A stretch of DNA of 56,667 bases from Rhizaria sp. SCN 62-66. Lineage: Eukaryota. Where the stretch lies: positions 62,001 to 118,667 of the forward strand of contig MEDY01000034.1 of the NCBI GenBank assembly GCA_001724265.1. Direction: 5' to 3'. Numbering within the stretch: position 1 is the stretch's first letter; each line of letters starts with the position of its first letter. Of this stretch, positions 1 to 56,667 are shown one piece after another. Below the pieces are notes generated by a model. The model saw only the letters and a list, made by a program, of their open reading frames with translations, did not search any database and was not told the DNA's origin. The translations under genes and the position numbers were made by a program.

Positions 1-603
1 ACGCTGCTCTTCCGCTCGCGCGAGCTGCGCAAGTTTCAGTTCTGGGCCTTTACCCGCTGGCCCGGAGGCCTTTTCGTCTCCCCGTCGCTGCTCGGCACCC
101 GCGGCGGCGGCGCCATCGCGTCTGCGTGGGCAGCGCTCGTCGGCCTCGGCATCCAGGGCTTCACCGAGCTCACCAAGATCACCATGGACACGCGCGACAG
201 TATCATCGCCCACGTCGCCAAGAACAAGCACATCCAGCTCCTCGGCACGCCGCACGGCAGCATCGTCGCCTTCCGGTCGGTGAACCCGCAGCTTAACATC
301 CTGAGCGTTGCCGACCACATGGGCACCAAGGGTTGGGGCATGGAGCGCCAAATGCACCCCGACTGCATCCACATGACGCTCATGCCCGCGCACGCCGCCA
401 AGTGGCAGCAGCTTGTCGCCGACCTGGACGAGTCCGTGGAGCACGTGCTCGCGCATCCGGAGCTCGCTAAGACCGGCTCCGCGGCCATGTACGGCATGGT
501 CGCCAAGATCCCCAGCGACACCATCGTCGAGGACTTCCTCATCGAGTTCGAATCCCAGGTCTTCGACGCCGACAAGTACCACGCCGCTGCGCCCCCCGCG
601 TAA
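1..603 (+). CDS. SGPL1: Sphingosine-1-phosphate lyase (PLP-dependent), 3' part; 5' end lies outside the window
   Basis: Frame 1 is open from base 1: TLLFRSRELRKFQFWAFTRWPGGLFVSPSLLGTRGGGAIASAWAALVGLG...GSAAMYGMVAKIPSDTIVEDFLIEF. This matches the S1P-lyase motifs WxGGxYxSPxxxGSRxG and GxxAxYG. Ends in TAA 601-603. Confidence 0.9.
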   Translation, partial: TLLFRSRELRKFQFWAFTRWPGGLFVSPSLLGTRGGGAIASAWAALVGLGIQGFTELTKITMDTRDSIIAHVAKNKHIQLLGTPHGSIVAFRSVNPQLNILSVADHMGTKGWGMERQMHPDCIHMTLMPAHAAKWQQLVADLDESVEHVLAHPELAKTGSAAMYGMVAKIPSDTIVEDFLIEFESQVFDADKYHAAAPPA

Positions 604-1001
604 GGGTCTTGCCGGGTGCATGCTGTGGGCTGTGAAAAGGAGGGAGTAGTCATTTTTGTGTATCGTTTGAAGTTGCTGACAGCGCGCTACGGTGCACGTC
701 TGAGGTGGCAGCCGATGAGTGCGGCGTAATCCCGCAGTCTCTCGTAATTGGTATGATTAATGTGATTTATAACAATGGATGTGGGTTTGAAAACATTTCT
801 ACGTGCTGCTTTTGTGAAGGAGATCTTGCGCTACTGAGCTGTCTACAACAAGATTCGCGACAGAAACGTTTAAAACACCATTAGTCAATAAAATAATATG
901 AAGTACTGCAATCAATGATCGAGATAAATAAATTCAAGTGTGTATTGTGGTCACTGTGGAAAACTATGGTAACATATGATAAATATTATTGTCTGTAGTG
1001 A

Positions 1002-4000
1002 TTATTGAGTGTCACTGTCCTGTTGGTGGCTATTTTGATACTTCATCTTGACCTCCGCGCGTCGGGCTTTACGCTCATCGCGTGTCTTGGCCTTCTTATC
1101 CTCCAGTGCACGCGAACGCAGTTCATCAATCACAGTAAAGGGAACATACATTTCACTCGAAGCAGTTGCCGCTCGTGCAGCTGGGAGACCAAGCTCGCGT
1201 AGCGTCACTGTGGCGTCGGTATGGAACTGCTGCATCACATCTCCAAAAAACGGCTTAGCATCACTGTTCAAGTGCAGCGACTGCAAGCATCCGTGCGTTG
1301 TGTCGAACGCTGAGGCGAAGTCGGGGTAGAGCAGTGCGGCCGCCGTGGGGTCGGAGAAACGCAACGCAACATCACTCGAGTTGCGAGCTTGCTTGGCGGC
1401 AGTGATTAAGTCAGTGTTACTCGCAGTCTACATTGTAGCAAGAGGAACATAACACGGAATGTGCGCCTAACAGCTCTGCACACCACTGCCATTCACCGCA
1501 CTGTTAGCAGCGGCGACACGCATCGGTGCGATAACAGTCGAGAACTCGCGACGAGTAGTCTTTATGTTGTTCTGCACACCGCCAGTGGTACTAGAGCGAC
1601 CAATGCTGGCGATCTTGCCGCTACCAGCAAACCACTGCTTGCTGGCGCCACCAGTCTTTAAGTCACCCGCATTTGCGTTGTCGCGACTCGTCTTATTGTC
1701 GCTGCCTGCCTTGTTATTGTTAGGCGCTACGGTCACATTGGCACCAGCAGCAGTGGCGTCAGCAGCACTCGCAGTAACAGCAGCGGCAGCGGCGGCGGCG
1801 GCGCGGTCGGCGGCCTCCCTGTCACGGCGGTTCAGCCGCGAGCCTTGCACGCGCTTCGCTGTGGCGTCAATCGCCGCGCTTGCAGTTGCAGCGCACTTGT
1901 ACGAAGTGTCCAAGGCATCACCTGCGGCAATGATTGACAGCTCGGACTGCAGCGACGCAGGGCGGAGGAATGCGGAAGCAGCACGGATACGACGCTTGTT
2001 CTCCGCGGCAGCAGCAGCAGCGGCGGCGGCTGAGAGGGGGGCTGGTGGGGGGAGCGCCGCGGCAGCAGCGGCTCCGGGGCGCAGCGGAGCGCGAGCAAAC
2101 GCGGGCAACTGTGCAACAACAGGAGGTGCGACGGCGCCCGCAGCGGCGTTTGCGGCGCTAGCACTGTTGATCGCGGCTTGCGCGCGCGCCTCTGCGTACC
2201 GCGCCAGGGGCTGCGACGCGAACATGAGCGTGGAGACCATGGGCGTCCGCTGCGGCCACATCCAGTGCGCCACGCGCACGCCGCGGAGCACCACCGGCGG
2301 CGCGTCGGGCGCGACGAAGCGGCGCACGCGGCGCGGAACTGCGTCGTAGAAGGCCTTGGCAGACTCGAGGCCCTGTTGAGTGCGCTGCAGCAGGACGCGC
2401 GCGGTGTTGAGCGACGCGGTGAGAGAGCGGCGCGGGGCGGGGGGCCAAGAAGTGACCGCGGCAGCGGCGGGGGTGTAAGGCGCCAAGGGCGCGGGCAGCG
2501 AAGACTGAACGAGTGCGGCAGCAGACGCGGCGTCGGGCGTTGACGAGAGCACAGCAGAGCAGTGGGCAAGGAAAGCAGCATCTGCAGTGAGCACGTTGTC
2601 GACATCAGACAGCTCCTTCAGGCTCTCTGTGATGCGGGACTGGGTCGTGTACAGCAGTCGCTTCAGGCCTGTGGCAAGGTCAGAGCCGCGGATCGATAAC
2701 GTGCCACTGGTTGACTGACGCAAATGGCCGAACAGCGGAGCGATTGCGTGGATGATGCCGTCCTGCAGCACCAAGTCAGGCGCATGCGCGGTGCCGCAAC
2801 GAATCTGGAGCTCGCGAGGCACGCCGATGTGCGGCTGTAGCGACGGGCCACCACGACCGCCAGCATGAGAGTTGCTGGTGTTGTTCTCAGCAAACTCAGT
2901 GTTTGCACGAATGTGACTGTCGAGCAAAAGCGCGAGCGCAGTGTGCATCTTGAGTTGCGCAGTACCAACGCGATCGCCAGTTACATCAACACGAACAACC
3001 GCGTTGGAGCCGTTGTTGGTGTTAGAAACACCAGCAGTGCTCCCATTGTTCCCGTTCTGACCGAAGGCGGACGGCGCTAAGCCTGCCTGCTGCAGAGTCA
3101 GATACTGCACAACGCCTTCCTCGAGAGACTGTTGCGGCAGCGACTTGGCGACAAAGTCCAATGTGTCCTCAGTCGCACCGCCCGCGGCCGCCACAGCTTC
3201 AGCAGCCTCCGCAGCCTCGGCCGCAATCTCAGCGTCGGACTGCACCGGGGGCGCAAAGAACCTGCTTCCCCCGCGCGCACCGCCGCGCGCGCCACCGAAG
3301 CGCGGAGGGGGTGCGCAGGCGGCCGCGTGCGCCGCGAGCACGGTGGCGCGCGTGGAGATCATGTGCGACAACAGCTGCGTGGCAGCGGCGGGGAGCGGCA
3401 CGCGGTGCAGCAGCTCCAGGGCGAGGTGCAGCATGCGGCTGTCGGGCTGCGGCAGCCGGATGGGCAGGCGCGACAGCAACTCGCTCGTGGAAAACGGCGC
3501 GTTATTGCGATTTGCGGAGCTGGTCGAGAAGTGCAGCAAAGGGGCCGCGGCGTCGCTCTCAGCGCTAGTGGACTTGCCGGTCGTGTTGAAGCCGAGCCTG
3601 GAGATGACTTTGTCCATCGCGCCCGCAAGCGTCACGGTTGGCGCGGCGCTGATCGGACTCGCAGCAGCAGACTCAGAGCCAGCGTCGTCGCTCCCGGGAA
3701 GAATGCTGGCCGCCACAACCGGCTTCTGCTGGTCACGGGACGAGGGACCATGGGCGAGCGCAGCGGCCGCGGCAGCCCAGTACATCCGCATCACGCCCTG
3801 CCACTCGCGCAGCACGAGGCGCGTGACGACGGCGTCGGCGTGCGGCGCGTACAGCGGGGGCAGGAACATCTCGTGGCTCTCGCCGCGCCACACGGCGTCC
3901 ATCATCGCAGTGTTCTCGTCAACAGCAACGCCGGCACGGGAAGCGAGAGAGGCACAGCGCATCACCGTAGACTTCTCAGCGAACACAGACCCGTGGCGGA

Positions 4001-7000
4001 CGCCGTTGTCGCGGAAAAGCGGCAGCTCGGCGGCCGACAGCAGCGTCGGCAGCTTGCCCGACTGCGCGCGGGTCCACGCCCCGTGCAGGTCGGCTGTGGC
4101 CCGGAACGCCGGATCCAGCTCCTGCCACGCCGCGGGGTCGAAGAACGGGTTGTGGTGGAACGGGATGACCGCGGGCAGTCCGGCAGCTTGGCCGAGAAAC
4201 GCAAACGCGCCCAGTGCATGGGTGTCGTGCCCGTGAGCCATGCACACCTGCATGTACGACATCCACAGCTTCACCGAGTCGGCGAGATTTGCCTTGAGCG
4301 CGGTCGACATGACCTTCTTAGCGTCTTCGACACCCGTGCTCTCACCGCCTGCAGCGACGGCCTGCATCAGCATCGAAAACAGGTCGCTGTTGACGGGCTC
4401 GCCCTCGGCCAGCGCCTTGTTCACCATCGCCAGCGCGCGCTCGACCTGGCCCGCCGCCGACACGGCGTGCAGACGCGCCTGCAGCGCCGACTCGTCGGTG
4501 ACACCGCCGATGGTGAGCGAGGCGCGCAGCCGCTCCAGCCCGGGGTCGTGGCTGGAGCCGTGGCTCTCGCCGCCGGAGCTGAGGAACGCGTCCTCGATCT
4601 CAGCGACCTCGCGCTGCTCCTTGGCGATGTTGTCCTGCAGCACCGAGTGCACGCGGTCGACCACGTCCGCGGGCGCGTTGTCGCGCGCGCAGATCGCCAG
4701 CACCTGCGTAAAGGTCACCGCGGTGGGCGCGACGTCCATGGACTTCATTTTACCGAGCAGCGCGACGGCGGCGCGCCACGTCGTGCAACACGACAGCGCG
4801 ACGTTGTATGCCACCGCGTCGGGCCCTTCGTGGCCGGCCTCGTCCGCCGCGCGCTCGAGCCAGCGGATGACCGTGAGCGCGCTCTCCTCCTCCCACTGGC
4901 CCGGCGCGCCGCCGTCGGCCAGCGCGGAGAGGACCTGCGTGTAGGTGTGCAGCGACGGCTCGTAACCGGCGCGGCGCAGCACGCTGAGCAGCGACAGCGC
5001 GGCGGCGGGGTCGCCCAGCGCGCGGCAGCGGACAATCGCGGCCGAGACGTTGGCCTCGGAGGCCTGCGCGCCGGGGCGGTTGCGCGCGATCTGCCGGTAC
5101 ACGAGCGCGACGAACGCGTCGTCGGCGCCGATGCGCAAGAGCTCCTCCAGCACGAGGTCGTACGTCATCGACGTCGGCTCGGGCCCGCCCGCGGCGTAAG
5201 GCGTGAAGTTGCCCGTCGGCAAACACGCGTCGAGGTTGAGCGCGCGCGTGCCCTCGGCGACGCGGCTCTGCGCGGCGGCCAGCGCGCCCGTGGCAACGCC
5301 GGCGCCGGGGAGCCCCAGCACGGCGCGCACGCGCTGCTCGTCCGTCGTCGCCGCGAAGCGCGTGTCGGACGCGCACGCGCGGCGCACAGTGGCGAGCTTC
5401 GCCGTCTGTGCGCGGGTGAGGCGGCGCGTCTCGGTGCTGCCGTCCTCACGCGTCAGAGTCACCGTCACGCGCGCGTCGTCGCTCGAGGCTGCGCCGACGT
5501 CCGCGTTGGCGGATGTGTCGGTCGTGAACAGGTCGGACTTGAGCTCGCGACAGTGCAGCTGCATGTCGCCCGCCACGAGCCCGCCCGGCAGAGCTGCCGC
5601 GACGGTCTGCAGCGCGGGGGCGCCGTACGCGCGCTCGATGCCGACCGTAAGCGAGGCGGCCGCGGCCGAGGGCAGTGCGGCGCCGAGCAGGGTCGGGTCC
5701 GCGTCGGGGTTCGCCGAGGCCAGCAGCGCGGCGCCGGGCAGCGAGCGCGCGAACGCGGTCTCGATCAGCGACACGAGCATCGCGGCGTGCCGCCGGTGCT
5801 GCTCGGAGCGCGCAAATGCGCGCGCAGCCGCCACGGACGCGGCGCGCGCGCCCGAGAGTGCGGCAATGGTGGTTGGCAGCGGCGCGAGCGCGCGGGGCAG
5901 CGAGGCCAAGAACGCGTTAAGGTGGTACGGCGACGGCGCGGGCGTGGTGAACTCGGTGCTGAACCGGCCCGAGAGCGCGTGCCACTGCTCTTGCAGCGGG
6001 AGGCGCGAGAGGGAAACGAGCGGAACCATGCTCACAACGGTCTCCGCGGGCGTTGTCGAGCTCGAAGCACTCTGCTGTTCGGAGCTCTCGCCTGCGGCCA
6101 TGGAAGCGCTTTTGTTCGACGTGATGCCGTGGCGCGCGTCCTCCTTGGCGGCGAACCGCATCGCGGCCTCGAGCTTCGAGTCGAGCATCACAGGCGGCGC
6201 GGCGTCGTCGAACGGGTTGCCCTCGTCCCAGCCATCCTCGGCAGCCAGCGCGCCCGCGCCTGGCGCGCCCGCGCCGCTCGCACCGTCAAAGTTAAGTGCA
6301 TTGCCATCGGTATGGGCGCCCGCGACGGCGCTGGCGAAGGCCGCAGCGTTGCTAGCCGTGACCGGCGCATACACCGTGGCTGCCGCAGCCGCCGACGCGC
6401 CTGTGGACACGGCGAGCACGTCGCCGTAGAGCGCCGCGTCGGGCTGCGCGTCGCCGTCCAGCAGCACCATGCGGCGCGCGGCGTAGGCGGACTCGTCGAG
6501 CGCGTGGTGCGAGTGCGCGACGGGCGCGGTAACGACGCAGCGCGGCACGGCGAGCGACGCCAGCAGCGTGTGCGCGAGCACGGGCCAGCGCATCTCGGCG
6601 CACAACCGCAACAGCGGCGTGTAGAGCGCCGCGTCGGCGTCGCGGCCCAGCGCCTGCGCCTCGGCCAGCAGCGAGAAGAGCGTCGACACGGCGTCCGGCA
6701 CGCGCACCTCGGGGCAGCGCGCGAGCCAGTCGTCGTGCGCCACGGCCGCGGGCGCCTGCGCCAGAGAGCTTTCGCCGCGGCGGTCGTCGAAGCGAGCGCG
6801 GACGCTGCGCATCTGTGCGTAGGCAAGCTCGTCCTCGGTCTCGGGCAGCAGCAGCGCCAGCGTGGGGATCGCGTCCTCGAGCGCGGCCACGTCAGCCACC
6901 GTCGGCACCGGGCAGGTGCTCCACGTGATCACCGCAGCGCTGGTCGCCCCGGCGTCGCGTGCACTCGGGATGGCGTCACTGTGGGCGTGACTGGGTGCGG

Positions 7001-8753
7001 CGCCGCTCGCCTCACTCGGGGCCGCGCGGCCCATCAGCTGGCAGTGCGCAGCCCAATCCGCAAGCGCGGTGAGGTAGTCGCGCGCGTCTGCGTTCTCTGG
7101 CAGCAGCAGCACGTGGGCAGCGAGCACGGGCCGCCACGCCGCGACGGCCGCCAACGATGGCTCATCCAGCCCGCTCGGCAGCGGCGCCGCGCGCGGCCAC
7201 AGCGGCCGCACCGCCGGCAACGCCGCGAAGGCCGCCGCGACGTCCACGTCCACGGCCGCGTCCGCGCCCGCGGCATCCTTGTGCGCGTGCGCGGGGAGGG
7301 CGGCGAGCGCGGCGGCGAAGGGCGAGGGGGAGAAGTAGCCCGCGCCGGGCGGGCAGACGGGCACGGCGGATGGCACGGCCTCGCGGGGCGCGGCGAGCAG
7401 CGCCGCGCACAGCGCAGTCACGGGCGAGAGCGCCTCCGCGAGCGGCTGCTGCAGCGCCGCGCCCGCGTCGTCGAACAGCGCCGTCCGCGCGCGCCCGTCG
7501 TCGGAAGACGCGTTGTTGTAGAACGACGTCAGCGGGCTGCTGCGGCCAAAGTCGTCAGCAGAGGCCGCGGCGCCCCCGCCGCCGCGGGAGGCGTTGCCGG
7601 TGATGAGGCCCAGCAGCGTGAGCCGGCCCTCGAGCTGGACCTTCTGGAAGACGTCCACCTCGTCGGGCGCCCAGTCCGCGGACGCGTGGTTGACGCAGCC
7701 GCTCTTCCTGAGCGCGGCGCCCGCGCTGGTGCCGAAGTCGCCGCGCGGGATGGCGTCCAACTAGCGCTCGGCGGCCTCGCGCGCGCGCTCGCGGGCCTCA
7801 ACCTCGGGCCCATGTTCGCGCCGCGCCGCCTCGGTCATCTCGGCCCACAGCCGGCCCAGCACGGCCGCGTACGTCGCCACGCATGGTACCAGGCGGAAGG
7901 TGCGCCGCATGGTGTTGAAGAGCTCGAGGGCGGCTGAAGTCTCGTCGTGGCGCAGCGCGTCGGCGATGGCGCGGTCAAACAGCGCGCCCAGCGCGGGGTC
8001 GTCCGCCTCCACGGCCAGGCACGGCAGTGCGCCCAGCGCCAGTGCGTCCGCGGGCAACGCGGCCTGAGACAGGGCCGCGTGGCTGAAGCGATTGGCGAGC
8101 GTGCCCGCGGTGACGTAGAGCGCCTGGCGCGAGCTGTGCCGCGACTGCCGCGCGGCGCGCGAGTCGTACGCGCCGCCGTCGAGCGCGCCGCCGTCGCCCG
8201 CGGCGTCCGTGTCGAACCGGTCCCGCGAGCGGGCTGAGGGCCCGAAAGAGTTGAGCGCCGGCCCCCAGAAGAAGGTGTCGACAGTGGACACGCGCGGCGC
8301 CAGCGGGTCCAGCGAGACGCGAGACGCGGGTTCGTCCTCGCGCTCGCCCAGCGGCCGCAGCGGCGGCGCGGTGGTGGCGGGGGCGGCAGCAGCGGGGGCG
8401 GCGACAGCGGGCGCAGCGACAGGGGCACTGGAGGAGAAGTGGCGCGCAGACGAGGCGTGCGCGTGCAGCGCGGCGCGGTGAGACGCGCGCTGGGAGAGCT
8501 CTTGGCCGGACACAGCGGTACTATCCACAAGCGTGCGCGCGGACATGAGCGGTGATGTTTGTGAATAAGCTGGAGCCTGAGTATGGACAGCCGCAGCTGA
8601 TGAACAAGAGAGAGGCGCTCCAGCAACGGACATGGACTGTACGGTGGGTGCGGAGGGGCCGTAGGCCAGGGACGAGGCCGCACCAAGGGTGGGCGTGCGT
8701 GAAATAAACGCGCGGGTGCCCAAAATGGGGCGGGCCAACAGCCTTGAGGTCAT
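1002..8753 (-). CDS. Giant pentatricopeptide-repeat protein (~2583 aa), probably mitochondrial, with a degenerate SMR-like domain; contains 3 in-frame TAG codons
   Basis: Track ORFs 7761..8774, 1467..7760 and 1002..1364 are in one frame, separated only by TAG at 7761-63, 1467-69 and 1428-30; the frame ends in TAA 1002-04. First ATG at 8753 gives MTSRLLARPILGTRAFISR (Arg/Ser-rich, presequence-like). PPR-like motifs: ALELFNTMRRTFRLVPCVATYAAVL; ALSLLSVLRRAGYEPSLHTYTQVLSAL; PDAVAYNVALSCC...LLGKMKSMDVAPTAVTFTQVL. Confidence 0.82.
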
Positions 8754-9261
8754 GAAGGCTGTGGGAGTGCTCACACAACGCAGCTTGTGAGCAGTTGGTG
8801 CGTGGGGTAAAAAGAGTGTGTGTAAAGAGTGTTACTCAGATTCTACAGAGGTTTAATTAAAGACAGTAAAATAAAAGTGACGTAAAAATCTGGGCATTTG
8901 GTGGTGTGACTATTGAACGAATATCTGTTAGGATATAGTTGCTTTCAGGTGAGGCACTTGTCACCCTCATCGACCGAGATGGGCAAGCTGGAAGATCTCG
9001 CCGTCGAGCAACGGATAGGGTGAAAAAAAAACCTATATTGCAGATCGAAACATCCGTCTACGCTTTTGTGTTTTGGGTAACACAGACCCCACGTCTGTTT
9101 TTATATGTTTTTCTTTTAATAAGTTCTCAACCTGATAATATTCTTGTCAAACCCGCTTCGTGTACAGGCTGTGTAGAAACTGACAAAACTCTTGCCATCG
9201 CGCCTCTCTTGCTAAGCAGCAACTCGCGTCATCGACAGTGAGAAGAGCTGCAGAGGTTAGG

Positions 9262-12200
9262 ATGGACCTGCCTGGTGATGGGGCTGCAACGGGTGAACTA
9301 GGCTTTGCTCCGCCAGTGACTGCCGCTTCGCCAAGCCCCCGCTACGCTCCTGCCCCACCCCACCTCAAGGAGATGCCTCACCGTCTTCGCGTCGAGGCCC
9401 CCACTGTCACAATGCCTGCAGAGAGTACAAAGCCGCATGCAGCGACTGAAGACGCGCTGTTTTTACCGATTACACCTTCGATTGGCGATGATATTGAGTC
9501 GCCGGAGCATCAAAATCAATCTAGACGCAACCCAACAACAGATGCCAGAGCACCTGCCGCTCACACCCACACCGCCAGCAGCCCTGGTTACGCGCCTCCA
9601 GTTCGCGTGAGCGTGAGCGTGCTGACGGTCGCCTCCCCGGCGCAGTCGCCCGTGGTGTCCCCGTCGCATTCGCAGCCGTTCGCGGCGCTGCCGATGCCCG
9701 AGTACGGCGCCGCGACGCTGACGGCCGCACCCAGCGAAGCTTCCGCAAGCACCAGCGACGTCGGCTCGCCGCGCAACGCCGCCGCCAGGGGCTACGGTTA
9801 CGGCGCGCACTACGCTAATAGCGCGGGGGACGCTGCGAGCGCGGGTCCGGCTAGCAGCCGAACCGCTGCGTCGGGCTACAGCAGCCGGCACACGGTGGGC
9901 TCGCCGTCGTCGCGGCCCGCGTCGCTGGCGTTTCCGCCGCTGATCGCCGCGTTGAACGCGCTCGCGATCGCGCCCGAGTCCGTCCCGCTGCCGCCCACGC
10001 CGCGCGCGCTACACCAGTGGTTCGCGGCCCGCGCCGCGTAGGATGCCGCAGCACGCGCTGAAGCGCGGGGACGGGCCGAGGCAGAGGCAGCGGCGGCGAG
10101 AGAGAAAGCCGCGCTGGTCAAGGACATCGGTGTCGTGATGACGTCGACGCTGGTCACAGTTGCTGCGACGCCAAATTTCCCCGTGCACAGCGGTGCTCAG
10201 AACAACAGCAACGTCCAGAGCTCCAAACAGAACTCGAGCAGTGGCATTACATCATCTGCAAGTGCGTCTGCAAACAGCGACAACAGCACCAACAACAGCA
10301 GCGGCGGCGGCAACAAGACTCCACGCACGACTGCACCGACTGCTCCTGTCGCCGGTCCTCTCGGCGCCAGCGCTGGGACGCCACGTGCGATGGCACCGAT
10401 GGTGCTCGTGTCCGTGGCCGCAGAAGCGCACGATGTCGCCCTCGGCCACCCCCCGCTCAGCCACGCGCAAGGCGACCACGCGAGCTCGCAGCCTGGCACG
10501 GTCGCGGTGGACGGCGAACCCGTGTCCGCGACCGCGGCCGCGCTCATTGCAGCGCACCGCGCGCAGCTGGCCGCCGCCAGCAAAGGCAGCAAAGGCAGCA
10601 GTAGAAGCAGCAGCGACACGACCAATGTGGGCGGAAACAGTGCGAGGCGTGTGGTTGCTCCTGGCCTTGCCGTCACAACGACTGCAGCCAATGTAAGCGG
10701 TCGTTTGAATGCTAATGCGACTCTGATGCCGTTTCGCTCGCGCTACACAATGATGCCACCTGCGCCTGCAAACAGCGTCAACAACAGCGGAAATGCAATG
10801 GCGAACCAAAGTGACGCAAAGACAACGGAGCAGCAACAAGGCTCTTTAAGTGCTAAATCTGCGTTGAATGTCAACCCCGCTAAGTCTATCTTCGCGAGTC
10901 CCAAGCTTGCTGCGCTTGCCGCGCTCGGCTCCGCGAGCAGTGGCAACGGCAACTTCGGGAGCACAAGCACCATTCTGCCCCTCTCCAGCCCCAATGCGAA
11001 CGACGAGGCAAGCAACGCTGAGATCGGCACTACGAGTCACGGAGTTCACACTGAAACCGCCGCGCGCCCTCCCCTCTTGACGGCTGCGGGGGGCGCGAAC
11101 GCAGGCGCTGGCGTCACTGCTGGTGCCGGCTCTGGGGTGTTACACTCCGCTCTCCGGAGACAGCCAAACAAGCCTCCCGCTTCGGACACCGTCACCGCGG
11201 TCACCGTTGCCGCAGCGTCTGCGGGCGTAGCCGACGCACCGGCTACTTTTAGCGGCATGCATCATGATGAGAACGCAGACGGTGAACGACAGAGTGTCGC
11301 TACACTCGGTGGTCTGATGGGACATGGACTATTTGCCGACTCCGCAGCGCAAGAAGAACAGTATCTTGATCGGAATCACCAGCACAACAACGGCATGTTG
11401 CTGTCAGACATGTTCTCTGGGTCTGCACATGTCGGAGCTCGGCACGGCAACGACAGTGCTGAGTCTGGTGCTGGGTGTGGGTTCGAGTCAGTCGAGTATG
11501 ACTCACTCGACATGGCGCTTGCGTCAGCCTACCCCGTCCCCCCAGCCGCTCACAGTCCGGCCTACAGCTGCAGTCTCTTTCCGAGCAACGGACTCGCCGG
11601 TGCTACAGGGAGTATTGCAGCGAGCGGCAGCCGCTCTAGCGTGCTACTTGCAGCGGCGTCGGCGTCCCTGCACGCGCGGCCAACGCCGGCTAAACCGAAG
11701 GCAAGCAGCCTGCTGCCAACGACAGCAGCGGCGACTCCTGCGCGGCCCGCCGCGGGAAGCGCCGCCACCGCCACGAGGCAGCGCAGTGCGAAAAAGCCAG
11801 ACAATGATGCGAGCAGCGAAGTCAAGGGTCCAGATGCCGCTGTGGCTCCGGAAGCTGTTAAAGAGCTGTCTGATGCCACAGCGCATGGTGATGCTCAGAG
11901 CAAGGTTGCAGGTGGAAGTGTGAAGAGTGACGCAAAGGGCAAAGCGACTGAGAGCTCTGCAGTTGACGCCGCGTCGCTCACAGTCGACCACGGGCCCGTT
12001 GTGCCGTACCGCTCGGCGAACGCGTCCCACGGTCACTCTGCTCGCGACAAATCGACCCATAGTCACGGTGTGGAACACCAGAAAGATCAGGATCAGCATC
12101 ATCCGCAAGCGAAGCCTCGCACCCGCACCTCTGCTGCTGTTGCGCTTCCTGAAGCTGCAGCTGAGATTAGTCTCAACGACTTGCTGCTGCCCGACTTTGC

Positions 12201-13296
12201 GCCTGCCACGCTGTCGCCCGCCGAAGCCGCCGCCGCTGCGGCAGCCGCGCGCGCGTATGGGCCCAAGCGCGGTCGCGGAGCCTCCACCTTGCCTTCCGCG
12301 ACGAAAGGCGCGAGCGCGGCGTCTCAAACAAGAGTGGCTGGTGCAAGCGCTCTTGATAGAAATGCAGAGTTGGGACAAGATGGCGGAAAGATCAAAAGCC
12401 GCAATGTGAGCCCACTTAGCAGCAGTAAGTCGACCCGTGCGCTATTGCCAATGCGCGGTCCGCTGTTGCTCCAGTTTCCCAAAACTGAGCCGACAACTGT
12501 AACTGCGCCTGACGCCGTGGCGAAGAGCTGGGCGACGGCCAACAACAACGCACAGCGCCAGGCCGCTGACACTGACAACCACGGTGCCGATGGCACTTGC
12601 GAAGATGAGGCTGTTGGTAAGCACAGCACTTTTCTTCGTGCCAACGCGGCCAAATTCTCGTACGCGTTCCAGCAACAGCGCAGTTCTCCTGCGAAGGCAC
12701 CCGCAAACAGCGGTGCCAGCACAAGCACAGCGACTGCGATCAAGCCGAGTGTTGCTGCGGCTGCGGCGGCCGCTGCGAAGGCCGATTGCGGTCGGCCGCG
12801 GCGCCGCCAGTCCGCGATTCTGGCCGGCCCGCAGTCGGGCTGGGGCGCGGACATGGCGCTGGACTTCAGCCAGTTCAAGGCGCCGCCGCCTGAGGAGCCC
12901 GCAAGCGTCGCTGACGCTGCGCCTGTGGCGGATGCAGCAGCGATTTCTCCGGTGGCAGTTACGGATGTTGCGGCAGATTCTAAGGCAACGGGTGTCACTG
13001 ATGCTGCGAATGATAGCGCCACCAGCAAGAGGGCTGTTGGCACGACGAGTGGCGCGTTCGCGTTCTACCAGAACCAGGCAGCCACGCTGTCTGCGCAGCG
13101 CACCAGCGGTGCGACGCACCGGCTGCTGCGAGGTCCCCACGTCGCCGTCGCGCCAATGACCGTGGGCGCCGCCCAGCTGGGGCTGGGGCCGACGCCGGCG
13201 GCGGCGAATGGGCTGTCTCCGTATAACTACAAGTACCAGCAAGCGGTCGCTCCAGCGGGTACGGCTGGTCAACAACGCAAGAACAAATAGCTATGA
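9262..13296 (+). CDS. Uncharacterised Ala/Ser/Pro-rich low-complexity protein (~1344 aa); 2 in-frame TAG codons
   Basis: ATG at 9262. ORFs 9238..10041 and 10135..13290 are in frame and joined across TAG 10039-41 (FAARAA*DAAARAEARGRAEAEAAAAREK). The last TAG (13288-90) is followed by CTA and TGA (13294-96), then AT-rich sequence. Confidence 0.7.
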
Positions 13297-13463
13297 CGAC
13301 ATCAAGCGTCAGCTCAAATTTATCTAGTTTTTCTTTACTTTAGTTCAACATCATACTTATCGAATACACTATCATTGTATTGAAACTTAAAACGTGTGTA
13401 TTACTGTAAATATCGTCCCTTCAATTGATTTGCGGATCAACATGTGCGACTATGTCTTAAAAT

Positions 13464-16400
13464 TTACTCGGTATCCGTTTCGATCGTAATCGCCTTAGCA
13501 ATGTTGCGGCCGGCCCTGATAAACGCTTCCATGCGCTCCTTTTTGGTCTTGGCCTTTTCAGCAAACTGGCCCGCCGCCTCCGCAGCCTTGGCTGCAGTGC
13601 AGTCGAGGTCCACCTCGAGGTGCTCGTGCCGCACCGTCATCGGCGTCGACAGCATCGGCCGAGCGCTCTCGGCTGCGAAATCGCCCTCGGCCTCCGCAAC
13701 GCTGCGCGCGAACGCGGCCGCGCCCGCGATGGCCGCTGCTGATAGCCCGGGACGCGACTTCGGCCTGGGCGTTACCGGCTGCAGTCGCGCCTGCTGTCCG
13801 GGCTCCGCCGCGAGCTGGGCGAAGAGCTGCTGCTGCCGCAGTGAGGCGCGCTGCCGCAGCTCCTCCGCGGTCGGCGGCGCGGCGGACAGCGGCACGCCCA
13901 TGTCTGGCGTCTTGCTCACAACAACGGAGCCGCCGCCGCGGCCGCCGCGAGCCCCACCGCGAGCGCCGCCACGTCCACGGATGCTGCCGCCGCGCCCGCG
14001 GAAGCCGCCGCGGTTGCGCACACTGGCGGCGACGGCGGCGGCGGCGGCCGTGCGCTGTGCCTGCAGGGACACCGACACCGGTATAGGCGCAAGTGCGGGT
14101 GATGCCTCGAGAATGAAGCGGTTTGGTGGGCGCCTCGCCGCACCTGCCTGTGCTAGGGTAATCTGTGGCAACGACCCCTCAGGCGCAGCTGCGTAGCCGT
14201 GATCGGTGTCGATGGTATCGTCAGCAAAGTCGATCGCGTCGTCGGCGCCGCCGCCGTAGTCGAACTCGTGTAGGCTGTCGCTGCGCGCGTCAAAAGAGAC
14301 GTGCCTGCCGCCGGCGTGGGGCGGGGAAGTCAGGCCGCCGCCTCCGCGCGCCGCCTCGACCTCGGCGAACGCGCTGCTGCCCCAGCCGCGAGCGCCGTAG
14401 TCGCCTCCTGGGCCGCCGCTGACGTCCACACTCTCGAACTCAAACGAGCGGCTGGTGTTGGCCGAGCCGGGTGACGTAAAGCGGTACTCGGTAGCGCTGA
14501 TGTTTGTCGCGCGCGTGCGGTCGCTATGGTGAGCTGATGTCTGCAGCGAAGCCAGCGCCGGTGACGCTGAGTGTGACAGTGACAACGACGAGTGAGTCGA
14601 TGAAGACGACGACGACAACGCTGACGCTGAGGGCGCTGAGCTGTACAACGCGTCCCTGTACTGCGCGGCCGCGGTCCTCCCCACGGCTGCCGCCGCGACG
14701 GCCGCGGCAAGCCCGTCTTGGTAGCCACTGGTGTAGCGCGCCGCGCCCTGATCCACCGCGGAGGCCGCGCGCTCGGCGTCAGCGAGCACATCGGCCAGCG
14801 GCCGCGGCGCCCAGCGCGGCGCCCAGGACGCGCGGGACGCGGGGCTGTAGCCGCCACTGCCGGGGGGCCGCGGCTGCCGCTGCCGCGACTCATTGTAGTC
14901 GTTGTAATTGCGGGCGGAGAGTGGGGCGGAGTCTGGCGGGTACTTAGATGCCGTGTAAGTAGGGCTGCGCGGGTTGTACTCCGGGTTGTACGTATCCTCA
15001 GCCGCCGCGTGCGGACTCGGCAGCCTTGCCTCGGCGCTCTCGCGCTGCTGCTTGGCCTCCTCCTCCTCCTGTTTATGCGCTGCGGCGCGCTTGGCGGCCG
15101 CGATCGACAGATGCAACAGTTCGCGCGCCTGTCGCGCGCTCTCGGCTGCGAGCTCCACCACAGCAGACGCGGCGGTGCCGCGGGCGGCGGCCTCGCTGCC
15201 GCTGTCATCCCCGTTGCCGAGCGCATCGCCGTACTTCACGTCGCTGTCGCTGTCGCTGTTGTCGACGTCGTCGTCGGCGGCCTCGCCCAGCTCCTGCCGC
15301 AGCGCACGCGCACGCGCACGCGCCTCGGCCGCGGCGGCCTGCGCACGCGCGCGCGGCCGGGCCGCCGCGGCGACGGCGGCGCTGGTCCGCGCGGCTGCAG
15401 CGGCGAGCTCGGCAACCGTCCCGGACCGCTCCGTGACCGTGAGCTGCGCGCGGGTCGCCCTGTCGAGCCGGGCGAAGCCGTCGGGCGAGAGCAAGGCCGC
15501 CGTCTCCGAGTCGTCCTCGTCGCCGGACCCGCGGCCGTAGCTGCTGCCGGCGTCGCTGTCTTCGCCGCTGCCGCCGCCGCCGCCGCTCTCGTCGCCGCTG
15601 CTGTCGCTCTCGCCGCGCGGCGCAAAGCCGCCAGGGCCGAACTCGCCCGGGGCGAAGCGACCGTTGGTGCCGAAGTGACCGTGGGCGGCGGGGTAGCCGG
15701 GCAGCCACGGCGCGGGCGCGAACGCGCCGGGCACTGGGAACGGGTAAGGGCCGTATGGGTAAGGGGGGTAGCCGCCCATGTATGGGGCTTGTGGTGGCGC
15801 GAAGTACGGACTGAACGGTGGGAACGCGCCGCCGCCTCCGGGCCCAAGCGGCTGGGCAGCGCCGGAAGTGCTGGAGCCGGCGGCGCTCGCCCCTGGCGGG
15901 ACCAGGACAAAGCGGAACCCCGTGCTGTCGATGGTCGGCACGAGCACGGGCTGCCCTGCCTGTCGCTGCTGTTGCTGCGCAGTGCGGGGGCGCGCGCCCT
16001 GCTTATGCGTGTCGTCGTCTGCGTCAGTCACGTGGGTTGCGGGCCTCTTGAGTCCTTTGCCGCCCGCGCGCGCCCCCTGCTGCTGCAGCTGCTGCGGGTG
16101 CTGCTGCTGCAGATGTGGAAAGAGCTGGCTGTACTGGCTCTGAGCAAGCTGCTGCTGCCATTGCGCTGCTGCTGCCGCTAGCTGATGCTGCTGCTGTTGC
16201 TGTTGCTGCTGCTGTTGTTGCTGTTGTTGCTGCTGTAGTGCAAGCAGCAGCGGCAGAGTCGCGTCAGTTGTCGGTAGTGCTGTTGATGCGGCTGACTGTG
16301 AACCGTTGGGCAGCGAGAAAGTGAAGCCGCCCCACGACACCGTCGGCCGCGCAGCGCCGCCGCCGCCCCCGGGCTTTCCCTCTGCATCGCTGTCACTGTC

Positions 16401-19400
16401 ACTCCCGCTCTCGACCGCCGCAGGAGCAATGCGGGCTGCGCGGGCAACAGCGGCTGCAGCGGGCGGCGCGGCAGCAGATGCGGCCCTCAACGCGGTCTTC
16501 TTGCCGTTGCTGTCAGCGGTGGCTTGGGCCTTAGCAGTGGTCTTGTTATATGACTCGAACGCAGCCGCCCAGATCCCTTCTTCGACACTTGTTTCATCGC
16601 CGATGGCATTGTCGCCACTGTCTTGGGGTCGCGCCGCAGCAACAGCAGCGGGGTTGTCTGCATCGAAGCTGAAGCCTGTGTTCAGGCCGTCGTCGTCGCT
16701 GGCGCTTGTACTCTCGCCGCCGCGCTCTTGCTGCTGTTGCTCAAGCTCGCGCTGATGCTGCTTGCGCTGCCCCAAAGTCAAGCCGCCGTCGGACGCAGCG
16801 TCGCTCAGCGCAAGGGCCCGCGCGGTCAGCGGCCGCTTGCTCTGGCCGGCGAGCCCGCCCAGACTCACACTTGTCGCGTTCAGCCCCGACCCTGCCCCGG
16901 CCCCCGTCCCCGCCTTTGGTCTCTCCGCGCCGGGGGCCGTAGCGCTCATTGCAGCGCCGTTGTTGTTGTTGCCGTCTCCCGCCTCCCCACCCGCGCCCGC
17001 GCCCGCGGGGCCGGATGCGGCGCTATGCGCGCCGCTGGTGCGGGCCTTGGTCCGCAGATGCTCCACGCGGCCGCGCTGCGACTGCTGCTGCCGCGACAAG
17101 CTTGCGGTGAGCGGCGGTGTATATTCCGCGCCGCGCTGCCCCACGGTTGCTGTTGGCAGCGCTGCCGTGCTTGCAGCGTGTCCGCCCTGCAGCTGTTGCT
17201 GCTGGCGCTGCTGCTGCTGCTGCGGTGGTGGTGGTGGCGTCAGCTCGAGTGGGTGCGCGTCTAGTACGCGCTCCGTGCGCCGCGGCTGCTGCGCCTGCTG
17301 CGACAGAGCGAGGGGCTGTTCGGTGTCGACTGAGAATAGCGGCGCGATGGGCAGCAGCCACGGCGAGGAAAACGGACTGTCCCAGCCCCCACCCCGCTGG
17401 CCCGCAAAGGCCCCCTGCGCAGTGCTGTCGCCGGCGCGCGTGCTTGTGCGAGTGCGTGTGCGCGTGTCCGGCGTGGCGTGTTCTTGACGCTCCTGGGGTT
17501 GCGTTTGTTGCTGTTGCGCGTGCTGCAGCTGCGTGTGCTGGATCTGTGTGTGACGCAACTGTGTGCGCCCGCCCTGATGCTCCGCGTAGTAACGCTCGAG
17601 CTGCGTGTCGACAACCATTGGCACTGGCAGCGATGACAACAGCGGCTGCGTCGGCGTCAGCGGCTGCGGCTGCAACGGCGGCTGCGACAGCGCGGCCGTC
17701 AGCCACTCATGCGGCTGCACCTGCGCCTGTGTCTGGGACTGAGACTGGGGCTGAGACTGGGGTTGGGGCTGGGACGGCGGACGGGGCCTCGTATACAGCA
17801 GAGGCTCCTGCTGTTGTGTTTGCTGCTGCTGTAGTTGCTGCTGCGGCTGTCCTACCTGCGGCTGCGCATGCTGTGACTGGGACTGTGTCGGCCCGTAGAA
17901 CAACGACGACGGTCGCTGCGGCTGGGCGTGGGTGTGTGTGTGAGGCTGCGCGGGGGAAAGCGCCTGTGCGTGCGAGCGTGGCTGTGTGTCTGAGCGCGGT
18001 TGTGCTTGCGGCGAGCGCGTGGGGCTCCTGTACTGCGGCAGCGGCGACAGAGGGTCGTACTCGCGGCCGGCGGCACTTAGACCCGAGGTACTTACCCGCG
18101 CAGCCGTCGTCGCTGCGCTGTGGCGCTGTCGCGGCTGCCGTGGAGGCATCAGCGCCCCAAACGCCACGCTAGTGCTCGCATTGGCACTCGCATAGCTCGC
18201 GCTCGCAGTCAAGTTATGGGCGCTGTTGACCGGCGCGGTGCGCGCCTGCTGGCCCGGCGGCGTCGTGTCGGGCGAGGACGACGACGCCAGCGGGTGCTGC
18301 GGCCGCTTCGCCCCGTTGAGACCGCTGGCACTGCGGTTGCCCGCTGCGGCCAAGTGGCCGTGGCCGTAATCGTGGCCTGGCGCTGAGTGCCGGCCGTGGC
18401 GCCGCGCCGCCCCGAGCCGCGGACTGCCGGCCGGCGTGGGGTGGTCCGCGGGGATGCGGGCGCGCGCGGCGTCGCGCTCGAGTCGCAGCTGCTCGCCCTC
18501 AGGCAGCCCGTGCGCACCGCGGCCCTGTTGCTGCTGTTGTGGCTCCGGCCCTTCTAGGCTGAGGTGCTGCAGCTCAGCCTGCGTTTGCGCCTCGAGCTGC
18601 GCCTGTTGCTACTGCAGTTGCTGTTGCTGTTGCTGTTGCTGCTGCTTCTTGATCGCGTTAGCGGCTGAGAACGCGGGAAAGATGCTGCCGCGCAGCCGCA
18701 GCGTCGGTGACTTGAACGCTCCGCCCTGGGTCAGCCTACTCATTGTCTTCAAGCCTGCGCTCACAGTCTTGGAGCCGCTGGCTACAGCGCCTGCACCGAC
18801 GCCCACGACACGGCCCCCGCTCGCGGCCGCGGCTGCAGGGGCCCCGACGCTGGTGCGCACCTTGGCAAGCGTCTTGGTTGCCTTCGCTGCGCTGGCAGCA
18901 GACTTGGCCGTGGAGGCTGAGGCGGTTGCTGCAGCGGCCTGCTGCTGCTGCTGCTGGGACTTGGGCGAGACCGGGAAGTCGTACAGCATCGCCTTAATGG
19001 GCTCTAGGTCTAGGTCTGCGCTGTCACGCATAGCCGCGTCTGCGCCGGCGCCAGTGCTAGCAACAGCAACGGTGCCAGTCACAGTGCTGGAGGCAGTGCT
19101 GGCGAAGCGGCGTTTGTCAATGATGTCCTTATCTTTGTCACTTGGCTTGCGCTTGTCTTTTTCGCTTCCCTTCAGGTTGGGGCCATCTTTGACAGATGTT
19201 GTTGCTGTTGATGTCTTTGAGTTCATAGCCGTCGCTGCGTGCACCTGCGCCTGTGTCTGCGCCTGCTGTGTGTTTTTCGCGGCGAGCGCCAGCTCCGCGA
19301 GCGGGCGTCGGCGCACGCTGTTCACGGCGGCGGGCTTGGAGCCCGTCGCGCGCCGGTGCAGCGACACCACCGATGACTCCACAGCGGCCGCGCTGTCGGA

Positions 19401-19679
19401 GGAATCGGCGTCCCGGGCCGGCGGGGCGGATTGCCGGTGCTGAAAGGGCTTGGCTGCAGAAGTCGACGCGGCGACGGCGGGCTTGGACGAAGGCGCAGGA
19501 AGAGGGTTTTCCTTTAACGCGCCTGTGGAGCCATGCAAAAGCACAGAGAGGCCGCCAGAAAGACTATCCAGAATATCTGTGGAGGTACCGGCTGGCGCTG
19601 CATCATTTATGTCGAGATTGATGGGATCCGATGTGGATCGACGGCGGGAGCGGACAATAAGTCCGCTGGACTTGCTCAT
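13464..19679 (-). CDS. Uncharacterised Gln/Ala-rich low-complexity protein (~2071 aa); 1 in-frame TAG inside a poly-Gln tract
   Basis: ORFs 18609..19679 and 13464..18353 share a frame. I translated 18608-18354 by hand and it is stop-free (QQAQLEAQTQAELQHLSLEGPEPQQQQQGRG...). Ends in TAA 13464-66. Confidence 0.75.
16184..16234 (-). repeat. CAG/CAA trinucleotide tract encoding poly-Gln
   Basis: The + strand reads (ctg/ttg)n and corresponds to the long Q run (LLLALQQQQ...QHQ) in the 13464-19679 gene. Confidence 0.8.
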
Positions 19680-20189
19680 CTGTGAGTTAGAATCAAATCA
19701 AGGCCTTATGTTCGATCCCCGAAGCTGAAGATGAACTTATAAAAGGATTCAGCAGAAATGTTAGATTTAACACTAGTTGGTCAATTTTATCATAATATTA
19801 CGATAGATTCAAGTCGAATTATGAGTAGAATTTTTGATCTCTGTCGAAGTTCTTGCTGACCACAAGTTGGCGCCAACACAGCCAACGGCTATGAAATGTC
19901 AACAAGTGCGGATGTACGTGTACTGTATCTAGTTCTGCGGCAAATACTTCTATAAAAACAGTGTTTATTAATAAACAATTCCTATACTACAAACGATACT
20001 GTGTTTCTTTTTGACTTCTTTCTCTTTCCTCCGTCTTTCTTTAAAAAACAAGCGGAGATGCTACTCATGCTCGTAGCCTCCTATCGCTCAGTTTCCGCTG
20101 CATAACAACTTAGAAGCAAAGTATCTTCTCATAAAATTGATGTTTCCTGGACCATGATTGTACAAACGGACATGTTGGCGCTTGTGTAC

Positions 20190-22443
20190 TTAGAGGTAAT
20201 GCACTTGCTCACGGTCGTCGTCCTCGCCAGTCCTCTTCTTATCCTTCTTCTCCTTCTTGTCCTTCTTGTCCTTCTTGTCCTTCTTATCAGCCTTCTTAAC
20301 GTCCTCGCCCGACATCGCCTCCGGCAGCTCCGCCGTCTCGCCCTCCTCTTCCTCCTCCTCCTCCTCCTCCTCGCCCGCAGCCGCGCCCGCGGCCCCCGCG
20401 GACTCGGGGGTCACGGTAGGGGCGGCGGCGTCGTCGCTGTCGCGGCAGGTCATGGGCGCGCCGATGACCTGGGGGCCGTACATGGCGTCGAACTCGGCGT
20501 CGTCGATGTGGGGCATCGGGAAGCGGGTCAGACACGCGATGCCCGTCAGCATCGCGAGCTCTATGATGAGCAAAGGAAAAAATGAGTGTCAAAGATACAC
20601 AAGTGAGATTAACCACAATGAATAGGAATGACGAGACAACGGATATATAAAACGTCAATAAAAAAATTCACAAGGGCCATGATACACCCGGCATTTGATT
20701 GAAATTGACGATATATCGAGAGAGAGATCTCGAGTGGCAACGTACGCTCGCCAGTGACGTTCGCGGTGGAGAAGGAGTGGACCTTGGCGCCGCCCTTGAC
20801 GGCGTCGACGAGCGCCGTGTACTTAAGGCGCTCGTTAAGCACGTTGGACTTAAAGAGCTCGTCCGTAACCAGGAGCTCGGACACGGCGCCCGCGCGCACG
20901 CAGCGCTCGACGTGGTCGAAGCCTACAGCAGACATGGAAACAAGAACAAAGCAACATATAGAAGCGAAGCGCGCAACGACAATGAGACAACATTTGGCCC
21001 TGAAACATCGATAGACTCAATAATAAAGGATTAAATAACAAATTAATCTTAAACATCAACTTTAACTCGAAATAAATTGCGAATAATGGCGATGTTGATG
21101 GCGGCGTACCGTAGAAGGCCCTGTCGGGGTCGGTGTTGAGCATCTCGTAGTAGTCCTCCATGATCTTGCTTTCGGACGCCGCGCCCGTGGTCGACACGAG
21201 CTCCTTGACGGCGGGCGTCTGCATCACCTGCGTAAGCGCGTACTTCTGCCCCGTGGACGCGTGCGTGAGCGCAATCTTGTGCTTATGCTCGAGCAGCGTC
21301 TTCCAGCCCTTTTCCTCAGCCTGCTGCAGCAGCACGGCCTGGAAGTCGCGCGGCACGAAGCCGGGCCCCGCAAGCAGCACAGCGCGCAGCGTGTCAAACG
21401 CCACGTGCGTGTGCACCGCCTCAGCCAGGCGCACGTAGAACTTCTGCAGCGCCTGCGGTGGCGGTAGAGCGGTAGCAATGACAAACAGAAATGAAACAAA
21501 AATTGAGTCACATTGATTATGATAGAACCACCTTCAAAGATAGCAACAGTTATATAGTGAATACAACAAAGCGTTCGCGCTAATCCGCGTCATCTGACGT
21601 ACCGTGTCGTGTCCCGAGGGCCCCGAGGGGCGCTTCTTGGGGATGGACTGCTCGACGCGCGCCTTGACCACGGTCATCTGCGACGACACGATGCACACGT
21701 GCGCCAGACCGGGCTCGACGACCACGGCCGCCAGCGTCGCGCCCTGCGTCGGGTCCACGGCCATGCGCAGGCGCTGCGAGTCGCGGAGCTCCCAGTTCTT
21801 CTTGTAGAGCCGCAGCTTGGTGTCGTGCGCGATCTCGAAGGTGTGGTGTTGGCCGCGATGCACGTGCTCCGTCTCGTTGGTCACCACGCCCATCACGCGC
21901 AGCGAGCAGGGCTCCGCAGTCCATTGCACCTCCACCACGTCAATCTCCAGGCGCATCGCGACCTGCAAGGTGGGTCGGGGCGAGGGGCCACGAGGAAGGA
22001 AGGAAGGAATGAAACAGGGAGAAGAAGTCAAGCGGGGGATGAGAAACGTTGAGAGCGCATACATGGATAAAAACAGAATGGACAGAGCGTCATACAGGTC
22101 GAAATATATAATATTGTTGGTGAACATTACATATTTTGAGTGAAAAGATAGATTGATGACGTACACGAGTGGAGCCAGCGCGGGCGCCGGTGTTGGCGAC
22201 CTTGCGGAAGGCAGAGCCACGGATGGAGTCTCCGGGACGAATCAGGTGGTACAGGTGCCAGATATCTACGCGTGAACACATAAAGGATAAGGTGGGTAGG
22301 TGAGTAACGTATATTGGCGGAGGCGGGGGTATGGAAGCAATAGAAGGGATACATGTGGGAAACATACCTTCGTCAGCAAGGACGTGGAACTGGATTTCGC
22401 CCTCAGACCCAGGAGAGGGAATGTGACGAGAAAGGAGATGCAT
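20190..22443 (-). CDS. PELO: Pelota/Dom34 ribosome-rescue factor, 6 exons, ~475 aa
   Basis: Exons 22443-22368, 22265-22165, 21962-21603, 21452-21110, 20922-20746 and 20560-20190 total 1428 nt; all junctions are GT-AG. Spliced protein contains EDIWHLYHLIRPGDSIRGSAFRKV, HHTFEI, LAAVVVEPGLAHVCIV, IPKKR, LLAGPGF, DPDRAFYG and GEQLAMLTGIACLTRFP, colinear with Pelota. TAA stop. Confidence 0.93.
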
Positions 22444-23276
22444 TCTTAAGTTTGTATACGAAACCTAAAACGCGAAAAGCTAAAATAACACGTGCAAAAA
22501 TGCAAACCAGTGAGCAAAGTGTTGTTGACGGACGTGTGAGCGAGAGCAAGATAAAATTGGCAAGGCTTGTTCCTCTTGAACGTGCAGAGAAGTTGGTGGC
22601 CACTCGCCGCCGGCAACACCGAGTTTCATTGATAATGCGTCGATATTAAGATACAACATAAAACACCGTGTGCGCTAATGCTTGCCACCGTGTGTTTTGT
22701 ATTTTTCTTTATTATATCATCGTGGTTCTCAAATACAGTTGCAGTATCCCGACTCAAACGCATGGAGCGTTGACTGGCGCACTCGCTCGCGATGCGTTTG
22801 CGATTGCTCCCCTGCTGTGCATGAGCCCATGTGCGACACATAGAGACAGCCATAAGAGTCACCACAGCCTTAGCGCGAAGGCTAAAGCCTTGTGTGCTTG
22901 TTTCTGGGTCTAGACTAGACGTGATCAAAGAAACTCCTAGCGTCATGCGCGCTACGTCCCTGCCTCGGTCCCCGCGACTGCTCCTGTTGTTTCTGATTCA
23001 CTCCCCAAAACAAGCACCCCCTCTGCGTCCACGGCACCTTTCAGTCCTCTCGGCTAAGCAAGCTCTTTCCCCCAGTTAACTCGGGATCGCCGCACTCTCA
23101 ACGCGAAGACTAAGGCCGTGCGCGCTTGCCGCCGTGACTATCATGCTCAACACATATTAATACAACGACCATTGCTTTCCTGGCTGATAAGAGATTATGA
23201 GTCTACCGATTTCTGTGTTTATTGTTTTCGATATGCTTCCATACAAAATAGTTGGACATGTTTCCCAAATTTGTCC

Positions 23277-26200
23277 TCACATTTCACTAAACCAGTCATC
23301 CTCCGCCTCTTGCGACCCGGCCTGGCTGGCACCGGTCCCTGCTGCTGCGTCTGTAGGTTGCTGGTGCACAGCTGCAGGCGAGCTGCGCGTGCTCGCGCGT
23401 CCCCCAGTTGTTCCGCTACTGCGCACAGCAGCATATGTACTTGCAAGCGGCTCTCGCCGTTGCTGTTGCAGCTGTGCGAGGAGCTGTGGTCGCCGCTCAG
23501 CAGCAGCTGTGCTCGCCGGTGCCGCAGCAGTGGTCACGTGCGAGAGCTGGGTCATCGGCACCGTGTGCTGCGGCAGCACCGGCAGGCTGTCGCTTTCGTC
23601 GCCGCCTCCGACACCGAACCCACCGCGCGAGAGGGAAAACGCATGTCGCGCGCCACTGCTGCGCGCTGTCACCGCGGCGCGACCCGGCGCCGCAGGGGCT
23701 GTGGGCGTGCCAGCAAACTCCGCGCCGGCCTGCGCTCGGTCAGCCGCGGTGAGCGCCAGCGTCGGTGTGCGCGCGAGCCGGCCGGCCGCGTGGACGCGCT
23801 GCGCCAGCGTCTCGACGTCGACCTCGGACTCGGACGAGTCGTCGAAGGCGTCGTAGCGGCTCGGCCGGGCCTTCTTCGCCGGAGCGGCGGCAGCGGCAGT
23901 TGTGGTGCGCGGAGACTTGCGTGTGGTCGCAGCGCTTGTGGACGCCGTGGCAGTCGCAGGCTGTTGTTGCGGAGATAACTTGACAGTCTGCTTCTGAGCC
24001 TCGCCTGCTGTGGCTGAAGGCTCTGGTGGCGCAAAACTACGGCCAACCTCAGTGACACGAGCAGGTACAGCCTTGGTAGCAGCCTCTGTTGCAGCAGCTT
24101 CGTCGTTTATCGGCACGGCTGCCTTAGTAACGCTACTACTATTGCTACTGGCGAAACTCGCATCAATCGAAGCTGTTGTGTCCTCGTGCAATGCAGTCCT
24201 CCCCGCAGTGCGCGCGCCCCCGCGCCCTCCGCGCCCTCCACGCCCGCCACGGCCGCGCCCTGTCACGCCGCGACCCCTCCGCAGCAGCGGCAGCGGAGAC
24301 AGCAGCAGAGACCGGCCGCCGCTGTCGCCCGCCTCCACGCCCTCCGTCGCAGAACCCGCGGTGGCCGCGGCTGTCTGAAGCACCGGTGTGGCCACGCGCG
24401 CGCGCTTCGCGCTCCCTGTGGCCGCGGCTGCAGCAGGCGTTGCTGCAGAAGCGGGGGATGATGTCGCGAACTGAGACTGCGGCGGCGGCAGCGGGGAGAG
24501 GTACGGTGTCGACTCAGCGGCCCGCTTGCGCGAGCGCAACACTGGCGTCGACTCACCTCCGGCACTGACGTCGCCCACGTCAGTCGTGTCTATGGGCGCA
24601 ACGCTAGGTGTCCCAGATGTCACAGTGCGTGCCACTGTGTCTTGCTTTGCTGCTGTTGTTGTTGGTGCCGGAACAGAGGGCTTGCCAAACGCGGACGTGT
24701 GCAAAGGCTGCCCCCGCGCGTCTTTGTCTGTCGCAGCTGTTGCTTTGCCGCGACCTCCTACGCCGGCGACGGGCGGCCGAGGTGGTAACCCCGCACCGCG
24801 CGTTGGGACGCCTGGAGAAGCTACAGCAGCGGCGGCGGCAGCAGCAGCAGCGGCGGCGGCGACGGCAGCAGCAGCGGCTGCCGCTGCTGTTTCCTGCGCT
24901 GCCGCGCTCTCACGTGTGGCCCGGCGGCGCAGTAACGGCGGTGAAAACAGTGCGCTCTCGGCTGCAGTCGGTTGAGCTTCAGCGGCTGCCCGCACTGCTG
25001 GCTTCTTAACCTCAGCAAGTCCTGTGTCGCTTGCGTCCCCCGTGGTGCGACGAGACTGTCGGTCTGCAGAGCCGGCATCTGACTCGGGCTCACTGCGCGT
25101 CTCACGGCCAGCAGCCGCAGCGCCTCCGCGTCCGCGCCCGCGTCCGCGGCCACGCCCTCGGCCTCCACGCCCTAACCCTCCGCGCTCAGTGCGCTGCTGG
25201 ACGTCGACCTCTTCGCCAATGTCACTCCCCTCATCGCCAGAAGGTTCTGTGATGGGTGATAAGGGCTGCATCTGCGCTGCTGGTGCAAACGCGCTGCGCG
25301 ACGCCATTTTGCTCGCCGTCATCTGCGTTGGCAACGCGCCCTCCCCAGCGGCGGCTACATCAGTGCCCGCATTAAGGTCGCTGCTTGCCCCAGCGGCGGC
25401 GGCGGCGGCGCGACGCCTGCGTTGACCCACTGGTGGCAACGGCGAGGCAATCTGTTGCATCACGCGCCCCGCGGACGGCGGCGCAGCCGCTGAGGGCACC
25501 GACGCAGCTGCCGCGGTTGCGGGGGTGGTTGTCCCCGATTGAGGCTGCGACAGCGGCAGCATAGCGGGCCACGGTGACGCGGGCACTGTCGGCGCTGGAA
25601 GCGCGGAGAGCAGACTCGGCGTCGCGCCGCTGTCACCCTGCGTCAGAGGGACTGTGGGCAGCGGCAGCGGCGACAGGCCTGCTCCAGTCAGTGGAGCGAC
25701 GGCGCCGACACCGGTCATCGCGGCCCCAATATGAGGGCTTGTGCGAGGCGTGATGTAAGCTCCGTTGGTCTCAGTGTCACTCATGCTTTGTACAGTCGAA
25801 GCAACTGCCGCCGCAGCAGCTGCAGCTGCAATCTGTTGCGTTGAAGCTGAGAGCGCCCTTTCTGCAGTCTCATTTGCTGCTGTAGCAGCTGTGCGTGCCC
25901 CATCTGCAACAGTACTCAGCGACGCAACCTGTGCTTGCAGAGCTTGAGCTTCGGCGACAGCACCCGCAGCAGCTACGCGTGCTGCTGCTGCATCTGCGCG
26001 GGCAGCGCTTGCATCCTCAAGGGCTTTTGTGACGGATGGTGTTGCAGCGAATGCAGACTCAAGCGCGGCAATACGTGACACCGCGCCTGTAGCCGCAGGG
26101 CAATCTTTCACCGTGCTTGTGGCAGCAATTACGGTTGCCTGCTGCTCTACAAGAGTCTGAACACGGGCTTGCAACGTGGCAATCGTGTCTGTGTTTAAAC

Positions 26201-29200
26201 AGTGTTGAGCACTCGACTCCGCAACAGTCACGGCTGACTTGGCCTGCTCAGCAGCTGCTGCCGTGGCCGAGCTGTGCTTGGCAAGCTCAACCTCTAGTCG
26301 TGCCACGTCTGACCTCAACTGTGCAGCCTCTGCAGTAGCAGCCTGGGCAGCTGCGGCGATCATCTCGCGTACCGTTTTGTTCTCCTCGGACATTGTTTTG
26401 CGCTCTTCTACCGCCGCCGCTGCAACCGCCTCCGCGATTACACTGCGAAACGCAGCTGCCAGTGCATGCGCACCTGGCACTTGAGTCTTGTTTGCGCTCC
26501 TTGCTGCTGTGCTTAAAGCTAATGCAGCTGCTGAGAGCATGACCTTGACGCCCCGCGCGCCGAGTAAAGCAGCGCGCTGGCTCCGAATCCGCGCAGTGTT
26601 GGCTGCAGACTTCGCGGATGCTGCTAATGCGGACACATCTGCAGCTGTTGCAATGATTGTCTCTACCGCGGCACTAACAGTAGAGACACCGTCGCGCACG
26701 GTTAAAGCCGCTGCCTTTGCCTCTGTTGCCACTTCTTGTACAGTTGCAGCAGTTACGTTTGCTGCGGTCAAGTTCTCCATGGCGGTCACTGCAGATGCTG
26801 TTGCAGACGCCGCGCTTTGCGACGCCTCACTAGCAGCCGCTAAAGCTTCACTGTGCATTGACTCACACGCACTTGCACGTTGCTCTACGGCCCCAGCCGT
26901 TGTGCGAACACTTGATATTGCAGCGGCAGCTTCTGTGCGCATAGTTTCTGCGATCGATGACACCTCTCGAGCCGTCGCCTAACACTGCGCAATTGCAGCG
27001 GTGCATTCTGACTGCGCAAGCTTGGCGGCATCGCTGCTTGACTGCGCGAACGCTGCCGCCGATGACGCAGCCGTAGCTGCCGCAGCTAACTCAGCACTGG
27101 CGGTTGCGCCAGTAGCGTTATGGAGTGCGGCTGCAGTTGCCGCTGTCTGTTGCGCTTCCTTGGTTGCTTGTAACGCCGCAGAGGCTGACTCTGCCGCCTG
27201 TGTAGCTGTTGTCGCGGCCTGAGTTGCAATCGCATGTGTAGTCTCTAGCTTTGCAGCGAGCGTGGTGGTGGACTTGCTCGCAGCACTTGCAACCCCAACG
27301 ACAGCGGTGGCCACGGCGGAGACTGCAGGCGCGAGTGTTGCCCTCGCAACCGATGCAATCTTCCCTGGTTGCAATGACTGTCCTAAAGTAAGTGATAGCT
27401 CCTGCTCAACGGCATTAAACGCACTTGAGTCGTTCATAGCAGTCTGCCACTGATCAGCCTTACTGCGGTTAATTGCAATCGTTGTATCGGTGCCGCCCGT
27501 TACCGACGGTGCACTTGAGCTAACTGCCCCGCCTTCAGTAAGCTCTCCCAAAGTTAACGTCATTTTCTGCAACTCGGTCTCACAGCCAGTTATCCTTGTC
27601 ATCAACGCCTGCTCGCTGTCACGCACAGCGTCAAACTGAGCTGTCAACTCGAGTCTTGTGCTGTCACTCTTTCCTTCAATATCATCAACCCTCCGTGTCA
27701 GAGCATCAACGCGGTGCTGAGTCGCTGCATTGGCTGCGGCATTAGCCTCCGCTGCCGCTGTATTTGCAGCGGTGGCGTTTTCCTTGGCGCTCTCAGCCTC
27801 CGTCAAAGCTTTTGTAGCTGCGGCGTGTGCCGCAGCAACTGTAGACTCACAGGATCGTAGATCACCTCTGAGCTTCTCAACGGCCGTCTCTGTAGTGTTT
27901 GACGCTACCTCACATCGCAGTAGACGCGCCTCAGCCCCGGCAACCGCATCTTCGCACATCTGCACAGCTGTCTCGCATTTGCTTGCACGCGTCCCAGCGT
28001 CGGCAGCCAGCCGCTCGCAGTCGCCGCTGCGGAGGCTGAAATCCGCAAGACGCGGCTGTAACGCGGCGTACTGCGCCTCGGCAGCTGCGGCGGCAGCGCG
28101 GGCACTGGTCGCATCAGATGCAGCGGTTGTCGCGGTCTCAGAAACTGTGGCAAGGGTGTTGGAGAGTTCCTCAAGCTGGCTAACAATGTTGAGCATTACG
28201 CTTGTTGTCTGCGAAGTCACTGCCTCAGTTGCACGCACGCCTCGGTTTGCAGACATCCCTGTAAGTGTTTCATCATCGCTGTTGGCAGAATCAATGGTTG
28301 TGGGTTGGAAACGCGAAATGACTGTCATCATGGCCGTTGCTGTTGCCGTTAGCTTTGCAGCCGCTGTTCCCAGATCCTGCATCTTGATACTCTCCACAGC
28401 GGCACTTGTCGTTTGCGCCTGCTGCTTACGCACAGAGCTGATGTTCCTCTCGCATGCGCTGACGCGCGCAACGCAGACGCGCACGCGTTCAGCCAACGCC
28501 AGCCACGCCTGCGGGTCTCCAAACGCGAGTCCCGGCGCCGTGAGCGCGAGTGGCGCTGAGGGTGCGAAGTAGTCGCCGCTCGCCAGCACTCGCGCTGCGG
28601 CAGCAGATGCGGCAGCGACCGGTCCGCCATAGCTGTCTTCGTCGCTTGCGCCCTCGGTGTCACCGGCACCGTCGTCGTCAATTGACGAAGATGACGGCGA
28701 CGAGGGTGACACAAGGCTGGCAGCATTCCCGGCGCGCTCGCGCCTTCGCTTGGTACGCATTGCAAACGCGTCGGCGGTGTTGTCTGAGCCGCCGATAGCG
28801 GCAGCTTCATCGAGATCAGGGCTCATAAACATCGCTAGGCGCGCCCGCGCAATAGCGTCAGGTGCAGCCATAATCCCAATCCCCCCAGCTGTGACTTCCT
28901 CTATCACAACGCTTGCACCCGCACCGCCCTTGCTCTTTGCATCACCCTTGTCCCTGCTCCCCCCAGTCGCTGCACGCTTGCTGCTGCTCATTCGCTCGCG
29001 CGTGACAGCCTCAACCGCTGCAGCAGCCCCGCCCAACGCTGCAACTAGTGGCAGTAGCGAAGCCACAAGTCCGGAGCTTGCTTCTGCAGTGGCCGACGCC
29101 GACGCTGACGCCGACGCACTGCTACTGCGACTGCCGGCCGATGAAGCGGCGGGGCGTGCAGCCTGGGCTGCTGCGGGTGCAGCAAGAGCCTCAAACGCCA

Positions 29201-30041
29201 GCTGTTCCTGTAAAGCCATGCGCAACGCAGTGAGAGTTGTGGCAGCCTCCGAGCTACCAGGCGGAGCTGTGGCGGCGGCAGTGGCGGCTTTGGTCAGCGA
29301 TGACGGCATTGGCGCTGTTAGAAAGCGAGTCGCACCAGGAAACAGGCGCTGGTGCGGTGGAACTGCGGGGACTTGTGGGCCGCGTGTGTGTTGCGCCTGG
29401 CGATAGTGTTGCGGTTGTTGCTGGTATGGCTGCTGCTGATACGAGTAGATGTTCCCTGTATTGCTGTTGTTTTCAGTGCTGTAAGGTAGGTACGCCATGC
29501 GGGACGACTGCATGGCGCGCACAAACTCGGTGTGAGATGTTGCAGGCTAATGCTGTGGCGGCGGACTGGCCTGGGAAGAAGGCATGGCTGTGTTATGATA
29601 AGGCTTTGCTCCTGGAGGAAGTCCGCCGCGTTCAGCAAGGTACGAGGCAGGTGTCCTGATGAAACCTTGTGCAGGCTGAACCAAAAGTTCGAAATGCAAA
29701 GTAAAAGTATTCCTTCAAGTTAGGCACTGCTAAAAGCTAAAACAAAACCCAGGAGTAAACTTGCACAGATTACAACAACAACAAAAACTTACCTGTGATT
29801 GTGAGAACTGAGTGAACCCGTCGTGTTGGGGTGGGGGCGAGTAATCGTCCCGGTACATACCGCCATGCTGCGAGCGCGGATAGCCTTGCGAGAGCGGCGG
29901 GGCAGTAGGACTAGCTTGAGATAAGCCCCTGTACTGGGAGAGTGGAGGCGCTTGCGATTGAGAGATGTCTGTATAACGAGAATATTGGTCCTGCCCTTGA
30001 GTCAGTGGCAGCCAGTTTCCATCCTGATCTCGGCCGTCCAT
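23277..30041 (-). CDS. Uncharacterised ~2215-aa protein: SQ/TQ-rich N-terminus, Ala-rich coiled-coil centre, disordered C-terminus; 2 exons; 2 in-frame TAG codons
   Basis: Exon 1 is 30041-29793, intron 29792-29676 (GTAAGT...TTCAG, phase 0), exon 2 is 29675-23277. TAG at 29547-49 (SPPPQH*PATSH) and 26979-81 (AAIAQC*ATAREVSS). Ends in TGA 23277-79. Confidence 0.72.
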
Positions 30042-30239
30042 TCTGCGGACGGGAGAGAGGCTAGTAGGGACTTGAATAAATACAAAAATTAGATTTAGTG
30101 ATCAAGAAGAGAAAATATAAATCGTTCTTGTTATGTATCGGTCTCTTCAAGTTGATTCGTTATTTTTGTTTAAGTCGTCACAAGGCGCGAACACCAGTTT
30201 GCGTTTCACCACAAACGCACTGCACTGAGCAACCGCATA

Positions 30240-33200
30240 TTATGCGGCGCCATTCTCCTTGAACTTCTTGTAGCACACCATCATAGCTTCACGTCCTAGA
30301 ATCAAGCAGTGCTCATCGCCCTCCTCGCCATCCGCGCACTGCTGGAGCCACTTCATCCAATCAGAGACTTGCTCCGACAGCTCTTGCTCCAACATCTCGA
30401 ACGAGAGCGTGTCCGCGACGGTGATGAATGCCACAATCGCGGCGCGGCGAATCGTCGCCTCGGTGTGCGTCCTCGCCGCAAGGGCAGCGTCCATCAAATC
30501 ACGGCTCATCGCCGCGGCGTCCGCGCAGAAGGGCCCCGCCGCGAGCACAAACACCGACAGCGTGTGGATGGTGCGCGACAGCAGCATCGGGTCCTGCGAC
30601 AGCATCGTGGCGTGGTTCACCCCGCCCATCAGCGTGTCCAGCCCCAGCGCGGCGCCCTCCTGGTCCTCCGCAATCTCGCCCGCCGCGAGCAGGAGCTCGC
30701 GCTGGCGCCGCGCGACGCGCTGCTGGCGGACGTAGCCCATGTCGACTTTGCCCCAGATGCGGAGGAAAAAGCACCGATACGCGACCGGGGCGAACTTGTT
30801 CACGCCCACAGTCGCGTTGCGATTGCGCATGGCCGCGGAGGCGGTGAGCGTACGGCGGGTCGTCTTGGCCTCAATGCCCCAGCGCGCAACGGCGGCGCGC
30901 TCGGTTGGCGTGAGCTGAGACGCGTTCAGTGCAACACTATTGGACCGCGTCGCAGCTGTAGTGCTCGGTGGTGCGGGACTTGAGCTGCTGTCGGAGGATG
31001 TCGTTGCAGGTACAACGCTCTTGATCGCAGATGGCCCAGACCTAGCGGTTTTGTGGCTCGCTGCGTCCGCTGTTTCCACAGACTCAATCATCGTCACAAG
31101 CGCGCTCCGCCTCTCGCCCAGCAGCCCCGTCGCCGCCGCGCCACTCGCGCCTGCGCCCGCACTCGCGCCCGTCGCGCCGGCGGGGTCGAGCTGCGCGAGC
31201 TCGTGCGCCGCGGCCGCCATCGCGTCGAGGATATCGAGTCGGTCCTGCATCGAACGCGTGGACGAGACGAGCTCGCCGGCCAGCGCAGCGGTCACGGGCG
31301 CGGGCGCGGCGACCACGGCGGCCACCAGCGCGCGCGCGCGGGCGTGGACGACGTTGGGGCCCGGCGCGGGGATGACGGACGAGGAGCCGAGTCCGACGAG
31401 CGCCATCACGGCCTCGCGGAGCAGCGGCACGACATCGAGCGCGGTGACCGCGGCCACCGGCGCGCTGCCGCCGGCGTGACCGGCAGCGGCAGAGCGGGCA
31501 GCGGCGGGGTTCGAGGCGCGGATTAGGCCCTCTGCGACGGTGAGCGCGGCGAGCACTGCGCCGCGGTCCTGGCCCTGGAGCGCGAGCGCAAACGCGCGGA
31601 GGGTGCGCGGCACAGGGTGCTTGCGGAGGTCGCGTGCGTCGTCGAACAGCGAAAACGAAGGCAGGGATAACGCTGCTTCACCGTTGTCATCATCATCCTC
31701 GACAACCGCATTTTGTGTCGCATCTTTAGCTGCAGGGCGTGAGGTTGCTTCAGGAGCGCTCGAGATGGGAGTAGGAAACGCCTTTAGGATGCGTGCGCGG
31801 AGCTTAGCAGGGTAAGCCTTCGCCAAAACATTGCGCGCATCGCCAGTGTCGACACCAGCAGACTGCAGTAGTGCCTCAAGCTTCGCAACTTGGCCTTCAA
31901 ACGAGATTAACGAGCCTAGCGCATCTTCATCACCACCATACTCGTCGTCATCCTCATCCTCGTCGTCAAAGTCACTCAAGTCACTGTCAGAAGGGAACAG
32001 TGGCCCCTCGCTATCCGGAGCGTCCTTACCAACAGTCAAATCAATAACTCCATCATCCGGGTTCTTCGTGACAGCGCTGCCGCTCTTTGCAGCTGCCGCG
32101 GCCGCCTTCCCGCGCGCCGCCAAATACATCGCCTTGCCTGTCTGTCGCTCGCTCTGCCGCTTCTTCTTCTTCTGCTCAGCCGTAGCCTCCGCGCTGAGAG
32201 CCACGGCGGCGAGCGCGGGCGCGGCGCGCGGCACGCACGGCACGCCGCGCAGCAGCACGGCCCACGCCGGCGCGGGCAGCAGCACGGGCCGCGCGCTCGT
32301 CGCGCGGGGCACCGCGCCCGACGCGGCGCCCATCGCGGCCGACACGGGGTCCGAGGCCCCGGCATGCGCGACGGCGACCGCGGGCGCGGGCAGCAGGTCC
32401 GTCGCGGTCAGCCAGAGTCCGGCGGACAGCTGGCGCGCGGCGCGGAGCTCCTCCACGGTGCCCGCAGCGCGCGCCACCGTGTCGTCCTCGTCGGCAGCCG
32501 CGAACGCATCGTCGTCAGTCAGCGCAAGCGCCTCAGAACTCGCTGTTGCAGCGTTGGCGTTGGTAGAGTTCGTGGTGTTGTCGCTGGGAGCGCGTGCGAG
32601 CGGGGCCGTCAGCGTGGCAACCTTGGGCAGAAGGGCAAGCGAATGCGCTTGCGTGGCGCCCGCAATCGCAAACATGCGCTGCACCGGCGACGCGAGCCTC
32701 GCCAGCGGCGGCCGGCTCTTCGGGCTGGCGTACGCCGCAGCAACCGCGGGGGCGAGCGGGGCGGCGGCCAGCGAGGGCGCGCCGGGGCACAGTAACGACA
32801 GCGCGTGGTCCGGGTCCGCAAGCGCCGCAAACGCTTCCGCAACGGCCATGGCGAGGCCGCGGCGCAGCGGCGACGGGGACGACATGAAGGCCTGCACGCC
32901 CCCCATCAGCGGCGCCACGCACGGGTGCGAGAGGAACGGAGACGCGGACGGCGCGTCGGCCGCGGGGGGCGCGGCGGGGCGCACAGTGGCGCTCGATATG
33001 GCCGCAGAAACAGCGGTGAGCGAAAGAGCACCCGTCACGCCCTTGCTCTGCGCAAAAGGAACGGAACCGTGAGCGCGAGCAGCAAAACGGCGCTGCGTGA
33101 CCGCAAGCAGCAGAAGCACAGTCTGTGTCCGCTGCTTGAACAGAGCGTCCTCGCCGCGCATCGCCGCAGCGCCGGACACCGCTCCCGCACCCGCGGCGGG

Positions 33201-36200
33201 CGGCTGCGTGGCCCAAGTCTTGGCGGCGTGCAGCAGCACAGTGTCAAGCAGGTGTGTGTGCGACGGCGCCGCCGCTGCCATCGCGGCGGCAGCCGCGGTA
33301 GTAGGCGTCGCTGTTGTCTGCAGCGGCAGCGGAGGCAGAGTCATCACCCACGCCTCAGCAGGCTTGCCAGCGTCAGCGCCACCGGCGTCGGCGTCGCTGT
33401 CTTCGTCGCCGTCCTCGATCACGACAATCTTCGCCGGGGCTGGCGCAGGCTTCGGCTTGGCCGCCGCCTTGGTGGCTGGGGACATTGGCATCAGCTTCGC
33501 AGTGAACATCGCACGCGTTTTGTCGCTCGAGCTCGCAACCGCAAACGCTGCCAACACCGCCGCCATGTCGCTTGCAGCCGCCACGGCAGCCACGTGCGCC
33601 GACAGCCGCGCCGTCATCGACGACAGCGACGCCGAGAGTCCCGCGCCGGCGCCGGAAGCCAGTCCCGCGCCCGCGCCGGCGGCGGCCGCGGCCGAGACGG
33701 CGGACGCCGCGACGCCCGCGACCGCGACGGCGCCGAGCGCGGTGGCGGCCTGGCCGGCGCCCGTCTGCGCGGCGCTGAGCACGGCGCCGGGGCCGCGGGC
33801 GGAGACTGCAGGCGCCGGCGGTGGCGCGAGGTGCGCGGTGACGGTGAGGCGCGCGAGGGCCGCGCGGGTGGCCTGGGTAGCGGGCGACACGCGCTCGAGC
33901 AGGGAGAGCAGCACAAGGCCAGGGGCGGCGCGCGGGGACAGCAGAGCGGACTGGACGTCAGTCCCTGCAGTTGCACTCCGCGGCGCTGACTTTTCCTTTA
34001 CACTGCCTGGGCTGCGGATAAAGCCAGCCGTGATCGCGGGGAGAGACAGGAGAGGATGTAACGATAGCAGCAAGCGTAGGGTAAGCGGCAACGACAAAGA
34101 AGCATTTGCGCTTTGCGCACATTGATGTTGTTGTGTGTAAGCATTCGCAATCAGCGCCCAATGGTTGTCGTCTGCTGGCGAAGTCGCATCTTGGACAAAA
34201 GCAGGCAGTAGGAAGAACGCGAATACAGAGCGGACAATGTGCTGCGTTCCTGCCAATGAGAACGGTGCTGATGACAGTGCATGTAATGAGCTCTGTACTG
34301 CTGCGTTACTGTGATCGGGCAAGTTGGACGCTGTTGCCGTGAACAGAGGCAGAGAAAGTGCAACAACGCCAGAAGCAGGCGCAACCTCGGTCGTTGTCGG
34401 CGAGCTCAGGACCAAAACATAGCTTGCGCTCTGACGTTGCTTGCTTTCGTTGGCCTCGCGACTGGAGATATTGCTGTTCTTCTTGTTTTGTTGACGCACA
34501 GCAACGGAAGCAATGAACGGGTTATAGCACGACAGGTGCATGCCATAACCCGAGTTTACGCTCTCGACAGCGTTGCTCACAGCAACGTTGCTACTCCTTG
34601 TGGCAGAACCAGTGGGGAATGCAGGCACAAGCGAGTCGCCCGCGGCCGCGGCAGCAGCGACAGTAAGCATCGTCGCCAGCAGCGCGTCTGCCTTTGACGG
34701 CGGCAGCATGTACACGCTTGCCCGCAAACAACGCAGCACCAGAGCAGCAGGCGCGGCCATTGTTGTGCGAGTGGAGCTTGGGTTCGCGTCGACGGTATCG
34801 TCAGTGACGGTGACGCCGAGCAAAGACGGGTCAAGCGAGCTCGGCATCGCGGCAGCAAGCCATTGCCGCAACTGCCACAGCGGCAGCTGCATAGCAGCCT
34901 CCGCCTCGGCAGCAGCCATGTTGTCCTCAGCAGCACCACTAGTGCTATTACTGTTCGCAAGCAGTGCCTGCGAGCTGAGCGACTGCGAGCGCAGCGCGGA
35001 CACCGGCGCTCCGAGCACCTTAAGCGCTGCGTCGCGCGACAGGGGGTCCAGCCGCAGCACGTGCTCCAGCGACGCCGCCGCCGACTGCGCGGCGGACTGC
35101 GCGGTAGACTGCGTGGCGGACTGCGTGGCGCAGTCCGAGGCGGATGACGCAAGGCGCGTGCAGGCAAGAGTGCGCGCAAACAAAGACGCGGCAAGCAGCG
35201 GCGTTTGGCCGTGAGTTGCCAAGCGAGTGAGCGTAAGTGCGGACGCAGTGAGCGCTGCTGCAGCGAGCGCGAGAGCGCCAGAGGCGGCGCCGGTGCTAAC
35301 GTTCGCGCTGTTGATGCTGTCAGTGGCGCCCTTGTCGCTCTTGTTGCCGTTCGTGTTGCGCGGGGCTGTGAGTGCGGTTGCAGCAAGTCCAGCCAACTCC
35401 CACGCGCTGGAAGCCAACGCGGCAAACACCAGCGGCCGCGACAGTGCCAACGGCACAGAGCAGCGCACATCACTAGCGCTATGAGAACTAGGACTCGCTC
35501 CGCTGGCGCTGCTGCTTGCGCTGTTGCACGGAATGTACGCGCGATCTAAGCCGGGGTACAACGCGCCCAGCGCCAGCGCAGACGTGGAGGCCGCGGACCG
35601 CGCGCGCGCCGGACGCTGCTGGTGCTGCAAGAGCTCCCGCCAGTGCGCTGAGCAGAGTGCCAGCGTGCCGGCGCCGGGTGTAATTGTGGCCGGAGTGAAA
35701 GCCGAGTCATTGCGCTCAGACTGCAAACTCACCGACTGTGCTTCATCAGAAGGCGGCTGTGAGTCGTCGCGGAGAGATTGCGGGTCGTCGAGGTATGCCT
35801 CCAGCGCGGCGGCCAGCGCGGCGGCGGGCGGCACGTGCGGGCCGCGAAACACTGCGGCCAGCCGGTCCGGCAGCGACGCCAGCGCGGTCAGCAGCCGCGC
35901 AAAGGGCGCCGCGGCAGGTGCGAGCTGTGCGTGCAGGCACGCACGGGTCACTGCGGCCGAGGCGGCCGAGGCAGCCGAGCCCGATGCAGCCGAGGACGCC
36001 GAAGCCGACGCCGACGCCGACGTCGCCGTCGACGTCGCCGCCGCCGATGGCGCTGAGGCGGGAGCGCGGGGGGCGCCGAGAACCCTGCTGTGGCGGACGC
36101 TGGCGCTCGGGGCGCTTTCCTCAGCGGCGCTTGCCGCCTTCGCAGCAGCAGCAGCGGCGGCGGCGGCAGCGGCAGCAGTGTCAGGCGTTGCGACCAAGGC

Positions 36201-38064
36201 GGTCGCAATCGCGCCGAGCTCGTGCTGAATTGACCTGCGGACGTCGGTGCCGCGGTTGCTGCCACTCGCCGCCGTCGCAGCGGCGCGCAGTGAGGTGGCA
36301 GCAGCGGTCGCGGCGAGCGCGGCGAGCGCGCGCGTGACTGGAGAGACAGCGGACACCGGCGCGGTCGCACCAGCGGCAGCAGTCGGATCACTGGTAGCTT
36401 CATCCGCCACTGAAGCGGAGGCAGACGGCGATGCAAACGCGTGGATGAGCAAGGACAGCAGAGTGGTGTAGTAAGCGGCCTCGCCAGCCGGCGTGAGCAG
36501 CACGCGCGGGGCGGCGGGGACCGCGGTGGCGGCGCCGGCCACAGCGGCAGCGACTGCGGCGGTGGCGGCGGCGACGGCGAGCGCCATCGCGTCCGTGTGC
36601 AGCGGCGAGCCCGTGACAGACACAGCCGTGATGCCAGAGCTGCTGCTGCCGGCCGGCGCGCTCGACGTAGTTGCTGTAGACGGCGTGGCGGCACTCACGC
36701 CGTACTGCTGGAGCAAGCGCGTCAGCGTGATGTGCAGGCGACCGTGGGCCAGGTGGGTGTACTCCAAGTGACTGTGAGCACTCTCGGCATCGCCACCATC
36801 GCCGGAGTCGCCGTCACCAGCCGGGCCACCGGCCTCGCCCGATCCGTCAGCAGAGCCCGGCTTAGCGCCGCGGCGCTTGCTCGCGCGATCTGACGTGAAA
36901 GACGCCGCAGCGACTGCGCTCGCGGACACTGTGGGGAACAACGAGTGCAAGCGCACAATCGGCACTGCGACAACGCTCTCACTCGCGCTCGCATTCGCAT
37001 TCGCACTGGAGCTGTTGATGTTGCTGCTGCTGTTGCTGCTGTTGTTGTGGCTGGAAGTGACCGTGGGCAGCGCGAAGAGCGCGGGTCGGGGCGCGAACAG
37101 CGCCTCGGGCCCCGCGCGCGGGGGCAGCAGCGTGCCGCTGCGGGCCGCGGCGAAGGCCGTAGCGGCCGCGGGGGCGGTGGGCGCGAGCGGCGCGGCGAGG
37201 GAGCAGAGGTGCAGCAGCGCGGCGGGCAGCGGGGACTGGGTGGCGGCGGGGGAGCTCGAGGTAGTCGGATCGGCGCGATTGTTGTTGCCTTGGGCGAGGG
37301 AAGAAAGAGGCGGGTCGCAGAGAGTGCGCAAGAAAGTGATCACGGGCGTGGTCGTGACGAGAGACGGGAAACGCAACAGCGACTGTACAATGGAGAAAGG
37401 AGGGTTGAGGCAGAGCGCGACACAGAGTTGCGTGAGAAATAAAGCAGCAGTGTAGCGGTGTTAGTAGCACAAAGATATGACGCGGTAGGATTGCTGATGT
37501 TAACAACAAACGTACCGAGTGGAAGATTAAGTCAAGTGTGTTTGTCAGCAACTCATCGTAGAACACCGCGATCACCGCAGGCGACAACATGCTGAGGCTG
37601 CTCCTGCTTGTTGCAGAGGTGCTGTCGCTCTCGTGCACTGCACTCATGTTGCGAGTGCTGCTCGCGCTGGCGGACGCGGAAATGCCCCGCATGGACACAA
37701 TATCAATCTCGTCGACACTGCTAGTCTGTATGTTCGTCGCTCCGGTGTTCGCAGAGAGCGCACTGCCATCGCTCGACCCGCTGAAGCTAGAGCTCGAGGG
37801 CTCGTCATCGACTATCTCGATCAGTGGACGCGGCGTGGGAGCGCTGGGATTAGCTAGTACTGCAGTGGCAACAGTCGGCGTGGCCGCCTGTGTTGGGGCC
37901 AGCGTCTGCGCGCGCTCAAGAAATGGGAATTTGACATGGTGTGAAGGCGGGATGAGCAGGCTCTGGAGCTGTGACAGTGCCTCGGTCGCGGCAGCGGCTG
38001 AGCGGGCATCCGCGAGCATGCGCAAGGCATCGGCCAGCGCCCGCATTCCAGCCGTAGTGGCCAT
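30240..38064 (-). CDS. TELO2: Telomere length regulation protein TEL2/TELO2 (TTT PIKK co-chaperone), greatly expanded (~2563 aa), 2 exons
   Basis: Exon 1 is 38064-37516, intron 37515-37383 (GTACGT...TACAG), exon 2 is 37382-30240 ending in TAA. C-terminal TEL2-like motifs: acidic SDSDLSDFDDED; PVPRTLRAFALAL...ALTVAEGLIR; SMQDRLDILDAMAAAAHELA; NKFAPVAYRCFF; DPMLLSRTIHTL; RTHTEATIRRAAIVAF. Confidence 0.8.
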
Positions 38065-38578
38065 AGAAATCTTAAGGAGTGCGTTCGTGGCCGCTGCTGA
38101 TGACTGGAGGAATGGGAAGGCTGGAGGAACGAGAAGATTCGGAGAGATGGGATGTTAGCGCAATGTAGATAACGACGTGGAACTTCCGTGTTTAGTAAGA
38201 TAATTTCGATTCCCAAATACAGTGCCTTAATTTCTAACTTATCATAAAATTATACTTCTGCAAGGCAACAAAACGAGGTTCATAATCATTTGTAAAAGCT
38301 TGGCTTGCTCGAGCTGTCTCGACTAGCGCGATGCCGCACTGCAAACCACAACCTCGCCACCCAACAAATAAATGCGTCTAAACCTTTACAACGCACATAT
38401 CTCAAGAAATAACACTTAAATACATGTAGATTCAAGTACGAAAATTTGGTTGATGTATGTAACAAATGTTGATATCAAGAAATACACTACGTAGTATGCC
38501 TAAACTGACCCTCATATCACAACAAGGTTGGCTGTTGCTTATTTCCTTATTCGCAGCTGTCGTGCGCAGTCGCGCACT

Positions 38579-41500
38579 TCAACGGCGCGCGGCCTTCTTG
38601 AGCGCGTTGCCGGCCTTCTTGGCAACGCTCTTGTCAACCACGGTCTTGCCGCGGATGGTCTTGCCGTAGCCCTTGCCGGTATAGCCGTACTTGGATAGCA
38701 CGTCGAGGCGGGCGTCGCTGGCGGCCGTCTTGTTCACGCCCGAGCCCTCGAGCAGGTCGGCGAACTCCTCGGCCGACGCAAAGGTCGAGGCGCCGAACAT
38801 GCCCTCGTCGTCGCTGCCGTCGCCGTCGCTTTCCTGCTCGCCCGCCTCGTTGAGCAGCAGCCCCAGCTCGTCGTCAGTGTCGCTATCGTCGCCCTTCTTG
38901 CCCTTGCCCTTGCCCTTCTTGGCAGCAGCTTTCTTGCCCTTAGCGGCGGCGGGCTTCTTGCCCATCATCTCGGCCAGCGCGGCGGCCTCGTCCTCGTCGT
39001 CGTCGCTATCGGCGGCCTCGGCCTCGCTATCGTCGCTGCCCATCGCGCCGAAGGGGTTCTCGTCGTCATCCTCGTCGTCATCCTCGTCCTCATCCTCTCC
39101 CTCGTCGTCGTCGTCGAAAGCGCCCTTGGCGGTGAAGGCGGGGCGGGGGCGCTTGGCCTTAAACGAGCCCTCCTCCTCCTCTTCCTCCTCCTCGTCGTCG
39201 TCATCCATCTCAACCTCCTCGTCGTCCTCATCCTCGCCCTCGCCGTGCGCGAACATGTCGCCCTCGTCGCCGAAGTCGCCCTCGCCGCCGTCGCGCAGCC
39301 CGAAGATGTCCCCGTCGTCGCCCTCGTGGCCCAGCATGCCCCAGTCCGCGCCCGCCGCGTCGCCCTCGCCGTCCTCGTCGGGGAACTCCATCTCGATGTC
39401 GTCGAAGGTGCCGGGCGCGAACCCGCCCAGGTCGTCGTCGAGCGCAGTGCCCTTGCGCACGCTGCCGCCCGACATGCGAAGCATCTCCTTCTCCATTTCC
39501 TGCGCCACCCACGCGTCCTCGGCCTCCTCCTCGCTCATGCCCTTGCGCCAGGTGTTCTTGCCGCCCGACGCCACGCCCTGCGCCGCGAGCGTCTTGGCGC
39601 GCTCGCCCTGGTACTTTGTGATGAACTGCGAGTCCGCCGTCGCCATAGCCGCGACCGCCTTGGCCGAGGGCTGCTTCGCGCCCGCGGCGGCCTTTTTGCC
39701 CGTCGCCGCGGCCGCGGTCAGCAGCACCTTGGCCGCGGGTCGGTGCAGCGACGCCGGGCCCGTCATGGCGCGGCGCGCGGCGCGGTCCGCCGCCTTGGTC
39801 GACGCGAACGTCGCCTCCAGCGCGTCCTCCTCGTCGCCGTGCTTGCCGCCGGCGCCGGGCGCGGCCTTGGGCGCGCGGCGCACGAAACGGTTCAGGAAGG
39901 CGTTGCGCGAGAAGTCCTCAAGCGGGTTGCCGGTGTAGACGATGGCCTCGCCGCGGACGACGTGCGCCGCGAACATCGCCACCGAGGGGTGGTAGTGCCC
40001 AACCAGCGCCGAGAGCTCCCACAGCGCCGTCGCGCCCGCGCGCGCGTAGGTGGGGTCGCCCTCGCTGCCATCGTAGAGCTTCGCGGCGACCTTGCCCGTG
40101 ATGAAGGCCGACGCGGCGTCGGTCTTGACGCCAGAGTCCTCGTCGTCCGCGCCGCCGCGCTTACTAGAACTAGAGCTAGTAGCAGGAGTGGTGGCAGCGC
40201 TGGAGAGGTCGAGCGTGTCGACGCGGCGCGTGGCCTTGGCGATGACTGGCTGCGCCTTGCCGATCTCGTAGATGAGGAAGATGGACGCGCACGCAAAGGC
40301 GGGCGTGGCCTGCAGCGCGACCTGCAGCAGGCGCTTGGTGAAGGCCACCACGCGCGCCGGGTTCGAGTCGGCCTTCATCGTCTTGAAGAGCAGGTTCATG
40401 AAGAGCATGGTCTTGCTCGTCGTCAGCAGCTCGGGGTTCACGATCGCCTTGTACAGCACGCTGTAGAAGCGCGTCTCGATGCTCTCGCGCACCAGCATGA
40501 TCTGGTGCAGCAGCACCAGCGCCTGGACCACGACGGAGAAGTAGCCCTGCCCACCCGCGGCGTCTTGCGTGGCGGCGACGTCGAAGAGCGCGGCCGCGTG
40601 CTCCTCAAGCACCTTGTCCACGGCCGCCACGTCCGCGCCCGCCTCAGCGTTGCGCGCGAACGGGAACGCGCGGTTCACACCCGTCAGCAGCGCGCCGAGC
40701 ATCTTCTTCGATAGCCCAGCGTCGGTGTCCTCGGCCTTGAGCTCGCCTGAGGAGAGCGCGATGCGGGTCGCCACCTTGGACTTGTTGGCGCTCGTGGCGC
40801 CGCGCTTGTCCTTGTTGTGCTTGTCCGACGCGCGCTGCTTGCGGTCCAACGCGGCGTCCTTCGTCTTGTCCTTCTTTACCGGCACTGCGGGGCCGTCGCG
40901 GATCAGGTTGGCGGCCAGGAGCTTGAACAGCGAGAAGTAGATACCGATCAGGGCCTGGGAGCAGAATAAAGAAACAAAAAAACCACGAAATCAAAAATAT
41001 ATGTGAGTTGAATGAAAATAATATATATCCAGATACAAAGACGATAAACACGAGATCGAAGCAAAGAAGTGAAAATGACATACCTGAGCGAGGAGGTAGT
41101 CTCCGGGGCGGAAGATGAGCTGGTTCATGAAGCATAGCGCAAAGTACTGCGCGCGCGGCTTAACATGAGGGCGGAACAGCAGGCGCTCGACCTCCTTGAC
41201 GACGGCGATGGTCATCCCGGGGTTCTTGTCCAGCAGCTGTGAGAGCAGGAAGTGGACCTTGGCGGCGACCTTGCGGTCAGAGTCGCCGAGCTTGTTCACG
41301 AGCATGCCCATCAGCTTCTCCTCCGCCTCAGGCCGGTCGCACAGCAGCTCGTACGCCGCGTTCAGCCGCGCGCGCTTGACGTGGGCCAGCGCGTCGAACA
41401 TGCCGTTCTCGAGCACCTCGAGGAACTGCGCATAGCGCGCCTTGATGCCGTCCTCGAGGTACCACAGCGCCAGCAGCGCCGGCGGCGGCAGCGTCAGGAA

Positions 41501-42130
41501 CGGGTGGCCCGCGGGCAGCGGCGTCTGCTGCGGGTGCTGCGTGTAGTACGCGTACGTCGCGGCCCACGGCTGCGTCAGGAACGTCTTGAGGCGCCGGTTG
41601 CGCGGCAGCAGCTCGTTGTGGAAGGCGTCCTTGAGCGCGTCGATCGCGAGCGTGCTCTCGCGGCGGCCCTGCTTCTTCGCGATCGCAAGCAGCGAGTCGA
41701 CAAAGCGCAGCGCCTGGTAGGGCGCGTTCTTGATCTGCAGCGACAGCGCCGAGATCTTATCGGCGATGGTGCCGCTTGTGAGCATCTGGTCGATCCAGCG
41801 CACGTTGGCGCGCCGCAGCGTCGTCTGCGACTGCGCCGTGATGTAGTCCGCCAGCGCGGCCTCGGCGCGGCCCTTGAGGTGCTCGGCCGTCACGTACGTC
41901 GGCGCGGGGGCCGCCGCTGCGGCATCGCGGGCCGCGCGCGCGGAGGCCTTGGTGGCGGTGGCGGCGAGCGCAGCTGAGGCGAGCTTGAGGTTTGACGACT
42001 CGGGCGTGAGGTGGGCGTCCTCGTACCACTTAGGGGCGTCGAGGAACGCTGTAACGTCGGCGGAAGCCGACTTGGACGCCGCGGCAGCCGCCTCTTGGTG
42101 TTTAGCCGAGGAAGCGAACTTGCTGCTCAT
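38579..42130 (-). CDS. CEBPZ: CEBPZ/Noc1/Mak21 ribosome-biogenesis protein (CBF domain), ~1140 aa, 2 exons
   Basis: Exon 1 is 42130-41084, intron 41083-40955 (GTATGT...CCCAG), exon 2 is 40954-38579 ending in TGA. Motifs: SGTIADKISAL, LVNKLGDSDRKVAAK, RAQYFALCFMNQ, LGALLTGVNRAFPF, LWELSALVGHYHPSV, YTGNPLEDFS, FASAEEFADLL, plus an acidic tail. Confidence 0.92.
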
Positions 42131-43034
42131 CTGTGGGAGGGTAATGAGCAGGGACAGATTGACGGGCGCAAGACAAGGGCCCAGAGGTGAGGAAAATCGA
42201 GACAGTAGTGGGGATAATTATAGAATTAAATAGGATAGCGTGTGTTCCTTTACGGCAAATCATTTCTGTGCATATTGACGCTAAGAAGCGGCTGTGCGAG
42301 ACACTTTCCGCGAGGGTCCCATGACGCCGGTCCGCACGGCAGACAGAGCAGACTGTGGGAGCTCACCAGTCGACCAGTCAGATTGGCTCGATCGAGACTC
42401 AACTGGGACCCGCTCTCGCTGGGCGACTTGCAAGTTAAGCCGCTGCGGTCAGCGACGAAAAGTTTTTGTATCTCGCCGAAACGAACGTCAATGGGGCTCT
42501 AATTTGAAAGCGCGTCTCTCCTGTCTTTGTCGTATTTTGCCATAACGTTGTTTTTTAAACAAACGATGCGGGGCGCGAGATAGACAGGGTCTCCTGAGCG
42601 GGTCGGGTCACACTCCACCTCACCTCGTTCACACCGCCTTTCGGCTTTGCCACCGCCGCGCAGCAATGCTTTCGTCGCATTTCTGTCTTGCTCAAGCCTA
42701 CATCCCTGGCGCGTCTTCTGCCTTGTGCACCCATATCCGACTTTCGGAACTTCTTTGTGCCTTTCTCGTTGCGAAACGCTGTCTCAGGTGCCTCGTTTCA
42801 ACTCCCCTCACTCCTTGCTTCCTCATCCGCTCTCTCGCCTTTTGCTCCAGAACCTGACTTTTTCTCGCTCCCGCGCAACGTCGGCCCACCGCACACGCTG
42901 TTTTGTGGCTCACTTTGCGACCCTGCAACCCTCCGCTCGGTTTGTTGCTTCCCTCGAAAGGCCCTGCTTGCTGAAGATCGCGCTCTAACCGCTCCCTCGA
43001 GGTTTCGCTCACGCTCTCGCTCCCCACAGCCCTG

Positions 43035-44585
43035 ATGCAGCAGTACTCCGCGGTGCCCGGCGCGCTGCACCAGTCTTTTTCCCTTGCCCGTGCCGCGACC
43101 CCCGGCGGCGCGCAGCACCTGCACTCGCACCCTCACGCAGGCGCCTCCTACCAGCAGCAGCAGCAGCAGCAGGTCTTCTCCCCGTCCCCCGCGTCGTCGG
43201 CCGGCACGGGCCCCGGGATGCTGTCCCCGCCCGTCGGCCTGCACGCGCACCACGCGCACCTCCACGGCCACGGCCACCACGCTGCGCACGGCCACGCGTA
43301 CTACGGCAACCCCAACAACACGACCGCGGCGGCTGGCATGGGTCACCACGCGCCTGCGCCCGCCATGGTGCCCACCACCTCGGCGATCCCGCTCGGCGCC
43401 TCGGTCAACGCGTCCTTCTCCACGCCCTACGCCGCCTCGGTCCCGGCTCCCGCCCCCGCCTCTACTATGGGCACGGGCGCGGGCACCGTGAGCTACATGG
43501 GCGAGCTCTCCAACGGCGCCATGCACGGCCAGGGCATCCTGCTCTACCAGTCGGGCGTCCGCTACGAGGGTTCCTTTGTCAACGGTAAGCGCCACGGGCC
43601 CGGCAAGATGCTCTACCCCGTCTTCGCCTCGGCCGCCGGGTCCGCTGAGGCCGCCGCCGCCGCCGCCGCTGCCGTGGCCGCCGGCGCCGACAAGGACGCC
43701 CCGATCGGCTACACGATCGTCTCGGGCATGTTCCAGGACGACGAGCTGGTGGGCGACGGCACGGTGGTGTACCCCGACGGCGAGCGCTACGTGGGCGCCA
43801 TCTCCGAGGGCCGCATGCACGGCCTGGGCACCTACTACTACAAGAACGGCGACCGGCACGTGGGCCAGTGGGCCAACGGGCTGCGCTATGGACACGGCAC
43901 CATGGTCTTCGCGGCTACGGCGAGCACGGGCGAGGAGAAGTACGAGGGCGAGTGGAAGGCGGACCGCATGGACGGCGCGGGCAAGTACTTCCACGCCGAC
44001 GGCTCCGTCTACGAGGGCGAGTGGGCCGACGGCAAGATGCACGGCAAGGGCAAGTTCTACTACGCCAACGGCAACCAGTACGACGGGCAGTTCGCCTTCG
44101 ACCTTAAGCACGGCTGGGGCGAGCTCGTGTATGCCAAGGGCGGACGCTACCGCGGCGCGTGGGTCAACGACGTGGCCGAGGGCCAGGGCGAGGTCGTGTA
44201 CGACGGGGGTGAAGTCTACACAGGCTCCTTCACGGCCGGGCTTAAGTCGGGCCCCGGCGAGCTGGTGTTCAAGAACGGCGACCGGCTGCAGGGAACGTGG
44301 CAGCAGGACCTGCTCGTAGGCAAGGGCCGCATGGTTTACGCCGCCTCTGGCAACGTCTACGAGGGCGACTTCGACAACGATGTGCGTCACGGCGACGGCA
44401 CGCTGCTCGAGGCCGCCACGGGCGTGCGCTACGAGGGCAAGTGGCGCAACGGGCGCCGCCACGGGCTGGGCGCGCTCTACTTTCCCGACGGCGCCATCGC
44501 CAGCGGCGAATGGAAGGAGGGCCGCCCCGTCACACTGCAGTACACGCTCGCGCCCGCCTCACAGTGGCTCGACCCTGACTTCTAA
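43035..44585 (+). CDS. MORN-repeat protein (516 aa) with His/Gln/Ala-rich N-terminus
   Basis: More than ten YxGxWxxGxxHGxG-type repeats (e.g. YEGEWADGKMHGKGKFYYANG). Single exon, TAA stop. Confidence 0.9.
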   Translation: MQQYSAVPGALHQSFSLARAATPGGAQHLHSHPHAGASYQQQQQQQVFSPSPASSAGTGPGMLSPPVGLHAHHAHLHGHGHHAAHGHAYYGNPNNTTAAAGMGHHAPAPAMVPTTSAIPLGASVNASFSTPYAASVPAPAPASTMGTGAGTVSYMGELSNGAMHGQGILLYQSGVRYEGSFVNGKRHGPGKMLYPVFASAAGSAEAAAAAAAAVAAGADKDAPIGYTIVSGMFQDDELVGDGTVVYPDGERYVGAISEGRMHGLGTYYYKNGDRHVGQWANGLRYGHGTMVFAATASTGEEKYEGEWKADRMDGAGKYFHADGSVYEGEWADGKMHGKGKFYYANGNQYDGQFAFDLKHGWGELVYAKGGRYRGAWVNDVAEGQGEVVYDGGEVYTGSFTAGLKSGPGELVFKNGDRLQGTWQQDLLVGKGRMVYAASGNVYEGDFDNDVRHGDGTLLEAATGVRYEGKWRNGRRHGLGALYFPDGAIASGEWKEGRPVTLQYTLAPASQWLDPDF

Positions 44586-45114
44586 GGGGGCGCATGGACT
44601 GTACTTCGATAGCCACTACAGTGTGGCTCAGTCACTACAGTGTGGCTCTGTCCGTGTGGCCAGAGTTTTAGTAAGTAAGTCTCTTTGTTTTGCTGTAAGC
44701 TATAAGCTGTAAGCAAGCTCGTCGTTGAGCTTGCTCTTTTTCTTGTTGGTTTAGTTTGCTTGTTCTGTCCTGTCTTGTTTTCAACTATGATCAATATTGT
44801 AGCTCTTTTGTGGAGTAAGCTGCGTATATATGAATTCGCTTACGACCCCATCATTCTTAGTAAATGAAAACGTAATACAAATACAAAATGCAACTGTAAT
44901 AATCAACGGCACCACGAACAAAGCATAGTTTGGAGATTGCGGAATTTGCTTTGCTTGCGTTGTCAATGTTGTTATCTAATTGTATTTTCTATGTAATTCA
45001 TCCTATAAACGAAACAAACATCATTCAGCTCTACTCAAATCTGACCGTCACACAGTGACATACGAGTTATTGCACCTTACTCTTGGAAGTACAACTCTTG
45101 TTTTAGAACCCAAC

Positions 45115-46200
45115 TTAGTCGAAAAGCGAGCTGGATGTGTTGCCGCTCTCCTTCTGGATGTAGGCCGCGAAGTCGAACCCGTCCGCGCCCGCGTCCGCGC
45201 CCGCGTCACCACTACCGCCGGCGCTGCCGCCGAGCATCGCGAACAGGTCGTCGTCGACGGCCGCCGCGGGCGCCGCGGGCTTGGCCTTGGGCGCAACCGC
45301 CGTCGCAGTTGCAGTCGCGGGGGCGCTCGCGGCGGAGAGCACGGAGAACTTGCCCAGGTCCTCGCCGTTCTCGGCGGCGTTGAGCGCGGAGGCCGTCTCG
45401 GCGGTGTCCTTGGCGACGGCCATGTCGCCCTCGCCGCGCGCCTCGGCCGCGCCCGACGGGATGAACACGCTGCCCAGGCCCCGGCCGGCGTCGTCCAGCC
45501 CCGACTGTGCCGTGGTCGTCGTGGCCGCGGCAGCGCGGGCGGCGCGGGTTGCGGCGGCGGCGGAAGCGGCCGACTTGGCCGAGGCGTCGTCGTCGTCGTC
45601 GTCGAAGAGGGAGGAGAACTGGGTGTGCTTGGGCTGGGCAACGGGAATGATGGGCTTGGAGGTGCCGAAGAAGCTGTCGACGTCGTCGTCCTCGTCGTTG
45701 TCGTCCTTCTTTGCAGCCTTCTTGGGGGTAGCCTCGGCAGCAGTAGCAGGCGCAGCGTCAGTCTTGGCAGCAGCGGTGGCGTCGGGGTCGGCGCCGGCGT
45801 CGCCCTTGGCGGCCTGCTTCGCGGTAAGCGCGGCCATGCGCGCGGCGGCCACTGCGACGGCGTCTGCGTCGGCCTGCGCGTGTGCCTGCTTCATTGCAGT
45901 CAGCTGCCCCTCGCGGTCGAGCTTGAACTTGGCGACCTCAGCGGCCAGCGCGGCCTCGTCCGCCTCGTCCGCGCCATCGTCGTCAAACAGGGACGTCTTG
46001 GTCACGGGGCGCCGGCGCGCGCCGCCGAAGAGGTCCGTGTCCACGGCGGCCGCGGTGGCGGCGGCGTCGGCCTGCTTCAGCAGAGACACGGTGTCCACGA
46101 CCTCGCCCGCAGCAGCGCGGGACGACGGCGCCGGGGCCGCGGAGTCGTCTGCGGCGGTGGCAGCAAGCGCGCGGAGTGGGTCAATGTCGGTGCTGGACAT
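45115..46200 (-). CDS. Acidic disordered protein (361 aa) with repeated LF-D/E motifs; C-terminus resembles the HS1BP3 tail
   Basis: ATG at 46200 (MSSTDIDPL). Motifs DLFGG, SLFDDD (twice), SFFGT, DDDLFAML, and C-terminal FDFAAYIQKESGNTSSSLFD. TAA stop. Confidence 0.65.
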   Translation of the reverse strand: MSSTDIDPLRALAATAADDSAAPAPSSRAAAGEVVDTVSLLKQADAAATAAAVDTDLFGGARRRPVTKTSLFDDDGADEADEAALAAEVAKFKLDREGQLTAMKQAHAQADADAVAVAAARMAALTAKQAAKGDAGADPDATAAAKTDAAPATAAEATPKKAAKKDDNDEDDDVDSFFGTSKPIIPVAQPKHTQFSSLFDDDDDDASAKSAASAAAATRAARAAAATTTTAQSGLDDAGRGLGSVFIPSGAAEARGEGDMAVAKDTAETASALNAAENGEDLGKFSVLSAASAPATATATAVAPKAKPAAPAAAVDDDLFAMLGGSAGGSGDAGADAGADGFDFAAYIQKESGNTSSSLFD

Positions 46201-46717
46201 GGGTAGGACTGTGGGGGCGGGAACAGAAGGGACAGTGAAGGAGGTCAGCAACGACCTGACAGAACAGTGATTATAGAAAACTACAGATATTTCCGGGATT
46301 GATTCAGGCTAGAGATGCACCGAAACATAAAATATACTCAGATGCTGTTAAAATCCGCTAACGACAAAATAAATCTTGTTGACGATGTAGATATGAAGCT
46401 ACCGATTCGCAAAGTCAGACGACAAAAATGGTGGTGGATCTGGCGTGGGGACTCGGCCCAGCCGCACTCTGGGGCCGCAACAAAAGTCTTCGAAAGTCGT
46501 CCTAACGGTTGCAGCAGATGATTTTATTAAGGCAGCGTTTAATTTATGAATTATCATACACTAACGTCTTTGTATCAAGACTGCTGACGATCAATCTGCC
46601 CTACACTTCCTCACTTCCGTCGCCGCTTCGACTTTCGTTTGCGCTCTCTCTTGCCGTGCGCTTCTGCCCCTCACACTGTCCACGCTCTTGCTCCATATCG
46701 TTCGCAGTGCTGTAGCG

Positions 46718-48797
46718 ATGTGGACAGCCAGCGGCCTCTTCCGTGGAAGCCCCGCTGTCGCTGCTGCTGCTCGCGCGACGACTGGCGCCGCGCGCACCGC
46801 CTTCTCCACCTTCGCTCTCGCCGTGCCCTCGAGCTCCCTCGCGCACTGCAACGCCACCAGCAGCAGTCGCTCTCTGAGCTCGAGCTCCTCCACTCGCTCT
46901 GCCGCTGTTAATGCCGCTGTGCCGCATGCGGCTGTGTCGGCGCGTCACTTCAGCATGGGCTCGCGCAAGAAGCTCAAGCTCTCGGACACGATGTTCCGCG
47001 CGCGCCAGCGCACCACCCGCATTACCCCCGCTGACGGCAACGGCACTAACACGACCGCAAACAGTCGCAGCCCTGGCACGAGTGCGGGCGCGGGCGCGAA
47101 GCCGGTGTTCCCGGTGGACTTCCCCGCCGACATCGACCTCTCGAACCCGGCGGGCCTGTCGGTCTCGCAGCTCCAGCGCCTCCAGGAGTACATGAAGGCG
47201 AACCCCCAGCTCGCCGCGGCCGCCGCCGCTTCCGCCGCGGGCCCCGCGCCGGCCAAGGTGACGATCCCGAAGCGCCGCGCGGTGACGCTGCCGAACCTCT
47301 CGTCGCGCGGCCCCCCCGCGCGCTCGCTCCGCGGCTTCGTCGACGAGGCATCGGGCGTGACGCTCGGGTTCGGCCCCGCGATGGCGCCCGAGAACATCCA
47401 GCAGATCACGGAAAAGATGCTCGGCTCCGAGGCCACGGCTGAGCTCATGGGCCACTCCGCCGCGGAGGTGCTCGACGACCCGCGCGACGCGGTGACGCTG
47501 GAGAACTACCTCGAGAACGAGATGCCGTACATCACAGAGGACGGCCGCTTCGTGGACCCGGGCGCCAAGTTCGACGGCGAGCTCTCTATGAAGGAGAACC
47601 CCATCGACACGCCCGACCGCATTGAGCTGCCGGCGCGCCCGCTGCCGCCGCCGCACCAGCTGCCGCCGCCAGAGCTCACGCCCGCGATGGCGGCTGCGAG
47701 GCCCCCGTTCAGCGTGCTCATGGGCGACCTGCCGTTCCCGGAGGACCTGCCCGACCAGCCCTACGCGCTGCGCGTGTGCGTGCTGGGCACGCCCAACTCG
47801 GGCAAGTCCGTGCTCACCAACACCATCACGCGCGCGCACATCTCGGCCGTGTCGCAAAAGCGCAACACCACCCGCCGCCAGATCCTCGGCGTCCTCACCG
47901 AGGCAAACACGCAGGTACGTACGCATCAACATCAGTTGACTTGATGAACAAAGAGCGAGTCTTCTTGGAAATATATTTCACCGATGTGCTTTTATATGTT
48001 TATTTCGTCTCGTTCATCTAAAGCTTAAGCGATAACCTCACATATCTTGTGCTTTTTTGACGAAATCACGTTTGTTTCTTTAGGTGACCCTGTACGACAC
48101 GCCGGGCATCAACGAGATCAAGGAGGCGAAGCAGTATCAGCGCGAGCTGGCGACCGAGGCGTGGGACGCCGTGGCCGAGGCGGACATGGCGCTCGTGGTG
48201 CTGGACGCCGCCAAGCGCCTCGCGGGGCCTGAGCTGTTCATGCTGCACAAGGCCAACGAGGTGGCGCAGGCCAACCCAGCGCTGCGACTCGTGCTCATCC
48301 TCAACAAAGTCGACCTGGTGGAGCCCAAGGCGAAGCTGCTGGAGCTGCTCTCGCGCGTGTCGCCGCTGGCGCCTTTCACGGACTGCTTCATGATCTCCGC
48401 GCTGACGGGCGACGGCGTGGCGGACGTGGAGAACTATCTCTTCAACAACGCCGTGGCGCGCGAGTGGGAGCATGACGCAGAGGCTAGCACCGACATGAGC
48501 GAGCAGGAGGTTGCGCAGGAGCTCGTCCGCGAGGTCCTGTTCCAGCGGCTCAACGAGGAGATCCCCTATGCCGTCGAGCAGGAAGTCATGGCCTGGGAGG
48601 TCCTGCGCAACGGCTCGATCCGGCTCGACATCAAGCTCGTGGTGCGCCGCGAGCAGCACCGCATTATCATCCTGGGCAGCGAGAACGCGACACTGCACGC
48701 CATGATCAAGCAGGCCGAGTTCAAGCTCCGGCAACAGTTCAAGCGGCCTGTGCACGTGTACTTCCGGGTCCACGTCAACGAGAGCAAGTCGCACTGA
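46718..48797 (+). CDS. ERAL1: Era-like GTPase (mitochondrial ERAL1 type), ~636 aa, 2 exons
   Basis: Exon 1 is 46718-47914, intron 47915-48083 (GTACGT...TTTAG), exon 2 is 48084-48797 ending in TGA. G1 GTPNSGKS, G2 SQKRNTTR, G3 DTPG, G4 NKVD, G5 ISA, KH-region EEIPY. N-terminus is presequence-like. Confidence 0.9.
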
Positions 48798-49750
48798 ACA
48801 ATGGACACTGAGTCGCACCGAGCAACGAGTCAGAGCTGGCTCGAGTAACGAAAACAAGCGTATTTGGCGATGTTATGTGCTGGATATGGCCAGGAAGGGT
48901 TAAGAATTGCTATTTATTGTGTATTTTCGATATTTTTGTGTGATAAATGTGTCCATACGACAGCGACAATAGTAATCTTGCTTTGGGTCAGGATGGAAAA
49001 CAATAAAAACATTTGTTTCATGTAAAACTACTTTGTTATGATAATAAAATAATCAATATAGTGACTTGGATATTTTCGAATTTTAATAAAAGTATTTTCA
49101 TTTCCGGCGATCAAAAATTTGATCGTCTGAAATCGAAACGAAAATTCCCGAAGTATCCTCATGCACTTCAAGTGGGATTGACATTTTAATGAGTAGAAAA
49201 TGGCAAATTGAAGGGATAAACGTGCTATTTTCAAAATGTAAATATATAATTACACAAATAATGTTTGATTGCTATTTTTATTACATGAGTAACTTGTTGT
49301 ATAAGTGTATTCTTCGATTTGTGACTTGTAGCAACGTGTCTCGAAGCATAATTGAAGCCACAGATAAGAAATGCGCTTCAGTTAGTTTGAACGATAACTG
49401 TAGCAGTTTACCACAGACAAACATCATTATATTCAAAAATTGTATTGTTTCACTACGTTTTAGTGGCTTTATGAGCATGCTAAGCGGAACAAAAGTTCAC
49501 GTAAAATGCAGGTAAAAACAACATGCATAGGGCACATAAAAGCAACTTTGAAAAAAAAGATGTATTAAGATATAGTTGAAGACTAATGTAACATGTCTGT
49601 AACGTAAGCACAAGATGATGACCGTGCAAAGTGATGCGCACTTATCAAGTCACTATTCACGCACGCTTTCCCGGGGGGACGCTTTCCACCTATCATGCCA
49701 ATAAACCGACTACGGTTGATTGAAAGAGAAAGAGATTCGGGGCTATCGCC

Positions 49751-51244
49751 TTACCGGCTCAGAATGTCGGCGAGGTCGATGCTGAGGAGCTTCACGGGGG
49801 CCAACGCCTCCCCGATGACCTTCATCCTCGCGAGCGTGGGCTCCGTCTTGTCCTCCGTCGCCACGGCCTTAACCTCCACCATCCAGTGCTGGCCGCGCGC
49901 CAGCTTCGCCAGGTGCGGCGCGGCGCCCGGGAACGGCAGCACGTAGCGGCGGCTCACGGTCACTTCGATGGCGTCGGCGACAGCGAAGCGGAAGCCGTAG
50001 GTGATGTATTCGAAGTCAAGCCGGCGCCCCATGAACCGCAGCAGCGACTCGAAGTTGCGCCCCACGTAGCACGAGTCAACCAGCCGCACGTTCTTCTGGG
50101 GCTGCACCGCGCCCAGGAAGTCGAGCCGCCAGTGGAGACCCGGGAGTAGCGCGCGGCTGGGCGGCTGCACGTGCATGCGCGCGAGCGCCAGCGCGGCCCG
50201 CGCGGCCAGCGAGACGGGCGCCGGCCGCAGCGGCGCGGTCAGCACAGCCGAGAGCGGCACTGCGCCGGCGCAGTCGCTGCCCACCGTCGCCAGACCAGCG
50301 TTCACGCCCGTGGTCGCTGCGCTGGCGTTCGCGGGCGCGTTGGCGGTGGAGGCGGCGGCGGCGTTGGCGGCGGAGGTGTCCGCGCCGGCGGGCGGAGCGA
50401 GCAAGGCTGCGGCAGGGCCCGCCGCGCCGCCACCGCCCGCCGCCGCCGCCGCCGGCTGCGGGCCGGTGACTGTGGCCGCCGCTGTGGCTGCCGACTGCTG
50501 CTGCTGTGAGGTTGCGGGGGCGGGGAGCGGGAGGTCGCTCCAGAAAAGCTCCAGGTCCGCAAAGGAGCGGGGGCAGCCCACGGCGGCCGCGGCGTAGACG
50601 GGGGCCGCGCCGAACGCGCCGACGCCAGCGCCGCCGAAGCTCAGCCCGCTCGCGCTCGCGCTGTCTGAGCTATTGAATGCGTCAGCGAGAGGGAGCAGGA
50701 GCGCGGGCGCGGGCGCCGGCAGCGGCAGCGCCATCTCGGCCCGCAGCTCGGCCTGCGCGGGCGAGAGCGTGGGGAGCGCGAAGGCCAGCGCGGCGGCCTC
50801 GGTCCCGCCCGCGGAGCCCGCGGCCGCGGTCTTGGCGGCGGCTGTGGCGGCGGCCGAGTCGGCGACCGCGTAGACCCTGTGGTAGGCGCAGAAGGGGACG
50901 AGGCGGACATCAACGTGCGCGGCCGTGTCGGGGAAGACAAAGCTCGCTGTGAGCTCGTCGTTTTCGTCGTTGACGCCCTCTTGCTGGCGCGCGCGGAGCC
51001 GCGTGAGCAGGGCGGCCTCGGGAACCGGGAGACGAACGACGAGGAGCCCATCGTCGCTGTCGGTCGACTGCATCATCGATAGCTTCTGCAGCAGCGTGTA
51101 CAGAGGCATGTTCTACACCGTGTCGGCCTGCTCGCGGGTAAGGTTGGGTGGGATGACGCCCAGTGGCACGACGCTGTGCATCGCGCAGACCTGCAGGCGG
51201 GGGCCGCCCGCCGCGGACTTGATCGCCGCGATCTCGGACGCCAT
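49751..51244 (-). CDS. MED18: Mediator subunit 18 (497 aa, large Ala-rich insert); 1 in-frame TAG
   Basis: C-terminus NFESLLRFMGRRLDFEYITYGFRF...WMVEVKAVATED...IGEALAPVKLLSID matches Med18. The frame extends upstream through TAG 51113-15 to ATG 51244 (MASEIAAIK...LQVCAMHSVVP...EQADTV*NMPLYTLLQKL). TAA stop. Confidence 0.78.
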
Positions 51245-51755
51245 GGGGGAGCGCGGTCTGAGTGTTTAGGTGGACTGAAAAGAGAAAAGAAAGCCAAGAG
51301 CGGAATGCGTACTGGGCTTCAACGAAATTTAGAAAGGATGAGGTCTCGAGCTCATGTACGCGATTTTAGCTCGGGGTCGAGCACCCAGCTCGGACAGCGC
51401 CTCCAGAGCCACGTTTCACATCCAGTCATCACTGGGGGGACTTCAAATTGAATTGCTTTGGGGTGAATAGACTGCAGATAGAAATGCCTTTTAGTCACCA
51501 CATAGTTATTACTTTTTAGATTTTATTTTTATATCTTGAGTATCAATGCACGGACTCTGGCACGTGAAGTTGAGTGCAGTAGCTTCGTGGAGGGCCATCG
51601 CGGCAGAGTGCTGGCCACGTTGCTTAAACCGCGCAATATTTCATCTCTCCAGCCATATTCTCGTGTTGTTTCCTTATGAATGCAACATATACCTCTAGTA
51701 ACAACACTAAAATACGTATTCTGACGGTTTTGCGACTTGCTATAGCTTTTTGAGC

Positions 51756-53654
51756 ATGGGCGGTCATCCTAAGTGTGATTGCAATGACCTCAAGAAGGCG
51801 GAGGAGTCTCTCCGTAAGCCCGGCTTTGACGTCAATCTCTTCGCGCGCGGCGCGTTCTTGTCGATCCTCACGCTTGGCCTTGCTAAGACCGTTGTCCCGG
51901 GTTTGCTCACGCGCATTCCTGGCGGCGCTGCCGTGCTGCCCGCGATCCCCACGCTGTCGATGTGCATCGTCATCACCATCATCGTCGTCGTCACGCGCGG
52001 CATGCTCGTCGGCACCTGCTGCCTGCCCGCGCGCCAGCTCTCGGCCGCCGACATCTCCCGCCTCATCGAGACCCGCGACGCGGACATGGAGGCGCGCATC
52101 ACGAACAAGCGCAACGCCATGGCGGCCCGTCTCTCTCGCGCGTTGCAGTTTAAGACCATTTCCTTCGAGGACAGCGACCTCGAGAATAAGACGGACTACA
52201 ACGAGTTCACGCGTCTCCACGCCTACCTTGCCGAGGCCTTCCCGCGCGTGCACGCCGCAATGGAGCGCCACGTGATCAACAACTACTCGCTCGTCTTCAA
52301 GTGGCCCGGCAGCGACCCCGCGCAGAAGCCCTACCTGCTCACGGCGCACATGGACGTCGTGCCGGCGTCGGAGCCGGAGAAGTGGGAGGTGGACCCCTTC
52401 GCGGGCATAATCAGGGACGGCTTTGTGTGGGGCCGCGGCGCGATCGACGACAAGCAGGGCGTGCTGGGCTGGCTCGAGGCCGCCGAGGAGCTCCTCGAGT
52501 CCGGCTTCGCCCCCAAGCGTACCATCTACTTCGCCTTCGGGCACGACGAGGAGAAGTCCGGGCTGCAGGGCGCGGTGCATATCAGCCGCTGGCTGGCCGA
52601 GAACGTCGGTCCGCGCGACATCTTTGAGTTTATGATGGACGAGGGCCTCTTCATCATCGACGGCGCAGTCCCCGGACACAAGAAGCCCGTCGCATTCGTG
52701 TGCGTGGCCGAGAAGGGCTACCTGTCCCTCAAGCTCACGGTCGATAAGGAGCCCGGGCACTCGTCCGCGCCGGGCCCCGAGTCCGCGATCGGCATCCTGG
52801 CCGCGGCCGTGAAGAAGATCGAGGACCACCCGCACCCGACGCACTTCGACGGCCCCGCGCACGACCTCTTCGGCTCCCTCCGCGAGGGCTTCTCGGGCAT
52901 CTTCCGCTTCATCTTCTCCAACCTGTGGCTGTTCGAGCCCGTGCTTAAGCGCGTGCTGGTCCGCAAGTCGCAGACGGCCACGATGGTGCGCACGACCTCC
53001 GCGCTCACCATCTTCAAGGCCGGCTCCAAGGACAACGTCATCCCGTCCGTCGCCACAGCCGTGGTGAACCACCGCATCCACCCCAGCGACACGATCGAGT
53101 CCGTGACCAACTGGGACAAGAGCGTCGTTAACGACCCCCGCGTCCAGTTCGAGGTTCTGGGCCACTCGATCGCGCCCGCGCCCGTGTCGGCGCCTACGCA
53201 CCCGGCCTTCGGCGTTATCCGCGACTCTATCCACCGCGTCTTTAAGGGCAACTGCGCCGTCGCTCCCGGGCTCTTCGTCGCCGCCAGCGACTCGAAGCAC
53301 TACTGGAACCTCACGCCGCAGATCTTCCGCTTTAACCCGATCTGCCTGCGCGCGGACGAAGTGGGGATGTTCCACGGCTTCAACGAGAAGATCTCGATCG
53401 ACAACTACGCCGAGCTCGTCTCGTTCTGCACCAACGTCATCACGGGCAACGACGCGCGCTACGTCTCCGGCAACGCCGAGGACGAGCAGCAGGCCAGCGC
53501 CATGCAGGACGCCAAGGACATCGCCACGGGCAAGCCCAAGAAGGCCTCCGCCGCGGCTGCGGCCGGTGCCTGCGGCGACAGCAAGTGCGTGGACGCGCAT
53601 GACCACGGCGCTAACAAGACCAAGGCCAGCGCAAAGGGCAAGAAGAGCGACTAA
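51756..53654 (+). CDS. M20A-family metallopeptidase/amidohydrolase (PM20D1 / carboxypeptidase S-like) with N-terminal hydrophobic anchor
   Basis: Motifs LLTAHMDVVP, WGRGAIDDK, FGHDEE, MDEG, AEKG, GHSS, KDNVIP, SDSKHY, FHGFNEKI. TAA stop. Confidence 0.9.
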   Translation: MGGHPKCDCNDLKKAEESLRKPGFDVNLFARGAFLSILTLGLAKTVVPGLLTRIPGGAAVLPAIPTLSMCIVITIIVVVTRGMLVGTCCLPARQLSAADISRLIETRDADMEARITNKRNAMAARLSRALQFKTISFEDSDLENKTDYNEFTRLHAYLAEAFPRVHAAMERHVINNYSLVFKWPGSDPAQKPYLLTAHMDVVPASEPEKWEVDPFAGIIRDGFVWGRGAIDDKQGVLGWLEAAEELLESGFAPKRTIYFAFGHDEEKSGLQGAVHISRWLAENVGPRDIFEFMMDEGLFIIDGAVPGHKKPVAFVCVAEKGYLSLKLTVDKEPGHSSAPGPESAIGILAAAVKKIEDHPHPTHFDGPAHDLFGSLREGFSGIFRFIFSNLWLFEPVLKRVLVRKSQTATMVRTTSALTIFKAGSKDNVIPSVATAVVNHRIHPSDTIESVTNWDKSVVNDPRVQFEVLGHSIAPAPVSAPTHPAFGVIRDSIHRVFKGNCAVAPGLFVAASDSKHYWNLTPQIFRFNPICLRADEVGMFHGFNEKISIDNYAELVSFCTNVITGNDARYVSGNAEDEQQASAMQDAKDIATGKPKKASAAAAAGACGDSKCVDAHDHGANKTKASAKGKKSD

Positions 53655-53971
53655 ACACGCATCCGAGCGTAGGATGGCACCATGCGCGGACGCAGTGATG
53701 TTTGCTGGAATGTTCTTTTTTACGTTTCGCCACGAATGCTGCTTGCCGCTGTTGATGTTGTTGTTCCGTTGTCGTTGTTTTAGTTCTAATTGCTCATGCT
53801 CTTTACAGGTTACACTGATGCTGTCACTTGCTGTGCTGTTTAGGTTTGTCTTTAAGATTCCTTTTGTTCTGTTATTGGTTCTATATACATTTGTATTTTA
53901 TTTTTACTGTCGCTGGTGTCTGTCCCTAGTGCTAGCTGGTGTAGTGTGTGTGCTACAAACAAACCTAAGAA

Positions 53972-54664
53972 TGAAAGCGGCTGTCAACAGTGAAGAGTAC
54001 TCTTTGATTAAAGAATTGAACGTATCTGTGCATAGATTTTCAATACACAAAGTATCTGTATTCTTTATTTGAAGGCTGCTTGATTCGCTTTTGTACTTCT
54101 CGTGATATCGTGACCGTGCGTGACCGTAGCTGCAGCTGGTGACCCAAAGTCGATCGCTTAACAGCGGTCGCAGTTGCAACTACAGCAGTTACACCGCAGC
54201 AGCAGTCGCAGCCTGCAACTGGAAGAGGACATGTGGCTAGCGAACTCAGCGGTAGCGCAGGCGTGCTGGTGGGCGCTGCGTATTGCCATCGACACCGGCC
54301 CCGGCGCAAAACGCCATCGATCAACAACCCGACGAGTTCGAGCATAAATTCCAGGTCTTGCGGAGGAATTCCAGTGATTTGCTGAGCCATCCCCGCGAAC
54401 GCGGTTTTAGAGCGTCGTCAGTCCCTTTCCTTGCGCCCGCGATCTCCTTATCAAGATACGCCTGAAACATTTTGGCCGTGACAGCAGCACAAAGAGTGAA
54501 AATGGCTGTCAACAGTGAGGCGTACTTTTTGATCGAAGAGTTAAAAGTTGTGTATATAGATATTGAATACGCACAATGCCTATGCTCTCACTTTTAAACC
54601 GACATTTGTTCGTTTGCCCAACTTTTGACTCCGTTTTGTACCAAATCGCACTGTGCGTGACCGT
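53972..54664. repeat. Diverged direct repeat pair (~160 bp units at ~53972-54127 and ~54497-54664)
   Basis: Both copies share GGCTGTCAACAGTGA..GTACT.TTTGAT..AAGA.TT.AA...ATAGAT.TT.AATAC and end in GTGCGTGACCGT. Confidence 0.7.
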
Positions 54665-54950
54665 TCGGGTCTGTGCGACTGGCCGGACTCTTGGAGATGC
54701 ATGTTTCTGAAGAACGCATTCCAGCATATATTGTCGGGTTACACGGGATATCGACACGAATCATAGCACAAACGATAACAGGCTATACTTTCATATTATG
54801 ATTCATTCTTAAATGGTGACTAACCCAGTCTTTGAGCCGTTTGAGTCTAACCGACTTCTCACCCCCATCATCGACTGGTCTGACCACACCATTTCCGCTC
54901 ACTCAAGATCATAAACTGTCTCTGTTGCCTTTCATACTCTGCAGCCCGCA

Positions 54951-55928
54951 ATGTCTTCTCACCTGGAGCAGCTGACCGCTATGACCGTCGTTGTCGCCGA
55001 CACTGGCGACCTCGAGCAGATCAAGAAGTTCACCCCCACCGACGCGACCACGAACCCTTCGCTGATGCTTGCGGCCGCCAGCAACCCGAAGTTCGAGTCC
55101 TTGGTCGAGTCCGCCATCGCCTGGGGCGCCGAGCAGTCTGTCCCCGCCGAGGAGGTTGTCGCGCTCACGATGGACAAGCTCGCCGTCGTCTTCGGCTGCG
55201 AGATCCTCAAGATCGTCTCGGGCGTCGTCTCGACCGAGGTTGACGCGCGCCTGTCGTTCGACACCGAGGGCACCATCGCGCGCGCCCGCAAGCTCATCGC
55301 GCTCTACGAGGCCGCCGGCGTGCCCCGCGCGCGCGTGCTGGTCAAGATTGCGGCGACCTGGGAGGGCATCCGCGCCGCCGAAGTGCTTGAGAAGGAGGGC
55401 ATCACGTGCAACCTGACGCTGCTCTTCTCCTTCGCGCAGGCCGTGGCGTGCGCCGAGGCGGGCGTGACGCTCATCTCGCCCTTCGTTGGCCGCATCATGG
55501 ACTGGTACGTCAAGAAGACGGGCGAGAAGTACGCCGACCCGGCGCAGGATCCCGGCGTGATCTCGGTCACCAAGATCTACAACTACTACAAGAAGCACGG
55601 GTACAAGACCGTCGTGATGGGCGCGTCCTTCCGCAACGCGGGCCAGATCACCCAGCTCGCCGGCTGCGACAAGCTCACCATTTCGCCCGCGCTGCTTGAG
55701 ACCCTCTCCGGCGCGCAGGGCGAGCTCCCCCGCCACCTGGCCGCGCCGGCCGAGACCGAGGCCGCCCCGGCCGTGAAGCTCAGCGAGGGCGCGTTCCGCT
55801 GGGAGCACAACGAGGACGCCATGGCCACGGAGAAGCTCGCCGAGGGCATCCGCGCCTTTGCGGCCGACTGCATCAAGCTCGAGAAGGTCGTCACTGACCG
55901 TCTTAAGGCTAAGGGCGTCAAGCTCTAA
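54951..55928 (+). CDS. TALDO1: Transaldolase (325 aa)
   Basis: Motifs [38 protein letters not shown] (Schiff-base Lys), [40 protein letters not shown] stop. Confidence 0.97.
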
Positions 55929-56539
55929 GTTAGCGGCCGGCTCGGTTACACTCCACAGTGGGGTACAGTTCTTACTTACAAGCGTATGTTTGTTTGTTTG
56001 ATTGATTATGATGATATTGCGAGGGCATAGGAAGATAAATAACTGAATAAAACAACGATATTATAGCACAAGTTCGCTTTTGCGCGTGGATTATAAGTGT
56101 TTGCGTTGTGTATTGCGAATGTGTTTCGAGTAAGGATTAAACAACAGTCAGAACAAACAACAGTCAGTAACAGCAGCGACACAAAAACAGAAGTCAAAAG
56201 AACACGTTACACGCGAGACGCAAAGTGTGCTTTGCTTGTTCTCATACCAAAAAAAAAAAACAGGGACAAAAAACTCAGTAAAGTGGGCATCTGCAGTGAA
56301 ATAACGACAACCACTTGCAGTGCCGAATCAAAGCGAAAGAGGGAGAGAGAGCGCGGGCGCGAGCGACGACAAAGACAACAGGTCACATCACACGAAAGAA
56401 ACGTGGGGGAAGTGAGTGCGCTTTGCCTTTGCTTTCTCTCCATCGACGACGACAATCAACGGCAACCACCGCGAGCGGTAGCAGCAGCAGCAGCAGCAGC
56501 GACAGCAAAGGAGAGCTAAGAGAGCGATCAAACGAAAAC

Positions 56540-56667
56540 TTAGAACTTCTTGGCGGGGGCAGCAGCGAGCTTGGCGGGGGCCTTGACACCCTTAAGCTCG
56601 TTGAGCTTGCCCTTGAGCTGGTCGATGGTGGTGGTGATGCCCTTGCGGGTGCGGGAGAACTCGGTCG
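56540..56667 (-). CDS. 3' end of an unidentified protein (5' part outside the window)
   Basis: Minus-strand frame reads TEFSRTRKGITTTIDQLKGKLNELKGVKAPAKLAAAPAKKF then TAA (56540-42), with strong C/G-ending codon bias like the housekeeping genes here. Confidence 0.6.
   Translation of the reverse strand, partial: TEFSRTRKGITTTIDQLKGKLNELKGVKAPAKLAAAPAKKF

Follow-up and report, generated by a model that had tools for sequence, protein, structure and literature searches.

UAG as a probable sense codon beside UAA and UGA stops in the nuclear code of an uncultured eukaryote

Known codes in which UAG and UAA differ

Nuclear codes that give UAG and UAA different meanings are few; those named in the source excerpts are a rhizarian, Iotanema, Scotinosphaera and some ciliates. 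In the fornicate Iotanema spirale, UAG specifies Gln whilst UAA and UGA are stops, an assignment supported by transcriptome-wide alignments and by a T32G change in the GTS motif of eRF1 (PMC5304391, in excerpt). The eRF1 sites that this paper discusses are the GTS, NIKS and YxCxxxF motifs and positions Leu69 and Thr32. The uncultured rhizarian exLh reads UAG as Leu, as assigned from alignments (same excerpt). Phyllopharyngean ciliates decode UAG as Leu or Gln; their suppressor tRNA genes have been found and UAG use is widespread (PMC11687900, in excerpt). UAA is also the preferred stop in UAG-reassigned ciliates (PMC11687900) and in the two lineages described in 2017 (PMC5304391), according to the same partial texts. 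A precedent for UAG = Glu comes from an oligohymenophorean ciliate species, in which UAA encodes Lys (PMC10553269 and PMC11687900, in excerpt).

We analysed a single 57-kb stretch of one metagenome contig (56,667 nucleotides; hereafter the window), in which UAG is probably a sense codon, with UAA and UGA as stops, in the nuclear code of an uncultured eukaryote. UAG-only reassignment is a kind of change already known, and the present one is a further case. Set against the source excerpts, it has in common with Iotanema the reassignment of UAG alone, UAA as the dominant stop, and a predicted tRNA(CUA) and altered eRF1. It differs in its basis, one 57-kb metagenome contig here as opposed to a transcriptome, and in the organism, which is GC-rich (window GC 0.50–0.75) and whose nearest relative by CBF protein is 40% identical. 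As with exLh, the UAG-only change occurs in an uncultured protist for which environmental or single-cell data are the sole source; the present data speak neither for nor against Leu. UAA is the main stop (10 of 14 gene ends), as in the phyllopharyngean ciliates, whereas UAG accounts for few codons (about 0.06%). The UAR = Gln codes, that of Amoeboaphelidium protococcarum among them, likewise show a UAG change outside ciliates, but UAA is reassigned there and not here; in the oligohymenophorean ciliate it is Lys, whilst here it is the main stop. A full-text literature search for a matching UAG-only case found no such report, which is consistent with the original prediction of a possibly undescribed case.

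In-frame TAG codons in the window

The genes that carry in-frame TAGs, the nine TAGs themselves and a TAG-free comparison gene are as follows.

1002..8753, minus strand: g1, long PPR-repeat protein (Pfam PPR_2 and PPR_long); ends in TAA
7761..7763, minus strand: TAG, codon 331 of g1; same-phase GC3 and coding score on both sides
1467..1469, minus strand: TAG near the 3′ end of g1 (Cys-TAG-Ala); score rank 1 on both sides, next TAA or TGA 155 codons on
1428..1430, minus strand: TAG 13 codons after 1467 in g1; 142 open codons follow
9259..13296, plus strand: g2, low-complexity protein (ORF and coding score); ends in TGA
10039..10041, plus strand: TAG, codon 261 of g2; in-frame score rank 1 on both sides
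13288..13290, plus strand: TAG two codons before the TGA of g2; downstream GC 0.32, in-frame score −25.1
13464..19679, minus strand: g3, Gln/Ala-rich low-complexity protein (ORF and coding score); ends in TAA
18609..18611, minus strand: TAG in a CAG/CAA (poly-Gln) run by sequence context, codon 357 of g3
23277..29585, minus strand: g4, Ala/Ser/Thr-rich protein with a Cys-Glu repeat motif; 2145 codons without TAA or TGA, ends in TGA
26979..26981, minus strand: TAG in mid-g4, after Cys, where the repeat motif has Glu; open frame on both sides
29547..29549, minus strand: TAG 12 codons after the first ATG of g4; upstream score −36.9, rank 4 of 6 frames
49751..51244, minus strand: Med18-like gene (Pfam Med18 at residues 379–469); ends in TAA
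51113..51115, minus strand: TAG, codon 44 of the Med18-like gene; coding-type GC upstream
30240..37460, minus strand: TAG-free Tel2-like comparison gene, 2406 codons, ends in TAA; training set of the codon model

Five genes have TAG within coding frames that are intact in other respects, and none in the window depends on it as a stop. The codon tally was taken over 15 ORF pieces (14,950 codons) and 14 gene ends. Nine TAGs, no TAA and no TGA occur in frame in these pieces, whilst the two other same-strand frames hold 459 TGA, 113 TAA and 97 TAG (an off-frame TGA/TAG ratio of 4.7), so that a frame extended by chance would meet TGA first. The core of the original prediction, that UAG is sense and UAA and UGA are stops, fits every test made within the window. 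Its nine TAGs were found at the predicted places, strands and frames, followed by TTG, GCG, ACT, GAT, CTA, CAA, CCT, GCG and AAC; these codons all differ except for GCG, which occurs twice, in agreement with its statement that no readthrough motif is shared. Programmed stop-codon readthrough was considered and rejected: the TAGs lie 44–2442 codons into their ORFs, up to three occur in one gene, and they have no common downstream context.

As had also been predicted, coding-like sequence follows eight of the nine TAGs, with the next in-frame TAA or TGA 142 to 2253 codons off and a GC content of 0.53–0.73 in the following 150 nt. All nine had been offered as evidence of a sense codon; seven (1428, 1467, 7761, 10039, 18609, 26979 and 51113) lie inside coding sequence and retain that value, whereas two do not count, 13288 being at a gene end and 29547 probably in a 5′ UTR. 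At each of the seven, the same frame is the best-scoring or the sole open one on either side, and in a six-frame coding score the TAG frame ranks first on both sides at 1428, 1467, 7761 and 10039. The five TAG-bearing ORFs (497–2583 codons) contain no frameshift, as claimed; the companion claim of no internal TAA or TGA in any gene holds only after removal of five AT-rich introns, which belong to the pelota, CBF and Era genes.

Use of the codon is sparse and uneven. TAG makes up 8–9 of 14,950 codons and corresponds to about 1.3% of Gln or Glu codons in the ORF pieces; it is confined to five long, poorly conserved and mostly low-complexity genes. No TAG occurs in the 6,352 codons of the remaining pieces, which comprise the Tel2-like, CBF, MORN, M20 peptidase, transaldolase and Era genes and two more; a uniform rate would give this with P about 0.03. 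A weakly used or recent reassignment would fit this rarity and restriction.

Gene ends and the TAG before the stop of g2

The 14 gene ends comprise ten TAA, four TGA and no TAG, an outcome with P 0.02–0.04 if 20–25% of stops were TAG. After these terminal codons the next in-frame stop lies within 4–56 codons and the sequence is AT-rich, with GC 0.29–0.55. A code of the NCBI table 6 type (UAR = Gln) does not fit, since TAA closes 10 of the 14 genes and is never found in frame.

The TAG at 13288, followed two codons later by TGA as originally described, behaves as a gene end, with UTR-like sequence after it, and may be either a sense codon or a real stop. It would suit a context-dependent code of the ambiguous sort found in Condylostoma or Blastocrithidia, with UAG mostly sense yet a terminator at genuine mRNA ends. 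With only 14 gene ends there is room for a minority of TAG stops; nonetheless none of the 14 needs TAG, and the TGA two codons past 13288 accounts for termination alone. We consider a context-dependent code improbable.

TAG codons of g1 and the possibility of their removal from mRNA

The TAG at 7761 is the strongest case among the nine. Over 60 codons on each side GC3 is 0.88–1.0 in the same phase, and the coding score ranks first of six on both sides. The next in-frame ATG lies 242 codons on (GC3 0.94), and after the TAG at 18609 in g3 there are 153 codons (GC3 0.84) before the next ATG, so that both stretches would be translatable only if TAG is read. g1 has a presequence-like N-terminus. 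Strain differences in g1 comprise six synonymous and two non-synonymous changes (P about 0.006–0.013 against neutrality), which shows that the gene, with its three TAGs, is under purifying selection.

Downstream of the TAG at 1428 the in-frame score ranks first, at +23.0, the best other frame reaching −21.9. This TAG and that at 1467 both fall within a 54-nt in-frame stretch, GTGCAG...TGTAG, whose 3′ part is pyrimidine-rich, and a mini-intron is here a possible alternative. More generally, the TAGs might never reach the ribosome, being spliced out in short unconventional in-frame introns or altered by U-to-C RNA editing. A 36-nt in-frame GT...CAG stretch can also be drawn at 26979, and the 9-mer TGTTAGGCG is common to two TAG sites. 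In a poly(A) metatranscriptome (X5) there are contigs that match g1 and g2 in part; among the matches listed none crosses a TAG. Against this, the five introns checked (pelota, CBF and Era) measure 129–202 nt, with GC 0.31–0.45 and begin GTACGT, GTATGT or GTACGC (GTAYG[TC]). The 54-nt stretch is unlike them, and nothing resembling them was found in the sequence flanking the TAGs. Additionally, G/C-ending codons directly flank the TAGs at 7761 and 10039 on both sides, and we know of no nuclear U-to-C editing of such a kind. Removal of the TAGs before translation is, in our judgement, the least probable of the explanations weighed. X5 has no depth in the g1–g2 intergenic bin (8637–9303), where the DNA runs do have depth, although missing cover of this sort proves nothing.

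Support from independent contigs and strains

Contigs of another study, separately assembled (X3), carry the TAGs at 7761, 10039, 13288 and 18609 with no differences; over g2 one such contig covers 9852–11123, spanning 10039. A strain contig (X4, 18270–19330) retains the TAG at 18609 despite four differences in about 1 kb. The TAGs are therefore not assembly errors. A metagenome scan with the N-terminus of g1 returned one locus, an identical contig of 2840 nt (L001, window 6960–9799) in which 7761 is again unchanged; L001 may be the same data as the X3 contig, since length and ends match. Among the contigs listed none bridges 1467. No strain difference falls in a TAG among the 40 of 81 that are listed, and contigs dating from 2017 and 2025 show the TAGs unaltered.

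These data bear on a further explanation, that of a standard code in which the genes concerned are decaying or dispensable and each TAG is a nonsense allele, a premature stop persisting in this population. The original prediction gave too much weight to the disruption being by TAG only: of the nonsense mutations open to these GC3-rich genes, 68% yield TAG, and a result of eight TAGs in eight has P about 0.05. The restriction of the TAGs to poorly conserved low-complexity genes would also suit nonsense alleles, as would the strain differences in g2 and g3 (7 synonymous and 12 non-synonymous), which indicate little constraint. However, 5 of 14 genes would have been broken by 7–8 changes with no frameshift and no TAA or TGA amongst them, the purifying selection on g1 (six of eight differences synonymous) would be unexpected, and a core Mediator subunit, the product of the Med18-like gene, would be truncated by a stop at codon 44. 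The persistence of the TAGs between the 2017 and 2025 contigs and the absence of any gene in the window ending in TAG also speak against nonsense alleles, which we regard as highly improbable.

Genes g2, g3, g4 and the Med18-like gene

In g2 the TAG at 10039 is followed by 1085 codons before the next TAA or TGA, and in g3 that at 18609 by 1715 codons before the next stop. A Pfam search of both proteins found no family. In g4, 868 codons separate the first ATG from the TAG at 26979, and the next stop is 1234 codons on; codon-usage signal is weak at this site, which falls outside the stretch compared with other contigs. The other TAG of g4, at 29547, has non-coding-looking sequence upstream and a second ATG 11 codons past it, and is probably in or adjoining the 5′ UTR, or else ambiguous.

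In the Med18-like gene, the 43 codons between the ATG at 51244 and the TAG have GC1/2/3 values of 0.70/0.51/0.93, and the public 43-residue ORF P0249 is exactly the piece cut at the TAG. A word search with the Med18-like protein over 8000 candidates scored nothing, and HMMER over 1.84 billion representatives gave five matches, namely its own two fragments and three distant proteins, none of them at the TAG. An AlphaFold2 model made with no alignment has a mean pLDDT of 39, so membership of the N-terminus in the fold is not readable from it.

Identity of the residue at UAG

No homologue aligning across any TAG was found in word, HMMER or metagenome searches, and comparison therefore supports no particular residue. 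Pfam found no family on the TAG flanks at E up to 10, and in a neighbour-residue likelihood model no residue stood out (top sums −3.7 to +0.8 bits). The internal hints conflict: the poly-Gln run at 18609 points to Gln, whilst the Cys-Glu motif at 26979 points to Glu. The latter hint arises because the TAG follows a Cys and Glu comes next after 8 of the 12 other Cys residues in the g4 ORF, the pair being written TGY GAG/GAA, a single step away from TGT TAG. We estimate the chances of Gln as about even; Glu is possible but doubtful, and any other residue would be less expected still. No nuclear genome is listed with UAG = Glu alongside a UAA stop in the excerpts of PMC5304391 and PMC11687900. 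That this uncultured eukaryotic lineage reassigned UAG independently, to Glu and not Gln, and kept UAA as its main stop is an unlikely outcome.

Nature of the organism

A search with the CBF/Mak21 protein returned the protein itself, two relatives at 40% and 38% identity, and then plants, chytrids and animals at 26–40%, in a labelled sample that lacks most protist groups; Atlas searches returned broad taxa only. Transaldolase relatives on record are 67–86% identical; a scan of genome contigs for relatives with this protein gave 80 bacterial loci at 57–64% identity and no relative, and a scan of viral contigs for DNA of relatives found nothing. The organism is GC-rich and intron-poor, is without a close sequenced relative and recurs in wastewater-type samples; GC ranges from 0.50 to 0.75 across the window. 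Its DNA is best represented in runs X1–X3, and the longest contig recorded for it is about 178 kb. A trypanosomatid origin, suggested by the long and seemingly intron-less ORFs, was dropped once introns were seen. The gene structure, with GC-rich exons and introns of 129–202 nt, is one that we take to be unlike that of ciliates.

Proposed mechanism and implications

In the mechanism we propose, UAG would be decoded as an amino acid, UAA would serve as the main stop and UGA would also terminate. By analogy with other UAG-only lineages (PMC5304391, in excerpt), a tRNA with a CUA anticodon would pair with UAG, not with UAA, and insert the residue, and recognition of UAG by eRF1 would be lost or weakened. 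The window contains no tRNA(CUA), the lone ARAGORN call being a doubtful tRNA-Ala(AGC) inside the Tel2-like ORF, and an Rfam search of it gave no matches; of the eRF1 family it holds only the paralogue pelota.

Each further independent case of UAG-only reassignment tests the idea that a CUA tRNA captures UAG while eRF1 keeps UAA. In a GC-rich genome such as this one, mutation pressure should often make TAG from CAG or GAG. Public databases already contain pieces of these genes cut by gene callers that assume the standard code, the Med18 fragment P0249 being an example; proteomes and bins of this lineage are mis-annotated as a result.

Gene content and origin of the DNA

The window, with a GC content of 0.50–0.75 across 2-kb bins, is GC-rich nuclear DNA of a eukaryote; since bioreactor, wastewater and activated-sludge runs (several studies, 2015–2025) carry near-identical DNA, it is a metagenome contig of an uncultured organism. 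Translation across two internal TAA/TGA stops made AT-rich, T-rich insertions visible, and five ordinary spliceosomal introns were defined within the genes for pelota, CBF/Mak21 and the Era-like protein (129–202 nt, GC 0.31–0.45; starting with GTACGT, GTATGT or GTACGC and finishing with CAG or TAG). A trypanosomatid origin, first suggested by very long open reading frames (ORFs), was dropped because of these introns. Both introns and UTRs (GC 0.29–0.55 after stops) are far richer in AT than exons. Gene products were assigned by Pfam search, which returned no family for three long low-complexity genes (g2–g4).

1002–8753 (−), g1, PPR protein; TAGs at 1428, 1467 and 7761
9259–13296 (+), g2; TAGs at 10039 and 13288
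13464–19679 (−), g3; TAG at 18609
23277–29585 (−), g4; TAGs at 26979 and 29547
49754–51244 (−), Med18-like protein; TAG at 51113
54915–55928 (+), transaldolase
Elsewhere in the window: Tel2-like protein, CBF/Mak21, pelota, MORN-repeat protein, Era-type GTPase (two exons) and M20 peptidase

The divergent genes g1 and g2 are separated by a spacer of ~500 nt (8754–9258). Contigs of a poly(A) metatranscriptome run (X5) have zero depth in the bin 8637–9303, where DNA runs gave coverage, although missing coverage of this kind proves nothing.

In-frame TAG codons and gene ends

The original prediction held that UAG is a nuclear sense codon whilst UAA and UGA still terminate, and all nine TAGs on which it was built were found at their positions and strands, with the following codons as described. 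Across 15 uninterrupted ORF pieces (14,950 codons), in-frame stops comprise nine TAG, no TAA and no TGA; the other two frames of the same strand contain 459 TGA, 113 TAA and 97 TAG, so a frame open by accident would meet TGA long before TAG. The claim that genes lack internal TAA and TGA is correct for these pieces, but holds for whole genes only with the five AT-rich introns removed. The 14 gene ends use TAA (10) or TGA (4) and none uses TAG; the last exon of pelota was checked separately. TAA is thus the main stop despite a coding GC3 often >0.9. The TAGs are sharply unlike real gene ends, as tabulated.

Sequence following terminal stops and in-frame TAGs
Class; next stop in frame; GC in next 150 nt
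14 terminal stops; 4–56 codons; 0.29–0.55
8 of 9 TAGs; 142–2253 codons (TAA/TGA); 0.53–0.73

Individual sites were examined with a codon-usage model trained on TAG-free genes, scoring all six frames around every TAG. At 1428, 1467, 7761 and 10039, the frame containing the TAG outscores the other five both upstream and downstream. GC3 is 0.88–1.0 either side of 7761, in one phase. The first in-frame ATG downstream lies 242 codons beyond 7761 (GC3 0.94 in between) and 153 codons beyond 18609 (GC3 0.84); these stretches look translated, which would be achievable only if the TAG is read. The 43 codons from ATG 51244 to TAG 51113 have GC1/2/3 values of 0.70/0.51/0.93, placing the start of the Med18-like gene upstream of its TAG. 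In g4, which has weak codon bias and 2145 codons free of in-frame TAA/TGA, TAG 26979 lies 868 codons past the first ATG and 1234 ahead of the stop. Two sites were discounted: 13288 is followed two codons on by the terminal TGA of g2 and then by UTR-like sequence (GC 0.32), and the sequence upstream of 29547 looks non-coding (score −36.9, rank 4 of 6), with ATGs 12 codons before and 11 after. This leaves seven robust sites, spread over five genes, at which a TAG is confirmed inside a coding frame.

The 9-mer TGTTAGGCG (Cys-TAG-Ala) is common to sites 1467 and 26979, where it occupies 1464–1472 (−) and 26976–26984 (−); a third copy lies at 1718–1726 (+). Three copies compare with 0.34 expected and were reached in 1 of 100 shuffles; the sharing may reflect chance or a codon context preference.

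The TAGs in independent data

Contigs of four runs were compared with positions 1300–21290, a stretch that ends before 26979, 29547 and 51113. Contigs of X3, a run from a different study, match 6960–9799, 9852–11123, 12988–14520 and 17452–19634 with zero differences; they span TAGs 7761, 10039, 13288 and 18609, making assembly or base-calling error unlikely at these four sites. A metagenome-scan contig (L001) is also identical to 6960–9799 and may be the same data as the X3 contig there. X4, from a slightly different strain, retains TAG 18609 amongst four differences in 18270–19330. None of the 40 differences listed, of 81, falls in a TAG codon, and none of the matches listed from the four runs spans 1428 or 1467.

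In public protein collections, the Med18-like gene occurs only as fragments: a 43-residue N-terminal ‘protein’ (P0249), exactly the piece from ATG 51244 to TAG 51113, and a 184-residue C-terminal one (P0248). Gene calling under the standard code would be expected to divide the gene in this way. Within 51245–51445 (−), a run of pyrimidines closed by CAG (…TTTCTTTTCTCTTTTCAG), ~30 nt before the Med18-like ATG, resembles the 3′ terminus of an intron in the 5′ UTR.

Alternatives to a sense codon

The TAGs could instead be nonsense mutations in broken genes. Their restriction to TAG is weaker evidence against this than it seems, because 68% of possible nonsense mutations in these GC3-rich genes yield TAG (P ~0.05 for eight of eight). 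All TAGs lie in poorly conserved genes, none occurring in the 6,352 codons of TAG-free pieces (P ~0.03 at a uniform rate), and g2 and g3 show little constraint (7 synonymous and 12 non-synonymous differences). Four points weigh more than the TAG-only argument. Breakage would affect five of the 14 genes, although these contain zero frameshifts and zero TAA/TGA; strain differences in g1, with three TAGs, are 6 synonymous to 2 non-synonymous, where ~27–31% synonymous is expected by chance (P 0.006–0.013); the Med18-like gene, encoding a core Mediator subunit, would end early, at codon 44; and the absence of TAG from the 14 gene ends has P 0.02–0.04 if TAG made up 20–25% of stops. The seven internal TAGs and this absence support the predicted code, and UAG is probably a sense codon with UAA and UGA as terminators.

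Removal of the TAGs from RNA by splicing or editing was also considered. G/C-ending codons reach TAGs 7761 and 10039 from either side, and nothing resembling the five checked introns lies near the TAGs. The case against splicing is weakest at 1428 and 1467, both within 54 nt of in-frame sequence (GTGCAG...TGTAG) whose 3′ part is rich in pyrimidines; this stretch is not half as long as the shortest checked intron and has no GTAYG, and a mini-intron here is rather unlikely. X5 contigs match parts of g1 and g2, none of the matches listed crossing a TAG. Stop-codon readthrough does not fit TAGs that lie deep in ORFs, number as many as three in one gene and lack a common context, in agreement with the absence of a shared readthrough motif noted in the original prediction.

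Candidate residues and proposed decoding

Neither a metagenome scan with the g1 N-terminus nor word and HMMER searches with the Med18-like protein found homologs aligned across a TAG, and Pfam gave zero matches on the flanks. TAG 18609 interrupts a CAG/CAA run (…QQQQQQLQ-TAG-QQAQ…) and is one transition from CAG, a context that suggests Gln. TAG 26979 points differently, suggesting Glu: it comes after Cys in g4, where Glu follows 8 of 12 other Cys, the pairs (TGY GAG/GAA) frequently have spacings of 7, 14 or 21 residues, and a single substitution separates TGT TAG from TGT GAG. A likelihood model based on neighbouring residues, applied to all nine sites, was uninformative. Considering precedents, we estimate an even chance for Gln, a smaller one for Glu and a smaller one still for all other residues. 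The Cys-Glu pair recurs across g4 residues 414–950 (Glu after 8 of 13 Cys, versus 5.3% Glu overall), and the Cys spacing resembles that of a heptad (coiled-coil) repeat in which Cys takes a core position.

The proposed decoder would be a tRNA with anticodon CUA, acting alongside an eRF1 with an altered N-domain. Pánek et al. (PMC5304391) argue that this anticodon is required of any tRNA that reads UAG but not UAA, and report that the eRF1 N-domain tends to be changed in such lineages (T32G in Iotanema; Ala at the Leu69 position in a rhizarian with a UAG change). The window contains no CUA tRNA gene by ARAGORN or Rfam, and no eRF1 gene by Pfam, which identified the paralog pelota. An ARAGORN 95-nt tRNA-Ala(AGC) at 33202–33296 (+), opposite the Tel2-like ORF and lacking an Rfam tRNA match at gathering score, is probably a false call.

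Lineage and known UAG codes

Searching with the CBF/Mak21 domain returned itself, two environmental relatives (40% and 38% identity), then plants, chytrids and animals (26–40%). Transaldolase has database relatives at 67–86% identity (including 86, 78, 73, 72 and 71%), some on contigs of 37–185 kb, suggesting that several uncultured organisms form a related group. Among named sequences, those closest to it come from bacteria and various eukaryotes (~60–65%), the nearest being bacterial.

A UAR = Gln code, as described for Amoeboaphelidium and others, does not fit, since TAA terminates here. UAG-only changes are described for Iotanema (Gln) and rhizarian exLh (Leu) (PMC5304391), for Scotinosphaera (Ser) and Protocruzia (Gln), and for phyllopharyngean ciliates (Leu, and Gln twice; PMC11687900), which favour UAA as stop, as do the gene ends here. 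No published report matching this organism was found in the full main texts of open-access articles. Reassignment of UAG alone is thus a code change of known kind, of which the window probably adds a further case.

Follow-up and report, generated by a model that had tools for sequence, protein, structure and literature searches.

The in-frame TAG codons of the window

The window (the whole stretch of 56,667 nucleotides of a Rhizaria sp. SCN 62-66 contig that was analysed) contains, on its minus strand, an intronless low-complexity gene (13464..19679) that runs for about 2,071 codons from its first ATG to a TAA and holds one internal TAG. This TAG lies at 18609..18611 (minus strand), within a run of glutamine codons. 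In the open frame 13464-19697 (about 2,078 codons, with the ATG at codon 7 and TAA as the last codon) it is codon 363 and the sole internal stop; over this interval, the strand's two remaining frames are interrupted by 40 and 41 stops. The minus-strand codons quoted in an earlier note on this DNA are exactly as written there, and its estimate of about 1700 in-frame codons beyond the TAG agrees with the 1,714 that we counted. The letters of the TAG were checked and are the same in a contig of the public run X5, which covers 18270-19330 with four mismatches (18368, 18761, 19120 and 19211) that leave the TAG unaffected; the kind of this run is unrecorded and it may not be independent of the source of the assembly. 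Pfam returned no family for the gene. Both flanks of the TAG score as coding in a self-trained coding model (+15 and +12), therefore the TAG does not lie in an intron. An intron acceptor at this position was rejected on the same scores.

The earlier note took the poly-Gln setting as a pointer to glutamine and expected TAG to be enriched in such tracts. The setting is real, but it is not diagnostic of the amino acid, because other residues often interrupt these runs. The 71 single-residue breaks of Gln runs include CAC (8), CCG (7), GCG (6), CTG (6), GAG (4) and TAT (4), and TAG accounts for one of them, which does not demonstrate an enrichment.

Other genes of the window carry in-frame TAGs as well, among them the three further contexts quoted in the earlier note. 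AAER-TAG-LDA (7761..7763, minus strand) precedes the PPR repeats in the 1002-8831 gene and has a Glu-like context (+1.28); two more TAGs close to the 3' end of this gene (1467..1469 and 1428..1430, both minus strand) have weakly scored flanks. ARAA-TAG-DAA (10039..10041, plus strand) is found in the 9184-13296 gene. The end of that gene reads TAG-Leu-TGA, and its TAG (13288..13290, plus strand), two codons ahead of the TGA, is the single candidate in the window for TAG as a true stop. PPPQH-TAG-PAT (29547..29549, minus strand) stands close to the start of the 23277-29714 gene in a Gln-like context (-1.6), and a Med18-like gene has a TAG at 51113..51115 (minus strand), 40 codons past its likely start and ahead of its Pfam match. 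Finally, the TAG at 26979..26981 (minus strand) follows a Cys in a coiled-coil-like protein whose Cys neighbours favour Glu: the residue after the 12 other Cys is Glu in eight cases and Gln in none, compared to 97 Cys-Glu and 71 Cys-Gln in the sampled proteome (p 0.022).

UAG as a sense codon

The organism belongs to the sainouroid Cercozoa (Rhizaria) and is flagellated. In a GRP94 tree of 54 rows it falls within a 10-row clade with Guttulinopsis vulgaris (SH-aLRT 100), with Paulinella next (94); this tree combines the query with 53 of the 120 matches of a quick search and represents one gene with a long branch. An 18S rRNA sequence was also obtained.

UAG is a sense codon in this 35-Mb genome, and the proposal to that effect in the earlier note is borne out both by gene ends and by coding exons. 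It is the gene ends that place this beyond chance. Among the 65 ends without a donor-like motif (one of which is counted twice), 35 are TAA, 30 are TGA and none is TAG, giving a 95% upper bound of about 4.6% for the share of TAG; a further 68 ends with donor-like motifs (41 TAA, 25 TGA and 2 TAG) were left out of this count. Under strict scoring, TAG occurs internally six times and TAA and TGA once each, UAA and UGA thus being retained as stops.

Inspection of 26 domain matches holding a TAG showed 14 to be coding (eRF1, six kinases, SUV3, three ankyrins, two deubiquitinases and one ubiquitin-like domain) and 12 to be intron or acceptor sequence. The raw count for kinases, in which 9 of 142 matches were TAG-only, overstates the case because four of these nine are intronic. 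No coding TAG was found in the AAA, ABC, cyclase, WD40 and GluRS/GlnRS domain searches; kinesin, DEAD and EF-hand gave one TAG match each, all of them intron acceptors, and SNF2 gave one, in an intron. The seven dynein heavy chain genes have no TAG in 28,414 codons. The myosin domain search returned one match containing both TAG and TAA. Standard gene calling cuts proteins of this kind short, and entry P0123 stops exactly at the TAG of a kinase.

TAG is very rare and is avoided in strongly biased genes, though it is present in eRF1. Curated exons hold about 38 TAGs in 203,000 codons, and the rate per codon falls from 18/35,250 in genes with a GC3 below 0.7 to 2/66,457 in those with a GC3 above 0.87, in a genome with GC-rich exons. 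Extrapolated to the whole assembly, coding TAGs would number roughly 1,000-2,000.

The tRNA with anticodon CUA and eRF1

The only UAG-reading tRNA gene found lies at G000:C84:76008-76080 (minus strand). Its identification is supported by a pattern search, by ARAGORN, by the Rfam tRNA model (58 bits) and by a T run behind the gene; free folding is not significant (z -1.5), the structural evidence being the covariance match. Judged by its sequence, this tRNA(CUA) is of the Glu type. It is identical to the organism's own tRNA-Glu(CUC) at 47 of 73 positions, compared to 40 for Glu(UUC), 36 for Gln(CUG), 32 for Gln(UUG) and 35-36 for Leu. The first five acceptor pairs are those of both own Glu tRNAs, and the T arm also matches the host Glu type. 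A 20-base stretch of the D arm falls within tRNA-Glu at 119 of 120 bacterial loci and within tRNA-Gln at none. Two viral tRNA-Gln(UUG) genes, chosen via an 18-base piece of tRNA(CUA), are identical to it at 53 of 73 positions and have the same acceptor stem; a Gln-type stop-reading tRNA from a metagenome locus (L255) is unlike it. Two genome-wide patterns and ARAGORN found no CUA tRNA of the Gln type and no UUA tRNA, in an assembly that may lack tRNA genes. The genes for GluRS and GlnRS lie on C207 and C9, respectively. The tRNA carries C32-A38, at which the own Glu tRNAs have C38, and in engineered tRNAs this pair lifts tRNA-Glu suppression more than 20-fold (PMC12204705). The same source states that giving human tRNA-Glu the anticodon CUA leaves its charging by GluRS as good as that of the native tRNA. 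The table of a tRNA identity review, in its available part, gives no validated eukaryotic set for Glu or Gln (PMC9976931).

The only eRF1 gene found (G000:C63) has an in-frame TAG itself, at codon 111. Its stop-recognition domain carries T32S, G57S and T58K (human numbering) and a K to Q change in YxCxxxF, at positions where the homologs have Thr32 (117/117), Gly57 (117/117) and Thr58 (116/117). T32S retains the hydroxyl, and Leu69 is kept. These changes may affect the reading of UAG. A metagenome scan with eRF1 gave one contig, identical over 1626/1626 bases and possibly of the same source, and no intermediate relative.

Residues facing TAG

At both conserved columns the residue facing TAG is Glu and never Gln. 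The kinase hinge site (L261) has Glu 164, Pro 2, Asp 1 and Gln 0 in 167 aligned rows, with Glu in the two closest homologs, and the eRF1 column has Glu 106, Asp 10, Val 1 and Gln 0 (n=117). The hinge position is Gln in RAF and EGFR kinases. In the closest relative (84%) the eRF1 site is occupied by Val, hence this column may be relaxed in the lineage. In SUV3, the TAG stands opposite an Asp of the human protein.

At variable sites Gln is commoner. The closest homolog (81%) of a CaMK-like kinase (L163) has Gln, and its column in 52 homologs at 48% identity or more has Gln 18, Lys 14 and Glu 3. The TAG of a NEK-like kinase (L164) faces a Gln of human NEK1 in a single match. A virus-like ORF on C681 holds two TAGs, whose counterparts in the host ubiquitin and in an internal duplicate are Gln. 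A capsid-like ORF has no relative in IMG/VR. Distant kinase sets are uninformative at L263 and L164.

Pfam bits were summed over 11 of the 14 coding domain sites, leaving out L169 (an insertion), L177 (no Pfam match and a gap in the PDB alignment) and L178. Glu scores highest (646.1), followed by Gln (641.8), Lys (639.7), Ser (633.6), Tyr (630.3), Leu (624.6) and Trp (623.0); 2.4 of the 4.3 bits between Glu and Gln come from one site, and the ankyrin and SUV3 scores do not separate the two. The earlier note had preferred Gln and had held that TAGs aligned mainly with Glu would speak against it. Such an alignment is what we observe at the constrained columns, though not at the variable sites. 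With a Glu-type tRNA(CUA) and two conserved columns of Glu without Gln, Glu is the more likely residue, the variable sites being what still favours Gln. The note was right that Leu needed testing, and Leu was then rejected, 21.5 bits below Glu over the 11 sites and with the short variable loop of tRNA(CUA).

The sequence contexts of TAG are mixed between Glu and Gln. With a neighbour-residue classifier, the Glu-minus-Gln scores of 27 TAG sites add up to about -2.6 and Gln ranks first. When set against random sets, this sum is unlike those of GAG (P 0.002), GAA (0.008) and CAA (0.99) and like that of CAG (0.64), and the scores of single sites are two-sided, from +2.4 to -4.0. Of 32 TAG sites, 10 are preceded by C, as GAG prefers, and 9 by G, as CAG does. 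Aligning the TAG contexts to each other gave low-complexity noise only.

A proposed nuclear code and its alternatives

We propose that, in the nuclear code of this organism, UAG probably stands for Glu, as a rare and disfavoured codon, and that UAA and UGA serve as stops. Such a code could have arisen through a duplicate of tRNA-Glu(CUC) that acquired A in place of C at positions 36 and 38, would still be charged by glutamyl-tRNA synthetase and would outcompete an eRF1 that recognises UAG less well. Decoding by one tRNA gene, compared to at least eight for GAG, may be inefficient, so that selection would exclude TAG from strongly biased genes. There might be two ways for a TAG to arise within a gene: a GAG may change to it silently, or a CAG may undergo a transition, the resulting Gln-to-Glu replacement being tolerated at unconstrained sites. 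The TAG at 18609-18611 would most likely stem from a CAG to TAG change, placing a Glu within a Gln run.

Since Gln is commoner at variable sites, we leave Gln a small probability and a mixture of Glu and Gln a somewhat larger one. UAG could be ambiguous if GlnRS partly mischarges tRNA(CUA), or if the abundant tRNA-Gln(CUG) reads it by first-position wobble, with eRF1 competing poorly; sites that once coded for either residue would then tolerate TAG. Ambiguity would account for a residue opposite TAG that is Glu or Gln depending on the site, for the two-sided classifier and for the preceding C and G. We consider it rather unlikely: the sites facing Gln are all variable columns, low-complexity runs or part of the virus-like ORF, where a pure Glu code with CAG to TAG changes predicts the same, and an engineered tRNA-Glu(CUA) variant in human cells inserts about 95% Glu at UAG, Gln being unreported in the available text (PMC12204705).

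If UAG were Gln, as in the code of Iotanema, TAG would be synonymous with CAG. The Gln run at 18609-18611, the Gln of the closest CaMK homolog, of NEK1, of host ubiquitin and of the internal duplicate, the classifier (Gln ahead of Glu by about 2.7 log units) and the resemblance of the viral tRNA-Gln genes to tRNA(CUA) would all fit. Nonetheless this code is improbable, given the host Glu acceptor stem and T arm of tRNA(CUA), the lack of a Gln-type CUA tRNA among those found, and the absence of Gln from the constrained columns (0/167 and 0/117) and after Cys in the 26979-81 protein (0/12).

We give very little credence to the standard code, under which the TAGs would be nonsense alleles, pseudogenes, assembly errors or leaky stops of the ordinary kind, with the tRNA as a minor suppressor or a pseudogene. 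The rarity of exon TAGs, the 12 of 26 domain matches that are intron or acceptor and the window gene ending in TAG-Leu-TGA are compatible with it, as are RNA contigs that cover parts of window genes and of which, among the pieces listed, none spans a TAG. Against it stand the gene ends, the excess of internal TAG over TAA and TGA, the TAG of the sole eRF1 gene found (seen also in the identical metagenome contig, which may share its source) and an intact tRNA(CUA) with a suppressor-type loop. Leu as in exLh can be dismissed, and Lys, Ser, Tyr or Trp, each one step from TAG, are very unlikely, in spite of the clade shared with exLh (PMC5304391) and of one ankyrin site that favours Tyr, Leu or Trp. 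These residues fall 21.5 (Leu), 23.1 (Trp), 15.8 (Tyr), 12.5 (Ser) and 6.4 (Lys) bits below Glu, and the variable loop of tRNA(CUA) has 4 bases, whereas the organism's Leu and Ser tRNAs carry a long arm.

A more speculative idea, which we regard as possible but unlikely, is that the reassignment is midway, with UAG gone from gene ends, decoded by one tRNA of the Glu type (in part perhaps to Gln) and in part still terminated by an eRF1 whose residue 32 retains a hydroxyl, and that the TAG of eRF1 acts as a feedback switch. Higher eRF1 levels would then cause more premature termination of eRF1 at codon 111. The gene has 441 codons and a GC3 of 0.90, and at a rate of 2/66,457 a TAG is expected in about 1% of such genes; its presence in a nearly TAG-free class supports a switch. 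Against a switch, the idea is post hoc and concerns a single site at which the nearest relative has Val. Plant eRF1 is said to regulate itself via an internal or leaky stop, and bacterial RF2 is autoregulated by a frameshift. Common to these systems is a stop-like codon in the own message that could tie synthesis to termination efficiency. The eRF1 gene studied here differs in that its codon 111 is a UAG otherwise reassigned to sense, with a candidate regulatory role.

Comparison with known codes

The rhizarian exLh (Sainouroidea) reads UAG as Leu with UAA and UGA as stops, as described from 384 UAG in 71 transcripts (PMC5304391). The GRP94 tree with Guttulinopsis puts the two organisms in the same clade; both reassign UAG alone and use it rarely in highly expressed genes. 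They differ in that Leu is excluded here and UAG is far rarer; eRF1 keeps Leu69 with Thr32 changed, while exLh has L69A; and a Glu-type tRNA was found here, while the tRNA of exLh is given as unknown in the available text of that paper. Guttulinopsis and Rosculus appear to retain UAG as a stop, so the exLh and present captures look independent.

UAG alone is read as Gln in Iotanema spirale, Hartmannula sinica and Trochilia petrani (PMC5304391, PMC9161772, PMC11687900). Iotanema shares with our organism the sense use of UAG alone and an altered Thr32 in the GTS motif of eRF1 (T32G there), but here the change to Ser keeps the hydroxyl, the tRNA and the constrained columns indicate Glu, and UAG makes up less than 1% of Glu codons, while in Iotanema it accounts for about 8% of those for Gln. 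In Oligohymenophorea sp. PL0344, UAG is Glu and UAA is Lys (PMC10553269). There too UAG is read by tRNA(CUA) genes closest to tRNA-Glu; however, PL0344 is a ciliate with UGA as sole stop, ten CUA genes and abundant UAG, whereas our non-ciliate has UAA as its commonest stop and one CUA gene found. Peritrich ciliates and Blastocrithidia have both UAA and UAG as Glu codons (PMC12153298, PMC11687900). They likewise have a CUA decoder derived from tRNA-Glu and avoid the reassigned codons in highly expressed genes, but both UAR codons were reassigned under AT pressure, in contrast to the GC-rich exons, the UAA and UGA stops and the lack of a UUA tRNA among those found here.

UAA and UAG nearly always have the same meaning, and the few known splits assign UAG to Leu, Gln or Ser; its assignment to Glu is confined to codes in which UAA is no longer a stop either, as far as the available text of PMC11687900 goes. 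In the literature searched, mostly outside subscription journals, no description was found of UAG as Glu with UAA and UGA as stops. If true, this would be a second, different capture of UAG in Sainouroidea, the same abandoned stop having been taken twice by different amino acids. It would answer the call for sainouroid genomes made in PMC5304391 and supply the kind of decoding tRNA that, in the available text, is missing for exLh and Iotanema. With TAG still very rare and a whole genome in hand, the codon-capture and ambiguous-intermediate models become directly testable. The natural tRNA(CUA) also resembles the engineered human tRNA-GluV13, with which it shares a Glu body, a CUA anticodon and C32-A38, and from which it differs in having A30-U40 and U31-A39 instead of G30-C40 (PMC12204705). 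Its C32-A38 is thus the change that engineers picked for therapeutic Glu suppressors.

UAG as a sense codon

The codons on which an earlier note had based a reading of UAG as Gln are present in the sequence, and the frame of 2,078 codons that holds the TAG at 18609-18611 (-) has no other internal stop; its ATG is codon 7 and it ends in TAA. Both sides of this TAG are coding by coding score, the remaining two frames over the gene hold 40 and 41 stops, and a contig from the public sequencing run X5, possibly not independent of the assembly, has identical letters at this codon. Eight more in-frame TAGs are spread over four other genes of the window. At 13288-13296 a gene terminus reads Lys-TAG-Leu-TGA, where the TAG either is read as an amino acid, with termination two codons further on at TGA, or is itself an infrequent terminator.

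We sampled about 0.85 Mb with a self-trained coding model and counted gene ends lacking a donor-like motif; these 65 ends (one counted twice) comprised 35 TAA, 30 TGA and no TAG (95% upper bound on the TAG share about 4.6%). The 68 ends with such a motif, two of them TAG, were excluded from the tally. With strict scoring, six internal stops were TAG, against one TAA and one TGA. It is very likely that UAG is a sense codon in this genome, and to that extent the earlier proposal stands. The codon is rare: its frequency is 18 in 35,250 codons at GC3 <0.7 but only 2 in 66,457 at GC3 >0.87, and the 28,414 codons of seven dynein genes (1,850 Glu, 1,362 Gln) include no TAG. When 26 TAG-bearing domain matches were cut out, 14 proved to be coding and 12 to be intron or acceptor sequence. 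A public protein entry identical to a kinase of the organism (P0123) ends exactly at an in-frame TAG; standard-code gene calling therefore cuts proteins short.

The residue encoded by UAG

We consider it likely that UAG is read mainly as Glu. Opposite the TAG at the hinge of one kinase (L261), whose homologs were retrieved with a fragment ending ahead of the TAG, 164 of 167 aligned rows have Glu and none Gln. The TAG column of eRF1 (n = 117) holds 106 Glu, 10 Asp, no Gln and a single Val, in the closest relative. At 26979-81 in the window TAG follows Cys, and the same protein has Cys-Glu at 8/12 and Cys-Gln at 0/12; a further locus (L264) has Glu in 12/49 and Gln in 0/49 distant rows, and the human protein has Asp at the SUV3 site. 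Gln faces TAG in the closest homolog of a CaMK-like kinase (L163; Gln 18, Lys 14, Glu 3, n = 52), in human NEK1 for a NEK-like kinase (L164), and at two TAGs of a virus-like ORF on contig C681 (host ubiquitin; internal duplicate). Judged from these alignments, the constrained columns appear to lie among the Glu-facing sites, and the Gln-facing sites all seem variable or unconstrained. Such a split would be expected if UAG encodes Glu and unconstrained sites tolerate the Gln-to-Glu substitution that a CAG to TAG transition brings about.

A mixture of Glu and Gln at UAG would fit the same split, and we regard it as unlikely. A context classifier applied to 27 curated TAG sites gave a result between pure Glu and pure Gln, rejecting both pure GAG-like (P 0.002) and pure GAA-like (P 0.008) contexts. 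A mainly Gln reading, as first proposed, is improbable: it accounts for the Gln opposite TAG in the two kinases and the virus-like ORF, but is hard to reconcile with the conserved Glu columns, where TAG would then have to come from the rarer GAG to TAG change, and with a tRNA(CUA) of Glu type. The poly-Gln tract carries little weight: Gln runs are interrupted in 71 cases, four times by GAG and once by TAG. The standard code, with UAG as a stop, is very improbable in view of the TAG-free gene ends. Least probable of all is some other residue; Pfam score totals over 11 TAG sites were E 646.1, Q 641.8, K 639.7, S 633.6, Y 630.3, L 624.6 and W 623.0.

A tRNA with anticodon CUA

A genome-wide pattern search of the assembly found one tRNA(CUA) gene (G000:C84:76008-76080; 58 bits against Rfam tRNA, with a T run after the gene), no Gln-type CUA tRNA gene and no gene with a UUA anticodon. 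Its nearest own tRNA is Glu(CUC) (47/73 identical), followed by Glu(UUC) with 40, Gln(CUG) with 36, Leu with 35-36 and Gln(UUG) with 32. The first five acceptor pairs are those of both own Glu tRNAs, whereas the own Gln tRNAs start with G-C pairs, and of 120 bacterial loci with the D-arm 20-mer, 119 have it within tRNA-Glu and none within tRNA-Gln. Viral tRNA-Gln(UUG) genes on two IMG/VR contigs (L405 and L406), selected via the 5' 18 bases of this tRNA, are 53/73 identical to it and have the same acceptor stem, a likeness that counts against its assignment to the Glu type. In the accessible text of PMC9976931, the tRNA identity table is without a validated eukaryotic Glu or Gln set. According to the accessible text of PMC12204705, GluRS charges human tRNA-Glu(CUA) on par with its native counterpart; Glu makes up about 95% of what an improved variant inserts, and a C32-A38 pair brings a >20-fold gain. 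The same C32-A38 is found in the tRNA(CUA) described here; the own Glu tRNAs have C32-C38. An eRF1-bearing metagenome contig also has a tRNA(UUA) with Gln-type arms (L255:11904-11977); this contig is probably from a genome of the ciliate type, in which UAR encodes Gln.

Comparison with known codes

In the portions of the literature available, UAG-only changes are recorded for Leu, Gln and Ser, and UAG as Glu only alongside UAA reassignment (PMC11687900, PMC10553269, PMC9161772, PMC12153298, PMC5304391). In the papers searched, which cover few subscription journals, we found no report of a code that gives UAG to Glu and keeps both UAA and UGA for termination, or of a second sainouroid code. The code works as the known UAG-only codes do and has in common with them UAG inside conserved coding exons, gene ends free of it among the 65 counted, termination at UAA and UGA, and a CUA tRNA without a UUA one; it belongs neither with the UAG = Gln or UAG = Leu types nor with the UAR = Glu types. 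We provisionally place it among the stop-codon reassignments as a variant of its own.

The release factor

The sole eRF1 gene found has a TAG at codon 111 (G000:C63:103463-103465 (-)), and over 1626 bases the gene matches a contig from a metagenome without a difference. Against 117 homologs, its N domain carries T32S, G57S and T58K as well as changes in YxCxxxF (human numbering). Thr32 has been tied to the G of UAG, and Iotanema has T32G (PMC5304391, accessible text); Ser is a milder change than that of Iotanema, so residual UAG termination is possible. The closest relative (84%) has Lys58 as here and retains Thr32. The gene has a GC3 of 0.90, and since TAG is so infrequent in the GC3 >0.87 class (2 in 66,457 codons), the chance of meeting one in this gene is about 1%. 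Hypothetically, this codon could serve in feedback control of eRF1. The gene for pelota, an eRF1 paralog, lies at 19700-22400 (-) in the window, split by introns.

The organism and its genome

The assembly comprises 714 contigs (34.9 Mb). Its eRF1 gene has spliceosomal GT-AG introns of 134-292 bases and there are about twelve dynein heavy-chain loci, which together indicate a flagellated eukaryote. In a GRP94 tree of the query and 53 of 120 hits, built by quick search only, the query fell in a 10-row clade (SH-aLRT 100) that includes Guttulinopsis vulgaris, with Paulinella next; this single gene, with long branches, points to Sainouroidea. A published sainouroid genome, of the amoeba Rosculus vilicus, has 37.7% GC, and the accessible text does not mention its genetic code (PMC10770858). 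Wastewater and activated sludge are the sources of the sequencing runs in which the window occurs.

The 18S rRNA gene (G000:C706:4459-8903, 4,445 bases) is highly divergent and has several long insertions resembling group I introns; one of these includes an ORF-like sequence. An extra residue at the junctions of ubiquitin monomers is a rhizarian trait. Here ubiquitin is encoded as single units (L091, L094, L095 and L098) that have Met-Ser added ahead of the normal start and a tail of 3 residues, and no polyubiquitin was seen. Ala-, Ser- and Gln-rich inserts have greatly enlarged many conserved proteins, on G000:C34:1-60000 as well as elsewhere in the assembly, and open frames reach 10,115 codons. 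A virophage- or Polinton-like stretch (G000:C681:3-5390; L273, L093, L274) contains a 1,198-codon ORF with a captured host ubiquitin copy at its end and a Peptidase_S74 domain, and on the opposite strand an ORF that we take to be capsid-like, without a Pfam or IMG/VR match; both have in-frame TAG. A 95-base tRNA-Ala called by ARAGORN at 33202-33296 (+) in the window, opposite a TELO2-like ORF, is probably spurious. Gene family matches in the window include PPR, TELO2, CBF/Mak21, MORN, Era-like GTPase, Med18, peptidase M20 and transaldolase.
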